Assembly (NCBI RefSeq): GCF_964213995.1 | Contig: NC_135830.1 | Coordinates: 6,262,001-6,326,000, forward strand | Reading direction: 5' to 3' | Source of the DNA: Mustelus asterias | Taxonomy: Eukaryota | Length of the DNA: 64,000 nucleotides | Part shown: in pieces, positions 1 through 64,000 of the stretch | Position numbering within the stretch: the stretch's first letter is position 1 | Layout of the letters: each line of letters begins with the position of its first letter | Notes under the pieces: generated by a model | What the model was told of the DNA's origin: nothing | The model's input: only the letters and a program-made list of their open reading frames with translations | Databases searched by the model: none | Position numbers and translations under genes: made by a program

Positions 1-147
1 GAGGAAACCGGAGCACCCGGAGGAAACCCACGCAGACACAGGGAGAATGTGTAGACTCTGCACAGACAGTGACCCAAGCCAGGAATTGAACTCAGGTCCC
101 TGGCGCTGTGAGGCAGTAGTGCTAACCGCTGTGCCACCATGCTGCCC
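1..147 (-). mobile_element. HE1-type V-SINE, 5' (tRNA-derived) part
   Basis: The reverse complement reads GGGCAGCATGGTGGCACAGCGGTTAGCACT...GAGTTCAATTCC (A/B boxes), then the V-domain TCTGCGTGGGTTTCCTCCGGGTGCTCCGGTTTCCTC. Confidence 0.85.
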
Positions 148-318
148 TCATCTCCTTGAACAAATAGTAAATTGTAGAGATTATAAAGTTTGAATTGTAA
201 TATCTAATGGTGTAAAGTATCTGGGAGCAGAGTGGATGTGATAAAGGCTGGAATACAGACTGTGGGAATGAGGCTGAAACTGCTGTGCTCAGTGAATGGT
301 TCTTATTGGAGGGAGGGA

Positions 319-1638
319 TGTAACGGGATCTTCCTTGTTACTCCACTTACAGGCCGATGTTTGAGGGTCTGCCGATAGCTGCGAGTGTCTCTCTCTTACA
401 GGCCTTGAAATTTCAAAGGCCGGGGAATGCTGCACTGGGGCAGCTCCACAGGAGAGAGCGCTGAACCAGGCTCACCGTTTATACCTGACCGGTAACCTGA
501 TACTTATATCACACAGCCATCCCAAAACCACCACCAAGGCCTGAGTGATTCTCTCCCTTGTCGGTGGGACAATGGCCACCCTGCACCCACTCCACTCGAG
601 TAGGTCTCCAAGAGAGAGAACAGAGAGACTCCGTTCTTTATCTCCTGACCAGCAGTCTCCCTTGAGTGAGTGGGTTTGAATCGCTCAGATCACCCTCGGT
701 TCCAGACTCCGGATTTATGGTAAGGGATATTGAAGCTGTGACCTCGTCAGAGTGCGCTGATGAGAGAACAAGAGGCAAGACAAACTCCAAATGAGTTTCA
801 AAACTTACAGTGATTTATTTAACAATACAATCAACCTCTTCAATACCCCACCACACAGGAATAAAACTTATACTTTATACTACACTATGGGAGAAATGCT
901 AATGGGTACAATGTATTACTGAACTTTAAAATTACAATACACCACCCCTCCCCTTGCCTCAACCTCTATCCTATCCTCGGGAGCTTCGCATGGTTGGCTG
1001 GGATACTCACAATTCTAAAAGGGGTTCCTTTGTGGTCGGCTCAAATGTCTTAGTGCAGGGTCGAAACTGAAGAGAGCTCGGTCCTGCTTGTCTGCTTCTC
1101 AGCTTGCGATTCTGGAAGAGAGCTTGGTCCTGCTTGTCTGTGTCACTGCTTGCGATTCTGGAAGAGAGCTTGGTTCTGCTTGTCTGTGTCACTGCTTGTG
1201 ATTCTGGAAGAGAGCTTGGTTCTGCTTGTTTGACTCTCAGCTCAATTTAACAAAAACACCTTCCCTGCCCCAATAGGTGATTTTCAAGGACAATGGGGCT
1301 TTCGATCACCGGCAGTTTCAGTTTAATTCAGTCAAGTCCACACACAAAAGGCTGGAACTGCCTTGACCCCCCGTGGGTCGTTATTTCAATGTCTTCTGTG
1401 GATGGGCCGATTTCTGTGGTCATGGACTCCCTGCTGGTCTGTTTACTGTCCTTTGTCCTTCTGATGATTCGATCACTGGTGTGTCTGCCTTTTTGGCCAC
1501 TTGCATATTCAGGGGGCTCACACCTTTTTTTCTCTTCGCACAGTCCACCGACAGGTTATGTTTGTCCTGCCGAACCTTCTGGGAGGTTTTTATCAGCCAG
1601 CAGCCAGAGTTGGCCACTTTTAAACTGCTGCGACAACA
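319..1638 (-). mobile_element. Probable solo/partial LTR of an LTR retroelement
   Basis: TGTAAC at 319 (GTTACA end on minus), minus-strand AATAAA near 815, an internal tandem repeat and no credible coding. The other end abuts a SINE, so no TSD is visible. Confidence 0.4.
1069..1240. repeat. ~46-bp tandem repeat, about 3.5 copies
   Basis: Unit GATTCTGGAAGAGAGCTTGGTCCTGCTTGTCTGTGTCACTGCTTGC repeated. Confidence 0.85.
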
Positions 1639-1639
1639 G

Positions 1640-1833
1640 ATCATAGAAATCATAGAAACCCTACAGTGCAGAAGGAGGCCATTCGGCCCATCGAGTCTGC
1701 ACCGACCACAATCCCACCCAGGCCCTACCCCCACATATTTACCCACTAATCCCTCTAACCTACGCATCTCAGGACTCTAAGGGGCAATTTTTAACCTGGC
1801 CAATCAACCTAACCCGCACGTCTTTGGACTTTG
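1640..1833 (-). mobile_element. HE1 SINE 3' part with HER1/CR1-type tail
   Basis: ATCATAGAAATCATAGAAACCCTACAGTGCAGAAGGAGGCCATTCGGCCC is the reverse of the SINE tail. Confidence 0.8.
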
Positions 1834-2655
1834 GATGAATGAACACCGCTCGACAATCATCAGGCAAGACTGTTCTCTTCCTGTGGGGGAGCACTTCAGC
1901 AGTCACGGGCATTCAGCCTTGGATCTTCAGGTAAGCATTCTCCAAGGCGGCCTTCACGACACACGACAACGCAGAGTCGCTGAGCAGAAACTGATAGCCA
2001 AGTTACACACACATGAGGACGGCCTCAACCGGGATGTTGGATTTATGTCACATTATCTGTAACCCCCACAGCTTTCCCCCTGGACTTGCAGAATCTCACT
2101 AGCTGTTCTGTCTGGAGACAATACACATCTCTTTAACCTGTGTTAAATGCTCCCTCCACCCACATTGTCTGTACCTTTAAGACCTGGCTGGTTGTAGGGA
2201 TTCGCATTCTAATCAGTATTCTGTAACTTGATTTGTGTCTCTGTGCACTGTTTGAGAGCACATTTCCACTCCATCTGACGAAGGAGCAGCGCTCCGAAAG
2301 CTTATGGTATTTGCTACCAAATAAACTTGTTGGACTTTAACCTGGTGTTGTGAGACTCACTGGAGCCCCAGGCCATTCTTGCCATCCTGCCAGGTCTCGG
2401 GTACTGAGGCCAGTAGTAAAGTTTATTAATGCGTCACAAGAAGGTTTACATTCGCACTGTAAGTAAGTTACTGTGAAAATCCCCGAGTCGCCACACTCCG
2501 GCACCTGTTCGGGTACACTGAGGGAGAATTCAGCATGGCCAATGCACCTAACCATTATGGTATTTGCTACCAAATAAACCTGTTGGACTTTAACCTGGTG
2601 TTGTGAGACCTCTTACCGTGTTCACCCCAGTCCAACGCTGGCATCGCCACATCAT
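1834..2655 (+). mobile_element. Penelope-like element 3' fragment (GIY-YIG endonuclease C-terminus plus terminal repeats)
   Basis: ORF 1835-2062 reads MNEHRSTI...PVGEHF...R-x-E-x2-LI...GLN, typical of PLE endonuclease. It is followed by a hammerhead motif and a duplicated terminus (2303-2356 / 2556-2609). Confidence 0.85.
2271..2307 (+). ncRNA. Minimal type I hammerhead ribozyme motif (PLE-associated)
   Basis: CCAT-CTGACGA-A-GGAGC(AGC)GCTCC-GAAA-GCTT-ATGG: both core boxes, stem I, stem II and a palindromic AAGCTT in place of stem III. Confidence 0.8.
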
Positions 2656-2799
2656 CCCCTCCTGTCCACCAGAGGTCGCTGTAGGCCTCCCAGCTGCTGC
2701 TCCTCCCAGTGTCACCTCTTGCCCACTCCAGCCCCTCCAGTACACCTCACTGGAGCCCCAGGCCATTCTTGCCATCCTGCCAGGTCTCGGGTACTGAGG

Positions 2800-3090
2800 C
2801 CAGTAGTAAAGTTTATTAATGTGTCACAAGAAGGTTTACATTCGCACTGTAAGTAAGTTACTGTGAAAATCCCCGAGTCGCCACACTCCGGCACCTGTTC
2901 GGGTACACTGAGGGAGAATTCAGCTTGGTCAATGCACCCAACCAGCACATCTTTTGGACTGTGGGAGGAAACCGGAGCACCTGGAGGAAATCCACAGACA
3001 CGTGGAAAATGTGCAAACTCCACACAGTGACCCAAGCCGGGAATCAAATCCAAATCCCTGGCGCTAACCACTGTGCCACTGTACCACCCA
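2800..3090 (-). mobile_element. HE1-head SINE with alternative tail
   Basis: V-SINE head and core on minus; tail ...GGGGATTTTCACAGTAACTT...CTTGTGAC-ATTAATAAAC. Confidence 0.75.
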
Positions 3091-3719
3091 GTGCTCTGAG
3101 GTTAAGTTTCTTCTTCAAACCTAAGAAGATTCAGTGTCACATCAGGGCGGGGAAAAAGGAGTCCATTGGCTTCAGATGGATAATGGTAAAAGTTAATATC
3201 CCAATTTATTCACTTTATTCCTTCAAGCTGAGGTTTACAAAGTGAGAATTCCGCTGTTTATAGCAGTGACTAAATAAGCAATGACACTGATCCTATATTT
3301 AAATTAGTCTGGAATACACCTCAATTTCACACAGGTTAACATTTTTCAAGCATTTGGAACCCCAAATGTCTGCTGACGTGTCATCCAGAGCTGTTTTCCT
3401 GGCAGTTTGTGTCAGTAGTAGGCTGCCGTTACCATCCACTCTTGGGCAGGGTGAGGAGACAGCTCCGACACCGACCTCAGCTGGAATGGGGATTGAACCA
3501 TACATTAGTCCGCAGGCCAGCAATGCTGCAGGAATTGCAAAGGGGCTGCACAGAGGTCCAGAATTAGAAGAGGGGGTTGTGAAGATGGAGGAAGCGTCTG
3601 CAAGACATGGGGACATTTTGGATTATCTCAAAATTACAGAATGTGGGAGACCAGTCAGGAATGTGTTGAAATTGTCAAGTCTGGCAGTAATGTGTGGATG
3701 TGGGATTCAGCAGCAGATG

Positions 3720-4020
3720 AAGGGCTGCACGGTGGAACAGTGGTTAGCACTGCTGCCTGACAGCAGTGGGTTTCTGTGTACGTTCTCCCTGTGTCTGAGT
3801 TTCCTCTGGGTGCTTCCGTTTCCTCCTACATTCCAAAGATGTGCAGGTTAGGTGGATTGGCCATGTCAAATTATCCGTTAGCGTCCAAAGAGGTGTAGGT
3901 TAGGGGGGGTTAGCAGGGTAAATGCACAAGGGTACAGGGCCCATTGAGTCTGCACCGACTCTCCAACAGAGCATCTTACCCAGGCCCTATCCCCGTAACC
4001 ACACATATTTACCCCGCTGT
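3720..4020 (+). mobile_element. HE1 SINE fragments
   Basis: GGGCTGCACGGTGGAACAGTGGTTAGCACTGCTGCC head, V-domain, and an inverted tail fragment. Confidence 0.7.
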
Positions 4021-4504
4021 TCCACTGTGTTACTTATTCATTACAAAAGGACCAGAGTCTGAGGTTATAAATGGGTGAGTTTACTCCAATAGTAATTCCT
4101 TAACATCTGACAAGTTTACAGCTATTAACATCCCACCTATCAAATAGCTCCAGCCTACAGATGAGAGGACCAACATTCAGAGCTTTCAAATCCTCATCCT
4201 GAAGTTACAAAACAGACTTTAGTCATCGGCCTGCTGATACATCGGCACATTCACACAGGGGTGGATTGGACTGTGATCTGTTTATTGTTCATCTTAGTTC
4301 AATACAGTTTCTGAGTGATTTAAATTTAAAACAAGGTCTGCAGGCGTGAAGATTTATTGACATATGAATGAGAGGTGCTGTGGGGCATTCTACAAGCCCA
4401 ACAGGGTTGATTTACATCAGAAAAACTCCAACTATCAGTATAAACATAATTCAGTCTGGGATGTAATTAACAGCAGCAATAACAGCAGAATCACACCCCT
4501 GTGA

Positions 4505-5710
4505 TCACTGGTGAATTCGCTGGTGTCTCACCAGGTTGTATGACTGGGTGAATCCCTTTCCACACATTGAACAAGTGAACGGCTTCTCCTCACTATGAAC
4601 TTGTTGGTGTCTCAGCAGAATGGATGACCGGGTGAATCCTTTCCCACACTCAGTGCAGGTGAACGGTTTGTCCTCAGAGTGATTTCGCTGGTGTGCGAGC
4701 AGAAGTTTTCTGCTTTTAAAGCTCTTCTCACAGTCAGAACATTTGAACGGTCTCTCATTTGTGTGAACAAGTTGGTGTGAAGTGAGAGAGGATAAACAAG
4801 TGAATCCCTTCCCACACACAGGGCAGGTGAACGGCCTCTCCCCAGTGTGAGTTCGCTGGTGTACAGTGAGGTCACCTGATCGCCTGAAGCCAGTCCCGCA
4901 GTGAGAACACATGAATGGTCTCTCGTCAGAGTGAACACGTTGATGGTGACGCAGTTCCTCAGAACTTTTATAGCCCTTCCCGCAGTCTGGACATTTAAAC
5001 AGTCTCTCTTCACTGTGAACTCGTTGGTGTTTCTGCAGGTTGAATGATCGGTTAAACCCCTTCCCACATTCAGAGCAGGTGAATGGCCTCTCTCCAGTGT
5101 GAATGCGCTCATGTTCCACAAGGTGGAATGATGTCCTGAACCCCTTCTGGCAGTGGGAGCAGCTGAACGGTGTGGAACCGGTGTGAATGTACTGGTGCTC
5201 CCGGAGTGTGCGTGGAGTTTCAAAACTCTTTCCACACTCAGTGCATTTAAACTCTCTCCTGTCGGTGTGAACTGGCTGGTGTCTCTGCAGGGCAGAGAAA
5301 TCTGTGAATCCCTTCCCACACTCAGAGCAGGTGAATGGCCTCTCCCCTGTGTGAATGTGCTGATGTATCAGCAGGGCCGATGACTGAGTAAATCCTTTTC
5401 CACATTCGGAGCAGGTGAACTGCCTCTCCCTGCTGTGAATGCGCTGGTGAATCAACAGGCCAGCTGTCTGAGTGAATCCCTTCCCACACACAGGGCAGGT
5501 AAAAGGTCTCTCTCCAGTGTGAGTGCGTTGGTGATTTTGCAGGTCAACTGGATAATTGAATCCTTTCCCACAGTCTCCACATTTATACGGTCTCTCCCTG
5601 GTGTGACTGCGCTTGTGTCTCGACAGGCCAGATGATCGATTGAAGCCTTGTCCACATACAGAACACGTGTACAGTGTCTCCTCTCTGTGAACGGTGCTTT
5701 TTTCTTCCAT
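4505..5710 (-). CDS. Tandem C2H2 zinc-finger protein, 14 fingers, no KRAB domain seen
   Basis: Uninterrupted ORF with 14 CxxC-x12-HxxxH repeats and TGERPF-type linkers. ATG at 5710 (the ORF track starts at a TTG at 5716). Splice acceptor TTTTTCAG at ~5817. Confidence 0.9.
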
Positions 5711-6644
5711 GTTCAAAGGCTGATGATGTTTAGATCATGATGAATCAAAGCTCCCTGTCTGATCTTGATGTGATCCTTGATTTACAATTTTCTGTAATTC
5801 CTCACCTTCTAATCCGCTGAAAAATGAATTGAAAACAGAAAGAGGGAACCATGAGAGACAAGCCATAAATATACAAAGACAAAATGTGAAATTGAGTTGA
5901 ACTAATCTGGTAAATTGTGGGATTCGGACTAGGACATAGTGGATATGAAAGCTGCTGGATTGTGACAAAGCCTCAAACTGTTTACCAGTGCACTGAGGGA
6001 AAGGAACCCTCCACCTCTTCAGAGCCTACAACAAGAATCCAGCCTTTATGCGTGAAGAGGGAGAGGTCGGGAGGAGGGTGACGGAGAGAGACTTTATACA
6101 TCAGCAACTCAACCAGGATTTTGGCAGAATCTCCTCAACCCACAATCTTCCCCACCTGGAAGTACCAGAGCAACTGGGACATGGGAAAACCACACAACTT
6201 CCTGACTTGGACAAATATCACTGTCCCTTCAACGTGACTGGGTTAAAATTCTAATACTCTTGCATTGTGGGAGCACCTTTACTATATGGACTGCAGAGGT
6301 TCAAGAAGAAGAAGGCCAACTATCACCATCACAAAGGACAATTGGTGATTGGTAACATATCGCTGTCTGTGATAGTAATTCAGGACAGATACCTGGGCCT
6401 TTTTTGTTCTTTTGCAAATCTGTATGAAACCTGCAATTTCATAAGATATAGGAGCAGAATTAGACCATTCGGCCCCTCGAGTCCGCTCCGCCATTCAATC
6501 ATGGCTGATATGCTTCTCATCCCCATTTTCCTGCCTTCTCCCCATAACCTTTCAACCCATAACCAATTAAAAATCTGTCCAACTCCTCCTTAAATTACTC
6601 ACTGCCCAGCATCCACCGCACTTTGGGGTAGCAAATTCCACAGA

Positions 6645-8335
6645 TGAACAAAGAACAAAGAACAATACAGCACAGGAACAGGCCCTTCGGCCCTCCAAGC
6701 CCACGCCGCTCCCCGGTCCAGGATTGAATCCTGAATCCAGGATCCCCGCCCAATTTTCCAGCCTATCTACATCCTAATATCCTATCCACCGAGCTGTCCC
6801 TCACAGCTACGATGCTTTGTTCATCACAACCTATTAACTCACCCCCACCCCCCCATTCCAGACCATGTGATCTCCAGGGAGAGGCGAAAACCCAGAGTGA
6901 AAACCCCAGGGCCAATACGGGGAAAAAAAAAATCTGGGAAATTCCTCTCCGACCCCCTGTGGCGATCGAAACGAGTCCAGGAGATCACACTGGCCCTGAT
7001 CAGAAAATGCTTCCCAACCCTATTCATTTCCACTTCTGCTTTACGAACACCATCTGAATTCCCTGCCCCCGAGACAGGTTCCCAACTATCCGCAGTCTTG
7101 CTCTGTACTGGCACCAGCAAGATGATCATAGAATGAAGCCTTGAAACGAGAAACAAAGAACAATTAGCCCGCGCCGCTCCCTGGTCCAAACTAGACCACT
7201 CTTTTGTATCCCTCCATTCCCACTCCGTTCATATAGCTGTCTAGATAAGTCTTAAACGTTCCCAGTGTGTCCGCCTCCACCACCTTGCCCGGCAACACAT
7301 TCCAGGCCCCCACGACCCTCTGTGTAAAATATGTCCTTCTGATATCTGTGTTAAACCTCCCCCCTTCACCTTGAACCTATGACCCCTCGTGAACGTCACC
7401 ACCGACCCGGGGAAAAGCTTCCCACCGTTCACCCTATCTATGCCTTTCATAATTTTATACACCTCTATTAAGTCTCCCCTCATCCTCCGTCTTTCCAAGG
7501 AGAACAACCCCAGTTTCCCCAATCTCTCCTCATAACCAAGCCCCTCCATACCAGGCAACATCCTGGTAAACCTCCTCTGTTCTCTCTCCAAAGCCTCCAC
7601 GTCCTTCTGGTAGTGTGGCGACCAGAACTGGACGCAGTATTCCAAATGTGGCCGAACCAACGTTCTATACATCTGCAACATCAGACCCCAACTTTTATAC
7701 TCTATGCCCCGTCCTATAAAGGCAAGCATGCCATATGCCTTCTTCACCACCTTCTCCACCTGTGACGTCACCTTCAAAGATCTGTGGACTTGCACACCCA
7801 GGTCCCTCTGCGTCTCTACACCCTTTATGGTTCTTCCATTTATCGTGTAGCTCCTCCCTACATTATTCCCACCAAAATGCATCACTTCGCATTTATCAGG
7901 ATTGAACTCCATCTGCCATTTCTTTGCCCAAATTTCCAGCCGATCTATATCCTTCTGTAGCCTCTGACAATGTTCCTCACTACCTGCTAGTCCTGCCAGT
8001 TTTGTGTCGTCCGCAAACTTACTGATCACCCCAGTTACTCCTTCTTCCAGATCATTTATATAAATCACAAACAGCAGAGGTCCCAATACAGAGCCCTGCG
8101 GAACACCACTCGTCACAGGCCTCCAGCCGGAAAAAGACCCTTCCACTACCACCCTCTGTCTTCTATGACCAAGCCAGTTCTCCACCCATCTAGCCACCTC
8201 CCCCTTTATCCCATGAGATCCAACCTTTTTCACTAGCCTACCATGAGGGACTTTGTCAAACGCTTTACTAAAGTCCATATAGACAACATCCACGGCCCTT
8301 CCTTCGTCAACCATTCAGGTCACTTCTTCAAAAAA
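6645..8335 (-). mobile_element. 5'-truncated CR1 (HER1-like) LINE, RT C-terminal half plus extended 3' UTR
   Basis: ORF 7241-8314 has DFSKAFDKVPH, GVPQGSVLGP, KFADDTK and LVRPHLEYC. The tail (TTGTTCT)n ends at 6645. Confidence 0.95.
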
Positions 8336-8389
8336 GAAAGGAAAACAAGGAAACAAAACCAATGACCGCTACAATCTAGGAGGACAAGG

Positions 8390-8625
8390 ACAGTGGACAG
8401 ATGGGAAAACCACCACCTGGAAGTCCCCCTCCAAGCCACTCAGCATCTTGACTTGGAAATATGTCACTGTTCCTTCAATGTCATTGGATCAAAATCCTGG
8501 AATTCCCTCCCTAACAACACTGTGGATGTACCTCCACCACATAGACTGCAGCGATTCAAGAAGGCAGCTCACCACCAGCTTTTCAAGGGCAATTAAGAAT
8601 GGGCAATAAATGCTAGTCCAGCCAA
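8390..8625 (+). mobile_element. CR1-like LINE 3' end (tail shared with the Deu-type SINE)
   Basis: ...WNSLP...LQRFKKAAHHQL, then GGGCAATAAATGCT. A related fragment lies at 6170-6350. Confidence 0.65.
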
Positions 8626-8789
8626 TGACTAGAATCAATTGAACAATTTAAAAAATGACTTGGAATATCCATCAGAAAACAATCCTGACAGTTACTCAAA
8701 TAAATACTTCACTCAGTCACACCAGCTTCTGAGGTTATATTTGACTGAAGTGGTTGGATTTTGCTGCTGTTTGTGGAAAACTTTGGGGA

Positions 8790-9495
8790 ATTTGCCCAGT
8801 CCATTACACAAACTAGCCTCCCATCCATTGACTCCATCTACACTTCCCGCTGCCTCGGAAAAGCAGCCAACATAATCGAGAATGTCACACACCCCGGACA
8901 TACTCTCTTCAACCTTTTTCCGACAAGAAAAAAGTACAAAAGTCTGAGATCATGTACCAACCGATTCAAGAAACCCTTCTTCCTTGCTGCCATCAGACTT
9001 TTGAATAGACCTACTTCTCATTAATTTGATCTTTCTCTACAGCCTAACTGTGACTGTAATACTACATTCTGCACTCTCTCCTTTCCTTCCCTATGTACAG
9101 TATGCTTTGTCTGTATAGTGCACAAGGAATAATGCTTTTCACTGTACACTAATACATGTGACAATAATAAATCAAATCAAAAAAGAACCACACGCACTCC
9201 GGACACACTCTCTTCCACCTTCTTCCATTGGGAAATAGGATACAAAAGTCTGAGATCAGGTACCAACTGACTCAAAAACAGCTTAATCCCTGCTGCCATC
9301 AGACTTTTGAATGGAGCTGCCTTATATTAAGTTGATCATTTGCTACACCCTGGATATGACTGTAACACTACATTCTGCACCCTTTTCTTTCCTTCTCTCC
9401 TATCTGCTCTATGAATGGAATGCTTTGTCTGTACAGTGTGCAAGAAATAATAATTTTCACTGTAAACCATAACATGTGACAATAATAAATCAAAA
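8790..9495 (+). mobile_element. Two tandem Rex1/Babar-type LINE 3' ends
   Basis: LPSIDSIYTSRCLGKAANII...HPGHTLF...FFLAAIRLLN C-terminal motif and AATAAATCAAATCAAA tails. Confidence 0.75.
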
Positions 9496-9619
9496 TTATC
9501 CACCAATTCCCACTTCTGTTCTTTCTGATGAATGAAGGATCTGTGCACAGCTTTTTCGACCCTCCTCCCACTCTCCACATCACAGGAAAAAGATCACCAG
9601 TCAACAATAACGACTTTCA

Positions 9620-10010
9620 ATGACGGAGGGTTTACCCAGCATTCGCCGCGGTGGTGAATGTCCCCTATTGACACCAGAGGAAGGCGCAATATCACCAGTA
9701 TTGGCGCATGCGCACTGTCAGTCATGGCGATGGAGTGAGTCTTTTTGTCTCTTTGCCACGGGGAAGGAAACGGAAATTCTGAGGGAGCGATGGAGCCGGC
9801 TCTGGAGAAGAAGAGTTTCTAAACACCTGGTGGACGCCTCAAACCACGATTGAGACTCGGCGCTTCCGTGTTTGCAGCTCCGGATCTTTTTCCGCCCGAG
9901 GCCCAAGTCCAGGTTAACGGCCGCCATCTTGGATCAACGAGAGGCGCATGCGCCAGGGGTCTTCGTGACGCAACACTGAGGGCGGGGCTTAGGTTTTACA
10001 GTTCCCACCG
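9620..10010. promoter_or_regulatory. CpG-rich, probably bidirectional promoter/exon-1 region between the minus ZNF gene (4505) and the plus ZNF pseudogene (10876)
   Basis: NRF1-type GCGCATGCGC at ~9704 and ~9944, YY1 CCGCCATCTT at ~9921, GC box at ~9980, and the CCAGGTTAACGGCC exon-end motif shared with 24.8 kb and 46.8-47.3 kb. Confidence 0.7.
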
Positions 10011-10019
10011 GGTCCTAGT

Positions 10020-10312
10020 TTCCAGTAAATCAGAATTCAAATTATTTATTCGTGTCAGAAGTAGGTTTACATTGACACGACAATGAAGTTACTGTGAAAA
10101 TCCCCTAGTCGCCACACTCCGGCGCCTGTTCGGGTCCACTGAGAGAGAATTTAGCATGGCCAGTGCACCTAACCAGCACATATTTCGGACTGTGGGAGGA
10201 AACCTGAGCACCTGAAGGAAACCCACACAGACACAGGGATAATCTGCAAACTCCACACAGACAGTGACCCAATCCGGGAACTGAAGCCAGGTCTAACCAC
10301 TGTGCCACCATG
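10020..10312 (-). mobile_element. HE1-head SINE with alternative tail
   Basis: Same sequence family as 2800-3090 and 16500-16802. Confidence 0.8.
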
Positions 10313-10875
10313 CCTCCCACCAAACTGGGCAACAGGTGTCTAAACAGTTTCACCCACTCCCAGCCTGCAGCTGATGTTTGCAGGAGTCCATGAACCATGT
10401 ACATATTCAGTGTGAGAGGTTGCAGTTCCTGAAGGAGCTGCTTCTCCACTTCTAGTTCCACTTCTATTCTTCCCCACGCTCCTAATCATTGGCTTCCCAT
10501 GTGGAGAAGGCTTGGGAGGTCAGAGGATCTTTTCCTGGACCTGCTCTTGGGGCTGATTAAAACAGTGATTTGTAGATCTGCATGGGGTAACTAGGCTGTT
10601 GGCCTCTCTTCCGTGGTCTTGTCCATGCTCTTGTGGTCCTGGAGAAGAACCGTGCAGTGTCGACTGGAACACTCGAAAACTCCACAACTCAGGGTACAGA
10701 GTGTCTCATAGACACTGGAAACAAAGTTCTGGTTTAGTTGAGATGGAAGTTTGATTGGACCACAAGATTGGGGAAACGAAAGATAAAAGAATATTCCATG
10801 GAAACTAGAATTGTCTGTTCTGACTTTCTATCCTGTACTGACAATGATACTGACTCTGTCAATATCTTTTACAAG

Positions 10876-11540
10876 GTCCACGAGGGTGATGAATTGCTGA
10901 TGGGAAACTGAAACCAAACATCACATCAAGAGCTGACAGAGTCCCTCAATTCATCAGAACCTGAATATCATCGACCTTTAAATGTGGAAGGAGAAATGTT
11001 TTTCTCTTTTGGCGGTGAGGAAAGATTTCAAACATCAGTGTGACTGGAAAAGCACCAAGACTTACACACACACCCGAGTGAGAGTGTTCCAGTAAACTGA
11101 CTGAGGAAAGAGCTTTAACCAGTTACACAGCCTGATTTTAAAAAAAAACTCACTATTCACAGCAGAGAGCCAAAAGATGAGAAGATCTTGGGGCAGAATT
11201 AGGCCATTGGGCCCATTCAGTCTGCTCACTATTCACTGATCTGATATAATCCTGAATTCCACTTTCCTGCCTTATCCCCATGACCCTTGATTCCTTTACT
11301 GAGAAATAATATACACGTTCTTTGTGTGGACAAGGCTTGAACAGATTGTTTAACCTCGACGGACACAAGGACACCCAAGGAAACCACGGAAATGTGGGGA
11401 CTGTGGGAAGGGATTCAGTTACCCTTCGCTGCTGGAAATACATCGCCGCAGTCACACTGGGGAGAAACCATTCACTTGCTCTGTGTGCAGGAAGGGATTC
11501 ATTCAGTCATCCCACCTGCTGACCCACCAGCAAGTTCACA
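10876..11540 (+). pseudogene. ZNF pseudogene (leader plus about 2 fingers), interrupted and truncated by CR1 pieces
   Basis: Family leader, CGDCGKGF and [11 protein letters not shown] motifs, stops and frameshifts. CR1 tail insert at ~11180-11300. Confidence 0.8.
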
Positions 11541-12525
11541 TTGAAGATGGAAGACAATGTGGAGAAGTGTGAGGTTATGCACTTTGGAAGGAGGAATGGA
11601 GGCGTAGACTATTTTCTAAATGGGAAAATGCTTAGGAAATCAGAAACACAAAAGGACTTGGGAGTCCGTGTTCAAGATTCTCTTAAGGTTAACCTGCAGG
11701 TTCAGTTGGCAGTTAGGAAGGAAAATGCAATGTTAGCATTCATGTCGAGAGGGCTAGAATACAAGAGCAGGGATGTACTTCTGAAGCTGTCTAAGGCTCT
11801 GGTCAGGCTCCATTTGGACTATTATGAGCCGTTTTGGGCCTCGTATCTAAGGAAGGATGTGCTGGCCTTGGAAAGGGTCCAGAGGAGGTTCACAAGAATG
11901 ATCCCTGGAATGAAGAGCTTGTCGTATGAGGAACGGTTGAGGACTCTGGGTCTGTACTGGTTGGAGTTTAGAAGGATGAGGGGGGATCTTATTGAAACTT
12001 ACAGGATACTGCGAGGCCTGGATAGTGTGGATGTGGAGAGGATGTTTCCACTAGTAGGAAAAACTAGAACCAGAGGGAACACAACCTCAGGCTAAAGGGA
12101 TGATCCTTTAAAACAGAGATGAGGAATTTCTTCAGCCAGAGAGTGGTGAATCTGTGGAAGTCTTTGCCGCAGGAGGCTGTTGAGGCCAGGTCATTGAGTG
12201 TCTTTAAGACAGAGGTCGATAGGTTCTTGATTAATAAGGGGATCAGCGGTTATTGGGAAAAGGCAGGAGAATGGGGATGAGAAAAATATCAGCCATGATT
12301 GAATGGTGGAGCAGACGCAATGGGCCGAGTGGCCTAATTCTGCTCCTATGTCTTATGGTCTTATTGGGAAGAGTGTGGGTTTGGGAGTTATTTAAGACAA
12401 AGATTGATATCGGATACAAAGGGAATTTAGCATTATGGGGAGGGTGAAGATCAGGCATGATCTTATTGAGTAGCAGAGCAGGCCTGAAGGGCTAAATGGC
12501 CTCTTCCTGCTTCTATTTCTTATGT
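11541..12525 (+). mobile_element. CR1 LINE 3' fragment(s)
   Basis: KCEVMHFG...LERVQRRFTRMIPG...RGDLIETY, plus a 3' UTR hairpin and tail. Confidence 0.9.
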
Positions 12526-12538
12526 TTAATCAGCAACT

Positions 12539-12575
12539 TCCTCATTAGTGTAGAGGTTAGTATCCCCGCCTGTCA
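12539..12575 (+). pseudogene. tRNA-Asp(GTC) 5' half relic
   Basis: TCCTCATTAGTGTAGAGGTTAGTATCCCCGCCTGTCA matches vertebrate tRNA-Asp TCCTCGTTAGTATAGTGGTGAGTATCCCCGCCTGTCA through the anticodon. Confidence 0.75.
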
Positions 12576-12930
12576 GGGGACGCGGTGGTATAGTGGTATC
12601 GTCACTGGACTAGCAATCCAGAGACCCAGGGTGATCCTCTGGGAACCCAGGTTCAAATTCCAGCGCGGCAGATGGTGAAATTTGAATTCAATAAAAATAT
12701 GGAATTAAATGTCTGATGATGACCATGAAACCATTGTCAATTGTTGTAAAAACCCATCTGGTTCACCATCTGATCCTTTAGGGAAGGAAATCTGCCATCC
12801 TTACCCGGTCTGGCCTACAATGTGACTCCAGATCCTCAGCAATGTGGTCGACTCTTAAATGCCCTCAGAGATGGGCAACAAATGCTGGCCCAGCCAGTGA
12901 CCCTCACATCCCATGGACGAATAAAAAAAG
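12576..12930 (+). mobile_element. Deu-domain SINE (SacSINE1-like)
   Basis: tRNA-like head; AAAAACCCATCTGGTTCAC...TTTAGGGAAGGAAATCTGCC...GGTCTGGCCTAC...GTGACTCCAGA core; GGGCAACAAATGCTGGCC tail and A-run. Confidence 0.75.
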
Positions 12931-13897
12931 ATTAACCCTCAGTCTGGTTCCCCTCAAACTGCTGAGTGAGTGAAGTTAATCTTCTTTCACAAATTACCAA
13001 GACATCAGACTATAAGTCAGGACATGAACATTATTTGTTGGTTACAAATTGCAGTTAAATTTGGCACACAGACCCTTTCTAGACATGTCTAAATGTAATC
13101 AGAGTTATCCTGCAGTTCAAAACTAATGGGGAGAACTAGTTCACAAAACAAGTAACCAAGATCCTACAGGATAGTCAGTGATTCACTGTAAGTCAGCCCT
13201 AATGGATGCTGAGTATTCATTACAGCAGGGACCAGAGTCTGAGGATATAAACTGTTAAATTTACTTTCAGAATAATTCCTTCAATATCTGACAAGTTAAT
13301 AACTTTGAACAACCTGTCAAACAGCTCAAAACAACATGTGATTACCAACATTCAGAGCTAACACAGTCTCATCCTAGAGCTGCAAGATTGGACTGTGATC
13401 TGTTTATTGTTCATCTTTATTTCAACACGGTTTCTAAATGATATAAATTTAAAATGAGGTTTGCAGACATGACGATCTATTGTTTGAGAGATGCGGTGGG
13501 GTACATGCTCAGTCTAACATGGGTAACTGACATTAGAGATCAGCTTCAACTGTCAGAATGAACATGTTTCAGTCCTGGATGGGATTAACAGCACCAATAC
13601 CTGCAAAATATAACTTCTGTAATCACTGTGAACTCGCTGCTGTGTCACCAGATGGGGTAGGTGAGAGAATCCACTTCCACACTGGGAACAGGTGAATGGT
13701 CTCTCCCCAGTGTGAATTTATTGGTGGGTCAGCAGGTTGGAGGATCGAGTGAATCTCTTCCCCCACTCGGAGCAGCTGAACGGTCTCTCCCGAGTGTGAA
13801 CTCGCTGGTGTCCAGTGAGATGAGATGATCGCTTGAATCCAGTCTTACTGTGAGAGCACCTGAATGGTCTCTCCTCAGTGTGAACACGTTGATGTTA

Positions 13898-14266
<369 letters not shown>

Positions 14267-14411
14267 CGTGTCTGAAGGTGGGGTTATGTCCTGAAACTCT
14301 TCCCACACTGTGAGCAGCTGAACGGTGATCTGCTGCTTCCGGCTTCTTCCCACAATCTCCAACAAAGAAAGCAGCTCCCTCCGCCAGCCACCCACACAAC
14401 CCGCCCAGATA

Positions 14412-14540
14412 GATAAAAGCAAAATACTGCGGATGCTGGAATTTCAAACAAAAACAGAAAATGCTGGAAAATCTCAGCAGGTCTGACAGCATCTGTGGCA
14501 AGCCAACGTTTTGAGTCTAGATGACCCTTCCTCAGAGCCG
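14412..14540 (-). mobile_element. Penelope terminal fragment with degenerate hammerhead
   Basis: Minus strand: CTGAGGA-AGGGTC-ATCTA-GACTC-AAAA-CGTT, then CAGATGCTGTCAGACCTGCTGAG...CCAGCATCCGCAGTATTT. Confidence 0.65.
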
Positions 14541-14999
14541 ATTGACTGCAGGTTCAGAGATGTGGATTCAGGGTTAGGGAAACTGGGAACTTGATCCAGT
14601 GGTCTAGCGGAAGGGAGGGAAACAGCAGAGGAATCTGATCAGATTGTCTCAATCTTAGTAACGAAGAAGCTCCATGAGCTCCTCACACTTGTTGGAGGTG
14701 AGGATGGAGGAGACAGGGGCGAGGGAGAGCCCTTCAAAAGAAACTAACTTGTTTCAGAGATATTGAAGAGTTGGCATTGTATTTAATACATAGTTGATTT
14801 ATTTGACATTTATTTTCAATTTCCTAAACCTAGTCTGAGAAGTCTCTCATTGGTCAGAATACGTCGCTTGTAGATCATTTCAAAGGTTTCTCCAGTGGGA
14901 ACTCAGTGTCCTTTCTGCTGAAATGACACTAAGTGAATCCCATCTGTCATTCGGGGCAGCTGAATGGTCTCTCCCCAGTGAGAAGCTGCTGTTTTGTCG

Positions 15000-15285
15000 G
15001 GGTGGCACGATAGCACAGTGGTTAGCACTGCTGCCTCAAAACGCCAGGGACCTGGGTTCAATTCCTGGTTTGGGTCACTGTCTGTGTGGCGTTTGCACGT
15101 TCTCCCCGTGTCTGCGTGGGTTTCCTCCGGGTGCTCTGGTTTCCTCCCACATTCTGAAAGACGTGCTGGTTAGGTGCATTGACCCGAGCAGGCACCGGAG
15201 TGTGGCAACTAGGGGATTTTCACAATAACTTCATTGCAGTGTTAATGTAAGCTAACTTGTGACGAATAAACTTTACTTTTTTCTA
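15000..15285 (+). mobile_element. HE1-head SINE with alternative tail
   Basis: GGGTGGCACGATAGCACAGTGGTTAGCACTGCTGCC head, V-domain and tail. Confidence 0.85.
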
Positions 15286-15287
15286 CT

Positions 15288-16223
15288 TTAGGAGGGTGGC
15301 TGTTGAGTGAATCCGTTCCCAAACATGGACAAAGTGAATGGTCTCTCCCCAGTGTGAGCTCGTTGGTGTCTCAACAGGTTGGATGACTGAGTGAATCTCT
15401 TCCCACACTTGGAGCAGGTGAACGGCCTTTCCCCAGTGTGACTGCGCTGGTGTGTAATGAGGTCAGATGATCGCCTGAACCCAGTCCCGCAGTGAGAGCA
15501 TCTGAACGGTCTCTCGTCAGTGTGAGTACGGCGATGGGACCCCAGGTCCCAGGAACTTTTAAAGCACTGCCCACAGTCCGAGCATTTAAAAGGTCTCTCA
15601 TCAGTGTGAACTTGCTGGTGCCTCTGTAGGTGGGATGACCGAGTGAATCCCTTCCCGCACATGGAGCAGGTAAAAGGCCTCTCCCCAGTGTGAATTCGCT
15701 GGTGTGTCAATAGGTCAGATGACAGAGTGAATCCCTTCCGACAATCAGAGCAGATGAACGGCCTCTCCCCAGTGTGAATTCGCTGGTGTGTTAGCAGGTC
15801 GGATGACCGAGTGAATCCCTTCCCACACACAGAGCAGGTGAAGATCCACTCCCCAGTGTGAAATCGCCGATGTGTCAACAGATTGGTAGAATTAATGAAT
15901 GCTTTTCCACACTGAGAGCAGGTGAACGGTCTCTCCCCAGTGTGAACTCGCTGGTGTGTCCGCAGCGTTGATGACTGAGTGAATCCTTTCCCACACACAC
16001 GGCAGGTGAATGGCCTCTCCCGAGTGTGAATGCGTCGATGAGTCTCCAGCTTAGATTGGTAATTGAATCCCTTCTCACAGTCCCCACATTTCCATGATTT
16101 TTCCTTGTTGTGACTGCATTTATGTTCTAACAGGTCAGATGATTGGTTGAAGCCTCGTCCACACACAGAACATATGCACAGATTCTCCCCACTGTGAATG
16201 GTGCTTTTTCCTTCCAACTTCAA
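15288..16223 (-). CDS. C2H2 zinc-finger ORF, 10 fingers plus a degenerate eleventh; no ATG before the first finger (possible pseudogene)
   Basis: Open frame of 311 codons starting at TTG. Acceptor TTTCACAG at ~16321. The 3' end is truncated at a SINE. Confidence 0.7.
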
Positions 16224-16499
16224 AATCCAATGATATTCTGGTTAAAATGAGCGACTGTCAGATCTTGATGTAATGCTCACAGTGAGCTTCGTGACTGCAA
16301 ATCCTCCTGTTCTAATCCCCTGTGAAATTGATTTAAAATAGAAAAAAAAGGGAATGAGAGAGAATCCACAAAAACACAAACACAGGTCATGAAATTGAGG
16401 CCAGCACTAGGAAACAGTGACCATTAAAACTGGTGCGTTGTCATAACCCAACTGATTCACTCATGTCCTTCACGGAAGGAAACCCGCCACTTGGTCTAA

Positions 16500-16802
16500 A
16501 GTTTTAAAGTTTATTCATTTGTGTCACAAGTAGGCTTACATTAACACTGCAATGAAGTTACTGTGAAAATCCCCTAGTTGCCACACCCGGCGCCTGTTCA
16601 GGTACACTGAAGGAAAATTTAGCATGGCCAATGCACCTAACCAGCATGTCTTTCGGACTGTGGGAGGAAACCAGAGAACCCAGAGGAAACCCACGCAGAC
16701 ATGGGGAGAATGTGCAGACTCCATGCAGAAAGTGACCAAAGCCAGGATTCAAACCCAGGTCCCTAGCGCTGTGAGGCAGCAGTGCTAACCACTGTGCCAC
16801 CC
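16500..16802 (-). mobile_element. HE1-head SINE with alternative tail
   Basis: Near-complete copy on the minus strand. Confidence 0.85.
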
Positions 16803-17149
16803 GATCTAGAATGTAACCTCAATGGGAGGAGGAGAGTTGGGGTGGGGGAGAGGGCCTGGGTAAGACACTCTGTCACAAAGTCGGTGCAGACTTGATGGGC
16901 TGAATAGCCTCCTTCTGCACTGTAGGGATTCTATGAATGGACTCAAGGCTGGGTGAAGCATATTTTTAACCCACACGGGAGCCAAGGGTTACCAGTGGTG
17001 TGGGTATGCAGGGCAGGGTCAGGAAAGTTGTGTGCACACAAGCCATGATCTTGTTGAATTGAAAGTATTATTGATGGACCAAATGGCCTCTTCCTGATCC
17101 TAATTCTGATGTTCCTCTGATGGAGGGATACGTGGCCATGAGCAGATGG

Positions 17150-20100
17150 TGACCCTGAGCCCAGACCCGTCGCCACGTCCTGAGCCCGGGCCCGTCGCCG
17201 TGCCCTGAACCCGGGCCTGTCACCGCACCCTGAACCCAGGCCCCGAACCCAGGCCCATTACTGTGCCCTGAACCCGAGCCTGTCGCCGCGCCCTGAACCC
17301 AAGCCTGTCGCCGCGCCCTGAACCCGGGCCTGTCACCGCGCCCTGAACCTGGGCCTGTCACCGCGCCCTGAACCCAGGCCCCGAACCCGGGCCCATCACC
17401 GCGCCCTGAACCTGAGCCTGTTGCCGCGCCCTGAACCCAGGCCCATCACTGCGCCCTGAACCCGAGCCTGTCACCGTGCCCCGAACCCGGGCCTGTCGCC
17501 GCGCCCTGAACCCGAGCCTGTCACCGCGCCCTGAACCCGAGCCTGTCACCGTGCCCCGAACCCGGGCCTGTCGCCGCGCCCTGAACCCGGGCCTGTCGCC
17601 GCGCCCTGAACCCAGGCCTGTCACCGCGCCCTGAACCCGGGCCTGTCGCCGCGCCCTGAACCCAGGCCTGTCACCGTGCCCCGAACCCGGGCCTGTCGCC
17701 GCGCCCTGAACCCGGGCCTGTCACCGTGCCCCGAACCCGGGCCTGTCGCCGCGCCCTGAACCCGGGCCTGTCGCCGCGCCCTGAACCCGGGCCTGTCACC
17801 GCGCCCTGAACCCGGGCCCATCACCGCGCCCTGAACCCGGGCCCATCACCGCGCCCTGAACCTGAGCCTGTCGCCGCGCCCTGAACCTGGGCCTGTTACC
17901 GCGCCCTGAACCTGAGCCTTTCGCCGCGCCCTGAACCCGGGCCTGTTACCGCGCCCTGAACCCGAGCCCCGAACCTGGGCCCATCACCGTGCCCTGAACC
18001 CGAGCCTGTCGTCGCGCCCTGAACCCGAGCCTGTCGCCGCGTCCTGAACCCGAGCCTGTCGCCGCGTCCTGAACCCGAGCCTGTCACCGTGCCCTGAACC
18101 CGAGCCTGTCGTCGCGCCCTGAACCCGAGCCTGTCGCCGTGCCCTGAACCCGAGCCTGTCGCCACGTCCTGAACCCGAGCCTGTCGCCGCGTCCTGAACC
18201 CGAGCCTGTCGCTGCGCCCTGAACCCGAGCCTGTCGCCGTGCCCTGAACCCGGGCCTGTCACCGCACCCTGAACCCGGGCCTGTCACCGCGCCCTGAACC
18301 CGAGCCTGTCGCTGCGCCCTGAACCCGAGCCTGTCGCCGTGCCCTGAACCCGGGCCTGTCACCGCACCCTGAACCCGAGCCTGTCACCGCGCCCTGAACC
18401 CGAGCCTGTCGCCGCGCCCTGAACCCGAGCCTGTCACCGCGTCCTGAACCCGGGCCTGTCACCGCGTCCTGAACCCGGGCCTGTCACCGCGCCCTGAACC
18501 TGAGCCTGTCGCCGCGCCCTGAACCTGAGCCTGTCACCGCGCCCTGAACCCGGGCCCGTCACCGTGCCCTGAACCCGGGCCTGTCACCGCGCCCTGAACC
18601 TGAGCCTGTCGCCGCGCCCTGAACCTGAGCCTGTCGCCGCGCCCTGAACCCGAGCCTGTCGCCGTGCCCTGAACCCGAGCCTGTCGCCGCGCCCTGAACC
18701 CGAGCCTGTCGCCGCGCCCTGAACCCGAGCCTGTCGCCGTGCCCTGAACCCGAGCCTGTCGCCGCGCCCTGAACCCGAGCCTGTCGCCGCGCCCTGAACC
18801 CGAGCCTGTCGCCGCGTCCTGAACCCGAGCCTGTCGCCGTGCCCTGAACCCGAGCCTGTCGCCGCGCCCTGAACCCGAGCCTGTCGCCCTGCCCTGAACC
18901 CGAGCCTGTCGCCGCGCCCTGAACCCGAGCCTGTCGCCGCGCCCTGAACCCGAGCCTGTCGCCGCGTCCTGAACCCGAGCCTGTCGCCGCGTCCTGAACC
19001 CGAGCCTGTCGCCGCGCCCTGAACCCGAGCCTGTCGCCGCGTCCTGAACCCGGGCCTGTCACCGCGCCCTGAACCTGGGCCCCGAACCCGGGTCCTGAAC
19101 CCGGGCCCGTCACCGTGCCCTGAACCCGAGCCTGTCACCGTGCCCTGAACCCGAGCCTGTCACCGCGCCCTGAACCCGGGCCCGTCACCGTGCCCTGAAC
19201 CTGAGCCTGTCACCGCGCCCTGAACCCGGGCCCGTCACCGTGCCCTGAACCCGGGCCTGTCACCGCGCCCTGAACCCGAGCCTGTCACCGTGCCCTGAAC
19301 CCGAGCCTGTCACCGCGCCCTGAACCCGGGCCCGTCACCGTGCCCTGAACCTGAGCCTGTCACCGCGCCCTGAACCCGAGCCTGTCACCGTGCCCTGAAC
19401 CCGAGCCTGTCACCGCGCCCTGAACCCGGGCCCGTCACCGTGCCCTGAACCCGAGCCTGTCGCCGCGTCCTGAACCCGAGCCTGTCGCCGCGTCCTGAAC
19501 CCGAGCCTGTCGCCGTGCCCTGAACCCGGGCCCGTCACCGCGCCCTGAACCTGGGCCCCGAACCCGGGTCCTGAACCCGGGCCCGTCACCGTGCCCTGAA
19601 CCCGAGCCTGTCGCCGCGTCCCGAACCCGGGCCTTTCACCGCGCCCTGAACCCGGGCCCCGAACCCGGGCCCGTCACCGTGCCCTGAACCTGGGCCCCGA
19701 ACCCGGGTCCTGAACCCGGGCCTGTCACCGTGCCCTGAACCCGAGCCTGTCACCGCGCCCTGAACCCGGGCCCGTCACCGTGCCCTGAACCCGAGCCTGT
19801 CACCGCGCCCTGAACCCGGGCCCGTCACCGTGCCCTGAACCTGAGCCTGTCACCGCGCCCTGAACCCGGGCCCGTCACCGTGCCCTGAACCCGAGCCTGT
19901 CACCGCGCCCTGAACCCGGGCCCGTCACCGTGCCCTGAACCTGAGCCTGTCACCGCGCCCTGAACCCGGGCCCGTCACCGTGCCCTGAACCTGAGCCTGT
20001 CACCGCGCCCTGAACCCGGGCCCGTCACCGTGCCCTGAACCCGAGCCTGTCACCGCGCCCTGAACCCGGGCCCGTCACCGTGCCCTGAACCCGAGCCTGT

Positions 20101-21404
20101 CGCCGCGCCCTGAACCCGAGCCTGTCGCCGCGTCCTGAACCCGAGCCTGTCGCCGTGCCCTGAACCCGGGCCTGTCACCGCGCCCTGAACCTGGGCCCCG
20201 AACCCGGGTCCTGAACCCGGGCCCGTCACCGTGCCCTGAACCCGAGCCTGTCGCCGCGTCCTGAACCCGGGCCCGTCACCGCGCCCTGAACCTGGGCCCC
20301 GAACCCGGGTCCTGAACCCGGGCCCGTCACCGTGCCCTGAACCCGAGCCTGTCGCCGCGTCCCGAACCCGGGCCTTTCACCGCGCCCTGAACCCGGGCCC
20401 CGAACCCGGGCCTGTCACCGTGCCCTGAACCTGGGCCCCGAACCCGGGTCCTGAACCCGGGCCCGTCACCGTGCCCTGAACCTGGGCCCCGAACCCGGGT
20501 CCTGAACCCGGGCCTGTCACCGTGCCCTGAACCCGAGCCTGTCACCGCGCCCTGAACCCGGGCCCGTCACCGTGCCCTGAACCTGAGCCTGTCACCGCGC
20601 CCTGAACCCGGGCCCGTCACCGTGCCCTGAACCCGAGCCTGTCACCGCGCCCTGAACCCGGGCCCGTCACCGTGCCCTGAACCTGAGCCTGTCACCGCGC
20701 CCTGAACCCGGGCCCGTCACCGTGCCCTGAACCCGAGCCTGTCACCGCGCCCTGAACCCGGGCCCGTCACCGTGCCCTGAACCTGAGCCTGTCACCGCGC
20801 CCTGAACCCGGGCCCGTCACCGTGCCCTGAACCTGAGCCTGTCACCGCGCCCTGAACCCGGGCCCGTCACCGTGCCCTGAACCTGAGCCTGTCACCGCGC
20901 CCTGAACCCGGGCCCGTCACCGTGCCCTGAACCTGAGCCTGTCACCGCGCCCTGAACCCGGGCCCGTCACCGTGCCCTGAACCTGAGCCTGTCACCGCGC
21001 CCTGAACCCGGGCCCGTCACCGTGCCCTGAACCTGAGCCTGTCACCGCGCCCTGAACCCGGGCCCGTCACCGTGCCCTGAACCTGAGCCTGTCACCGCGC
21101 CCTGAACCCGGGCCCGTCACCGTGCCCTGAACCTGAGCCTGTCACCGCGCCCTGAACCCGGGCCCGTCACCGTGCCCTGAACCTGAGCCTGTCACCGCGC
21201 CCTGAACCCGGGCCCGTCACCGTGCCCTGAACCTGAGCCTGTCACCGCGCCCTGAACCCGGGCCCGTCACCGTGCCCTGAACCTGAGCCTGTCACCGCGC
21301 CCTGAACCCGGGCCCGTCACCGTGCCCTGAACCTGAGCCTGTCACCGCGCCCTGAACCCGGGCCCGTCACCGTGCCCTGAACCTGAGCCTGTCACCGCGC
21401 CCTG
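17150..21404. repeat. GC-rich 25-bp minisatellite (~170 units), with a 50-bp higher-order dimer in the distal ~0.9 kb
   Basis: Unit CCCTGAACCYGRGCCYGTCRCCGYG. The 25-aa period in the ORF track equals 3 units. Confidence 0.97.
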
Positions 21405-21435
21405 TGCTCAGACTGAGGAGACAATCAATGATTTT

Positions 21436-21850
21436 CTCACCTGGTCACTGGGACCCTGAAACCCCGCCCACTATCTATTGCGTCACGGGGATAGCCACGC
21501 ATGCGCTCTGCTCCCTGCTGAACAAAGATGGCGGCGGCGGCACTGGGCCTGATCCCGGGAAAATCACCTCTGCTAAACACCCGAGACCCGCAGGCTCTTA
21601 TTCCAGCCTTGCGGCCTACAGTGGGTGTTTGTGAAGCCTCCGCTCCCTCCCCACCCCGAATCCCGGCTCCATTCCTCCCTCCGCCCCACCGACTCTCACC
21701 ACCTGAAAAAACGCGTCTCATACACTCGGAGCAAAATGATACCGCGCATGCGTCCGAAAAGAGCACCACGCCTGCGCACTGGACTCCTGTGGAATGAATA
21801 GGGCACTTTCACATCCGCAACGAATGTTGGGTAATAGCAGCGCCATTGAA
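21436..21850. promoter_or_regulatory. CpG-rich promoter/exon 1, probably for the minus ZNF at 15.3-16.3 kb
   Basis: Minus-strand donor CAG|GTGAG at 21441/21440, GC box, YY1 AAGATGGCGG at ~21525, and NRF1-like CGCATGCG at ~21498 and ~21745. Confidence 0.65.
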
Positions 21851-21924
21851 TAATGAACTTGAGGATCAAAATAACGTCACCCAATTAAGAAAAATTACTT
21901 TTTAAAAACTCACACATTTCGGCA

Positions 21925-22227
21925 ATTAAGGACCCCACGCACCCCAGACATTCTCTCTTCCACCTTCTTCCGTCGGGAAAAGATACAAAAGTCTGAGGTC
22001 ACGTACCATCCGACTCAAGAACAGCTTCTTCCCTGCTGCTGTCAGACTTTTGCATGGACCTACCTCGCATTAAGTTGATCTTTCTCTACACCCGAGCTAT
22101 GACTGTAATACTAGAGTCTGCACTCTCTCCTTTCCTTCTCTATGAACGGTATGCTTTGTCTGTATAGCCGCACAAGAAGCAATACTTTTCACTGTATCCC
22201 AATACATGTGACAATCAAATCAAATCA
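21925..22227 (+). mobile_element. Rex1/Babar-type LINE 3' end
   Basis: Same family as 8790-9495, with an (ATCAA)n tail. Confidence 0.75.
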
Positions 22228-22760
22228 CCCACTGCTTCCTCACGGCAGAAAGGAAACCACTCGCTCACTAATTCAAACTCTAAGTGATTATAGGTATTGC
22301 CAGTAAGAGTCCAGGATAAATTGTTATTTGTAAAGTGAAAATACATGAGCAGCAGGAGTTAGTGAGGAGGGTGATGGTAATAACCAGGAAAAAGTGTTTC
22401 AGAGGGGATTCCTTGGTATCCACCCAAAACAGTCATTGTCACAGTTAAACCTTATTTAAACACTTGTCAGGCCATGGACCCTGGTGTGACTGTGGTCAAA
22501 GAGACTGTATACCATTGGAAAGACTTTCCCTCATCGTTCACAGCAAATAAGGACTTACCCGTCCTGCCCGATGAGAGTTTCTATCACAAAGCTATCTCTA
22601 ATTTGACTTGGGCCACACCTTAGAAAATAATTAATTTTGTTTATGCATCAAATTGAACAGATTTCTCTTTCCAGTCTTCAATATGTTAGTTGATTATTGT
22701 TGTAGATAAAGATACCTCTGTCTATTCGTAGGTCAAAATACATTGGTTTATTTTCACAAT

Positions 22761-23360
22761 TGTGGGAGACCGTCCGATGCCTAACACGGCCGCAGACCTC
22801 TCAGCAAATACAGGTTAAGAACATACATTTATACCCTTCCTTGCACGTCCGCAGTTTCCCAGGCCTCACAGGTTCCCAGGCTGTTGCTTGTGAACCTTGC
22901 TGCCTTGGGGTTTTCTTCACGGTTATCCCAAGGCCGTGAGTGTTGTTGTTCTCTGTGAGCACAGGTGGGGTATCTTACTAACATACAAGGTTCCAGTCTT
23001 CGTACAAACAAGTTAATTGGCATACAACAATTTATATACATTCGTAGGTACTTGTATAATGTATATCGGTACAGGCTATGAATATATATGAAGATATCAT
23101 TATACGTCACAGAAGGCCGACATGTAGGTTTCCACTGTTACACAGCAATACGTAATTAAAGAATACAAAATGGTGGGTTAGCCACATTCTTGAACAGAAA
23201 AACTTACAACAGCTGTGCTCTTATCTGTTCTTGGATACATGTGCATGAAAACACCCGAACGTAAACATGAGTTTGACAGTATTTCTCACAATCCCTAAAT
23301 ATCACAGAATTCACTTTGACACTGTAGGTATTAGAGTTCATTAACCCATTCCCGACTTCA
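22761..23360 (-). mobile_element. Endogenous retrovirus 3' LTR (600 bp)
   Basis: On minus it begins TG immediately after the polypurine tract AAAAGGGGGGAG (23361-23372) and ends ...TCTCCCACA at 22761. It lies directly downstream of env. Confidence 0.8.
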
Positions 23361-23413
23361 CTCCCCCCTTTTGGTCGGGTGCCAGGTGGTCCACACATGG
23401 CCCCATGACCAAT

Positions 23414-24612
23414 TCAGAACCACATGTTATCGGCGAATCGGCCTAGCTCCAGCTCCTTTGTCGGGGGGCCTGCCCCCTCTGCCTGTACACTGGTGCCCGC
23501 TGTTACTGTTTTGCAACAGGCGTTCAATAATGCCATACAAACACAGCAAGTAATTACAAATACAATTAATACAATCAATCCATGCACCAGGTACGCACCC
23601 CATGACCCGAACCATTGCCCCAGCCATCCCAGAAGGTTATAATTGTGATATTGGTTCCCCTCAGCCTGTATTGTTTTCGCCACGTGTTTAATATAAGAAC
23701 ATAAGAAATAGGAGCAGGAGTAGGCCATCTAGCCCCTCGAGCCTGCCCCGCCATTCAATAAGATCATGGCTGATCTGACGTGGATCAGTACCACTTACCC
23801 GCCTGATCCCCATAACCCTTAATTCCCTTACCGCTCAGGAATCCATCCGCGCTTTAAACATATTCAGCGAGGTAGCCTCCACCACCTCAGTGGGCAGAGA
23901 ATTCCAGAGATTCACCACCCTCTGGGAGAAGAAGTTCCTCCTCAACTCTGTCTTAAACCGACCCCCCTTTATTTTGAGGCTGTGTCCTCTAGTTTTAACT
24001 TCCTTACTAAGTGGAAAGAATCTCTCCGCCTCCACCCTATCCAGCCCCCGCATTATCTTATAAGTCTCCATAAGATCCCCCCTCATCCTTCTAAACTCCA
24101 ACGAGTACAAACCCAATCTCCTCAGCCTCTCCTCATAATCCAAACCCCTCATCTCCGGTATCAACCTGGTGAACCTTCTCTGTACTCCCTCCAATGCCAA
24201 TATATCCTTCCTCATATAAGGGGACCAATACTGCACACAGTATTCCAGCTGCGGCCTCACCAATGCCCTGTACAGGTGCATCAAGACATCCCTGCTTTTA
24301 TATTATATATTTATTATATATTATATATTTATGATCTGCTAAGTGAGTTATATTCTGCGAAGCATCGGGAATATACGTACACCATTCCGAGCCAACTATA
24401 TTCCACCTCGGGAGGCGAGCACATAATCGAGTGCCAATCGGTTCTGTAACGCCACAGTCTGAATAGCTACGACCACTGCTGATGTTTCAGAGACGGCCGT
24501 GCTCACCTCCTCCAACTCGTCCTTAGTCGCATTAGCAATTCTCTCTAGGGTCGAGGCCATCCGTATAAGTTCTTGTGCTGCCTTTGCTGTCCCACAAAGT
24601 GGGTAGGCTATC
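23414..24612 (-). pseudogene. env: ERV env transmembrane subunit remnant (gamma-type), split by a CR1 insertion
   Basis: Immunosuppressive domain LQNRLALDYVLASRGG, a degenerate CX6CC (IVGSEWCTYIPD in a shifted frame), a hydrophobic TM segment LVHGLIVLIVFVITCCVCMALL, and a cytoplasmic tail. Confidence 0.88.
23693..24302 (-). mobile_element. CR1 3' fragment inserted in env
   Basis: ORF 23835-24284 (LVRPQLEYC...RGDL...WNSLP) and a (TTCTTATG/TTCTTATA)-type tail at 23693. Confidence 0.9.
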
Positions 24613-24654
24613 ATGATGAACTGTTCTGTCTCACAAATGGCTCGCTTAGCCCCA

Positions 24655-25440
24655 AGGGTGTTGGGGCCTCCAGAGGGTGTTTGTGAATCCTCCCCGCCCA
24701 CCTCCCAGGGTTTCCTTCCTTCCCAGAGATCAGAATCCTCATTGATTTGAGGCCAAAGTGTAACCTCTTATTTATTGTCCCCCTCCCCCATCCTCTGATG
24801 TGAACCATCCTCCAGTGGCTGAGCCAGGATGGGGCCGTTAACCTGGGCCTGTTCCCGGGAGGGAGGGAGGGAGGGAGGGAGAAGCCCCGCAGCTGCAAAC
24901 CAGGGAGCTGACAATGATTCTGAAGGGTTTGCGGATCCACAAAGTGTTTCCAAATCCTCCCAGCCACCGCCTAACGCTGACTCCGCTTCTCCGGGACAAA
25001 CAAGCGCCAAGGCCAGCAATGACACTGCGCATGCTCCACATCACAATGCCCACGGACTGATTGACGGCAGCTCCAGACCAATAGGAAAAGGGGGCGGGGG
25101 TGGAGAACCAAGCGGGAGTGGCTGGTCCTCCAACCAATCAGAGTGAATGAGGGGCGGGACCTGAAGCATGCGCAGTGCGGGTAATGGCGCGGACGGTCGG
25201 TTTTAATTTGGAAGCGAGATCAATACGAGGTAGAGGGCGGCGTGCAGGGAATGATAAATGTGGCGGGTGGGTGGAGAGGCTTTGTAAACATGTTGTTCAA
25301 ACCCAAACCCCGGAAATGAACTTCCCGGTCCCCCCCTTTGTACCAAATGGAGTGGTGGCTTGTCGTGTTAGACCCGGGCTGACTGCCGCCATAGAGGCTG
25401 CATGTGGGAGGCCGGCAGGGATTGTGATCGGAGAGTGAAG
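24655..25440 (-). promoter_or_regulatory. ZNF promoter/exon-1 module; 24655-25145 is an inverted near-copy of ~47060-47530
   Basis: Near-identical translated segments in the ORF track (24611-24967 minus vs 47226-47640 plus). Contains CCAAT boxes, GC boxes and GCATGCGCA. Confidence 0.75.
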
Positions 25441-25442
25441 CC

Positions 25443-26056
25443 CTGACGTCACAATGGAATGGGTGGGGGTGTGATGTCACAATGGAATGGGTGAGGGTGT
25501 GATGTCACAATGGAATGGGTGAGGGTGTGACGTCACAATGGAATGGGCGATAGTGTGACGTCAATGGAATGGGCGATAGTGTGACGTCACAATGGAATGG
25601 GCGATAGTGTGACGTCACAATGGAATGGGTGAGGGTGGGACGTCACAATGGAATGGGCGAGGGTGGGACGTCACAATGGAATGGGCGAGGGTGGGACGTC
25701 ACAATGGAATGGGCGAGAGTGGGACGTCACAATGGAATGGGCGAGGGTGGGACGTCACAATGGAATGGGCGAGGGTGGGACGTCACAATGGAATGGGCGA
25801 GGGTGGGACGTCACAATGGAATGGGCGAGGGTGGGACGTCACAATGGAATGGGCGAGGGTGGGACGTCACAATGGAATGGGTGAGGGTGGGACGTCACAA
25901 TGGAATGGGTGAGGGTGGGACGTCACAATGGAATGGGAGAGGGTGTGACGTCACAATGGAAATGGGAGAGGGTGTGACGTCACAATGGAAATGGGAGAGG
26001 GTGTGACGTCACAATGGAATGGGCGATAGTGTGACGTCACAATGGAATGGGTGAGA
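25443..26056. repeat. 28-bp minisatellite, about 22 copies
   Basis: Unit GACGTCACAATGGAATGGGYGAGGGTGK. Confidence 0.95.
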
Positions 26057-26104
26057 GTTCCAGATGAGCTGAGACTGGGCTGGAGTCGGGTGATGACACT
26101 GACA

Positions 26105-26410
26105 TGTGGCCCGGTGGCACAGTGGTTAGTGCAGCTGCCTAACAGGGCCAGGGACCCGGGTTCAATTCCAGCCTTGGGTCGCTGTCTGTGCAGAGTTTCT
26201 ACATTCTCCCCTTGTCTGTGTGGGTTTCCTCCGGGTGTTCCGGTTTCCTTCCACAGTCTAAAGATGTGCCGGTTAGACGGATTGGCCATGATAAATTGCC
26301 ACTTGGTATCAGAGGGATTAACAGGGTAAATACGTGGATAGGGCCTGGATGGGATTGTTGTCGGTGCAGGTTCGATGGGCTGAATGGCCTCCTTCTACCT
26401 GTATTTTATT
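26105..26410 (+). mobile_element. HE1 SINE
   Basis: Head GGTGGCACAGTGGTTAG...GGTTCAATTCC, V-domain, and GGGCTGAATGGCCTCCTTCT tail. Confidence 0.85.
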
Positions 26411-26828
26411 ATTCATTATTATTAATTAATTACTATTAATGCTTCTGTGAATGAAGGTGGTCTTGATGATGTGGACATGTGGCTGGAAGCTCATGTTGGG
26501 ATGAACTATTTCACCCTGGTTGTGAACAGCCTGGTTCAGCCCAGACAGTTGCCAGGTGGAGAGATAAAGTTGTTGGCGAGGGAGTGGAGTTTGTAGTGGG
26601 GACTGAACACAATGGGTTCAGTCTTCCCAGTATTTATATGAAATAAATTTCTGTTCTTTCAGTACTGGATGTCAGACAAGTCAGGGTGGTGTGTGAGTTG
26701 GAGAGGAACTTGGAGCTGATGATGTTCACAGGGTTTGGAAATTCTGTCAAAGTTCCTGTTGAGTTGTAGATGTATAAAATCTCTCTCCTCACCTCCGGCC
26801 TCTCCTACTTCTCTCTGTTTCCACTCAG

Positions 26829-27225
26829 GGTGGAGATGCCAGCATTGGACTGGGGTAAGCACAGTAAGAAGTCTCACAACACCAGGTTAAAATCCAACAG
26901 GTTAATTTGGTAGAATAAGCCACAGGCTTTCGGAGCGCTGCCCCTTCATCAGGTGAGTGAGAGTTCTGTTCACAAACAGGGCATATAAAGACACAAACTC
27001 AATTTACAAGATAAGATAATGGTTGCAATGTGAGTCTTTACAGGTAATTAAGTCTTAAACGTACTGACAATGTGAGTGGAGAGAGGGTTAAGCACAGGTT
27101 AAAGAGATGTGTATTGTCTCCAGCCAGGACAGTTAGTGAGATTTTGCAAGCCCAGGCAAGTCGTGGGGGTTACAGATAGTGTGACATGAACTCAAGATCC
27201 CGGTTGAGGCCGTCCTCATGTGTGA
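26829..27225 (-). mobile_element. Penelope 3' fragment with hammerhead motif (26921-26955)
   Basis: Reverse-complement homologue of 2010-2655. The motif reads CAC-CTGATGA-A-GGGGC(AGC)GCTCC-GAAA-GCCT-GTG. Confidence 0.85.
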
Positions 27226-27359
27226 TTGACAGATCCATGCTCACTGCTTCCTGCCCTGGACGCAGAGAGCTGAAAATTTCCATGCAGGCTGCCAGACAGA
27301 TAGATGTCCACATTACTGGAGTAAAAATGTGTGGAATATACAGACCAAATTCACTTCAT

Positions 27360-27953
27360 TCCCTACAGTTGCTGCAAGTCCCCAATTTCCCCCAGAATGA
27401 GAAAAGAAATGGAAAGGGGGAAACATTGATTTCCTCCCAGATGTTGTCCAGAGGAGGAAGTTTCACTCTGAAGCTCATTGGACAACATCTGCATTGTGAC
27501 GGCACAATGGAGTCCTGCCTGAATCAGCCAATAGGAATCACTCTGCTCCGCGGTGATGTCTCCGGGTTCCAGTCCGCAGGCCTGGGCGCGTGGACCCGGG
27601 AGCCCCGCCCCCACCCATTGTTCCCCTCCCCCTGCACCTCCTCGAGCCAAGATTTCCAGGCAACCGGCTGACGGCTCCGGACAGAGCGAGAAGCCGCTCG
27701 GTGATCTCCCCCTCCCCCCGGCCCGGGACTGTAAATGTGCGGGGGAAGGGAAGCTGCGCATGTGCGGGGGAGAGAGGAAGCTGTGCATGTGCAGGGGAGA
27801 GCCCACCCTCTGATCTTCATGCTGAGGTGTTGACCAATGGGAAGAGTTGGAGGACCGGAAGGACTCTGGTCCTCCAGCCAATCAGAGCGTGGGCTTTGTG
27901 TGAATGAAGATTGATCTTCAGACAGACTCAAACCTCCTCCTGTCTCAAACATC
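27360..27953. promoter_or_regulatory. Bidirectional ZNF promoter with two divergent exon-1 sequences; inverted paralogue of 56200-56760
   Basis: Shared GAGGTGTTGACCAATGGGAAGA..GGAGGACCGGAAGGAC.CTGGTCCTCCAGCCAATCAG block, CCAAT and GC boxes, TGCGCATG. Confidence 0.75.
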
Positions 27954-27960
27954 GGAGTTT

Positions 27961-28031
27961 GTTTCTGTAGTGAAGTGGCTTCACGTTCGCCTGAAACGCA
28001 GAAGTCCCCGGGTCAGAACCGGGCAGAAACT
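27961..28031 (+). pseudogene. tRNA-Val-derived pseudogene (anticodon position reads GAA)
   Basis: GTTTCTGTAGTGAAGTGGCTTCACGTTCGCCTGAAACGCAGAAGTCCCCGGGTCAGAACCGGGCAGAAAC aligns end to end with vertebrate tRNA-Val. The T-loop/B box is mutated. Confidence 0.8.
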
Positions 28032-28622
28032 TGGACTTGTTTCTCTGATACATCTGTGAGTAACACACTTTCTTTTTCCACCACAGTTTGTTCACAGGTT
28101 TTTGGCTTCCTGCAGGGAGGAAGGGAAGGGGGAAGGAAGGTGGGAGGTGAACGGTTGCCTGCCTGCCTGCCGCCTGGCCTGCCTGCCTCTGGAGGGTGTG
28201 CTCTCCCCGGAGGGAGGGAGGAAGAGAGGACGAGGAGTGACTGGAGAGGAGGGGGGGGCAAAGTCATTTCAGACTGTCTAATTTTTCCATCTGCAGTGGG
28301 GGGGGGGGGGGGGGGGGGCGGCGGGGGTGAAGATAACACAGACTTGAACTGTTTGCGCCCAACAGCGCCCCAAGACCCAAGTCCCCCACCCACTGCTGCT
28401 GACCCCAACACCGGCACCCCCTCCCCTCCTGACTGGGGCACCGGCCCCCCTCCGTGCCTTGTTGCTAGTCTTCCTCCTGCTCCTCTGACCTCCTCTCACT
28501 CCAGGGAGAGAGCACCTAGACCCCCATCCACCTACCCCACCCTCCCTTATTTTTCCCTCCTCTTATACACCCTGCCGTACATCTGGGCAGTCTCGGGGTG
28601 GGTGTAGCACTCCCTTGAAAGG

Positions 28623-29453
28623 ATGGCGACATCGCCAGCGTCGCCGGTGGCAGAGCCTTCTCGGCCCACCTATGCAGGCGTGGCGGCTGCCAGAGCCCCC
28701 GCCGCTCCCAAGGCCCTGCCGCCATTCTCTCTGATAACGAGACAGCTCGGGGTTAAGTGCTACGCCCACCCCGACATGTCTATCGAGGCCTGCGTCAAGG
28801 CAATGGCTGGGGTTGTCGGCCCCTCAGCCATTGTCGCGGCCTCAAAGATGTACGGCCGGGCCGTATTCTTTTTGAAGGCCGAGCAGGCGGTTCGCCTCGC
28901 CCTGGAGAGGGGGCTCACGGTGGGCGGGACGTTCCTGGCAGTGGACCCTTTGGAGGCCACCGCCCATAATATCATGATATCAAACGTCCCGCCCTTCCTA
29001 CCGAGTGAGCTCCTCCTCCCCCACCTCCATCTACTGGGGGAGGTCAGGTCCGGGGTGCAGCCGATCCCGCTCGGCCTTAGGGACCCCTCCCTGCGCCACA
29101 TATACTCCTTCCGGCGCCAGGTCTTTGTCCGCCTGGCCCGGGAGGAGGAACTGGAGGGAGGTTTCAGTATCCCCCATGAGGGGACCACGTATCGGGTCTT
29201 TTGGTCCGCGGACGGTGTGCGGTGCCATGCCTGTAAGGAGGCGGGGCACGTGCGGAAAAACTGCCCCGTCTCCAAGGCCGCCGACCGCCAACCCAAGGCA
29301 GCCGCAGCTGGCACCACAGCCCCCTCTCCCCCCAAACCAGTACCATCTGCCCCCCGCGAGGGGAGGCCACGCCGGCAGCAGCTGCCACCTCAGCTGCCGG
29401 CAGGGGGGGAGCGGAGCCTCCGCGTGGCCAAAAGGCCCAGAAGGGCGCAATAA
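28623..29453 (+). CDS. Tx1-type ORF1 (gag-like RNA-binding protein with CCHC knuckle); frameshifted low-complexity tail continues to ~30070
   Basis: VGPSAIVAASKM..AVFFL, ISNVPPFL, SFRRQVFV and CHACKEAGHVRKNC are typical Tx1 ORF1 motifs. Confidence 0.85.
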   Translation: MATSPASPVAEPSRPTYAGVAAARAPAAPKALPPFSLITRQLGVKCYAHPDMSIEACVKAMAGVVGPSAIVAASKMYGRAVFFLKAEQAVRLALERGLTVGGTFLAVDPLEATAHNIMISNVPPFLPSELLLPHLHLLGEVRSGVQPIPLGLRDPSLRHIYSFRRQVFVRLAREEELEGGFSIPHEGTTYRVFWSADGVRCHACKEAGHVRKNCPVSKAADRQPKAAAAGTTAPSPPKPVPSAPREGRPRRQQLPPQLPAGGERSLRVAKRPRRAQ

Positions 29454-30074
29454 AAAAGAAGGGGGGTACCGGGACCCCGGCCCCCAAGAAAGACACCCCA
29501 ACCACCCCGGCAGCCGGCTCGGGGACTGCCTCAGTCTCCACCTGCGCCCCCCCCCCCCCACCACCATCTGCCGGGCCCGTGGGCTCTCCGGGGCCAAGTG
29601 CTGGGTCCGGCGCTGCGGATGCCCAGGATCATGGGCCCGAGCATGGGGGGGGTTAGCGACCCCGAGCCGGCAAAACTGGCGACACCGCCACCTCGGGGGG
29701 ACGTGATGGGGGGTCAGGGGGGGTGCGGCAAGGCGAAGAGGGGCCTCACTTGCCCGAGAGCAGGTTAACAAAAAGAGGCGAGGCCCCTCGGGCACCGTAG
29801 AGTTCGAGGTCTGCGTGCCCCTCCCCCCTTGTGAGTCATCTCCTGCCGTGCCCCCACCTGTCTTTGTGCCTTGTCCCCAGAAAAAAGGGGGCAAGGCACC
29901 CTGTAAATCCAAGCATGTGCTGCCTCAGTCCCCCGGCGAGGAGTCTCCGGGGCCGGGTGGCAGCGGGGCCCCCACGGTTCCGTTCCACCCGGCCGGTTAC
30001 AACCCAGAGTTCTTCTTTAGCATGTCAGGGGACTGGGGCAACACCCCAATGTTCGTGTCCCTATCATCAGGTGG

Positions 30075-32235
30075 TCCACGGGAGGAGGCCAAGTGGGTGA
30101 CGGCCAGGAAGGGTAAAGCTCGGGTGATTGAGAGCACCCCGGTGGATGTGCCCCTACACAACAAGTACTCCTGCCTGAGTACTGTTGGGAGGGACAGCCC
30201 ACCTGGGGGAAGCAGCAGTGGCCGTGTCTCCGGGGTGGAGTCCGGCCCTGTAACTCAGAGGGCTAAAGAAAAGAGGGGAAGGCAGTATTAATCGGGGACT
30301 CGGCAGTCAGGGGGACGGACAGGCGATTTTGCGGAGGCAGGCGGGAGTCTCGCATGGTGGTCTGCCTCCCTGGGGCTGGGATTCAGGATGTCGCTGGGCG
30401 AGTCCCAGAAATCCTGAGGGGGGAGGGAGAGGAGCCGGAGGTAGCGGTACATATTGGTACCGCTGATGTGGGAAGGAAGGGGGAAGGGGTCATGAAAAAA
30501 GAGTATAGGGAATTAGGGAGACAGCTGAGGAGGAGGAAAGCAAAGGTAGTAATCTCAGGATTGCTGCCTGTGCCACGGGAAGGCGAGGACAGGAATGGAA
30601 TGAGGTGGAGGATGAATATGTGGCTGAGGGGCTGGTGCAGGGATTCAGGTTCCTGGACCATTGGGACCTCTTCAGGGGCAGGTGTGGCCTGCACACAAAA
30701 AATGGGTGGCACTTGAATCCCAGGGGAACCAATATCCTGGCAGGAAGGTTGGCTAAGGCTACTGGGGAGAGTTTAAACTCAATAGGTTGGGGGGAGGGGA
30801 TCAGAGTGAGGAAGTTAGCTCACAAACAGAGAAGGGTTATAGGCAGTGCAAGAGGATGGATGGACAGGGAATAGAGAAGGGGAGAGCTCAGACCAAAGGA
30901 TTGAGATGTGTTTACTTCAATGCCAGGAGTATAGTGAATAAAGGGGATGAGCTCAGAGAGTGGATCGATGCCTGGAAGTATGATGTGGTGGCCATTACGG
31001 AGACTTGGATGTCTCAGGGACAGGACTGAATACTCCAGGTGCCGGGATTCAGATGTTTCAGGAAGGACAGGGAGGGAGGCAAGAGAGGGGGTGGAGTGGC
31101 ACTGCTGATCAGGGATAGTGTCACAGCTTTAGAGAAGGTGTATGCTGTGGAGGGATTGTCCACCGAGTCTCTGTGGGTGGAGGTACAGAGTGCAAAGGGG
31201 CCGGTCACTTTGCTGGGAGTTTTCTATAGGCCGCCTAATAGTAACAGGGAGGTGGAGGAGCAGATAGGGTAACAGATCCTGGAGAGATGCAGTAATAGCA
31301 GAGTTGTTGTGATGGGAGACTTTAATTTCCCAAACATAGATTGGAATATCCCGAGGGTAAGGGGATTGGATGGGGAAGAGTTCATTAGGTGTTCAGGAGG
31401 GTTTCCTGACACAGCATGTGGACAAGCCTACTAGAGGAGAGGCTGTACTTGATCTGATACTGACCAATGAACCTGGACAGGTGTCAGATCTCTGTGGGAG
31501 AGCATCTTGGGGATAGCGATCATAACTCTATCTCCTTTAGGCTTGCATTAGAAAAAGAGGGGATCAGGCAAGCCAGGAAAGTGTTTATATGGAGTAAGGG
31601 GAAATATGAAGACATTAGACAGCAAATTAGAGGAGTAAATTGGAAGGAGGTATTCTCGGGGAAATGTACTGAAGAGAGGTGGCAGTTTTTCAAGGAATGT
31701 CTGTCTAGAGTTCTACAGAACAACGTTCCGAGCAGACAGGGAGGTGTTGGTCGGTTAAAGGAACCATGGTGCACGAAAGCTGTGCGGGACCTAGTCGAGA
31801 AGAAAAGGAAAGCGTACAAAAGACTCAGAGCTTGGCGAAGATAGGGATTTAGAAGAGTATACGACTTGTAGGAAGGGACTAAAGAAGGAAATTAGGAGAG
31901 CCAGAAGGGGTCACGAGAAGGCCCTGGCAGGTAGGATTAAGGAGAACCCTAAGGCGTTCTATAAATATGTGAAGAGTAAAAGGATGAGACGTGATGGAAT
32001 AGGGCCTATTAAAGGTGAAGGCGGGAAAATCTGTACAGAACCAGTAGAAATGGCAGAGGTGCTCAATGAGTATTTTGCCTCGGTTTTCAGAGAAGGACCT
32101 GGGTGGATGTACTGCGGGCTTGTGGTGGACTGAAAAGATTGAGTATGTGGGCTTTAAGAAAGAGGTTGTGCTGGAATCTTTGAATGGCATCAAGACAGAT
32201 AAGTCGCTGGGTCCGGATGGGATGTACCCCAGGTT
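30075..32235 (+). mobile_element. CR1 fragment: ORF1 esterase plus ORF2 endonuclease/linker, decayed
   Basis: VVCLPGA, VHIGT, VISGLLP (SGNH-like), then YFNARS, ITETW, GVFYRPP, GDFNFP. Confidence 0.9.
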
Positions 32236-32239
32236 CCTC

Positions 32240-34300
32240 GGCCTGGGGAGGTTTGTTGCTGGCTTTAAAAAGGGATTGCCTTGGAGGTTTCAGCCTCTGT
32301 TCCACAGAGAGAGCTGAGGGTAAGAGAGAGTGTTTTTTAGTGGAGATTTATTTATTTTTCAGTTAATTTTGTGCGTAAAATCGGAGGTTTTTTTTTTCAA
32401 AACCGGAAGTAGGCCTGGGGAGGTTTGTTGCTGGCTTTAAAAGGCAGGCAGCACTTACGAGCGGGCAGTGGAGCAAGTGAAGTAGAGTGGCAGCTGTCAG
32501 GGCTTTGGCTCACAGGGCTTGTGGGAAGCAGAGTGAGAGCTGTCAGGGCTTTGGCTCAGAGGGCTTAGGCGGTAAGGGCGAGGCAGGGCAAGTTATTTTT
32601 ATCCAAACCTATATAGGAAAAGGGTAACTATGAATGATAGGCCAGTTCTGTGCTTCCAGTGTGGGATGTGGGAGTTCCTGGAAACACCTAGCCTCCCGGG
32701 AGGACCACATTTGCGCCAGGTGCGTGGAACTGCAGCTCCTGAGGGACCGTGTCACAGAACTGGAGCTGCAGATTGCTGACCTTGGTCAAGTCAGGGAGAA
32801 TGAGAATAATTGACACGAGTTATAGGGAACTAGTTACACCGGGGCATCGGGAGGAAGACACGTGGGTCACAGTTAGGAGGAGTAAAGGTCAGAAGGGTAA
32901 TGTACCAGAGAGTATTCCAGTGGCTGTCTCTCATAATAGGAAGGGCTCGGCGACAGGTGTGAGAGGGGAGGGGAGTGAGCAATTAGTGGAGGGGTCACCT
33001 GTGGTTGTCCCACTCCAAAACAAGTATATTGTTTTGGATAGTGTGGAGGAGGATGACTCTCCAGGGGTAAGCCACAGTGACCAGGTCACTGGCACAGAGT
33101 CAGGCTCTGTGGCCCGGAAAGGAAAGAGAGGGGTTAGGAGACAAATAGTGGTGGGGGATGCGTCGGTTAGAGGCACGGACAGGCGATTCTGTGGGTGCAA
33201 ACGGGACTCCAGGATGGTAGTCTGCCTACCTGGTGCTGGGGTACTGGATGTCTCCAAGCGGATAGGAGGCATCTTAAAAAGCGGAAGATAAAGAAACGGA
33301 TGTCATTGTACACATTGGTGCAAATGACGTAGAAAGGAAGAGCAGGGGGATCCTACGAGAGCAATTCAGGGAGTTGGGAAATAGACTAAAAAGTAGGGCC
33401 TCCAGGGTGGCCATCTCTGGGCTGCTCCCAATGCCTCGTGCCAGTGAGGCTAAGAATAGGGAGTTAGTACAATTGAATGCTTGGCTAAAGGACTGGTCCA
33501 GGAGGGAGGGCTTCATTTTCCTAGTTCAATGGGAAGTTTTCAGGAGAGGATGGCACCTGTACAAGGAGGACGGGTCACAACTAAGTTGGAAGGGCACGAA
33601 TATCCTGGCTGGGAGTTTTGCTAGTGCAGTTCGGGGGGGTTTAAACTAGTATGGCAGGGGGGTGGGGATCAAAATATTAGGTCTACAAGTGTAGAGACTG
33701 GGGACGAGATTGGGGCTGGGACAAGGCTGGCAAAGAAGAAGTGCACTCTGGGGGAGGATGACCTCACTGGGCCTGGAGGTCTGGAGTGCTTATACTTCAA
33801 TGCAAGGAGCGTAGCAGGTAAGACAGACGAACTGAGGGCCTTAATGCTCACGAGGAATTTGGATGTGGTTGCAGTGACAGAGACTTGGTTGAAAGAGGGA
33901 CAGGACTGGCAGCTGAACATTCCAGGGTACAAGTGTTTTAGGTGAGACAGAGGAGGGGCCAAAAGAGGTGGGGGAGTAGCAGTATTAGTTGGAGAGCATA
34001 TTACAGCGGTGCAGAGGGAGGACAATTCAGAGGGGTTGTGTAACAAGTCACTCTGGGTGGAGCTTAGAAACAGGAAGGGTGCAGTCACTATGTTGGGAGT
34101 ATACTACAGGCCCCCCAACAGCCCAAGGGAAGTGGAAGAACGGATATGTCAGGAGATACTGGATAGGTGCAGGAAAAATAGGGTGGTTGTAGTGGGAGAC
34201 TTCAATTTCCCTGGTATAAACTGGAAATCGCTGAGAGCAGGGATTCTGAATGGGGAGGAATTTGTGAAATGCGTACAGGAGAGTTCTTTGGAACAATATG
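32240..34300 (+). mobile_element. CR1 5' half: 5' UTR, ORF1 and endonuclease start
   Basis: Highly similar to 34560-36370; frameshifted. Confidence 0.9.
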
Positions 34301-37300
34301 GCAGGGGGGTGGGGATCGACCTCTTTGTTTGACTGGAGTGAGACTGGGGGAGAGAGTCTTAGCAGGAGTGCTGAGAGTAAGCAAAGAAGTGATTTAATTA
34401 TTCATTTATGGGTATTCCTAGTATATTTTGCAGGCTTTTTTCAGGGTTTTGAATTGAGGAAGTGAGGTCAGCTGAAAGGGATTCTGGGAGGTTGAGTCTT
34501 AGTATAAAAGGCAGTTACCTGGGGGGTTCGCCGGGAGCATAAAAAGCCGGCTGCACTATACAGCGGGCAGCATCGGGAGCGGGCAGTGGAGTGAGTGGGT
34601 AGCAGAGTGTGAACTATAAGGGTTTTGGCTCACAGGGCTTAGGCTGAAAGGGCGAGGCAAGGCTAGTTATTTTTTACCCAACCCTATAAAGGATAAGGGC
34701 AGGTATGAGTGATCGGCCAGTTCAGTGCTTCCGATGTGGGATGTGGGAGTTCCTGCAAACACCTAGCTTCCCAGAGGTTCACATATGTGCCAGGTGCGTG
34801 GAACTGCAGCTCTTGAGGGACCGTGTCATGGAACTGGAGCTGCAGATCGCTGACCTTAGTCTAGTCAGGGAAAATGGGAGAAAAATTGACAGGAGTTATA
34901 GGCAACTAGTTACACCGGGGCATCGGGAGAATGACACGTGGGTCACAGTTAGGAGGAGTAAAGGACAGAAGGGTAAAGTACAAGGGAGGACTCCAGTGGT
35001 GGTCTCTCAAAATAGGAAGGGCTTGGTGACAGGTGTGAGAGGGGAGGGGAGTGAACAGTTAGAGGAGGGGTCACCTGTGGTTGTCCCACTCCAAAACAGG
35101 TACATTGTTTTAGATAGTGTGGAGGAGTGTGCCTCTCCAGGGGTAAGACACAGTGACCAGGTCACTGGCACACAGTCAGGCTCTGTGGCCCGGAAAGGGA
35201 AGAGAGGGGTTAGGAGAGCGATAGTGGTGGGGGATGCATCAGTTAGAGGCAGACAGGCGATTCTGTGGGGGCGAACGGGACTCCAGGATGGTAGTCTGCC
35301 TACCTGGTGCTGGGGTCACGGATGTCTCCGAGCGGATAGCAGGCATATTAAAAGGGGAAGATAAAGAAACAGATGTCATTATACACATTGGTGGAAATGA
35401 CGTAGATAGGAAGAGTCGGGGGGTCCTAAGAGAGCAATTCAGGGAGTTGGGAAATAGGTTAAAAAGTAGGGTCACTAGGGTGGCAATCTCTGGGCTGCTC
35501 CCAATGCCTCGTGCCAGTGAGGCGAAGAATAGGGAGTTGGTACAAATGAATGCCTGGCTAAAGGACTGGTCCAGGAGGGAGGGCTTCATTTTCCTAGATC
35601 AATGGGAGGTTTTCAGGAGAGGATGGCACCTGTACAAGAGGGAGGGGTCACAACTAAGTTGGAAGGGCACAAATATCCTGGCTGGGAGCTTTGCTAGTGC
35701 AGTTCGGGGGGGTTTAAACTAGTATGGCAGGGGGGTGGGGATCAAACTATTAGGTCTATAAGTGTGGAGGCTGGGGACGAGCTTGGGGCTGGGACAAGGC
35801 TGGCAAAGAAGAAGAGCACTCTGGGGGAGGACGACCTCACTGAGCCTGGAGGTCTGGAGTGCTTATACTTCAATGCAAGGAGCGTAGCAGGTAAGACAGA
35901 CGAACTTGGGGCCTTAATGCGCACGAGGAATTTGGATGTGGTTGCGGTGACAGAGACTTGGTTGAAAGAGGGACAGGACTGGCAGCTGAATATTCCAGGG
36001 TACAAGTGTTTTAGGCGAGACAGAGGAGGGGCCAAAAGAGGTGGGGGAGTAGCGGTATTAGTTGGAGAGCATATTACAGCGGTGCAGAGGGAGGACAATT
36101 CAGAGGGGTCGTGTAACGAGTCACTCTGGGTGGAGCTTAGAAACAGGAAAGGCGCAGTCACTATGTTGGGGGTGTACTACAGGCCCCCCAACAGCCCAAG
36201 GGAAGTGGAAGAATGGATATGTCAGGAGATACTGGATAGGTGCAGGAAAAATAGGGTTGTTGTAGTGGGAGACTTCAATTTCCCTGGTATAGACTGGAAA
36301 TCGCTGAGGGCAGGTACTCTGGATGGGGAGGAATTTGTAAAATGTGTACTGGAGGGTTCGTTGGAACAATATGTAGACAGCCCGACTAGAGAGGGGGCTA
36401 TACTGGACCTGGTACTGGGGAATGAGCCCGGTCAGGTCTTCAAAGTTTTGGTAGGGGAACATGTGACAAATAGGGACCACAATTCTGTTAGCTTTAGGAT
36501 AGTGATGGAAAAGGATGAGTGGTGTCCCAAGGGTAAGGTGTTGGATTGGAGGAAGGCTAACTTTAGTGGGATTATGCAGAAATTGGCAGCTGTTGATTGG
36601 GAGAGGCTGTTTGAGGATAAATCCACATCTGGCATGTGGGAGTCTTTTAAGGAACAGTTGTTAGGGCCACAGGACAGGCATGTGCCTGTAAAAAAGGATT
36701 GGATTCGAGAACTGTGGATAACCAGGGAAATTGAGGGACTGGTCAAAAAGAAAAAGAGGCGCATGTTAGATCCAGGCAGCTAAAAACAGAGGGAGCTCTG
36801 GAGGAATACAAAGAAAATAGGAAAGAACTCAAACGGGGAATTAGAAGGGCAAAAAGGGGTCACGAAATGTCCTTGGCAGACAGGATTAAGGAGAATCCAA
36901 AGGCATTTTATTCATACGTTAGGAACAAAAGGGTTGTCAGGGGGAAAAAAAAAAATCAGACCTCAGGGACAAAAGTGGGGAATTATGCTTGGAGCCCAAA
37001 GAAGTAGGGGAGATCCTAAATGAATACTTTGCGTCGGTATTCACAATGGAGAGGGATGTGTTGACTGGGAGTGTCTCAGAGGGGAGTGTTGAACCGTTGG
37101 AGAAAATCTCCATTACAAGGGAGGAAGTGTTAGGTTTGTTAGAGAATATAAAGACTGACAAATCCCCAGGGCCTGATGGAATCTATCCAAGGCTGCTCAG
37201 GGAGACGAGAGATGAAATCGCTGGGCCTCTGACGCAAATCTTTGTCTCGTCACTGGGCACAGGCGAGGTCCCAGAGGATTGGAGGATAGCTAATGTGGTC

Positions 37301-38640
37301 CTGTTAGTTAACCCGGGTAATTATAGGCCGGTGAGCTTGACGTCCGTGGTGGGGAAGTTGTTGGAGAAGATTCTTAGAGATAGGATGTATGTGCATTTAG
37401 AAAGGAATAAACTCATTAACGATAGTCAGCATGGTTTTGAGAGAAGGAGGTCATGCCTCACTAACCTGGTGGAGTTTTTTGAAGAAGTGACCAGAATGGT
37501 TGACGAGGGAAGGGCCGTGGATGCCATCTATATGGACTTTAATAAAGCATTTGACAAAGTCCCTCATGGTAGGTTGGTGAAAAAGGTTGGATCTCATGGG
37601 ATAAAGGGGGAGGTGGCTAGATGGGTGGAGAACTGGCTTGGTCACAGAAGACAGAGGGTGGTAGTGGAAGGGTCTTTTTCCGGCTGGAGGCCTGTGACTA
37701 GTGGTGTTCCGCAGGGCTCTGTATTGGGACCTCTGCTGTTTGTGATTTATATAAACGATCTGGAAGAAGGTGTAACTAGGGTGATCAGTAAGTTTGTGGA
37801 CGACACAAAATTGGCAGGACTTGCAGATAGTGAGGAGCATTGTCAGAGGCTACAGAAGGATATAGATAGGCTGGAAATTTGGGCAAAGAAATGGCAGATG
37901 GAGTTCAATCCTGATGAATGCGAAGTGATCCATTTTGGTAGAAATAATGTAAGGAGGAACCATAATGGGTGTAGATATGCAGAGGGACCTGGGTGTGCAA
38001 GTCCACAGATCCTTGAAGGTGACGTCACTGGTGGAGAAGGTGGTGAAGGCGGCATATGGCAAGTTGGGGTCTGATGTTGCAGATGTATAGAACGTTGGTT
38101 CGGCTGCATTTGGAATAATGTGTCCAGTTCTGGTTGCCACACTACCAGAAGGACATGGAGGCTTTGGAGAGAGCACAGAGGAGGTTTACCAGGATGTTGC
38201 TTGGTATGGAGGGGGGCTTAGTTATGAGGAGAGATTGGGTAAACTGGGGTTGTTCTCCCTGGAAAGATGGAGGATGAGGGGAGACTTAATAGAGGTGTAT
38301 AACATTATGAAAAGGCATAGATAGGGTAAACGCTGGGAAGCTTTTCCCCAGGTCGGTGGTGACGTTCACGAGGGGTCATAGGTTCAAGGTGAAGGGGGGG
38401 GGCGGTTTAACACAGATATCAGAAGGACATATTTTACAGAGGGTGGTGGGGGCCTGGAATGCACTGCTAGGCAAGGTGGTGGAGGCAGACACACTGGTAA
38501 CGTTTAAGACTTATCTAGATAGCCACATGAACGGAGTGGGAATGGAGGGATACAAAAGAATGGTCTAGTTTGGACCAGGGAGCGGCACGGGCTTGGGGGG
38601 CCGAAGGGCCTGTTCTTGTGCTGTATTGTTCTTTGTTCTG
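34300..38640 (+). mobile_element. Near full-length CR1 (HER1-like) LINE, frameshifted
   Basis: ORF1 zinc-finger/leucine zipper (34705-) and esterase (to 35722); APE endonuclease (35764-36783); RT (36989-38074); tail GTATTGTTCTTTGTTCT. Confidence 0.95.
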
Positions 38641-38789
38641 TGGGAGACGAGGGAAGAAATTGCAGAGCCTCTGGCGATGATCTTTGCGTCGTCGATGGAG
38701 ACGGGAGAGGTGCCGGAGGATTGCAGATGTGGTTCCTATTTTCAAGGGGAATAGGGATAGCCCAGCTAATTACCGACCGGTGAGTCTAA

Positions 38790-39535
38790 CCTGGCTGTTC
38801 ACTGGAAAACTCATTCGGTTGTGTGTGTGTCTGTGCTTTTCCACGGGGCCGGCCATCCGGCACACGGCCAAAGCCATCCCAGACCTTAGGACGGTCGTGC
38901 TCGGCCCCGAAACTGCACGCAAACTCGAGGCGGCGCAGGCGTGCGGTGGGATCCCGCCCGAGCGTTGGCCGGCCTTTTTGCCGCCGGGTGGCGGAGGTCC
39001 CCGCTGGAGGTCCCTCTACGGAGGGATCTCCCCCAATTACGTCGGGGACCTGGGGTGGAGGGTGATGCATGCAGCAGTTCCGCACAACCGTAGGATTCAC
39101 TGGTTCACGGGCTCCGAAGACTGCCCTTTCTGTGGCCTTGTGGAGTCCGTGGACCATGTCTATGTTTTGTGTCTTCGGCTGCACTCCCTTTATGTTTTCC
39201 TGAAGAACCTTTTATTGATGTTCTGTTTGCACTTCAGTCCCACGCTCCTGATCTACGGACACCCGGTGCGGAGAGGGGAGGGTCAGGATGGCGACCTCCT
39301 CGTGAACCTGCTCCTGGGCCTGGCGAAACGTGCCATTTACCGGTCCAGGCAGCGGGCGATCGAGGGGGCCGTCCATCCTGACTGTCTGCCCCTCTACCGC
39401 AGCTATGTTCGCAGCCAGGTGTCCCTGGAGAGGGAGCATGCGGTGTCCACGGGCAAGGTTGACACCTTCCGCGTCCGTTGGGCACCGCAGGGGTTGGGGT
39501 GCATTATTGACCCTAATAATCACATTTTAATTTGA
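38790..39535 (+). pseudogene. Tx1 ORF2 C-terminus (RT-associated zinc-binding region)
   Basis: WRSLY...GDLGWRVMHAAV...CPFCGLVESVDHVYVLC.RL...NLLLGLAKRAIYRSR. Confidence 0.85.
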
Positions 39536-39684
39536 TGTTTAAGTTTCCTTTGTACTTTGATTTCTGTTCGGGCTGTTCCCCCTCCTTCTGGGGAGCTGCC
39601 CCTTTTACTTTGTCCTGATTTAACCCGAGTTTGTTTATTTGGTTTGACCTAAAAAGAGCCCAACATCTGTGAGTAACACACTTT

Positions 39685-40021
39685 AGAGCTTGCTTGCTGG
39701 AGACGCCCGTTTTCTATCGTTTCTGCCGATTTGTTGGCTTCCTGCAAGGAGGGAGGAAGGGGGAGGAAGGTGAGCTATCGCCTGCCTGCCTGCCGTCTGC
39801 TGGAGGGTGCTCTCTCCCTGGAGGGAGAGAGGGAAAGAGGACACGGAGACACTTTCTTTGTTTACTTTTTTCCACCGACGGGAGGGAAGACTGCACAGCC
39901 TCCTCGTATCAACATCAGGGGACTGAGTGGGGCTGATGCCCTCATCAGAAGGTCGGTGCCTGAAAGGGAGGTTTGCGGGGGGGAGAAAATTTAGACTGTT
40001 TTCCATCTGCAGTGGGTGGGT

Positions 40022-40052
<31 letters not shown>

Positions 40053-40195
40053 GAAGACACCCTGGACTTAGTTTGCGCCCAAGAGAGCTGGAAGAGTAAA
40101 GTCCCCCCACCCACTGCTGCTGCCCCCAACACCGACACCCACCCCCCCTCCCCCCTCCTTCCTCCTGACTGGGGCACCGGCCCTCCTCAGTGCCC
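39685..40195 (+). mobile_element. Second Tx1-type element, 5' UTR only, starting directly after the target copy
   Basis: Colinear homology to 28072-28460: TTGGCTTCCTGCA, GCCTGCCTGCC, TTTTCCATCTGCAGT-polyG-TGAAGA, CCTCCTGACTGGGGCACCGGCCC. Confidence 0.8.
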
Positions 40196-40624
40196 TGTCC
40201 CTTGGGTGCGATCTACACCTGCGTCCTTGCAGATTGCCACTTTACTGAAACCCGGGAATGGCGGTGATCCGCTTCGCTCCCAAAACAGGTGCAATGGCGA
40301 TTTAAATTGAATTAATGAACTGCCCGCCCAACTTTCAGCATTTCCCCCTTTACCACCCCGTTTGCCAATCCGGAACCGCGCCGTAATGGACCTGCTCAAT
40401 AAAAGTCTGAATCGGGGCTCCAGCTTCTGAAGAGTGCGTTCAGTGTTTCCAACGGCTCTCTGACTCAGATCAGTGGTGTGGGGGGGGGGGGGGGCGGGGG
40501 AGGAGGGTCAGATCATTCTCTGGTTGTGGGGGGGGGGGGTGGAGGGTCAGATCATTCTCTGGTTGGGGGGGGGTGGAGGAGGAGGACGATCGGTCTGGGT
40601 AACGGGGTGGTGGGGGGGAGGGTG

Positions 40625-40832
40625 TTTGATTCTTTACTCAGGAGAGTGGTTGGGGTGTGGAATGGACTACCTGCTGTGCTAGTGGAGTTGGACACTTTAG
40701 GAACTTTCAAGCGGTTATTGGATAGGCTCATGGAGCACAGCAGGATGACAGAGTGAGATAGCTTGATTTTGGTTTTGGACAAAGCTCAGCACAACATCGA
40801 GGGCCGAAGGGCCTGTACTGTACTATGTTCTA
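40625..40832 (+). mobile_element. CR1 3' end
   Basis: RVVGVWNGLP...FKRLLD coding and GGGCCGAAGGGCCTGTACTG tail. Confidence 0.75.
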
Positions 40833-41489
40833 TATAATCCAAGGTTGTCCTCCTCGCTATTTACCACACCACCAATGACAATTTGTTCAATTATATCACA
40901 CACCCGTCCCTGCTTTCTGTACCTACATTGTCCTTCCACACAGTGAACACAGATGCAAAATACTAATTTAGTACCTCAAATACATCTTCGATTTTTTCTT
41001 TAGTTCTAACCTTCTGTGGCAACGCACTGCCTCAATCAGACATTGGGATTCAGAGTTGATGCAGTTTGATGGACAAGTTGTCTTCATTCTGAACAATGGG
41101 GAACAAGCTCCTCCCATTCACTGACAATTTGCCCCTTACAAAGATGGTGATCGCCCATCCACACATCACCATCTTTATTGGGGGCAGTCATTAAGATCTC
41201 AGGGATCTTTGACCTGCTTGATGCAAATGAGGGAACTGGTGAATTTTCTTTCTGCACTGTGAAGAAGCTGTGATGTGAGTTCCTGACTGATGGGGAATGA
41301 TCACAGACAGCAGTTCTTAAAGGGAAATGGCAACCCTGAAAACACAATCAGCTCTAGATCCAGAATATTAAACTCCAGCCCAGTTACAGGGGTTGTTAAC
41401 ATCAGCAGAAACAAACCTCAGATGTCAGAATGAATGTGGCTCACTCCTGGATGTGATTAACAGCAGCAGCTACAGCAGAATCCACTCCC

Positions 41490-42302
<813 letters not shown>

Positions 42303-42446
42303 TGCAAAAGGAGTTTACAAAACTACTGTCAGTCCAGGATTGAAATTCTGATCAGACAAGTCTAATTTCAAAAAGGAACAACTTTTCTGTTCCTGTTGCC
42401 CAAAACAGTAAATCTATGTCCCACTCACTCTCCCTCCTCCGAGTTG

Positions 42447-43272
42447 AGGGCAGCACGGTGGCAGTGGTTAGCACTGCTGCCTCACAGCACCACAGACCCA
42501 AGTTTGATTCCCAGCTTGGGTCACTGTCTGTTTGCACAGTCTCCCCGTGTCTGCATGGGTTTTCTCCAAGTGCTCTGGTTTCCTCCCACAGTCCAAACAG
42601 GTGCAGGTTAGGTGGATTGGCTATGCTAAATTACCCTTGGTGTCAGGGGGACTAGCTAGGGTAAATGCATGGGGTAATGGGGATAGGGCGTGGACGGGAT
42701 TGTGGTCAGTGCAGACTCGATGGGCTGAATGGCCCCCTTCTGCACTGTCAGATTCTATGAGATCTAAATGAAATGTTGCATATTTTTCATGCATCCCAAC
42801 TACTAATTTTTCCAAATCACTCCAAGGCCTGTTCTTCCCCATCTCTGGAATCGCCTCTAGCATTGCTCCAATTCTGGCTTCCTGCACATTCCCTATTTTA
42901 ATCACTCCACCATTAGTGACTAGACCTTCAGTGCACAGGGATGACTTCTCAAAGAATTCCTACAGTGCAGAAGGAAAGCATTTGGCCCATCAAGTCTGCA
43001 CCAACTCTGAATATTTTACCCCTGATCTACACTTGTAACCCACATTTTTAACCCCACTAATCCACCTTACCTGTACATCTTTGTACACGAAGGGGCAATA
43101 TAGCATGGCCAATCCCCCCAAGCATCACATCTTTGGACAGTGGGAGGCAACTGGAGCATCCAGAGGAAACCCACAGTCACAGGGATAACGTGCAAACTCC
43201 ACACAGACAGTGACCCAGGGCTGGAATCGAACCTGGGTCCCTGGAGCTGTGAGGCAGCAGTGTTAACCACCC
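42447..43272. mobile_element. Two HE1 SINEs (42447-42765 plus; 42955-43272 minus)
   Basis: Heads, V-domains and HER1-type tails in opposite orientations. Confidence 0.8.
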
Positions 43273-43409
43273 TGATATTAATGGTGTTTTATCAATAGAA
43301 GTTGTTGGCTGTAACCCTAAATTCCAGTTTTACACACAGTTTGTTATTAAATCAATCTGTTTTTTTTGTCCCCTGTGGGTTATTCATTTGGTTTCACCCC
43401 CAAGAAATA

Positions 43410-43530
43410 CAGTGGCTGTGCATGCGTTGTTCCAAATTACCCTCAATAAAGATGGCGGATGCGCATGCGCTTTGCAGTACGTGGATTCCTATAAAGATGG
43501 CGGATATTAACTCGGTCCTGAAGCCTTCGG
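43410..43530. promoter_or_regulatory. Promoter remnant
   Basis: Two YY1 motifs AAGATGGCGG (~43449 and ~43493) flanking GCGCATGCGC. Confidence 0.55.
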
Positions 43531-43659
43531 AAGGCCCAAGGAATTTGCTTTGCTAATTGAGGCCAACACCGGGTGTTTATAAAGCCTCACCATCCACCCA
43601 CCAACTCCATTTATGTTTCCAGTTTTATTTCGGGCTCTGCATCCGCACTCAGTCTTTGT

Positions 43660-45440
43660 AAACACATTCCTCTTAGAGTGAAGGGCAAGGCTGGCAGAAG
43701 TCAGGAACCCTGGATGACTCGGGTTATTGAGGCCCTGGTCAAGAAGAAGAAAGAGGCACATGACATGCATAGGGAGCTGGGATCAAGTGAATCCCTTGGC
43801 GTATAGGGGATGTAGGAGTAGAGTTAAGCGATAAATCAGGAGGGCAAAAAGGGGACACAAGATTGTTTTGGCAGATAAGGCAAAGGAGAATCCAAAGAGC
43901 TTCTACAAATACATAAAGGGCAAAAGAGTAACAAGGGAGAGAGTAGGGCCTCTTCAGGATCAACAAGGTCACCTATGTGAGGATCCACAAGAGATGGGTG
44001 AGATCCTATATGAATATTTCTCATCAGTATTTACTGTTGAGAAAAGCATGGAACTTGGGGAAATAGTGATGTCTTGAGGAGTGTACATATTACAGAGAAG
44101 GAGGTGCTCGAAGTCTTAAAGTGCATCAAGGAGATAAATCCCCAGGACCTGATGAAGTGTATCCCAGAACATTGTGCAAGGCTAGGGAGGAAATTGCAGT
44201 TCCCCTAGCTGAGATATTTGAATCATCGATAGTCACGGGTGAGGTGCCTGAAGATTGGAGTGTGGCAAATGTTGTGCCTTTGTTTAAAAAGGGCTGCAGG
44301 GAAAAGCCTGGGAACTACAGGCCAGTGAGCCTCACATCTGTGGTGGGTAAATTGTTGGAAGGTATTTTGATCCACAGGCATTTAGAGACGCAAGGACTGA
44401 TTCGGGACAGTTCCGCATAGCTTTGAGTGGAAAATCATGTCTCACAAACTTGACTGAGTTTTTTTGAAGGGGTAACCAAGAAGGTAGATGAGGGGAGTGC
44501 AGTTGATGTTATCGACAAAGACTTTAAGCAAGGCCTTTGACAAGGTACCACACGGTAGGTTGTTACACAAGGTTAAATCTCACGGGATCCAGGGTGAGGT
44601 GTCTAAATGGATACAAAATTGGCTTCTTGACAGAATAAGAAGTCTCACAACACCAGGTTAAAGTCCAACAGGTTTATTTGGTAGCCAATACCATAAGCTT
44701 TCGGAGCACTGCTCCTTCGTGGAGCAGTGCTCCGAAAGCTTATGGTATTTGCTACCAAATAAACCTGTTGGACTTTAACCTGGTGTTGTGAGACTTCTTA
44801 TTGTGTTCACCCCAGTCCAACGCCAGCATCTCCACATCATGACTTCTTGACAGAAGCCAGAGGATGGGTTGTAGTGAATTGTTTTTCAAACGGGAGGACT
44901 GTGACCAGCGGTGTGCCTCAGGGATCAGTGCTGGGTCCACTGTTATTTGTCATTTATATTCATGATTTGGATGAGAATATGGGCGGCGTGGTTAGTAAGT
45001 TTGCAGATGACACTAAGATTAGTGGCATAATGGACAGTGAAGAGAGTTATCTTGATCAATTGGACCAGTGGGCTGACGAATGGCAGATGGAGTTTAATTT
45101 GGAGAAATGCGAGGTGATGCATCTTGGTAGATCGAACCAGGGCAGGACTTACTCAGTTCAGGAGAGTTATAGAACAAAGATCATGGGGTACAGGTTCATA
45201 GCTCCTCGAAAGTGGAGTCACAGATGGACAGAGTGGTGAAGAAGGCATTTGGCATGCTTGGTTTCATCGGTCAGAACATTGAATGCAGAGGTTGGCACAA
45301 TTTGTTGAAGTTGTACAAGACATTGGTAAGACCACATTTGGAATACTGTGTACAGTTCTGGTCACCCTATTATAGGAAGGATAATATTAAACTAGAAAGT
45401 GTGCAGAGAAGTTTTACGAGGATGCTACCAGGACTTGGTG
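43660..45440 (+). mobile_element. Decayed CR1 ORF2 fragment
   Basis: KSPGPDEVYPR, NYRPVSLTS, GVPQGSVLGP, KFADDTK and LVRPHLEYC across frames. Confidence 0.9.
44636..44842. mobile_element. Penelope-derived fold-back insertion inside CR1, with 13-bp TSD
   Basis: Inverted arms centred at ~44720, with CTTCTTGACAGAA at 44623-44635 and 44843-44855. Confidence 0.85.
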
Positions 45441-46159
45441 TGAATGACAAGGAGGCGCTGGATAGAGGGAGGGGAGAGGAGGGTAGGGAAGGCAGGCCCC
45501 AGCTCCCCCACTCTCAGCGCACTGAGCTGCGCCTGCCTCCCCACAGGCAGCACTAACTCCAGGCCCAAGTGGGCAGGAGGCGGTGAAGCGGATCCTTACC
45601 TGGGAGGCACTGACACATTTCCCCCAGGGCTGTGCAGGGCAGGATATCTCAGTGCAGGGGGCCCCACTCTCTGAGCCACAGCCCAAGGCACTGACCAGTC
45701 CTTCCACACCAACCTAACCTGCTGGCACCAGAGGACCTGCAATTTTCTCCCGAGCCTCCCACTCCATCAAGTCCTGGGGATTTATCTACCTTGATGTACT
45801 TTAAGACTTCCAGCACCTCCTTCTCTGCAGCACTATTTTAACCTCAATGAATATAAAATAACATTGTTAGCTATTGAGATAAATTAATTTTTAAAAAAAC
45901 ACAAATTGCAAATTGATGATCTGCTATGTTAAATTCTCCTGTGGGACTAGAGATTTAGAAACTTTTACTTTATCTCCTCTCTCTCCCCTCGACTCTGGCT
46001 GGATTCAATCACAGTCACTGGTTCCTCTCGTTCTGTCTCTTCCTGATTCTGAATATTCATTGTTTTACAGAATGATACAGCACAGATGGAAACCATTCAG
46101 CTCAGTATGCCTGGAAGATCTATCCAATAAATTCAATAGCCCTGTTGGCAAAGTCAGAA

Positions 46160-46710
46160 CAATAAGGCCACACTTGGAATACTGTGTGCAGTTCTGGTCA
46201 CCCTATTATAGAAAGGGTATTATTAAACTAGAAAGAGTGCAGAAGAGATTGACTGGGATGCTACCGGACTTGATGGTTTGCGTTATAAGGAGAGGCTGGG
46301 ACTTTTTTCCTCTGGAGCGCAGGAGGCTGAGGGGTGACCTTATAGAGGTCTATAAAATAATGAGGGGCACAGATCAGCGAGATAGTCAATATCTTTTCCC
46401 AAAAGTAGGGGAGTCTAAAACTAGAGGGCAGAGGTTTAAGGTGAGAGGGGAGAGATACAGAAGTGTCCAGAGGGGCAATTTTTTCACACACAGGGTGGTG
46501 AGTGTCTGGAACGAGCTGCCAGAGGTAGTAGTAGAGGCGGGTACAATTTTGTCTTTTAAAAAGCATTTAGACAGTTACATGGGTAAGATGGGTATAGAGG
46601 GATATGGGCCAAATGCGGGCAATTGGGACTAGCTTAGGGGTTTTAAAAAGTGCAGCATGGACAAGTTGGGCCGAAGGGCCTGTTTCCAGGCTGTAAACCT
46701 CTGACTCTAT
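46160..46710 (+). mobile_element. CR1 3' fragment
   Basis: RPHLEYCVQFWSP...GYGPNAGNWD, the same subfamily as 58705-60016. Confidence 0.9.
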
Positions 46711-46739
46711 AAAAATCCCCATTTAAAACCCGCTCGCTC

Positions 46740-47360
46740 GAGCTCCTTACCGTCTGCCGCAGGCACTGCGCATGCTCCAGCTCCCAAAACAGGATGTGGC
46801 CGTTAACCTGGGCCTGTTCCCGGGAGGGAGGGAGAAGCCCCGCAGCTGCAAACCAGGGAGCTGACAATGATTCTGAACGGTTTGCGGATCCTCCCCAATC
46901 TCCAACCGCCGGCTCCGCCGCTGCGATATTGACTCCGCCCCCACCAGATTTTATCAGAGTGCTGGTCCTCCAGCCCCGCCCCTCATTCACTCTGATTGGT
47001 TGGAGGACCAGCCACTCCCGCTCGGTCCTCCAGCCCCGCCCCTCATTCACTCCGATTGGTTGGAGGACCAGCCGCTCCCGCTCGGTCCTCCAGCCCCGCC
47101 CCCTCTTCCTATTGGTCCGGAGTTGCCGTCAATCAGTCCCCGGGCATTGTGATGTGGAGCATGCGCAGTGTCATTGCTGGCCTTGGCGCTTGTTTGTCCC
47201 GGAGAAGCGGAGTCAGCGTTAGGCGGTGGCTGCGAGGATTTGGAAACACTTTGTGGATCCGCAAACCCTTCAGAATCATTGTCAGCTCCCTGGTTTGCAG
47301 CTGCGGGGCTTCTCCCTCCCTCCCTCCCGGGAACAGGCCCAGGTTAACGGCCCCATCCTG
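46740..47360. promoter_or_regulatory. Bidirectional ZNF promoter with a ~60-bp CCAAT/GC-box triplication and inverted exon-1 copies
   Basis: GGTCCTCCAGCCCCGCCCC x3 with ATTGG boxes (46964-47115). 46797-46890 is an inverted copy of ~47255-47352. Confidence 0.7.
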
Positions 47361-47800
47361 GCTCAGCCACTGGAGGATGGTTCACATCAGAGGATGGGGG
47401 AGGGGGACAATAAATAAGAGGTTACACTTTGGCCTCAAATCAATGAGGACTCTGATCTCTGGGAAGGAAGGAAACCCTGGGAGGTGGGCGGGGAGGATTC
47501 ACAAACACCCGCTGGAGGCCCCAACACCCCCAATAAGACCCATTGGTTTTATTGTCAGTCTGCAGACAGGAGCTGGAGAACTGAACACAGACAGAGGAGA
47601 GGGAGGGAGAAAACTGGGAGTGGAGGAAAAGAAATGGTGAGATGGGTTTGGATTTCAGCCCAGGGAGGAGGGAGAGTGTGTGGGACAGGGAATTACAGAT
47701 TTGGGGGAACAAGGGAGGAAAAAATGATCCAGAGAAACAAGAATTGTCTGTTTTGATTTGTTTTCCTACACTGACAGTGATTTTGTAAACTTCTTTTGCA

Positions 47801-48400
47801 GAATATTTGAAGTGGAAGTTTTACAGACAGGAAACTCAACTCAAAATTCTTACTAATATTTCACAGTTGCTCGATTTATCAGCACATGAACACCGTCAAC
47901 CTTTGAATGTGGGAGGACAAATGTTTCTCTGTTCTGTCTGTGGGAAAAGATTTCAAACATCAGTGTGACTGGAAAAGCACCGAGACACATGCACACACCG
48001 GAGTGAGAGCGTTCCATTGAACCGACTGTGGAAAGAGCTTTAACCAGTTACACAGCTTGAAAAAATATCACACCATTCAAAGTGAGGTGAAACTGTACCT
48101 GTTCTGTGTGCAGGTGAATCTTGAACTGATTGTCCAACCTGGAGAGACACAAGGATACTGGCACCATGGAGAAAAGATGGAAATGTGGGGACTGTGGAAG
48201 GGATTCCGTTGCCCGTCTGACCTGGAAACTCATCAACGGGTTCATACTGGGGAGAGACCATTAACCTGTTCCACATGTGGGCAGGGATTTAGCAAGTCAT
48301 CCACACTGGGGAGAGGCCGTTCACCTGCTCTGTGTGCGGGAAGGGATTCACTCAGCTATCCAGCCCGCAGGCACATCAGCAAGTTCACGAGTGATTACAA
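47801..48400 (+). pseudogene. ZNF pseudogene
   Basis: Acceptor TTTTGCAG, family leader, ACCATGGAGAAA start, and a few frameshifted or deleted fingers. Confidence 0.8.
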
Positions 48401-48661
48401 GGGTTGAATTCTGCTGTTATTGTTTCTGCTCTCAGTTACATCAGGACTGCATTTTGTTAATTCTTATTGTTCGCCAATGGGCAGGGTCGGATAGTTTCTT
48501 TCTACTGGACTGGCCGGTCTCACGACTTTGCTTCCAGTGGGCTGATGCGCTTTGAGCCTGTGAGAGCACATTTCCACTGAAATGATCCACAAAAGCTGGT
48601 GAAGCACATTTATTTTATCCTGGGTCGTAAATAGTATTTTTCCACCCATTACAGGGAGATC

Positions 48662-49272
48662 TAAAATAAATACAGAAAGTGTGGAAAAACATGGCAGGTC
48701 TGGCAGCATCTGTGGAGAGAGAAACAGAGATAATGTTTCACGTCCAATGTAACTCTACTTCAGAACTAAAGAGGGGGAGAAATGTGATGGGTTTGATGCT
48801 GGTGAGAAAGGGGGGAGGGGCAGGTAGAACAAAAGGGAAAGTCAGGGATTGGTTAGAGGGCGGGTGAGATTAAATGACAAAAATATCCCGGAACCCAAGG
48901 CAAAGGGAGAGGTAATGGTTGTGGTAAAGAAACAAAGCATTGGTCCAGAGTAAGTGTTATTGGCAGAATAAAGGACAGCTCTGTCTGGAAGCAAAAAAAC
49001 ATGAAAACAAGATGCAGACTGGCACTCGGCAAAAAACAACAAATCAAAATGGAGGAGAGGGTTCAGGGTGTGAAGTTGTTGAGTCCAGAAGGCTGTAAAG
49101 TGCCTCATCGGAAGATATGGGGCTGTTTGTCCAGCTTGTGTTGGGCTTCTCCGGAACATTGCAGCAGGCCGAGGACAGAAATGTGAGCGTGAGAGCAAGG
49201 TGGTGAATTCTAATGGCAAGCAAGCGGAAGGTCAGGGTCATGCTTGTGGACTGAGCGGAGATGTTCCACAAA
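48662..49272 (-). mobile_element. Penelope-like element 3' fragment (second family), decayed
   Basis: A minus frame reads EHLRSVHKHDPDLPLACH..SPPCSH..ISVLGL...GTLQPSGLN (GIY-YIG C-terminus). The terminus matches 14412-14540, 50695-50822 and 51890-52063. Confidence 0.75.
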
Positions 49273-51889
49273 GAGAGCAGGGAACAGGCTACAGATGAAT
49301 TAAAGAGAAACCATTTGTGTCCAGAACATTGTGAACATCCTTTTACTCTAGTTGTCTATGGTCCTCAAGTCATTTTCTGTTTGTTTTAACCATGTTCTGT
49401 TTCATTAATACATTTTATCAGTAAAAATATTTGATTTTTCTGGTCTTTTCCTGATTGATGCACTTTCGGAAAAGTGGGTGAGAGGGGTTGGCAGGCTCTT
49501 TAACAGAAAGTGAGTCCCTCTAAGGTAATTGGCAAAGTGGCCAGAGGGGGAGATGAGATTTTATTTTATTATTTGACACAGCGAGTTGTTCTGATCTGCC
49601 TGAAAGCAGATTCAATAGAATCTTTCCAAAGGGTAAAGACTTGAAGGGAAGAATTTGCAGGACTGTGGGAACAGGGCAGAGTGGTAGCATGAATCCTTTC
49701 AAAGAGATAGCAGGGGCATGATGGGCTAAATGGACTCCTGCATCCTGTCAATCTCAGTCTCCTGCTTTTGTGCAGGTTAGAAGGGTAGATTTCAGTGCAG
49801 CCTCTTCCCTGTATCTGTATTTAAAGAGACAGGTTTCTCTTTCGCTCTGAGAGACAGATATAACAATTGGTTGGAGGCCCATTTCCCACTCAGTCCTCCA
49901 GCACTTCCCTGTCTCTCTATTAGTGCAATCCCTATGGCAGTTTCTCAACTGCGGCGCAGGCCTCGTTATTCTGAGCTAAATTCAGCCCTCAGCTCCGTCA
50001 CCTGGCTGTCATTGACATGAGCAATAGAGAGACAGAAAGGTGCCCCAGGCTCAAATGGGAAGTCGAAACACAGGACTTTAAATGAACTGTTAGCATCTCT
50101 CTAACGATCGATAATTTTAAAAAATGAATTCTAAACCCAGTGAGTAAATTAAAGAATCACACGACAAAACTTCAGGTTTTATGATGTTTACTCCAACAAA
50201 CTGGAAGCAACAATGATTAAACACTGTTCTTTGTAGGGAACATTGCCCTTAAACTAAAAAATTGAACTTTGCCCTTTTACTCTTAACACAATGAAATATC
50301 CCACTCAACGGTTATATTTTACTCTGCCTTGGAATGTTGACACTCAATTCTCCAAGATTGAGTCCAAAGTGATTCTTTACTCCCAGAGGGTTTATTTCCA
50401 TTGTTTTCCTTTTCCAGTCTGACAACCTTTAATCCCAGAACTGTCCTTCACAGTGATGGTTCTCCTGGACATTTTCCCACTAACACAAGCAAGGCGAATC
50501 TTCCAGCCTTGTTTTGCAATTTTCAGGAATTTGTTACCAAATTCGATATAGGAGCAGCAGTAGGCCATTTGGCCCTTTGAGTCTGCTCCACCATTTATTT
50601 AGATCATGGCTGATCTGTTTGTGTGGAGTTCCACATTCTCATTCTACAGCCGATACTTTTGATTCCCTGATACAATAAGAATTGGGATAACGGCAATATT
50701 CTGCTGTTGCTGGAATCTGAAACAGAGACAGAAGATGCTGGAGAATCTCAGCAAGTCTGACAGCATCTGTAGAGAGAGAATAGAGACAACATTTTGAGTC
50801 AGGATGAATCTTTGTCAGCTGAAGACAAGGAAAATTGGACAAAAGTTATACTGTAAGGGTCAACAATTGGGAAGCAATCTATTAAACCTCCTCTGAACCA
50901 CTTTCAATGCATTTGTATCATTTCTTAAATGGGAGACAAAAACTACATCCAGTTTTCAAGATGTGGCCTCAGCAATGCCCTGTATAACTGAAGTATAACA
51001 TCTTTACTTCTATGTTCAATTTTTCTCGGAATAACGGATTGTATTCCATTTGTAAGAACTTTGATTTATTTGAACTAAGATTTATGGGGGTTCTCTTATT
51101 TACGATAACCTCCCTCATCGTAAATCACACCAGGTTCCAGTGACTTAACCATATGGCAAGAAAGAACACTTTAAATGGTGAATTCAGAAAGTTTATTCAC
51201 CATTAAAAATGCACCAAGTCAGAAAGATAAAAAACAAAGTATCGATTAAGAGTTAATAAAGAAAGCTTTACTTTAACAATTGAACAGACTTCTCTCCCTC
51301 TCAGACCAGGACATGAAGTGACGGCTCTGAAAATGGGGATAACTTGTAAAACCAACAGCTCTCAACACCTCTATGTAAACATCTCTCCCTCCACCTCTCT
51401 CTACCAAAGTGGCTTCTCAAGACCACTTTTCAATCCTTTAAAAATGTCAAACAGCTACCTCAGCAAATTCCCATAAATCTTCAATTATAAACTAAAACAT
51501 ACATGAGTTTTCAGGCAATTTAAAAACAAATGAGGTGTGTGCTGAAAGGGTGAACTTTTCTACAGAATCTAAAGGGGTGGGGGGTGAGCAGCAAAAACTT
51601 GGCACACAATTACATCACTTTACACAAGTTTAAAAAACTTCTCTAACAATAAAACAAACTTGATTTTAAACTTCATCTATTAATTTTTTTGTTATATTCC
51701 TCACCTTAATTATTTTAATATGATCAGTTTTTGTTAGGGATGGGTAACTTCTGTTCTTTATAAACTGGTTCACTCATTTTTAAAAATTCTATATGGGCTC
51801 GGAGAATCAGAACCCAGAATTTATCACCCTTACCCTGTTTATCTTTTTGCCACCACTCCCTCTATTTTGATTAAACATTTTATCGTAAA

Positions 51890-52063
51890 AGTTAAATACT
51901 GCGGATGCTGGAATCTGAAACAAAAACAGAAAATGCCAGAACATCTCAACAAGTCTGACAGCATCCGTGGAGAGAGAACAGAACCAATGTTTCGAGTCTG
52001 GATGATCCTTCATAAGCGCTCTTACGAAGTGTCATCCAGACTCGAAACGTTGGTTCTATTCTC
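51890..52063. mobile_element. Penelope terminus with inverted pair of degenerate hammerheads
   Basis: GAACCAATGTTTCGAGTCTGGATGA...TCATCCAGACTCGAAACGTTGGTTC palindrome. Confidence 0.7.
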
Positions 52064-52889
52064 GAATCATTTAATCGATAAGTTTCTTGTTCTTAGTTTC
52101 CAAATAGCAGGTAAGAGACCTGTCCGGTTCCCACTTGAGCTCTGATTTTTCACTGGCCATGCTTGGGTAGGATTATAACCATTAGAATCTACTCTCAGAG
52201 GTCCACTTTTCAGTGCAGTGCTACTTGGAGTATACCGTCACCACCGACTATTGGGTCACAAGTCCCTCACAGTTCTTATCACAAATTTAGGATAAATTGA
52301 TTTAAACAATGCATGAGAATGCTTCTTAATTTTTTAGTCAACTGTTGATTGTTGATTGGTCAGACCCCCTGTTCACAGATTTGGTATCTCAGCCGCTGAA
52401 CAAATTTACCTCTAACTCTTCTGAGTAAATATTCTCACCAGGTCCTCTATCGGGGCCCTGCTAAGCAGCTTAATGGTCCGTGATTGCAGAAACTGAGCAG
52501 TCATACGAATGTGGTCAAGATAGTCCAGTCCCATAATGCCTCACATTCAATCTGCTGTCCTTCAATTATAACAGAATATGTGGCTGTATGTAGCTGCCTC
52601 GGCCGTGGTCAACCCCAACACTGCCTTCCTGAACTGCTGCAATGCCTGAGGTGTCAGTACATCCACAGTGCTGTTAGGGAGGGATTTCCAGCTACACATT
52701 CCAGACTTTCACTAGACTGTAGGTGGATACCAGATTGATATATTCCATTCAACCACACCCAAGGTGAGTTATTCCAATTCCTTTATTGTCCAGGACAATA
52801 TATTTACAATATCTTTAAAACAGAAATTAAACATTCCCATTTGATTTCAGGTATTAACATATTCTGTTAGTTTGTTCTTTATTGTCAAT

Positions 52890-53190
52890 GTCAGGCTGGG
52901 GTTGGTCCCCTTGGAGCAAAGGAGGTTGAGGGGAGATTTGATAGAGGTAGACAAGATTCTGACAGGTTTAGATAAGGTGGACAAAGAAAAGCTGTTCCCA
53001 TTTGCTGATGGGACATGGATGAGGGGGTCACAGATTTAAGGTTTTGGGTCAGAGATGCAGGGGGGGGGTGGGGGGGATGTGAGGAAGAATATTTTGATGC
53101 AGCGAATGACCTGGAACTCGCTGCCTACGAGGGTGAAGGAAGTGGAGACAATAAACAATTACAAAGGAAATTGGATGGGCATTTGGGAGG
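52890..53190 (+). mobile_element. Old CR1 3' fragment
   Basis: GGAGGTTGAGGGGAGATTTGATAGAGG (RRLRGDLIE) and WNSLP-like coding. Confidence 0.7.
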
Positions 53191-53450
53191 TTTCAAACAG
53201 AAATGCTGACTAAATATCTCTGAACTTCCTAACATCCTGTCACTCTGTGATCCTTGTGAAATTTGAAACCAGGTATTCGCAACAAGACTCAAAGAGCATC
53301 AGCCCACTGGAGGCAAAATCATGAGACCGACCAGTCCAACAGAAAGAAACCCTCCGACCCTCCCCATTGACCAACTGTGAGAATGAATAAAATGCAGTTC
53401 TGGATGTAACTGAGAGCAGGAACAACAACAGCAGAATCCAACCCCTGGAA

Positions 53451-54377
53451 TCACTCGTGAACTTGTTGGTGTCTCAATAGGGCAGATGAAACACTGAATG
53501 CCTTCCCACATTGAGAGCAGACGAATGGCCTCTCCCCTGTGTGAACTCGCTGGTGTTTCTGCAGGCTGGATGAGTCAGTGAATCTCTTTCCACAATGAGG
53601 GCAGGTGAATGGCCTCTCCCCAGTGTGAATTCGCAGGTGTTTCTGCAAGTTGGATAAGTCAGTGAATTCCTTCCCACACTGAGAGCAGGTGAACGGTTTC
53701 TCCCCAGTGTGAACTCGCTGGTGTATCTGCAGGATGGATAATTGAGTGAATCGTTCCCCACATTGAGAGCAGGTGAACGGTTTCTCCCCAGTGTGAACTC
53801 GCTGGTGTGTCCGCAGGTGGGATGACTGAGTGAATCCCTCCCCACACTGAGGGCAGGTGAATGGCCTCTCCCCAGTGTGAACTCGGTGGTGTGTCTGCAA
53901 GCTGGATAACTGACTGAATCCCTCCCCACACTGAGAGCAGGTGAATGGTCTCTCCCCAGTGTGAACTCGCTGGTGTGTCCGTAGGTTGGATAACTGACTG
54001 AATCCCTTCGCACACTGAGAACAGGTGAATGGTCTCTCCCCAGTGTGAACTCGCTGGTGTGTCCGCAGGCTGGATGACAGAGTGAATCCCTTCCCACACT
54101 GAGAGCAGCTGAATGGCCTCTCCCCAGTGTGAACTCGCTGGTGTGTCCGCAGGTTGGAAAACTGACTGAATCCCTTCCCACACTGAGGGCAGGCGAACGG
54201 TCTCTCCCCAGTGTGAACTTGCTGGTGTCTCTGCAGTCTGGATGATAAAGTGAATCCCTTCCCACACACAGAGCAGGTGAACGGCCTCTCCCCAGTGTGG
54301 CTGCGCCGATGAATTTCCAGATCAGATGGAGCTTTGAATCCTTTCCCACAGTCCCCACATTTCCACGGTTTCTCCAT
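53451..54377 (-). CDS. Tandem C2H2 zinc-finger protein, 11 fingers, no KRAB domain seen
   Basis: Intact ORF from ACCATGG ([14 protein letters not shown]) with 11 fingers and canonical linkers. Acceptor TTTTACAG at ~54720. Confidence 0.92.
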
Positions 54378-54989
54378 GGTGCGGGTGTCCTTGTGACTCT
54401 CCAGGTTAAACAATCAGTTAAAACTCACACAGAACACAAGTACAGTCTCTCCCCACTGAATGCTGCGATGTATTTTCGGGCTGTGTATCTGGTTAAAGCT
54501 TTTTCCTCAGTGCACTGGAACACTCTCAATTGAGTGTGTCTGTGTCTTGGTGCTTTTCCAGTGATGCTGATGTTTAAAATCTTCTCTCGCAGACAGAACA
54601 GAGAAACATTTCTCCTTCTAGATTCAAAGGCTGATGATATTCAGGTCCAGATGAATTGAGTGACTCTGTCAGTTATTTGGTTTGAGATTTCTGTCTGTAA
54701 ATCTTCACCTTCTGATATCCTGTAAAAGGAGTTTATAAAAGCCATCAGTGTCAGTGCAGGATAGAAATTCAGAACAGACAGTTCTAGTTTCTATGGAACA
54801 TTCTTTCCTCTCTCATTCCCCAAAAGCTGTGAATCTCCATCCCACACACTCTCCCTTCATTCTCACTCTGCTGTATCTAATATTCACCCTCCCAATTCTC
54901 CTGAAGGTACTGATTGAGGCTGATTGACAGATCCATGCTCACTGCTTTCTGTCCAGCACAGAAATCAGAACATAAAGGAGCTGCAATCA

Positions 54990-55338
54990 GCAATTCGGCC
55001 CATCGAGTCCGCTCAACCATTCATAGAATCATGGAATCTACAGTCCGGAAGGAAGGCATTAGGCCCATCGAGCCTGCACCAACAACAATCCCAACCAGAT
55101 CCAATCCCCGTAACCCCCCATATTTACCCTTCGAATCTCCTAACATTAAGGGTCAATTTATCATGGCCAATCAATCCAATCCACACATCTTTGGATTGTG
55201 GGAGGAAACCGGAGCACTGGAGGAAACCCACGCAGAGATCATGCAAACTCCACACAGACAGTGACCCAAGCCAGGAATGGAAGCCAGGTCCCTGACGCTG
55301 TGAGACAGCTGTGATAACCACTGAGCCACCGTGCCGCC
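54990..55338 (-). mobile_element. HE1 SINE
   Basis: Head ends GCCACCGTGCCGCCC; HER1-type tail. Confidence 0.8.
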
Positions 55339-55915
55339 CAGATGTACCTGAGCACCATTTTCCCCACAGTATCCCCTGGATCCCTTGATATCTTGAATAA
55401 ACCGATCAAACCCTCACTTGAAAATTCTTGATGACTGAGCTTTACAGTCCTCTGAGGTAAAGAATTCCAAAACTTCACCACATCCTTGAGTGAAGAAATC
55501 CCACCTCATCTTCGCTTTCTTTCCAAATAAATGTACTTTATTGCAGGACCATAAATAAAATCTAATCTGTACAATAGAACAAAACTAGACATATCTCTGT
55601 CCTATATTAGTTTATTGTTCCCTTAAATGTCAGCCATCTCCGGTGGAAACCAGCCTTTAAATGTGAACATCAGGAAAGAGACCATCCTTTTAGCCAGATA
55701 AATAAATGAGTCAAGCTGAGGAAGCAAAGGATGTCAATGTCTTTAAGAGAGAGACCTGGGCCAACCTTTCCTGAGTCTGCAGCCTCCCTGGATTCACTTC
55801 CTTTCCCTTCAGTTGCTGCAAGTCCCCAATTTCCCCCAGAATGAGAAAAGAAATGGAAAGGGGTGGGGGGGGGGGGGGGGGGGGGGGGAGAAAGTGTGTT
55901 ACTCACAGATGTTGG

Positions 55916-56033
55916 CCTCTTTTAAGGTCAAACCAAATAAACAAACTCAAATTAAATCGGGACAAAGTAAAAGGGGCAGCTCCCCAAAAGGAGGGGGAGC
56001 AGCCAGAACAGAAATCAAAGTACAAAGGAAAAA
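55916..56033 (-). mobile_element. 5'-truncated Tx1 3' UTR, same family as 39545-39659
   Basis: Minus strand TTTCCTTTGTACTTTGATTTCTGTTC...GAGTTTGTTTATTTGGTTTGACCTTAAAAAGAG, followed by CCAACATCTGTGAGTAACACACTTT. Confidence 0.9.
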
Positions 56034-56045
56034 GCGAGATGTTGG

Positions 56046-56207
56046 TCTCTTTTAAGGAAATAAGTGATAAATAAGTTATCCGCCAGAGTTCGATGTCATC
56101 TGACCGCTTGTTTGGAGAATAAAACATACTTAGGTACCTCGCTTCATCTGGGATATGAAGCATAATCCTCAGAAGTGTGATTCATGTCATCTAAAATAAC
56201 TCACTTC
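56046..56207 (-). mobile_element. Possible second short insertion at the same target
   Basis: Ends CCTTAAAAGAGA, followed by CCAACATCT (56037-56045). The body is not recognisable. Confidence 0.5.
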
Positions 56208-56665
56208 AGACAGGAGGAAGTTTCAGTCTGTGTGCAGCTCAATCTGAGCGTCACAAAGACCTGATTGGCTGGAGGACCAGTGTCCTTCCGGTCCTCCAGG
56301 TCTTCCCATTGGTCAACACCTCAGTATGTAGGTCAGGATGCGGGCTACCCCGCTCATGCGCAGTGTCCCATTTCCCCGGACATGCGCAGTCCCGGGCCGG
56401 GGGAAATCTCCAAGCGGCTTCTCGCTCCCGCCAGCCGGCTGTCTGCAAACCTTGGCTCGAAGATGTGCAGGGGGAGGGGGAACAATAGGTGGGGGCGGAG
56501 CTCCCGGGTCCTCGCGCCTGCGCACTGGAACCCCATGACGTAATTGCGGAAGAGACTGATTCTTATTGGGTCATTCAGGCAGGCTCCATTGTGGACGTCA
56601 CAATGCGGAAGCTCGATTGATTCAGATTCAGACTCAAAACTTCCTCTGTACAACATCTGGGAGGA
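56200..56665. promoter_or_regulatory. Bidirectional CpG promoter and exon 1s for the ZNF genes at 53.4 kb (minus) and 57.2 kb (plus)
   Basis: Head-to-head layout with CCAAT boxes, a GC box, CATGCGCA x2 and GGACGTCACAATG; paralogous to 27360-27953. Confidence 0.75.
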
Positions 56666-57066
56666 AATCAATGTTTCCCCCTTTCCATTTCTTTTCTCAT
56701 TCTGGGGGGAATTGGGGACTTGCAGCAACTGAAGGGAAAGGAAGTGAATCCAGGGAGGCTGCAGACTCTGGAAAGGTTGGCCCAGGTTTCTCTCTTTCTT
56801 AAAGACATTGGCATTCTTTGCAGTGTTCCACATCAATTAGAATTGTCTGATCTGAATTTCTATCTTGTTCTGACAGTGATGACTTTTGTAAATTTGTTTT
56901 ACAGGATATTAGAAGGAGAGGATTTGCTGATAGAAATGTCAAGATCTAAGTCACTCAATTCATGGGAGCTGAATGTCATCGGTTTTGAATCTGGAAGAAG
57001 AAACGTTTATCTGCTTGAATTCGGTGAACCATTGGTGTGAACAGAAAAGCATCGAGGCCCGTGCAA

Positions 57067-57130
57067 CCCGAGTGACAGTGTCCCAGTCCCGAGTGACAGT
57101 GTTCCAGTCCTGAGTGACAGTGTCCCAGTG
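57067..57130. repeat. 21-bp tandem repeat x3 in the ZNF leader
   Basis: CCGAGTGACAGTGTCCCAGTC repeated. Confidence 0.85.
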
Positions 57131-57175
57131 CACGTATTGTGAAAGCTGCAGGAGAGACAAAAAGACACTCAGATC

Positions 57176-58143
57176 ATGGAAAAGTCATGGAAATGTGGGG
57201 ACTGTGAAAAGTCATTCCGTTCCCCATCGGTGCTGGAAATTCATCGACGCAGTCACACCAGGGAGAGGCCGTTCACCTGCTCCAATTGTGGGAAAGGGTT
57301 CTCTCGGTTATCGATCTTGCTAACACACCAGCGAGTTCACACTGGGGAGAAGCCATTCACCTGCTCTGATTGTGGGAAGGGATTCACTCAGTCATCGCAC
57401 TTGCTGATACACCAGCGAGTTCACAATGAGAGAGGCCATTCACTTGCCCCGTGTGTGAGAAGGGATTCAGCGTTTCATCCACACTGCAGACACACCAGAG
57501 AGTTCACACTGGGGAGAGGCCGTTTATCTGCTCCATGTGTGGTAAAGGATTTGCTCAGTCATCCAACCTGTATTCACACCAGCGAGTTCACACCGGAGAG
57601 AGGCCGTTTCCCTGCTCTGTGTGTGGGAAGGGATTCACTAACTCCGCCAACCTGCTGAGACACCAGCAACTTCATACTGGGGAGGCTTCCTTCACCTGCT
57701 TTGAATGTGGTAAAGGACTCAGTGATTCATCCAACCTGTTTTCACACCAGCGAACTCACACTGGGGAGAGGTCATTCACCTGCTTTCTGTGTGGGAAGGG
57801 ATTTAGTCAGGCATCCAGCCTGCAGACACACCAGCGAGTCCACACCGGGGAGAGGCCATTCACCTGCTCAGTATGTGGCAAGGGATTCAGTGATTCATCC
57901 AAACTGATTTCACACCAGCGAGTTCACACTGGGGAGAGGCCATTTAACTGCTTTGTGTGTCAGAAGGGATTCAGTCGATTGTCTAACCTGCTGACACACC
58001 AGCGACTTCACACTGGGGAGTGACCGTTTAGCTGCATTGAATGTGGAAAGGGATTCACACGATCATCCCATCTGCTGAGACACCAGCGAGTTCACAAGCG
58101 ATTACAAGCATTGGATTCTGCTGTTAATCACGCCCAGGACTGA
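57176..58143 (+). pseudogene. 11-finger ZNF with one frameshift (~57428) and one in-frame TGA (58021)
   Basis: Three fingers in ORF 57176, seven in ORF 57451-58023, and one more intact finger after the TGA. Confidence 0.8.
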
Positions 58144-58704
58144 ACCATGTTCATTCTGGCAGTTGGTGAAGTGGGAGGGTCAGAGGGTTTCTTTCTGCTG
58201 GACTGGCCAGTCTCACGACTTTGTTTCCAGTGGGTTGATGCTCTTTGAGCCTGGGAGAGCACATTTCACTGAAATGATCCACACAAACTGATGAAGGATG
58301 TTTTTTAATCCTGGATCATAAATATTGTTTTTCCTACCACTAAAGCTAGATCTTAAATAAATACATTTGTCTCTGTTCCATTGAGTCTACAGCACAGGGC
58401 CAGGTCAGTCGGCACAATTGGTCTGTGTCAGTATTTATGCTCCACATGAGCCTCCACCCACCCCCCTCCATCTCCCCCATCAGCATATCCTTCTATTCCT
58501 TTCTCCCTCATTTATGTATCTAGCTTCCCCTTCAATGTATTCATGCTGTTCACCTCAACCACTCGCTGTGGTAGTGAGTTCCACATTCTCACCACTCGCT
58601 GGGTAAAGAGGTTTCTCATTAAATCCCATTAAGATTATTGAATCTCTGAAAATGCACGCAGCATTTGTAACAAAAGGAATGAATTGTCAGCGTGGATAGA
58701 GGTC

Positions 58705-60016
58705 ATAGAGGTTTATAGCATGGAAACAGGCCCTTTGGCCCAACTTGTCCGTGCTCTTTTTTTAAAACCCCAAAGCTAATCCCAATTGCCCGCATTTGGC
58801 CCATATCCCTCTATACCCATCGTACCCATGTAACTGTCTAAATGCTTTTTAAAAGACAAAATTGTACCCGCCTCTACTACTACCTCTGGCAGCTTGTTCC
58901 AGACACTCACCACCCTGTGTGAAAAAATTGCCCCTCTGGACACTTTTGTATCTCTCCCCTTAAACCTATGCCCTCTAGTTTTAGACTCCCCTACCTTTGG
59001 GAAAATATATTGACTATCGAGCTGATCTGTGCCTCTCATTATTTTATAGACCTCTATAAGATCACCCCTCAGCCTCCTGTGCTCCAGATAAAAAAGTCCC
59101 AGTCTATCCAGTCTCTCCTTATATCTCAAACCACCAAGTCCTGGTAGCATCCTAGTAAATCTTTTCTTCACTCTTTCTAGTTTAATAATATCCTTTCTAT
59201 AATAGGGTGACCAGAACTGTACACAGTATTCCAAATGTGGCCTTACCAATGTTTTGTACAACTTCAACAAGACGTCCCAACTCCTGTATTCAATGTTCTG
59301 ACCAATGAAACCAAGCATGCTGAATGCCTTCTTCACCACTCTGTCCACCTGTGACTCCACTTTCAAGGAGCTATGAACCTGTACCCCGAGATCTCTTTGT
59401 TCTGTAACTCTCCCCAACGCCCTGCCATTAACTGAGTGGGTCCTGCCCTGGTTCAATCTACCAAAATGCATCACCTCGCATTTGTCTAAATTAAACTCCA
59501 TCTGCCATTCGTCAGCCCACTGGCCCAGTTGATCAAGATCCCATTGCAATCGGAGATAACTTTCTTCACTGTCCACTATGCCACCAATCGTGGTGTCATC
59601 TGCAAACTTACAAACCATACCTCCTATATTCTCATCCAAATCATTAATATAAATGACAAATAACAGTGGACCCAGCACTGATCCCTGAGGCACACCACTG
59701 GTCACAGGCCTCCAGTTTGAAAAACAACTCTCTACAACCACCCTCTGGCTTTTGTCAAGAAGCCAATTTTGTCAAAGGTACCTTGTCAAAGGTACCTTGT
59801 CAAAGGCCTTGCTGAAGTCCATGTAGACAATATCAACTGCACTGCCCTCATCTACCTTCTTGGTTACCCCTTCAAAAAACTTTGAGAGACATGATTTTCC
59901 ACTCACAAAGCCATGCTGACTGTTCCTAATTGGACCTTGTGTCTCTAAATGCCTGTAGTTCCTGCCTCTCAAAATACCTTTCAACAACGTACCCACCACA
60001 GATGTGAGGCTCACTA
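58705..60016 (-). mobile_element. 5'-truncated CR1 LINE
   Basis: ORFs 58776-59741 and 59772-60014 carry RT motifs, with a small deletion/14-bp duplication at ~59771-59800. Confidence 0.95.
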
Positions 60017-60319
60017 AAGTTAAATATGTGTGTCCTGATTGACATTACAGAGACTTGAAAGGTGACCAAGTCTGGGATCTAAATATGAAAGGGTATTTGA
60101 CATTACGGAATGGCAGGAAGCTAGGAAAAGATGACAGGATCTCTCACATTAATTAACGATGACATTAGTCCAGTACAGAGTGACAACCTTAGCCTGAAAG
60201 ATCAGGATATAGAATCAGCTTGGGTCGAGATAAGAAATAGTAAATGTATGAGATCTTGTGTGGGAGTGGTTAATGGGCCCCTTACCTAAGTTACACTGAA
60301 CTTATTTATTTATTTTGAA

Positions 60320-60545
60320 CATGACACTGATGATGATTAGAAATGATTGTCGTAAAATCACATCTGGTTTACTGATGTCCTTAAGGTCGGCAGATTTGCT
60401 TCCCTAATCTGGTCTGGCCAACACGTAACTCCAGATCCATAGCAATGTGGTTGCCTTTAATTGCCCTCTCAGTTCAAGGACAATTAGGAATGGGCAATAA
60501 ATGCTGCGCCAGCCAGCGACACCCACATCCCATGAATAAGTAAAA
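60320..60545 (+). mobile_element. Deu-type SINE fragment
   Basis: CATCTGGTTTACTGATGTCCTT...GGTCTGGCC...GGGCAATAAATGCT, similar to 12576-12930. Confidence 0.65.
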
Positions 60546-60679
60546 GTAGACATTGTCTGTGGGGAGAGAATAGAGCCAATATTTCATATCTAGATGACCC
60601 TTCATCAGAGGGGTCTGACCCCTCTTCTATTTTTGTAAATATTGACATTGTTTATTTTATTAGTCTGAGGATTTACTTT

Positions 60680-61560
60680 ACCAAATAATAGAAACTTCAT
60701 TCTACTCAGAGTCAGTGACAACTTATTTTTGACAAACCAGCACTAACAATTTCAATAAGCTCTTGAAGGTCCCACCCACAGCAAAAATATTGGCATCATC
60801 TGCAAATAAAACAAATTGTAATAATGTTGATATATTTCAAATGTCCTTAATATATAAAATAAACAATTTAGGGCCCAAAACAGATACCTGTGAGACTCCA
60901 CACACAATATTCACACAATCTGATTCACAATCATCTATTGTTACAAATTGTTGAGATTTTCCAAATAACTTCTGAGACAATTATTCACCACTCCCTGAAT
61001 CGCATATGTTTCCAGTGTTTTAAGTAATATTCCATGGTCAATTGTATTAAATGCTGTGTAAGATCAATAAAAACCTCTATTGTAAATGTCTTTTTATCCA
61101 CAGGATTCGTCATTTCCTCCACAAATTCCATCAGTAATAATGAGATCGACTGACTTGATCTGACTATTACACAGTGAGTTACATTGAGCAATGGAATTAT
61201 CAGATCATTTAGCAAATGACTTCCCTTTTCTCTGAAAAACAAGGAAAGTGAAGACACACTCCTGGAATTAGTAAAATCACATTTGTCATCAGTTTTAAAC
61301 CAGGGAATAACTTTGTCTATTTTCATTTTACAGGGAAATAGTCCAGTTTGAAAAGACCGGTTGCAAATATAAGTCAATGATTTTACTCCACAATCAATAA
61401 CCTGCTTAATGATTGACATCTCAGTATTGTTTGAATTTGTAGATTTTTTATTCTTATGATATTTAACAATATCAATGACCTCCTTTCCATCAACACTCCT
61501 AAAACGTGAGATGGGATGAAGAGGTGGATCACTTTTTCTTGGAATTTTTAATATCCTTGT
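60680..61560 (-). mobile_element. Old AT-rich non-LTR RT fragment (L2/Crack-like)
   Basis: ICNRSFQTGLFP.KMK..KVIP, VFIDL and downstream LFADD in a shifted frame. Confidence 0.7.
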
Positions 61561-62289
61561 CCATGAACTTTGTTTTAAGGAAAGCCACATTTGTAATCCC
61601 TGCTGAAATATCTGAAATATCAGAACCATAACAGGGCAAGGTAAGACAGACACTCACTTTGATCTTTACATCAACACATCTGAGAGTTAAGAATGTGTGA
61701 CATGATTTTGGGACACCGGAGTGAGTGTGCAGATGGGATTTGTTACATGTGAAAAATAACAAGCCTAAATTCATGGTGAGATGGAGTGAAGAGCGGGTCC
61801 CAAACACACACAGCTACTTGAGACACAGCAGGAGATGAAATGGTTAATGTGGCCAGGGGATTGAGACAACATTGTGACATCATCAAGGCACTGACACACA
61901 CTCCAGAGAGAAACTGAGTTCAAAACAATCAGGGTCCAATTAAACACAATACACATGCTCACAAAGTGAGTGAAATTGAAATAAAATGGATAAAATAATG
62001 GATTGGGACAATAAAGGTCTTGAGAGAAACAATGCTGAATAAGAACTGTCCACAAGTTGGATAGGGGTAAAGAGAGAGCTGGAGAATCTTTTACATCCAT
62101 GCTTGATCTGTTGCTTGAAGCATCTGTCCTCATGTACTAGGAACCTAGAACTCACGATGCTCCTTCAGGAGAAGGAAAGATTGAGTAGATGTTACACCAT
62201 TCAGGCCCAGAACAGAACTGCAAAACAACAGAGTGAAATTGAGTGAGGGGTCAGAGAGAGAGAGATCTCCTTCTCCTCAAGAGAAACTT

Positions 62290-63000
62290 CTGAAGGAGAG
62301 CATCTATCTTCACTTGGAGAGGCAAAGCTTGATCAGGGATAGTCAGCATGGCTTTGTCAGAGGGAGGTCATGCCAAACAAATTTGATTGAATTTTTTAAG
62401 GAGGTGACTAGGTGTGTGGATGAGGGTAGTGCAGTCAATGTAGTTTATATGGATTTCACCAAAGCTTTTGACAAGGTCTCACATGGGAGACGTGTAAAGA
62501 AGATAAATTCACATGGGATACAGGGTAATTTGATAAAGTGGATTCAAAATTGACTCAGTTGTAGGAGGCAGAGAGTGAAGCTACTTTAATGATTGGAAGC
62601 TAGTGTCCAGTGGTGTACCACAGGGAGCTGTGTTGGGCCCCCTATTATTCGTCATTATTATAAATGACATTGATAACCAAGTGGGGGGTAGGATTAGTAA
62701 GTTTGCGGATGACACAAAGAACCAACGGGTGGTTAACAGTGAGGCAGAATGTGTTGGTCTACGAGAAGATACGAGACAGAATGGTCAAATGGACAGATAA
62801 GTGGCAGATGAAATTTAACTCTGAAAAGTGTGAGGTGATACACTTTGGAAGTAATTTGACAAGAAAGTACTCAATGAATGATGGAACACTCGGAAGTTCT
62901 GTGGAAAAAAGGGATCTTGACGTGTTTGTCCATAGATCTCTAGAGACGCAAGGACATGTTAGTAGGGTGGTGAAAAAGGTATATGGAATACTTTTTCTGA
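62290..63000 (+). mobile_element. CR1 RT fragment
   Basis: QHGFVRGRSC, DFTKAFDKV, GVPQGAVLGP, KFADDTK. Confidence 0.9.
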
Positions 63001-63574
63001 ATTCTAAACGACACCTGGGTGTCAAGATAACCTTGTTTTCACTGCTTGGCATGGCAATGCTGACTCCCTTTACCGGGGATGGAGTGTGGGATGGCAATTG
63101 TTTGAGAGTTTGACGTGGCTTGAATGGATACAGATGGTTCAAAGACATATTTTATAATTGGTCTGTTCAAATGTTAGCTCGGCAATGACTGAGTTAAATC
63201 AATCTCCATAGTCTTTGTGATGTGAAAAAGTATAAGAAGGGATTCCCCGAGCACAGAGATTTGTCGAGGTTTTACATATTGCATTGACTGGTGCCATGGC
63301 ATCTGGGGCAGAGCAGTGTGTCATTGACACAAGAAGCAAGACAGGCAGAAAGGTTCCTGAAGCTCAGATGGAAACTTGAAACTTGTGGCTCCAAACAAAC
63401 ACTTCAACATTTGTCAGTCAGATACATGTTATTTAGACTGGGGTTTTATTATCAAACTTTGTGACTGCAGATAAAGGGAGGGGGCTTTAAATGGGTAAAC
63501 GCTGAGAAAATTGCAGAGCTATGGGATTAATCGGATAGCTGGCATAAGCACGATGGATCAAATGACCTCCTGCT

Positions 63575-64000
63575 TTTGGCACAGTGGTTAGCACTGCTGA
63601 CTCACACTGCCAGTTCAATTCTGGCCTTTGGTGACTGTGTGGAGTTTGTATGTTATGCTCCTGCCTGCATTGGTTTCCTCTGGGACCAGTTAGACCCCAA
63701 CTTGAGTCGTGAGTCCATTTCTGATCACCACACTTTAGGAAGTGAGGGCCCTTGAGAAGGTGCAGAGGAGATTTACCAGAATAATACCAGGGATGAGGGG
63801 TTTTAACAACAATGTTAGGCTGGAGAAACTGGGGTTGTTCTCCTTGGAGCAAAGTAGATTGAGGGGAGATTTGATGAAGGTGTACACATTTATAACAGGT
63901 TTTAGAAGATAGATAAAGAAAAGCTGTTCTGATCAGCTGATTTACAAAGGATCTTCGGACACAGTTTTAAGATTTTGAGCAAGATCTACAGAGGAGGTTG
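63575..64000 (+). mobile_element. HE1 head fragment followed by a CR1 3' fragment
   Basis: GGCACAGTGGTTAGCACTGCT, then LEKVQRRFTR and RLRGDL coding. Confidence 0.7.

Follow-up and report, generated by a model that had tools for sequence, protein, structure and literature searches.

The window, that is, the whole 64,000-nucleotide stretch of Mustelus asterias DNA analyzed here, contains two loci at which pieces of a Tx1-type LINE lie at the same position of C2H2 zinc finger (ZNF) genes (Table 1). As the initial annotation had noted, the Tx1 3' end adjoins CCAACATCTGTGAGTAACACACTTT at 39660-39684 on the plus strand and at 55891-55915 on the minus strand; the two 3' ends matched at 93.6% over 141 nt. 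At the first locus, the Tx1 endonuclease and reverse transcriptase (RT) are absent from the copy, and CR1-type LINE pieces occupy 30062-38843. The 3' part behind them was identified by tblastn with residues 1117-1292 of Xenopus Tx1 ORF2 (E 6e-25). The tandem hit proposed for this locus was borne out, as a second 5' UTR piece begins at 39685; similar headless joins were found in L063, L188, and L238. The 39.66-kb junction has been duplicated: of the 58 variant-A sites described below, 10 share it. At the second locus, an acceptor-like TTTTACAG lies near 54720, by the ZNF frame. The second junction reported at 56037-56053 is present, but the preceding 162-nt piece has only its last ~12 nt in common with the Tx1 tail. 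This double hit is also duplicated, being present in at least 12 inspected loci.

Table 1 Features of the two loci in the window
Position	Strand	Feature	Remark
27431..27449 (site 27446)	-	Empty GGGAGG-class target, divergent ZNF gene	A, not G/C, precedes CAACATC
27449..27945	.	Putative shared divergent promoter/first-exon region of a ZNF gene pair	76% like 56205-56749
27946..27953	+	5' TSD remnant CAAACATC = ZNF target position	
27954..28031	+	Element 5' end: 7-nt leader and tRNA-Val-like head	Rfam RF00005 at 27961-28031, 41.6 bits, E 1e-5
28050..28071	+	Internal target copy/predicted splice donor within 5' UTR, not a TSD	Same motif at same place in most heads
28072..28622	+	Remaining 5' UTR, GCCT-type repeats	
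28623..30061	+	ORF1, broken (stop at 29451), CX2CX4HX4C knuckle	90.6% to natural copy L169
30062..38843	+	Nested CR1-type LINE pieces (esterase, endonuclease, RT), including a 1.78-kb duplication	
38844..39659	+	3' portion of Tx1 (ORF2 C-terminus, 3' UTR); terminates in AAAAAGAG(G) without poly(A)	
39660..39684	+	Target copy CCAACATCTGTGAGTAACACACTTT separating first element from second 5' UTR piece	
39685..40200	+	Second Tx1 5' UTR fragment, headless, tandem hit	
53451..54413	-	C2H2 ZNF reading frame of the gene hit twice, open over 320 aa	11 zf-C2H2 stretches
55891..55915	-	Target CCAACATCTGTGAGTAACACACTTT and predicted donor CT/GTGAGT, continuing into family intron	
55916..56036	-	~120-nt Tx1 3' fragment, 5'-truncated	94.9% to L169
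56037..56045	-	9-nt TSD CCAACATCT	
56046..56207	-	162-nt insert ending in Tx1 tail CTTAAAAGAG; second hit at same site	
56651..56666	+	Empty GGGAGG-class target, divergent ZNF gene	A precedes CAACATC

The 22-mer at 28050-28071 had been taken as the 5' edge of the element. The element in fact begins at ~27954, and its true 5' end is the tRNA-Val-like head (27961-28031), a type assigned by ARAGORN in 6 of 16 head loci. The 22-mer was also rejected as a target-site duplication (TSD), since a GTGAGTAAC-type motif stands at the same place of the 5' UTR in most other head-bearing copies. The long TSD of 22-25 nt was a misreading; observed TSDs were 8-17 nt or absent.

Comparison with natural genomic copies, on which Xenopus Tx1 ORF2 residues 1-1291 could be aligned, indicated a LINE of ~7 kb near Xenopus Tx1L and without poly(A) at its 3' end. 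ORF2 showed 47% identity to Tx1L (Swiss-Prot YTX2_XENLA) with 99% of the 775-aa query covered, and the identity in the RT was 60%. Its N-terminal APE endonuclease matched L1-EN structures (E 1e-13 to 1e-17) and its RT domain matched RVT_1 (E 1.6e-33). In the RT tree with a CR1 outgroup, the element fell into a seven-row clade with Xenopus Tx1L and turtle proteins (support 100/99), which, together with the APE endonuclease/RT layout of ORF2, confirmed Tx1-clade membership and supported the Tx1L lineage. Frames of 700-760 aa lie upstream of ORF2 in loci L170 and L177, indicating a two-ORF layout; ORF1 gave no Pfam match, and its zinc knuckle CX2CX4HX4C is present in the window copy. Among 15 long loci, none carried unbroken ORF1 and ORF2 in one copy.

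In the genome search, 122 of 911 exact 3' ends adjoined CAACATCTG (13.4%, variants A and B), namely 58/709 of variant A (8.2%) and 64/202 of variant B (31.7%). All 98 inspected ends with this flank were ZNF sites (58/58 of variant A; 40 of the 64 of variant B). We estimated that about 28,000 copies of this 9-mer would occur by chance in random DNA; those outside ZNF genes were not hit. Reversed-pattern controls gave 0 matches, so the matches to CAACATCTG and the target are not due to chance. SCA(A) was the core motif at all sites, and most off-target 3' ends belonged to short fragments scattered over SCA(A) positions. The description of the element as sequence-specific therefore holds for 5'-complete copies but not for all fragments, as the target flank is missing from 789 of the 911 exact 3' ends. 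According to a survey of target-specific families, one sequence type should be found in >20% of flanks (PMC4494074); variant B and the 5'-complete copies exceed this share, and variant A and the two variants together fall below it. Among 77 heads, 70 of the 72 inspected were located at the target or directly behind another insert there, with about 15 distinct junctions as judged by eye. The 5'-complete copies at the ZNF site often stood in head-to-tail tandem arrays, and micro-inserts of 13-16 nt with 14-nt TSDs were also found there (L065, L166, and L181). Some read joints in other sequence runs, aligned to L178, skipped the whole element and thus represent empty sites.

About a quarter of the target 16-mers (389/1434) were filled: 365/989 in the GT class and 24/445 in the GGGAGG class. 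The GGGAGG paralogues had been regarded as empty, which is correct at 27446 (-) and 56651 (+) but not elsewhere, and the class was rejected as a non-target. All 24 filled sites belong to a subset of 247 in which CAACATC is preceded by G/C. Since GGGAGG sites, which have no GT at that place, are also filled, the GT donor is not needed for insertion.

We consider it probable, at about three in four, that many separate insertions of a Tx1L-lineage LINE have taken place at one ZNF nucleotide near the likely first splice donor. The differing 5' junctions confirmed the core of the earlier proposal, i.e., repeated and independent insertion of a Tx1-clade element at one ZNF position. The 58 variant-A sites represent 18-19 distinct 5' junctions, 6 of which lie in the GGGAGG arm, where the upstream promoter differs, and the 28 short variant-B sites add 8 further junctions. 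In comparison with a null based on the SCAR core motif, which takes no account of chromatin access or selection, 18 events were observed versus 0.0065 expected (about 2,800-fold). The initial annotation had held that mostly unrelated 3' flanks would refute targeting; such flanks are literally the majority, yet this enrichment survives.

A very different account is that an element of weak SCAA specificity reached ZNF genes by a few chance hits or local hops, which segmental duplication and gene conversion then multiplied. Duplication is certainly part of the history: about 50 of the 77 heads share one common junction and a near-identical upstream exon, and the 58 sites collapse to 18-19 junctions, so that counts of filled sites are inflated, and many filled genes are products of later gene duplication. 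Most 3' ends are dispersed, and a single clade of ZNF-site copies withstood the AU test (p=0.106; alignment of 525 columns, star-like topology). In the copy tree, from which 3 of 73 rows were removed (one inverted piece, one copy whose end holds a nested LINE, and one repeat of a place already included), ZNF-site and dispersed copies intermingled, with 15 changes versus a shuffled mean of 20.8 and 7 of 66 branches starred. However, duplication copies junctions and makes no new ones, and at least 26 distinct truncation junctions were found at one nucleotide in both promoter arms; the tandem arrays, the micro-inserts, and the use of that base by an unrelated element add to these. We regard this account as largely refuted and very improbable. 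It is also highly unlikely that the target belongs to a transposon-like unit that carries the ZNF arrays, in line with the known pattern of Tx1 elements targeting another transposon. The nearest named relative, Tx1L, does target a DNA transposon, and the ZNF units are highly duplicated; nevertheless, the target 16-mers are clustered (C12 54.3-55.1 Mb, C23, C71, and small contigs, for the first 100 of 1434), and the units combine a promoter-like region with open C2H2 frames and an AG acceptor that is conserved.

As to the mechanism of insertion at the ZNF nucleotide, the endonuclease likely nicks the site and target-primed reverse transcription follows; in vitro, the endonuclease of Tx1L acts sequence-specifically (PMC1950540). 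The preference beyond the 9-mer would most likely reflect recognition of longer flanking sequence together with open promoter chromatin. Targeting could also be real and RNA-guided: read-through RNA would end in target sequence, and pairing of the internal target copy would help the 5' join. We regard this possibility as less likely than not. It would fit the lack of poly(A) at the 3' end of source copies, the location of 5'-complete copies within the target, and the headless copies L063, L188, L238, and the window copy at 39660, which join exactly at the shared motif. In addition, co-transcription of the target is reported to strengthen specificity (PMC4494074). On the other hand, dispersed sites matched only four bases (SCAA in 20/29; SCAAC in 5/29, the background level for the fifth base), and the chance 9-mers outside ZNF genes escaped insertion. 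RNA guidance is compatible with recognition by the endonuclease.

Judged from sequence, the target position appears to be the end of the first exon, i.e., the splice donor region, of the ZNF family, with the insertion point about nine bases upstream of the likely first donor. Most full-length copies carry a donor-like target copy just behind the tRNA-like head; in the amplified AGAGAGG group, the internal GTGAGT is lost and GAAG/GTGAGC is kept. A 14-nt TSD reproduces CT/GTGAG upstream of the insert, and short inserts would leave the downstream donor in place. With an upstream donor copy in the TSD, a retained downstream donor, or the internal donor, the element would be spliced out, leaving the transcript together with intron 1. 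None of the 15 joints listed of 433 (three presumed RNA runs and one other, L178) linked exon 1 to the acceptor, and none of six matches (five genomic acceptors and one unrelated-looking) was a processed ZNF copy revealing the donor. The ZNF frame is still open in at least two of the filled genes. The host presumably tolerates insertion for two reasons: exon 1 carries no coding sequence, and a donor is retained. Transcription of the whole element by Pol III was rejected, as T6 runs follow the head; since T-runs there would stop Pol III, full-length element RNA may be made from the ZNF promoter. An ORF-less 1.9-kb element uses the same ZNF site (106/245 ends). It was rejected as a Tx1 deletion product, as blastn found no match within the element portion of L169, and tblastn none below E 0.2. 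Taken further, and only tentatively, the LINE may be a self-hiding intron passenger that homes to the first exon-intron boundary of ZNF genes, uses their promoters, has the mRNA restored by a captured donor, and shares its site with a non-coding partner.

Tx1L of Xenopus laevis resembles the shark element in ORF2 sequence, domains, and target preference. It targets the piggyBac-type DNA transposon Tx1D (PMC4494074, PMC1950540), whereas the shark element targets a host ZNF family and has its own tRNA-Val-like head, an internal target copy, and many dispersed short copies. Tx1-Mar and its SINEU partners in crocodilians have a partial preference (13-90% of flanks). These are similar in tandem inserts around the TSD, in ends with TSD, truncation, or blunt joins, in a non-autonomous partner on the same target, and in small-RNA heads added at 5' ends, but their targets are transposons and microsatellites (PMC4494074). 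An alligator TX1 protein of unassigned family fell outside the RT clade of the shark element. Keno, Kibi, Koshi, and other target-specific families share the Tx1 clade and a multicopy target, although theirs are U2 snRNA genes and microsatellites (PMC4494074). Among known Tx1 targets, RNA genes and microsatellites stand beside other transposons, and no protein-coding family is among the classes listed.

The proposed novelty of a protein-coding family as a target stands for Tx1 but not for LINEs in general, as RHS genes of trypanosomes are a hot spot of ingi/RIME (PMC7563717). There too, a LINE and a non-autonomous partner share one hot spot with several elements per site; RHS insertions, however, lie in coding sequence and produce pseudogenes, whereas the shark ZNF site lies upstream of the coding exon. 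The ingi/RIME elements belong to a different LINE clade, and their hosts to another kingdom. Our search, mostly outside subscription journals and Repbase Reports, found no published report of Tx1 targeting of ZNF genes. A protein-coding family of transcription factors that a vertebrate LINE hits with single-base precision would be a new Tx1 target class. With about a quarter of the counted sites filled, the element has remodelled 5' ends across hundreds of ZNF genes. Precise and scattered insertions of one family, together with natural site variants of differing occupancy (GT class versus GGGAGG), form a natural series for how an APE-type LINE becomes more precise than a 4-base motif would allow. 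By analogy, the element may have a link to host defence: ZNF families of zebrafish repress retroelements (PMC10547256), and if shark ZNFs repress transposons like their fish relatives, the element would have colonized the defence genes themselves.

Domain search placed the window within a group of clustered, divergently paired C2H2 zinc-finger (ZNF) genes, and re-reading of the sequence confirmed the Tx1/ZNF junctions described in the initial annotation. Natural near-full-length Tx1 copies are approximately 7.1 kb and consist, in order, of a tRNA-like head, a 5′ UTR with GCCT repeats, ORF1, ORF2, and a 3′ UTR that terminates in AAAAAGAGG without poly(A). The head scored as a tRNA, with a tRNA-Val call in 6 of 16 loci. 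The element's ORF2 was 47% identical to its Xenopus Tx1 counterpart, and identity was 50% for a sea-turtle protein. In the RT tree, the element fell within a 100/99-supported clade with Xenopus Tx1 and sea-turtle proteins, a ray sequence being its closest named relative; this placement and the structure upheld its assignment to the Tx1 clade. The ray relative makes a cartilaginous-fish host probable. Most copies carry a target copy with GTGAGTAAC about 20 nt 3′ of the head (CTAACATCTGTGAGTAACAC in one fetched locus, L178). Hence, the interval previously regarded as the 5′ edge and TSD of the window element is internal to it, and the real 5′ TSD remnant is listed in the table. The window copy, which is dead, has kept its 5′ UTR and the tail of ORF2, as well as a broken ORF1. 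CR1-type pieces stand in place of its endonuclease and RT.

Two forms of the 3′ end were searched exactly in the 3.68-Gb genome. Variant A yielded 709 ends, 58 of them directly followed by CAACATCTG, and variant B yielded 202, of which 64 were so flanked. All 58 target-flanked A ends, and all 40 B ends fetched from the 64, were located at ZNF sites, near the predicted first splice donor. Among the first 30 variant-A ends in contig order, 29 were dispersed; these copies were short (median 326 nt, n = 29), and their flanks began with SCA (27/29), SCAA (20/29), or SCAAC (5/29). TSDs of 14–15 nt starting with GCAA in three of them indicated that the SCAA motif is part of the target; other copies had small deletions or no TSD. 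The head pattern gave 77 matches, with ACAYC immediately upstream in 68, and of the 72 inspected, 70 occupied the ZNF site itself or came right after another insert there. The exceptions, L192 and L195, lacked the Tx1 5′ UTR after the head. Contigs C1–C5, where the first 100 variant-A 3′ ends listed were all located, gave no match to the head pattern. Full-length copies formed head-to-tail arrays on C12 and C23.

An element end preceded 389 of 1,434 target 16-mers: 24 of 445 GGGAGG sites, which have no GT at the donor position, were filled, versus 365 of 989 other sites. G preceded CAACATC in all 24 filled GGGAGG sites, and G or C in 247 of the 445. Both empty GGGAGG sites in the window have A there, which may explain their emptiness, an argument that is circular if this base derives from element RNA. 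Gene duplication inflates these filled-site counts, and this matters: the 58 variant-A target sites reduced to 18–19 junction classes, 28 short variant-B sites to 8 (12 longer B sites being outside this count), and about 50 of the 77 heads resembled one amplified event. Eighteen events compare with 0.0065 expected if every SCAR site were equally used (approximately 2,800-fold), a null that takes no account of chromatin or selection. In a weakly resolved tree of 70 3′ ends, ZNF-site and dispersed copies were mixed, and a single clade was not rejected (p = 0.106). The argument for independent insertion is thus based on the junctions, on hits in both promoter arms, and on the arrays and micro-inserts of 13–16 nt with 14-nt TSDs at the ZNF site. 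In runs X1, X4, and X7, read joints skipping the entire element showed that empty sites exist in these samples. These results established the position, core motif, TSD range, and independence of many events, and we assign a probability of about 0.9 to targeting of the ZNF site through independent events.

An ORF-less element of 1.25–1.9 kb, with an internal 620-nt duplication and a AAAAGAAA end, was also located at the ZNF target. It has a 14-nt TSD, is frequently arrayed, and adjoins CARCATC at 106 of 245 exact ends. Similarity to the Tx1 family was absent in blastn against the element part of L169 and in tblastn (none under E 0.2). Since the site is shared, this passenger is probably moved by the same enzyme.

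By analogy with Tx1L biochemistry (excerpt of PMC1950540), the endonuclease would nick the target, followed by target-primed reverse transcription. The mode of action resembles that of Tx1L and, from an excerpt of PMC4494074, that of Tx1-Mar with SINEU. Longer sequence context or promoter chromatin would add specificity, because chance 9-mers are unhit and dispersed sites match four bases only. The target class, a protein-coding family, departs from those in the excerpted 2022 LINE list (RNA genes, spliced leader exons, microsatellites, telomeres, and other transposons; PMC8869645). Our literature search, with Repbase outside its scope, found no report of Tx1 targeting of ZNF genes. To that extent the proposed novelty stood, but not for protein-coding families in general, as trypanosome RHS coding regions are a hot spot of ingi and RIME (excerpt of PMC7563717).

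Hosts may tolerate the insert by splicing it out. The ZNF coding frame begins in a downstream exon, two filled genes retain open frames (320 aa and at least 302 aa), and a donor-like motif persists in most insertion types. The internal GTGAGT is missing from the amplified AGAGAGG group of head-bearing copies, and GT is absent at the target site of GGGAGG genes. Among 15 of the 433 read joints at L178, none linked exon 1 to the acceptor, and a search for processed ZNF copies gave 6 hits, 5 of them plainly genomic acceptors and 1 seemingly unrelated; these outcomes weigh neither for nor against splicing. Once splicing-based tolerance is included, the whole account still seems likely, if less sure than targeting itself; that the element is a self-hiding intron passenger of ZNF genes, carrying a splice-donor copy, is doubtful. 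The filled gene at 27.9 kb may be a pseudogene, judging from its degraded-looking exon.

Coordinates of features in the window and at other loci
Location	Feature
Window 17070-19160	Long 25-bp minisatellite
Window 27946-27953	Real 5′ TSD remnant
Window 28050-28071	Internal target copy
Window 32521-34300, 34595-36373	1.78-kb duplication (92%) of CR1-type 5′ part nested in Tx1 copy
Window 47790-48400	ZNF exon 3′ of 27.9-kb insertion, seemingly decayed (short array, frame break)
G000:C1:112239585-112242609 (L039)	Two tandem chimeras of U2 snRNA 5′ piece and ~400-nt Tx1 3′ fragment; upstream one differs in 3′ tail
G000:C4:68681754-68700990	13 Tx1 3′ ends inside tandem repeat, period ~680 bp
G000:C23 near 4329500 (L129)	245-nt Tx1 3′ fragment inside ORF-less element, 17-nt TSD
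G000:C23:4781000-4784999 (L130)	GCCT repeat of 5′ UTR grown to >4 kb in one copy
G000:C23:32599746-32600446 (L192)	tRNA-Val-like start joined to U2-like piece (Rfam U2, 42.9 bits)
G000:C71:13571000-13580999 (L187)	Array of 1.87-kb ORF-less element, 14-nt TSDs between units
G000:C89 near 2115800 (L082/L096)	U2 5′ piece joined to other sequence, ~60 nt into intron past filled site
G000:C140:316000-336000	Array as at L187; 11 ends among matches listed
C13, C19, C26	Arrays of ORF-less element away from ZNF site

The L039 chimeras suggest a switch of template to small RNAs; the tRNA head may have originated in this way. In L039, the U2 pieces are preceded by sequence similar to the non-U2 part of L082/L096, which hints at a putative U2-associated repeat family.

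Follow-up and report, generated by a model that had tools for sequence, protein, structure and literature searches.

Does a LINE that inserts beside the first splice donor of a protein-coding gene leave a donor in front of itself, so that it can be removed with the intron? The question is raised by a cluster of C2H2 zinc-finger genes, probably of a shark, in the window (the whole stretch of DNA analysed here, 64,000 nt on contig C71), in which a sequence containing GTGAGT lies on both sides of a long insert. A preliminary description, made from the letters alone, had taken this repeat for a target-site duplication that regenerates the donor. Genome-wide counts given below refer to the 3.68-Gb genome; labels beginning with C denote contigs and those beginning with L denote loci.

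The host gene model comes from 20 empty paralogues: a GC-rich bidirectional promoter with CCAAT boxes is followed by a short non-coding exon 1, an intron and a single coding exon. In the empty genes exon 1 ends in CCAACATCT, followed by the donor GTGAGTAAAACAC and the intron, and a homologue of the acceptor lies 0.3-3.2 kb 3' of the donor in 18 of the 20. The GTGAGT hexamer by itself is uninformative (46 copies within the window). A 19-mer spanning the donor occurs genome-wide in 877 copies in its AAA form and 42 in its AAC form (reversed controls, 0 each), and the family comprises at least 877 donor sites. For the preliminary description to hold, GTGAGT would have to be used as a donor in some paralogue, and such use is seen in run X2, from related organism B (RNA status assumed): at the empty paralogue L253 the predicted 398-nt GT..AG intron is missing, precisely to its ends, from one contig, and in five further contigs the loose ends at the donor consist of exon-2 letters. 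The 398-nt joint at L253 was not found among the matches listed for runs X1, X4 and X20. In the host family, native CATCT|GTGAGT is thus a functional U2-type donor: one related organism splices it to the exon-2 acceptor in an empty gene.

Locus 1, on the plus strand, is laid out as follows.

27560-27953, plus strand: zinc-finger promoter and non-coding exon 1, one arm of the bidirectional promoter, ending in CTGTCTCAAACATC; 76% alike to 56749-56205, with the exon-1 end found in the empty loci L102 and L104
27948-27953, plus strand: AACATC, probably the true 5' copy of the duplicated target (8 bp if one mismatch is allowed), matched at 39662-39667 and ending before GT; suggested by the same geometry in L302 and L304
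27961-28031, plus strand: tRNA-derived head of the Tx1 leader (Rfam tRNA, 41.6 bits; read by ARAGORN as Phe-GAA), which we take to be valine-like
28050-28071, plus strand: copy of the end of host exon 1 and its donor, carried by the element, with GTGAGT at 28056-28061; 29 of 32 distinct heads have a GTGAGTA-like site
28099-28115, plus strand: competing acceptor-like site, a pyrimidine run and CAG 60 nt 3' of the carried donor
28072-30060, plus strand: Tx1 5' UTR and ORF1 (start codon ATG at 28623, frame closed by a stop at 29453); matches bases 503-2368 of the intact 7,068-nt unit at 87%
30061-38843, plus strand: LINE sequence (GDSL/OSK, endonuclease, RT) in place of the Tx1 endonuclease and RT, with three sense AATAAA; presumably CR1-like, from its domain set
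38844-39660, plus strand: Tx1 3' end, comprising the ORF2 C-terminus (residues 1112-1304 at 93%) and 3' UTR
39661-39684, plus strand: target, the exon-1 end CAACATCT and donor GTGAGT (39669-39674)
39685-40200, plus strand: 5' UTR fragment of a second, older Tx1

The 5' end of the locus-1 element is approximate, not placed to the base, and the insert as a whole carries four AATAAA. Sequence search recovered GTGAGT where the preliminary description had put it at both loci, at 28056 and 39669 on the plus strand and at 56199-56204 on the minus strand, and recovered it also at 55901-55906 (minus); the 21-mer ACATCTGTGAGTAACACACTT occurs at 28050 and 39663 (plus) and at 55892-55912 (minus). Both divergent partner genes, at 56651-56666 (plus) and 27431-27446 (minus), have the exon-1 end CAACATCT followed by GGGAGG, with no GT; compared with the weaker donor GTGAGG of paralogues, these are likely dead donors.

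On similarity, the locus-1 insert is a Tx1 LINE. The intact copy L195:4356-8264 has a 1,303-aa ORF2 with endonuclease and RT (PF03372, PF00078), the RT region of which (P0032) is 61% identical to Xenopus laevis Tx1L (YTX2_XENLA) over the whole RT length (E 4e-138); L1 ORF2p is the best PDB match of this ORF2. An APE-type endonuclease together with an RT nearest Tx1L puts the copy in the Tx1 clade, an assignment made by similarity and not by tree, and both 5'-truncated copies and target-site duplications were found. The window's own copy, judged by its coding capacity, is dead: 8.8 kb of CR1-like DNA stands in place of the last part of ORF1 and the greater part of ORF2, and neither PF03372 nor PF00078 is left. 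On the plus strand 3' of 39684 no intron-1 homologue or cognate exon 2 was found; the second Tx1 fragment and a minus-strand gene lie there instead, and the next plus-strand acceptor, near 47800, leads to a broken exon. With no cognate exon 2 behind the element, there is no cognate host mRNA to rescue at this locus.

The insertion point recurs across the genome. Directly after the Tx1 3' end, the target follows in sense, reading CATCTGTGAG, in 199 of 1,980 exact 3' UTR matches (10%, with subfamilies pooled and counts inflated by duplicated contigs), and the antisense mirror pattern occurs 0 times. The 3' junction falls at the motif (G)CCAA or (G)GCAA, which precedes the donor by 9-10 bases. 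The preliminary description had all inserts in sense just behind a housekeeping-type promoter, and this is borne out, the promoters being those of zinc-finger genes. The endonuclease probably nicks at this motif, and strand-specific nicking would account for the sense orientation without selection. The available text of PMC4494074 calls a Tx1 element target-specific when >20% of its flanks fall in one sequence type; the 10% share at the exact donor-adjacent site is a pooled figure, and a second exon-1 site ~50 bp upstream stands outside that count. This second site (GAGG|TCTCT..GAATG) is occupied by 7.1-kb Tx1 units arrayed head to tail, in some of which ORF2 is intact (L191-L194 on C75, L195-L196 on C91, L201 and L209), each unit opening with a diverged copy of exon 1. 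A sister Tx1 subfamily with another 3' tail has inserted repeatedly into one other repeat family on C1 (L134-L138, L148, L150), with shared flanks and 15-18-bp duplications.

If each insertion duplicated about 22 bp including the donor, every insert would be intronic, and the perfect 22-bp direct repeat flanking the locus-1 insert is what this model predicts. However, the sequence at 28050-28071 belongs to the leader in other Tx1 copies and is not a target-site duplication. The loci examined contain 85 tRNA-like heads, collapsing to 32 distinct sequences; the head is followed by the Tx1 UTR motif in 30 of the 32 and by the native intron in none. Behind 29 of the 32 lies a GTGAGTA-like site, the bases before which have drifted to T-runs in many. 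In L302 a 10-11-bp duplication with the locus-specific end CATCA is followed by the head, GTGAGTAATGC, a 7-kb Tx1, native GTGAGGAAATC, the intron and exon 2, a layout repeated in L304, L308 and L303. In both L302 and L308 the carried donor and the native donor of the locus read differently, so that in L302 the upstream donor is no copy of the local one. On this comparison of copies, the donor in front of the window's Tx1 came in with the element, as part of its 5' leader. The locus-1 head is 90% alike to that of L280/L304 and is followed by similar UTR letters. Paralogues of locus 1 on C109 and C128 share its 3' half but have different heads, implying that heads are also exchanged by recombination.

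The same paralogues lack the 22-bp repeat, and 22 bp is longer than the duplications of off-target copies of this Tx1 subfamily (10-18 bp in 6 of 16, none in 10 of 16). Heads carry a donor whatever the local target. The duplication model fares better where duplications do reach GTGAG, as they do before the head in L303 and L310 and in a minority of short inserts. By hand count, the upstream donor is duplicated in 6 of 18 short-insert events, those with a visible exon-1-side junction; most of the 40 filled loci are left out of this count, their 5' junction lying outside the examined stretch or in other repeats. The six comprise L078, L083 and L081 (GTGAGT), L100/L123 and L237 (GTGAGA) and L217 (GTGAGG). 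In the other 12 (L061, L076, L086, L093, L117, L186, L209, L239, L248, L250 and two locus-2 inserts) the donor is not duplicated. A nick 9-10 nt before the donor means that only duplications of at least 11 nt copy the GT. Short inserts without an upstream donor would likely sit in the non-coding exon 1 and lengthen it. The short inserts and the element-borne donors refute a 22-bp duplication as a general rule, and as an account of this system we consider it very unlikely. The claim that each insertion leaves a donor 5' of itself, and so is intronic, survives in part: the donor is real and is duplicated in a third of these short-insert events, but the remainder have no duplicated donor and the donor of full-length copies is element-borne.

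The exon-1 site collects other sequences as well, among them chimeric small-RNA retrocopies. Pieces derived from tRNA and ending in a short stretch of Tx1 have inserted there in L100, L103, L121, L123, L186, L188 and L237 (Rfam tRNA matches in L100 and L237). A second insert family is present in L081, L055-L059, L089, L105 and L120; in L081 ~1.3 kb lies between exon 1 and the target, with the tail AAAGAAACC, and the duplication of this family takes in the donor, which L081 has kept intact and L055-L059 have in mutated form. In L061:1520-1600 (C12) the donor site is followed immediately by a sequence for which Rfam made no call; we take it to start like the 5' end of U2 snRNA and to be a possible SINEU-like insert outside crocodilians.

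Locus 2 (minus strand) adds a case in which a donor stands in front of short inserts.

56199-56204, minus strand: GTGAGT at the 5' junction of the inserts, present in one clade of 7 copies; GGGAGT in 17
56046-56207, minus strand: ~160-nt insert ending in a Tx1 tail, with six ATGs; 20 exact copies of its inner 26-mer, on contigs of this paralogue set
55916-56036, minus strand: Tx1 3' stub flanked by CCAACATCT at 56037-56045 and 55907-55915, a 9-bp duplication ending just before GT
55901-55906, minus strand: native exon-1 donor, downstream of both inserts and followed by family intron 1; the homologous donor is spliced in run X2
53451-54719, minus strand: exon 2, acceptor AG at 54721-54720, with an open 11-finger ORF

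No Rfam family matches the ~160-nt insert, and its source was found neither by Rfam nor by the genome-wide 26-mer search. No RNA data set was listed as containing the locus-2 stretch, which says nothing about its expression. The stub's duplication, which stops before GT, is a further point against the 22-bp model. GAA|GTGAGT at 56199-56204 lies where the preliminary description placed it, but neither its origin by duplication nor its generality holds up: the GTGAGT replaces the exon-1 end at the 5' junction, and of 24 paralogues that share these inserts 17 have GGGAGT instead. A tree of the locus-2 paralogues separates GT from GG copies at 100/100 (23 filled rows and one empty, with L036, which has no downstream donor, left out; the tree does not give the ancestral state). 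The downstream ORF is intact as described, a 308-aa frame with 11 C2H2 fingers open from the ATG at 54377 to 53451. However, the GG paralogue L225, without an upstream GT, keeps an open 8-finger ORF, and exon 1 is non-coding, so an intact finger ORF is no evidence that the insert is spliced out. If exonic, the 298-nt locus-2 insert would add six upstream ATGs, and for this reason a gained donor could be useful. Across all loci a long finger ORF is kept in 25 of 40 filled and 15 of 20 empty genes (Fisher p=0.39, the copies not being independent). On C12 and C23, a subset picked after seeing the data, the figures are 2 of 10 and 9 of 14 (Fisher p=0.047), and the smaller number of long ORFs at filled genes there fits poor rescue.

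Tx1 inserts in sense just upstream of the exon-1 donor of zinc-finger genes, this native donor is used in one related organism, and a donor is part of the element's leader. Given these observations, we think it probable that most full-length copies bring their own donor behind a tRNA head, which would allow them to be spliced out with intron 1, whereas most short inserts examined, having no donor in front, would likely make exon 1 longer. Full-length copies might in this way leave the host message as part of intron 1, via the carried donor; neither AATAAA nor ATTAAA occurs in sense in the intact 7,068-nt unit, and this lack would help transcripts to run on as far as the host acceptor. The acceptor-like AGs inside the leader could compete with that acceptor. 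A single origin of the leader is likely, in a filled exon-1 site where a tRNA retro-insert, the exon end and the donor were co-transcribed from the host promoter. This origin is suggested by the older heads L289 and L310, which keep exon-end letters before the donor, and by the tRNA retro-inserts with Tx1 tails at the site (L100, L237); a diverged copy of exon 1 at the start of young elements is in keeping with their being transcribed from the host promoter.

In a more far-reaching form of the same idea, the element would be a self-intronising LINE: the host donor was captured and is kept under selection, the insertion is removed with intron 1, unspliced host-promoter transcripts supply element RNA, and the tRNA-like fold, with its free anticodon, is an RNase P-like release signal comparable to the R2 ribozyme. 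We regard this as doubtful. Against either form stands that young copies with a full-length or near-intact ORF2 (C91, C71, C145) have most of the tRNA and the carried donor deleted and keep only a later GAG|GTGAGC, implying that the donor is dispensable for mobility.

The carried donor may instead serve the element. U1 has a role in transcription; U1 binding near the promoter could aid full-length transcription, or the donor could open a short intron within the 5' UTR, as in human L1. We hold this to be possible, although we would not call it probable. The leader does contain acceptor-like sites, the second of which, CATCTGCAG, is widespread; the window's element keeps its donor despite having no cognate exon 2 behind it, and the smaller share of filled genes with a surviving ORF on C12 and C23 points the same way. 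Human L1 has functional donors and acceptors in its 5' UTR, according to the available part of PMC5860796. However, the first acceptor-like site in the leader reads AG in only 8 of the 22 distinct leaders matched, and GG or GA in 14. At the site before ORF1, the 20 other copies in which it could be located all have GG. No clear spliced retrocopy was recognised among the 32 heads (L311 and L312 are ambiguous), and a search with one pattern, CAACATCT|GATAT, too tight to be informative, gave 0 matches. A crude U1-match score did not separate candidate donors. The CAG at 28504 was considered as a family acceptor and rejected; all 20 other copies with the site read CGG, and the site was not found in five.

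A third possibility is that the carried donor is merely left over from an old filled site, a neutral fossil that retrotransposition, segmental duplication and recombination have spread and that is tolerated through redundancy and the non-coding nature of exon 1. The loss of the donor from active-looking copies, the swapping of heads among paralogues, the open ORF of L225 without an upstream GT and the size of the host family are all in keeping with it. Against this, the donor core is present in 29 of the 32 heads, whereas the columns just upstream agree in only 15-19 of these 29, a difference that is partly built in by anchoring the alignment on that core. The tRNA stems also still pair: 97.3% of 620 cells retain cloverleaf pairing, 3 of 20 pairs have changed on both sides, and the anticodon loop varies, although related rows can exceed shuffles without selection. 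We consider a neutral fossil unlikely, and the donor core was likely kept by selection for U1 binding.

Several features of the favoured reading, insertion of Tx1 before the exon-1 donor with a donor of its own in the leader, have counterparts in known systems. Xenopus laevis Tx1L and the rest of the Tx1 clade (Keno, Kibi, Koshi, Tx1-Mar) likewise have two ORFs with endonuclease and RT, and the accessible portions of PMC4494074 and PMC6719617 describe multicopy target preference, tandem stacking at the target and borrowed transcription as already known in the clade. Whereas the targets named there are snRNA and rRNA genes, microsatellites, satellites and other transposons, the present element goes to the end of exon 1 in a family of protein-coding genes, and with partial specificity (the 199 of 1,980 3' ends, subfamilies pooled).

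Introners resemble the present element in that a splice signal is brought by the element or co-opted from the duplication (PMC11282704, available text), and ~5% of classified introners are non-LTR elements (PMC12130899, likewise in its available text). Unlike an introner, which makes a new intron with both splice sites from the element or the duplication, the Tx1 element, as far as its sequence tells, would move an existing donor upstream and leave the tRNA head in exon 1; it would rely on the acceptor that the host already has, without requiring one at the Tx1 3' end. The system works partly like an introner but is not classed as one, because no new intron is made. The 5' UTR donors and SpIREs of human L1 are alike in being a leader of the L1 clade with a donor and nearby acceptors (PMC5860796, in the part available); here, however, the donor is a captured copy of that of the host target, and none of the copies could be identified as a spliced retrocopy. 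SINEU with Tx1-Mar in crocodilians and R2 co-transcription share with this system small-RNA heads made by template switching, target-captured 5' extensions and transcription from flanking DNA (PMC4494074, in the sections available). The difference is that here the autonomous LINE is what bears the small-RNA head, and a splice donor with it.

In the open-access literature searched we found no description of a LINE carrying the donor of its target gene; Repbase and supplements lie outside that search and may bear on novelty. A LINE at the first splice donor of a protein-coding family, with a spare donor of its own, would link target-specific retrotransposition and introner biology in a vertebrate, and its copies would provide hundreds of natural replicates for how donor choice splits transcripts between host and parasite. 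The locus also suggests that an apparent long target duplication can be a captured target carried by the element.

Other features of the window include a GC-rich 25-bp satellite of ~4.3 kb (17070-21404) and a 28-bp tandem repeat of ~22 copies (25445-26055) containing GACGTCACAATG, a motif that is also found in the partner-gene promoter at 56595. At 12578-12671 ARAGORN calls a tRNA-Ala that Rfam does not support at its gathering score and that is probably the head of a SINE.
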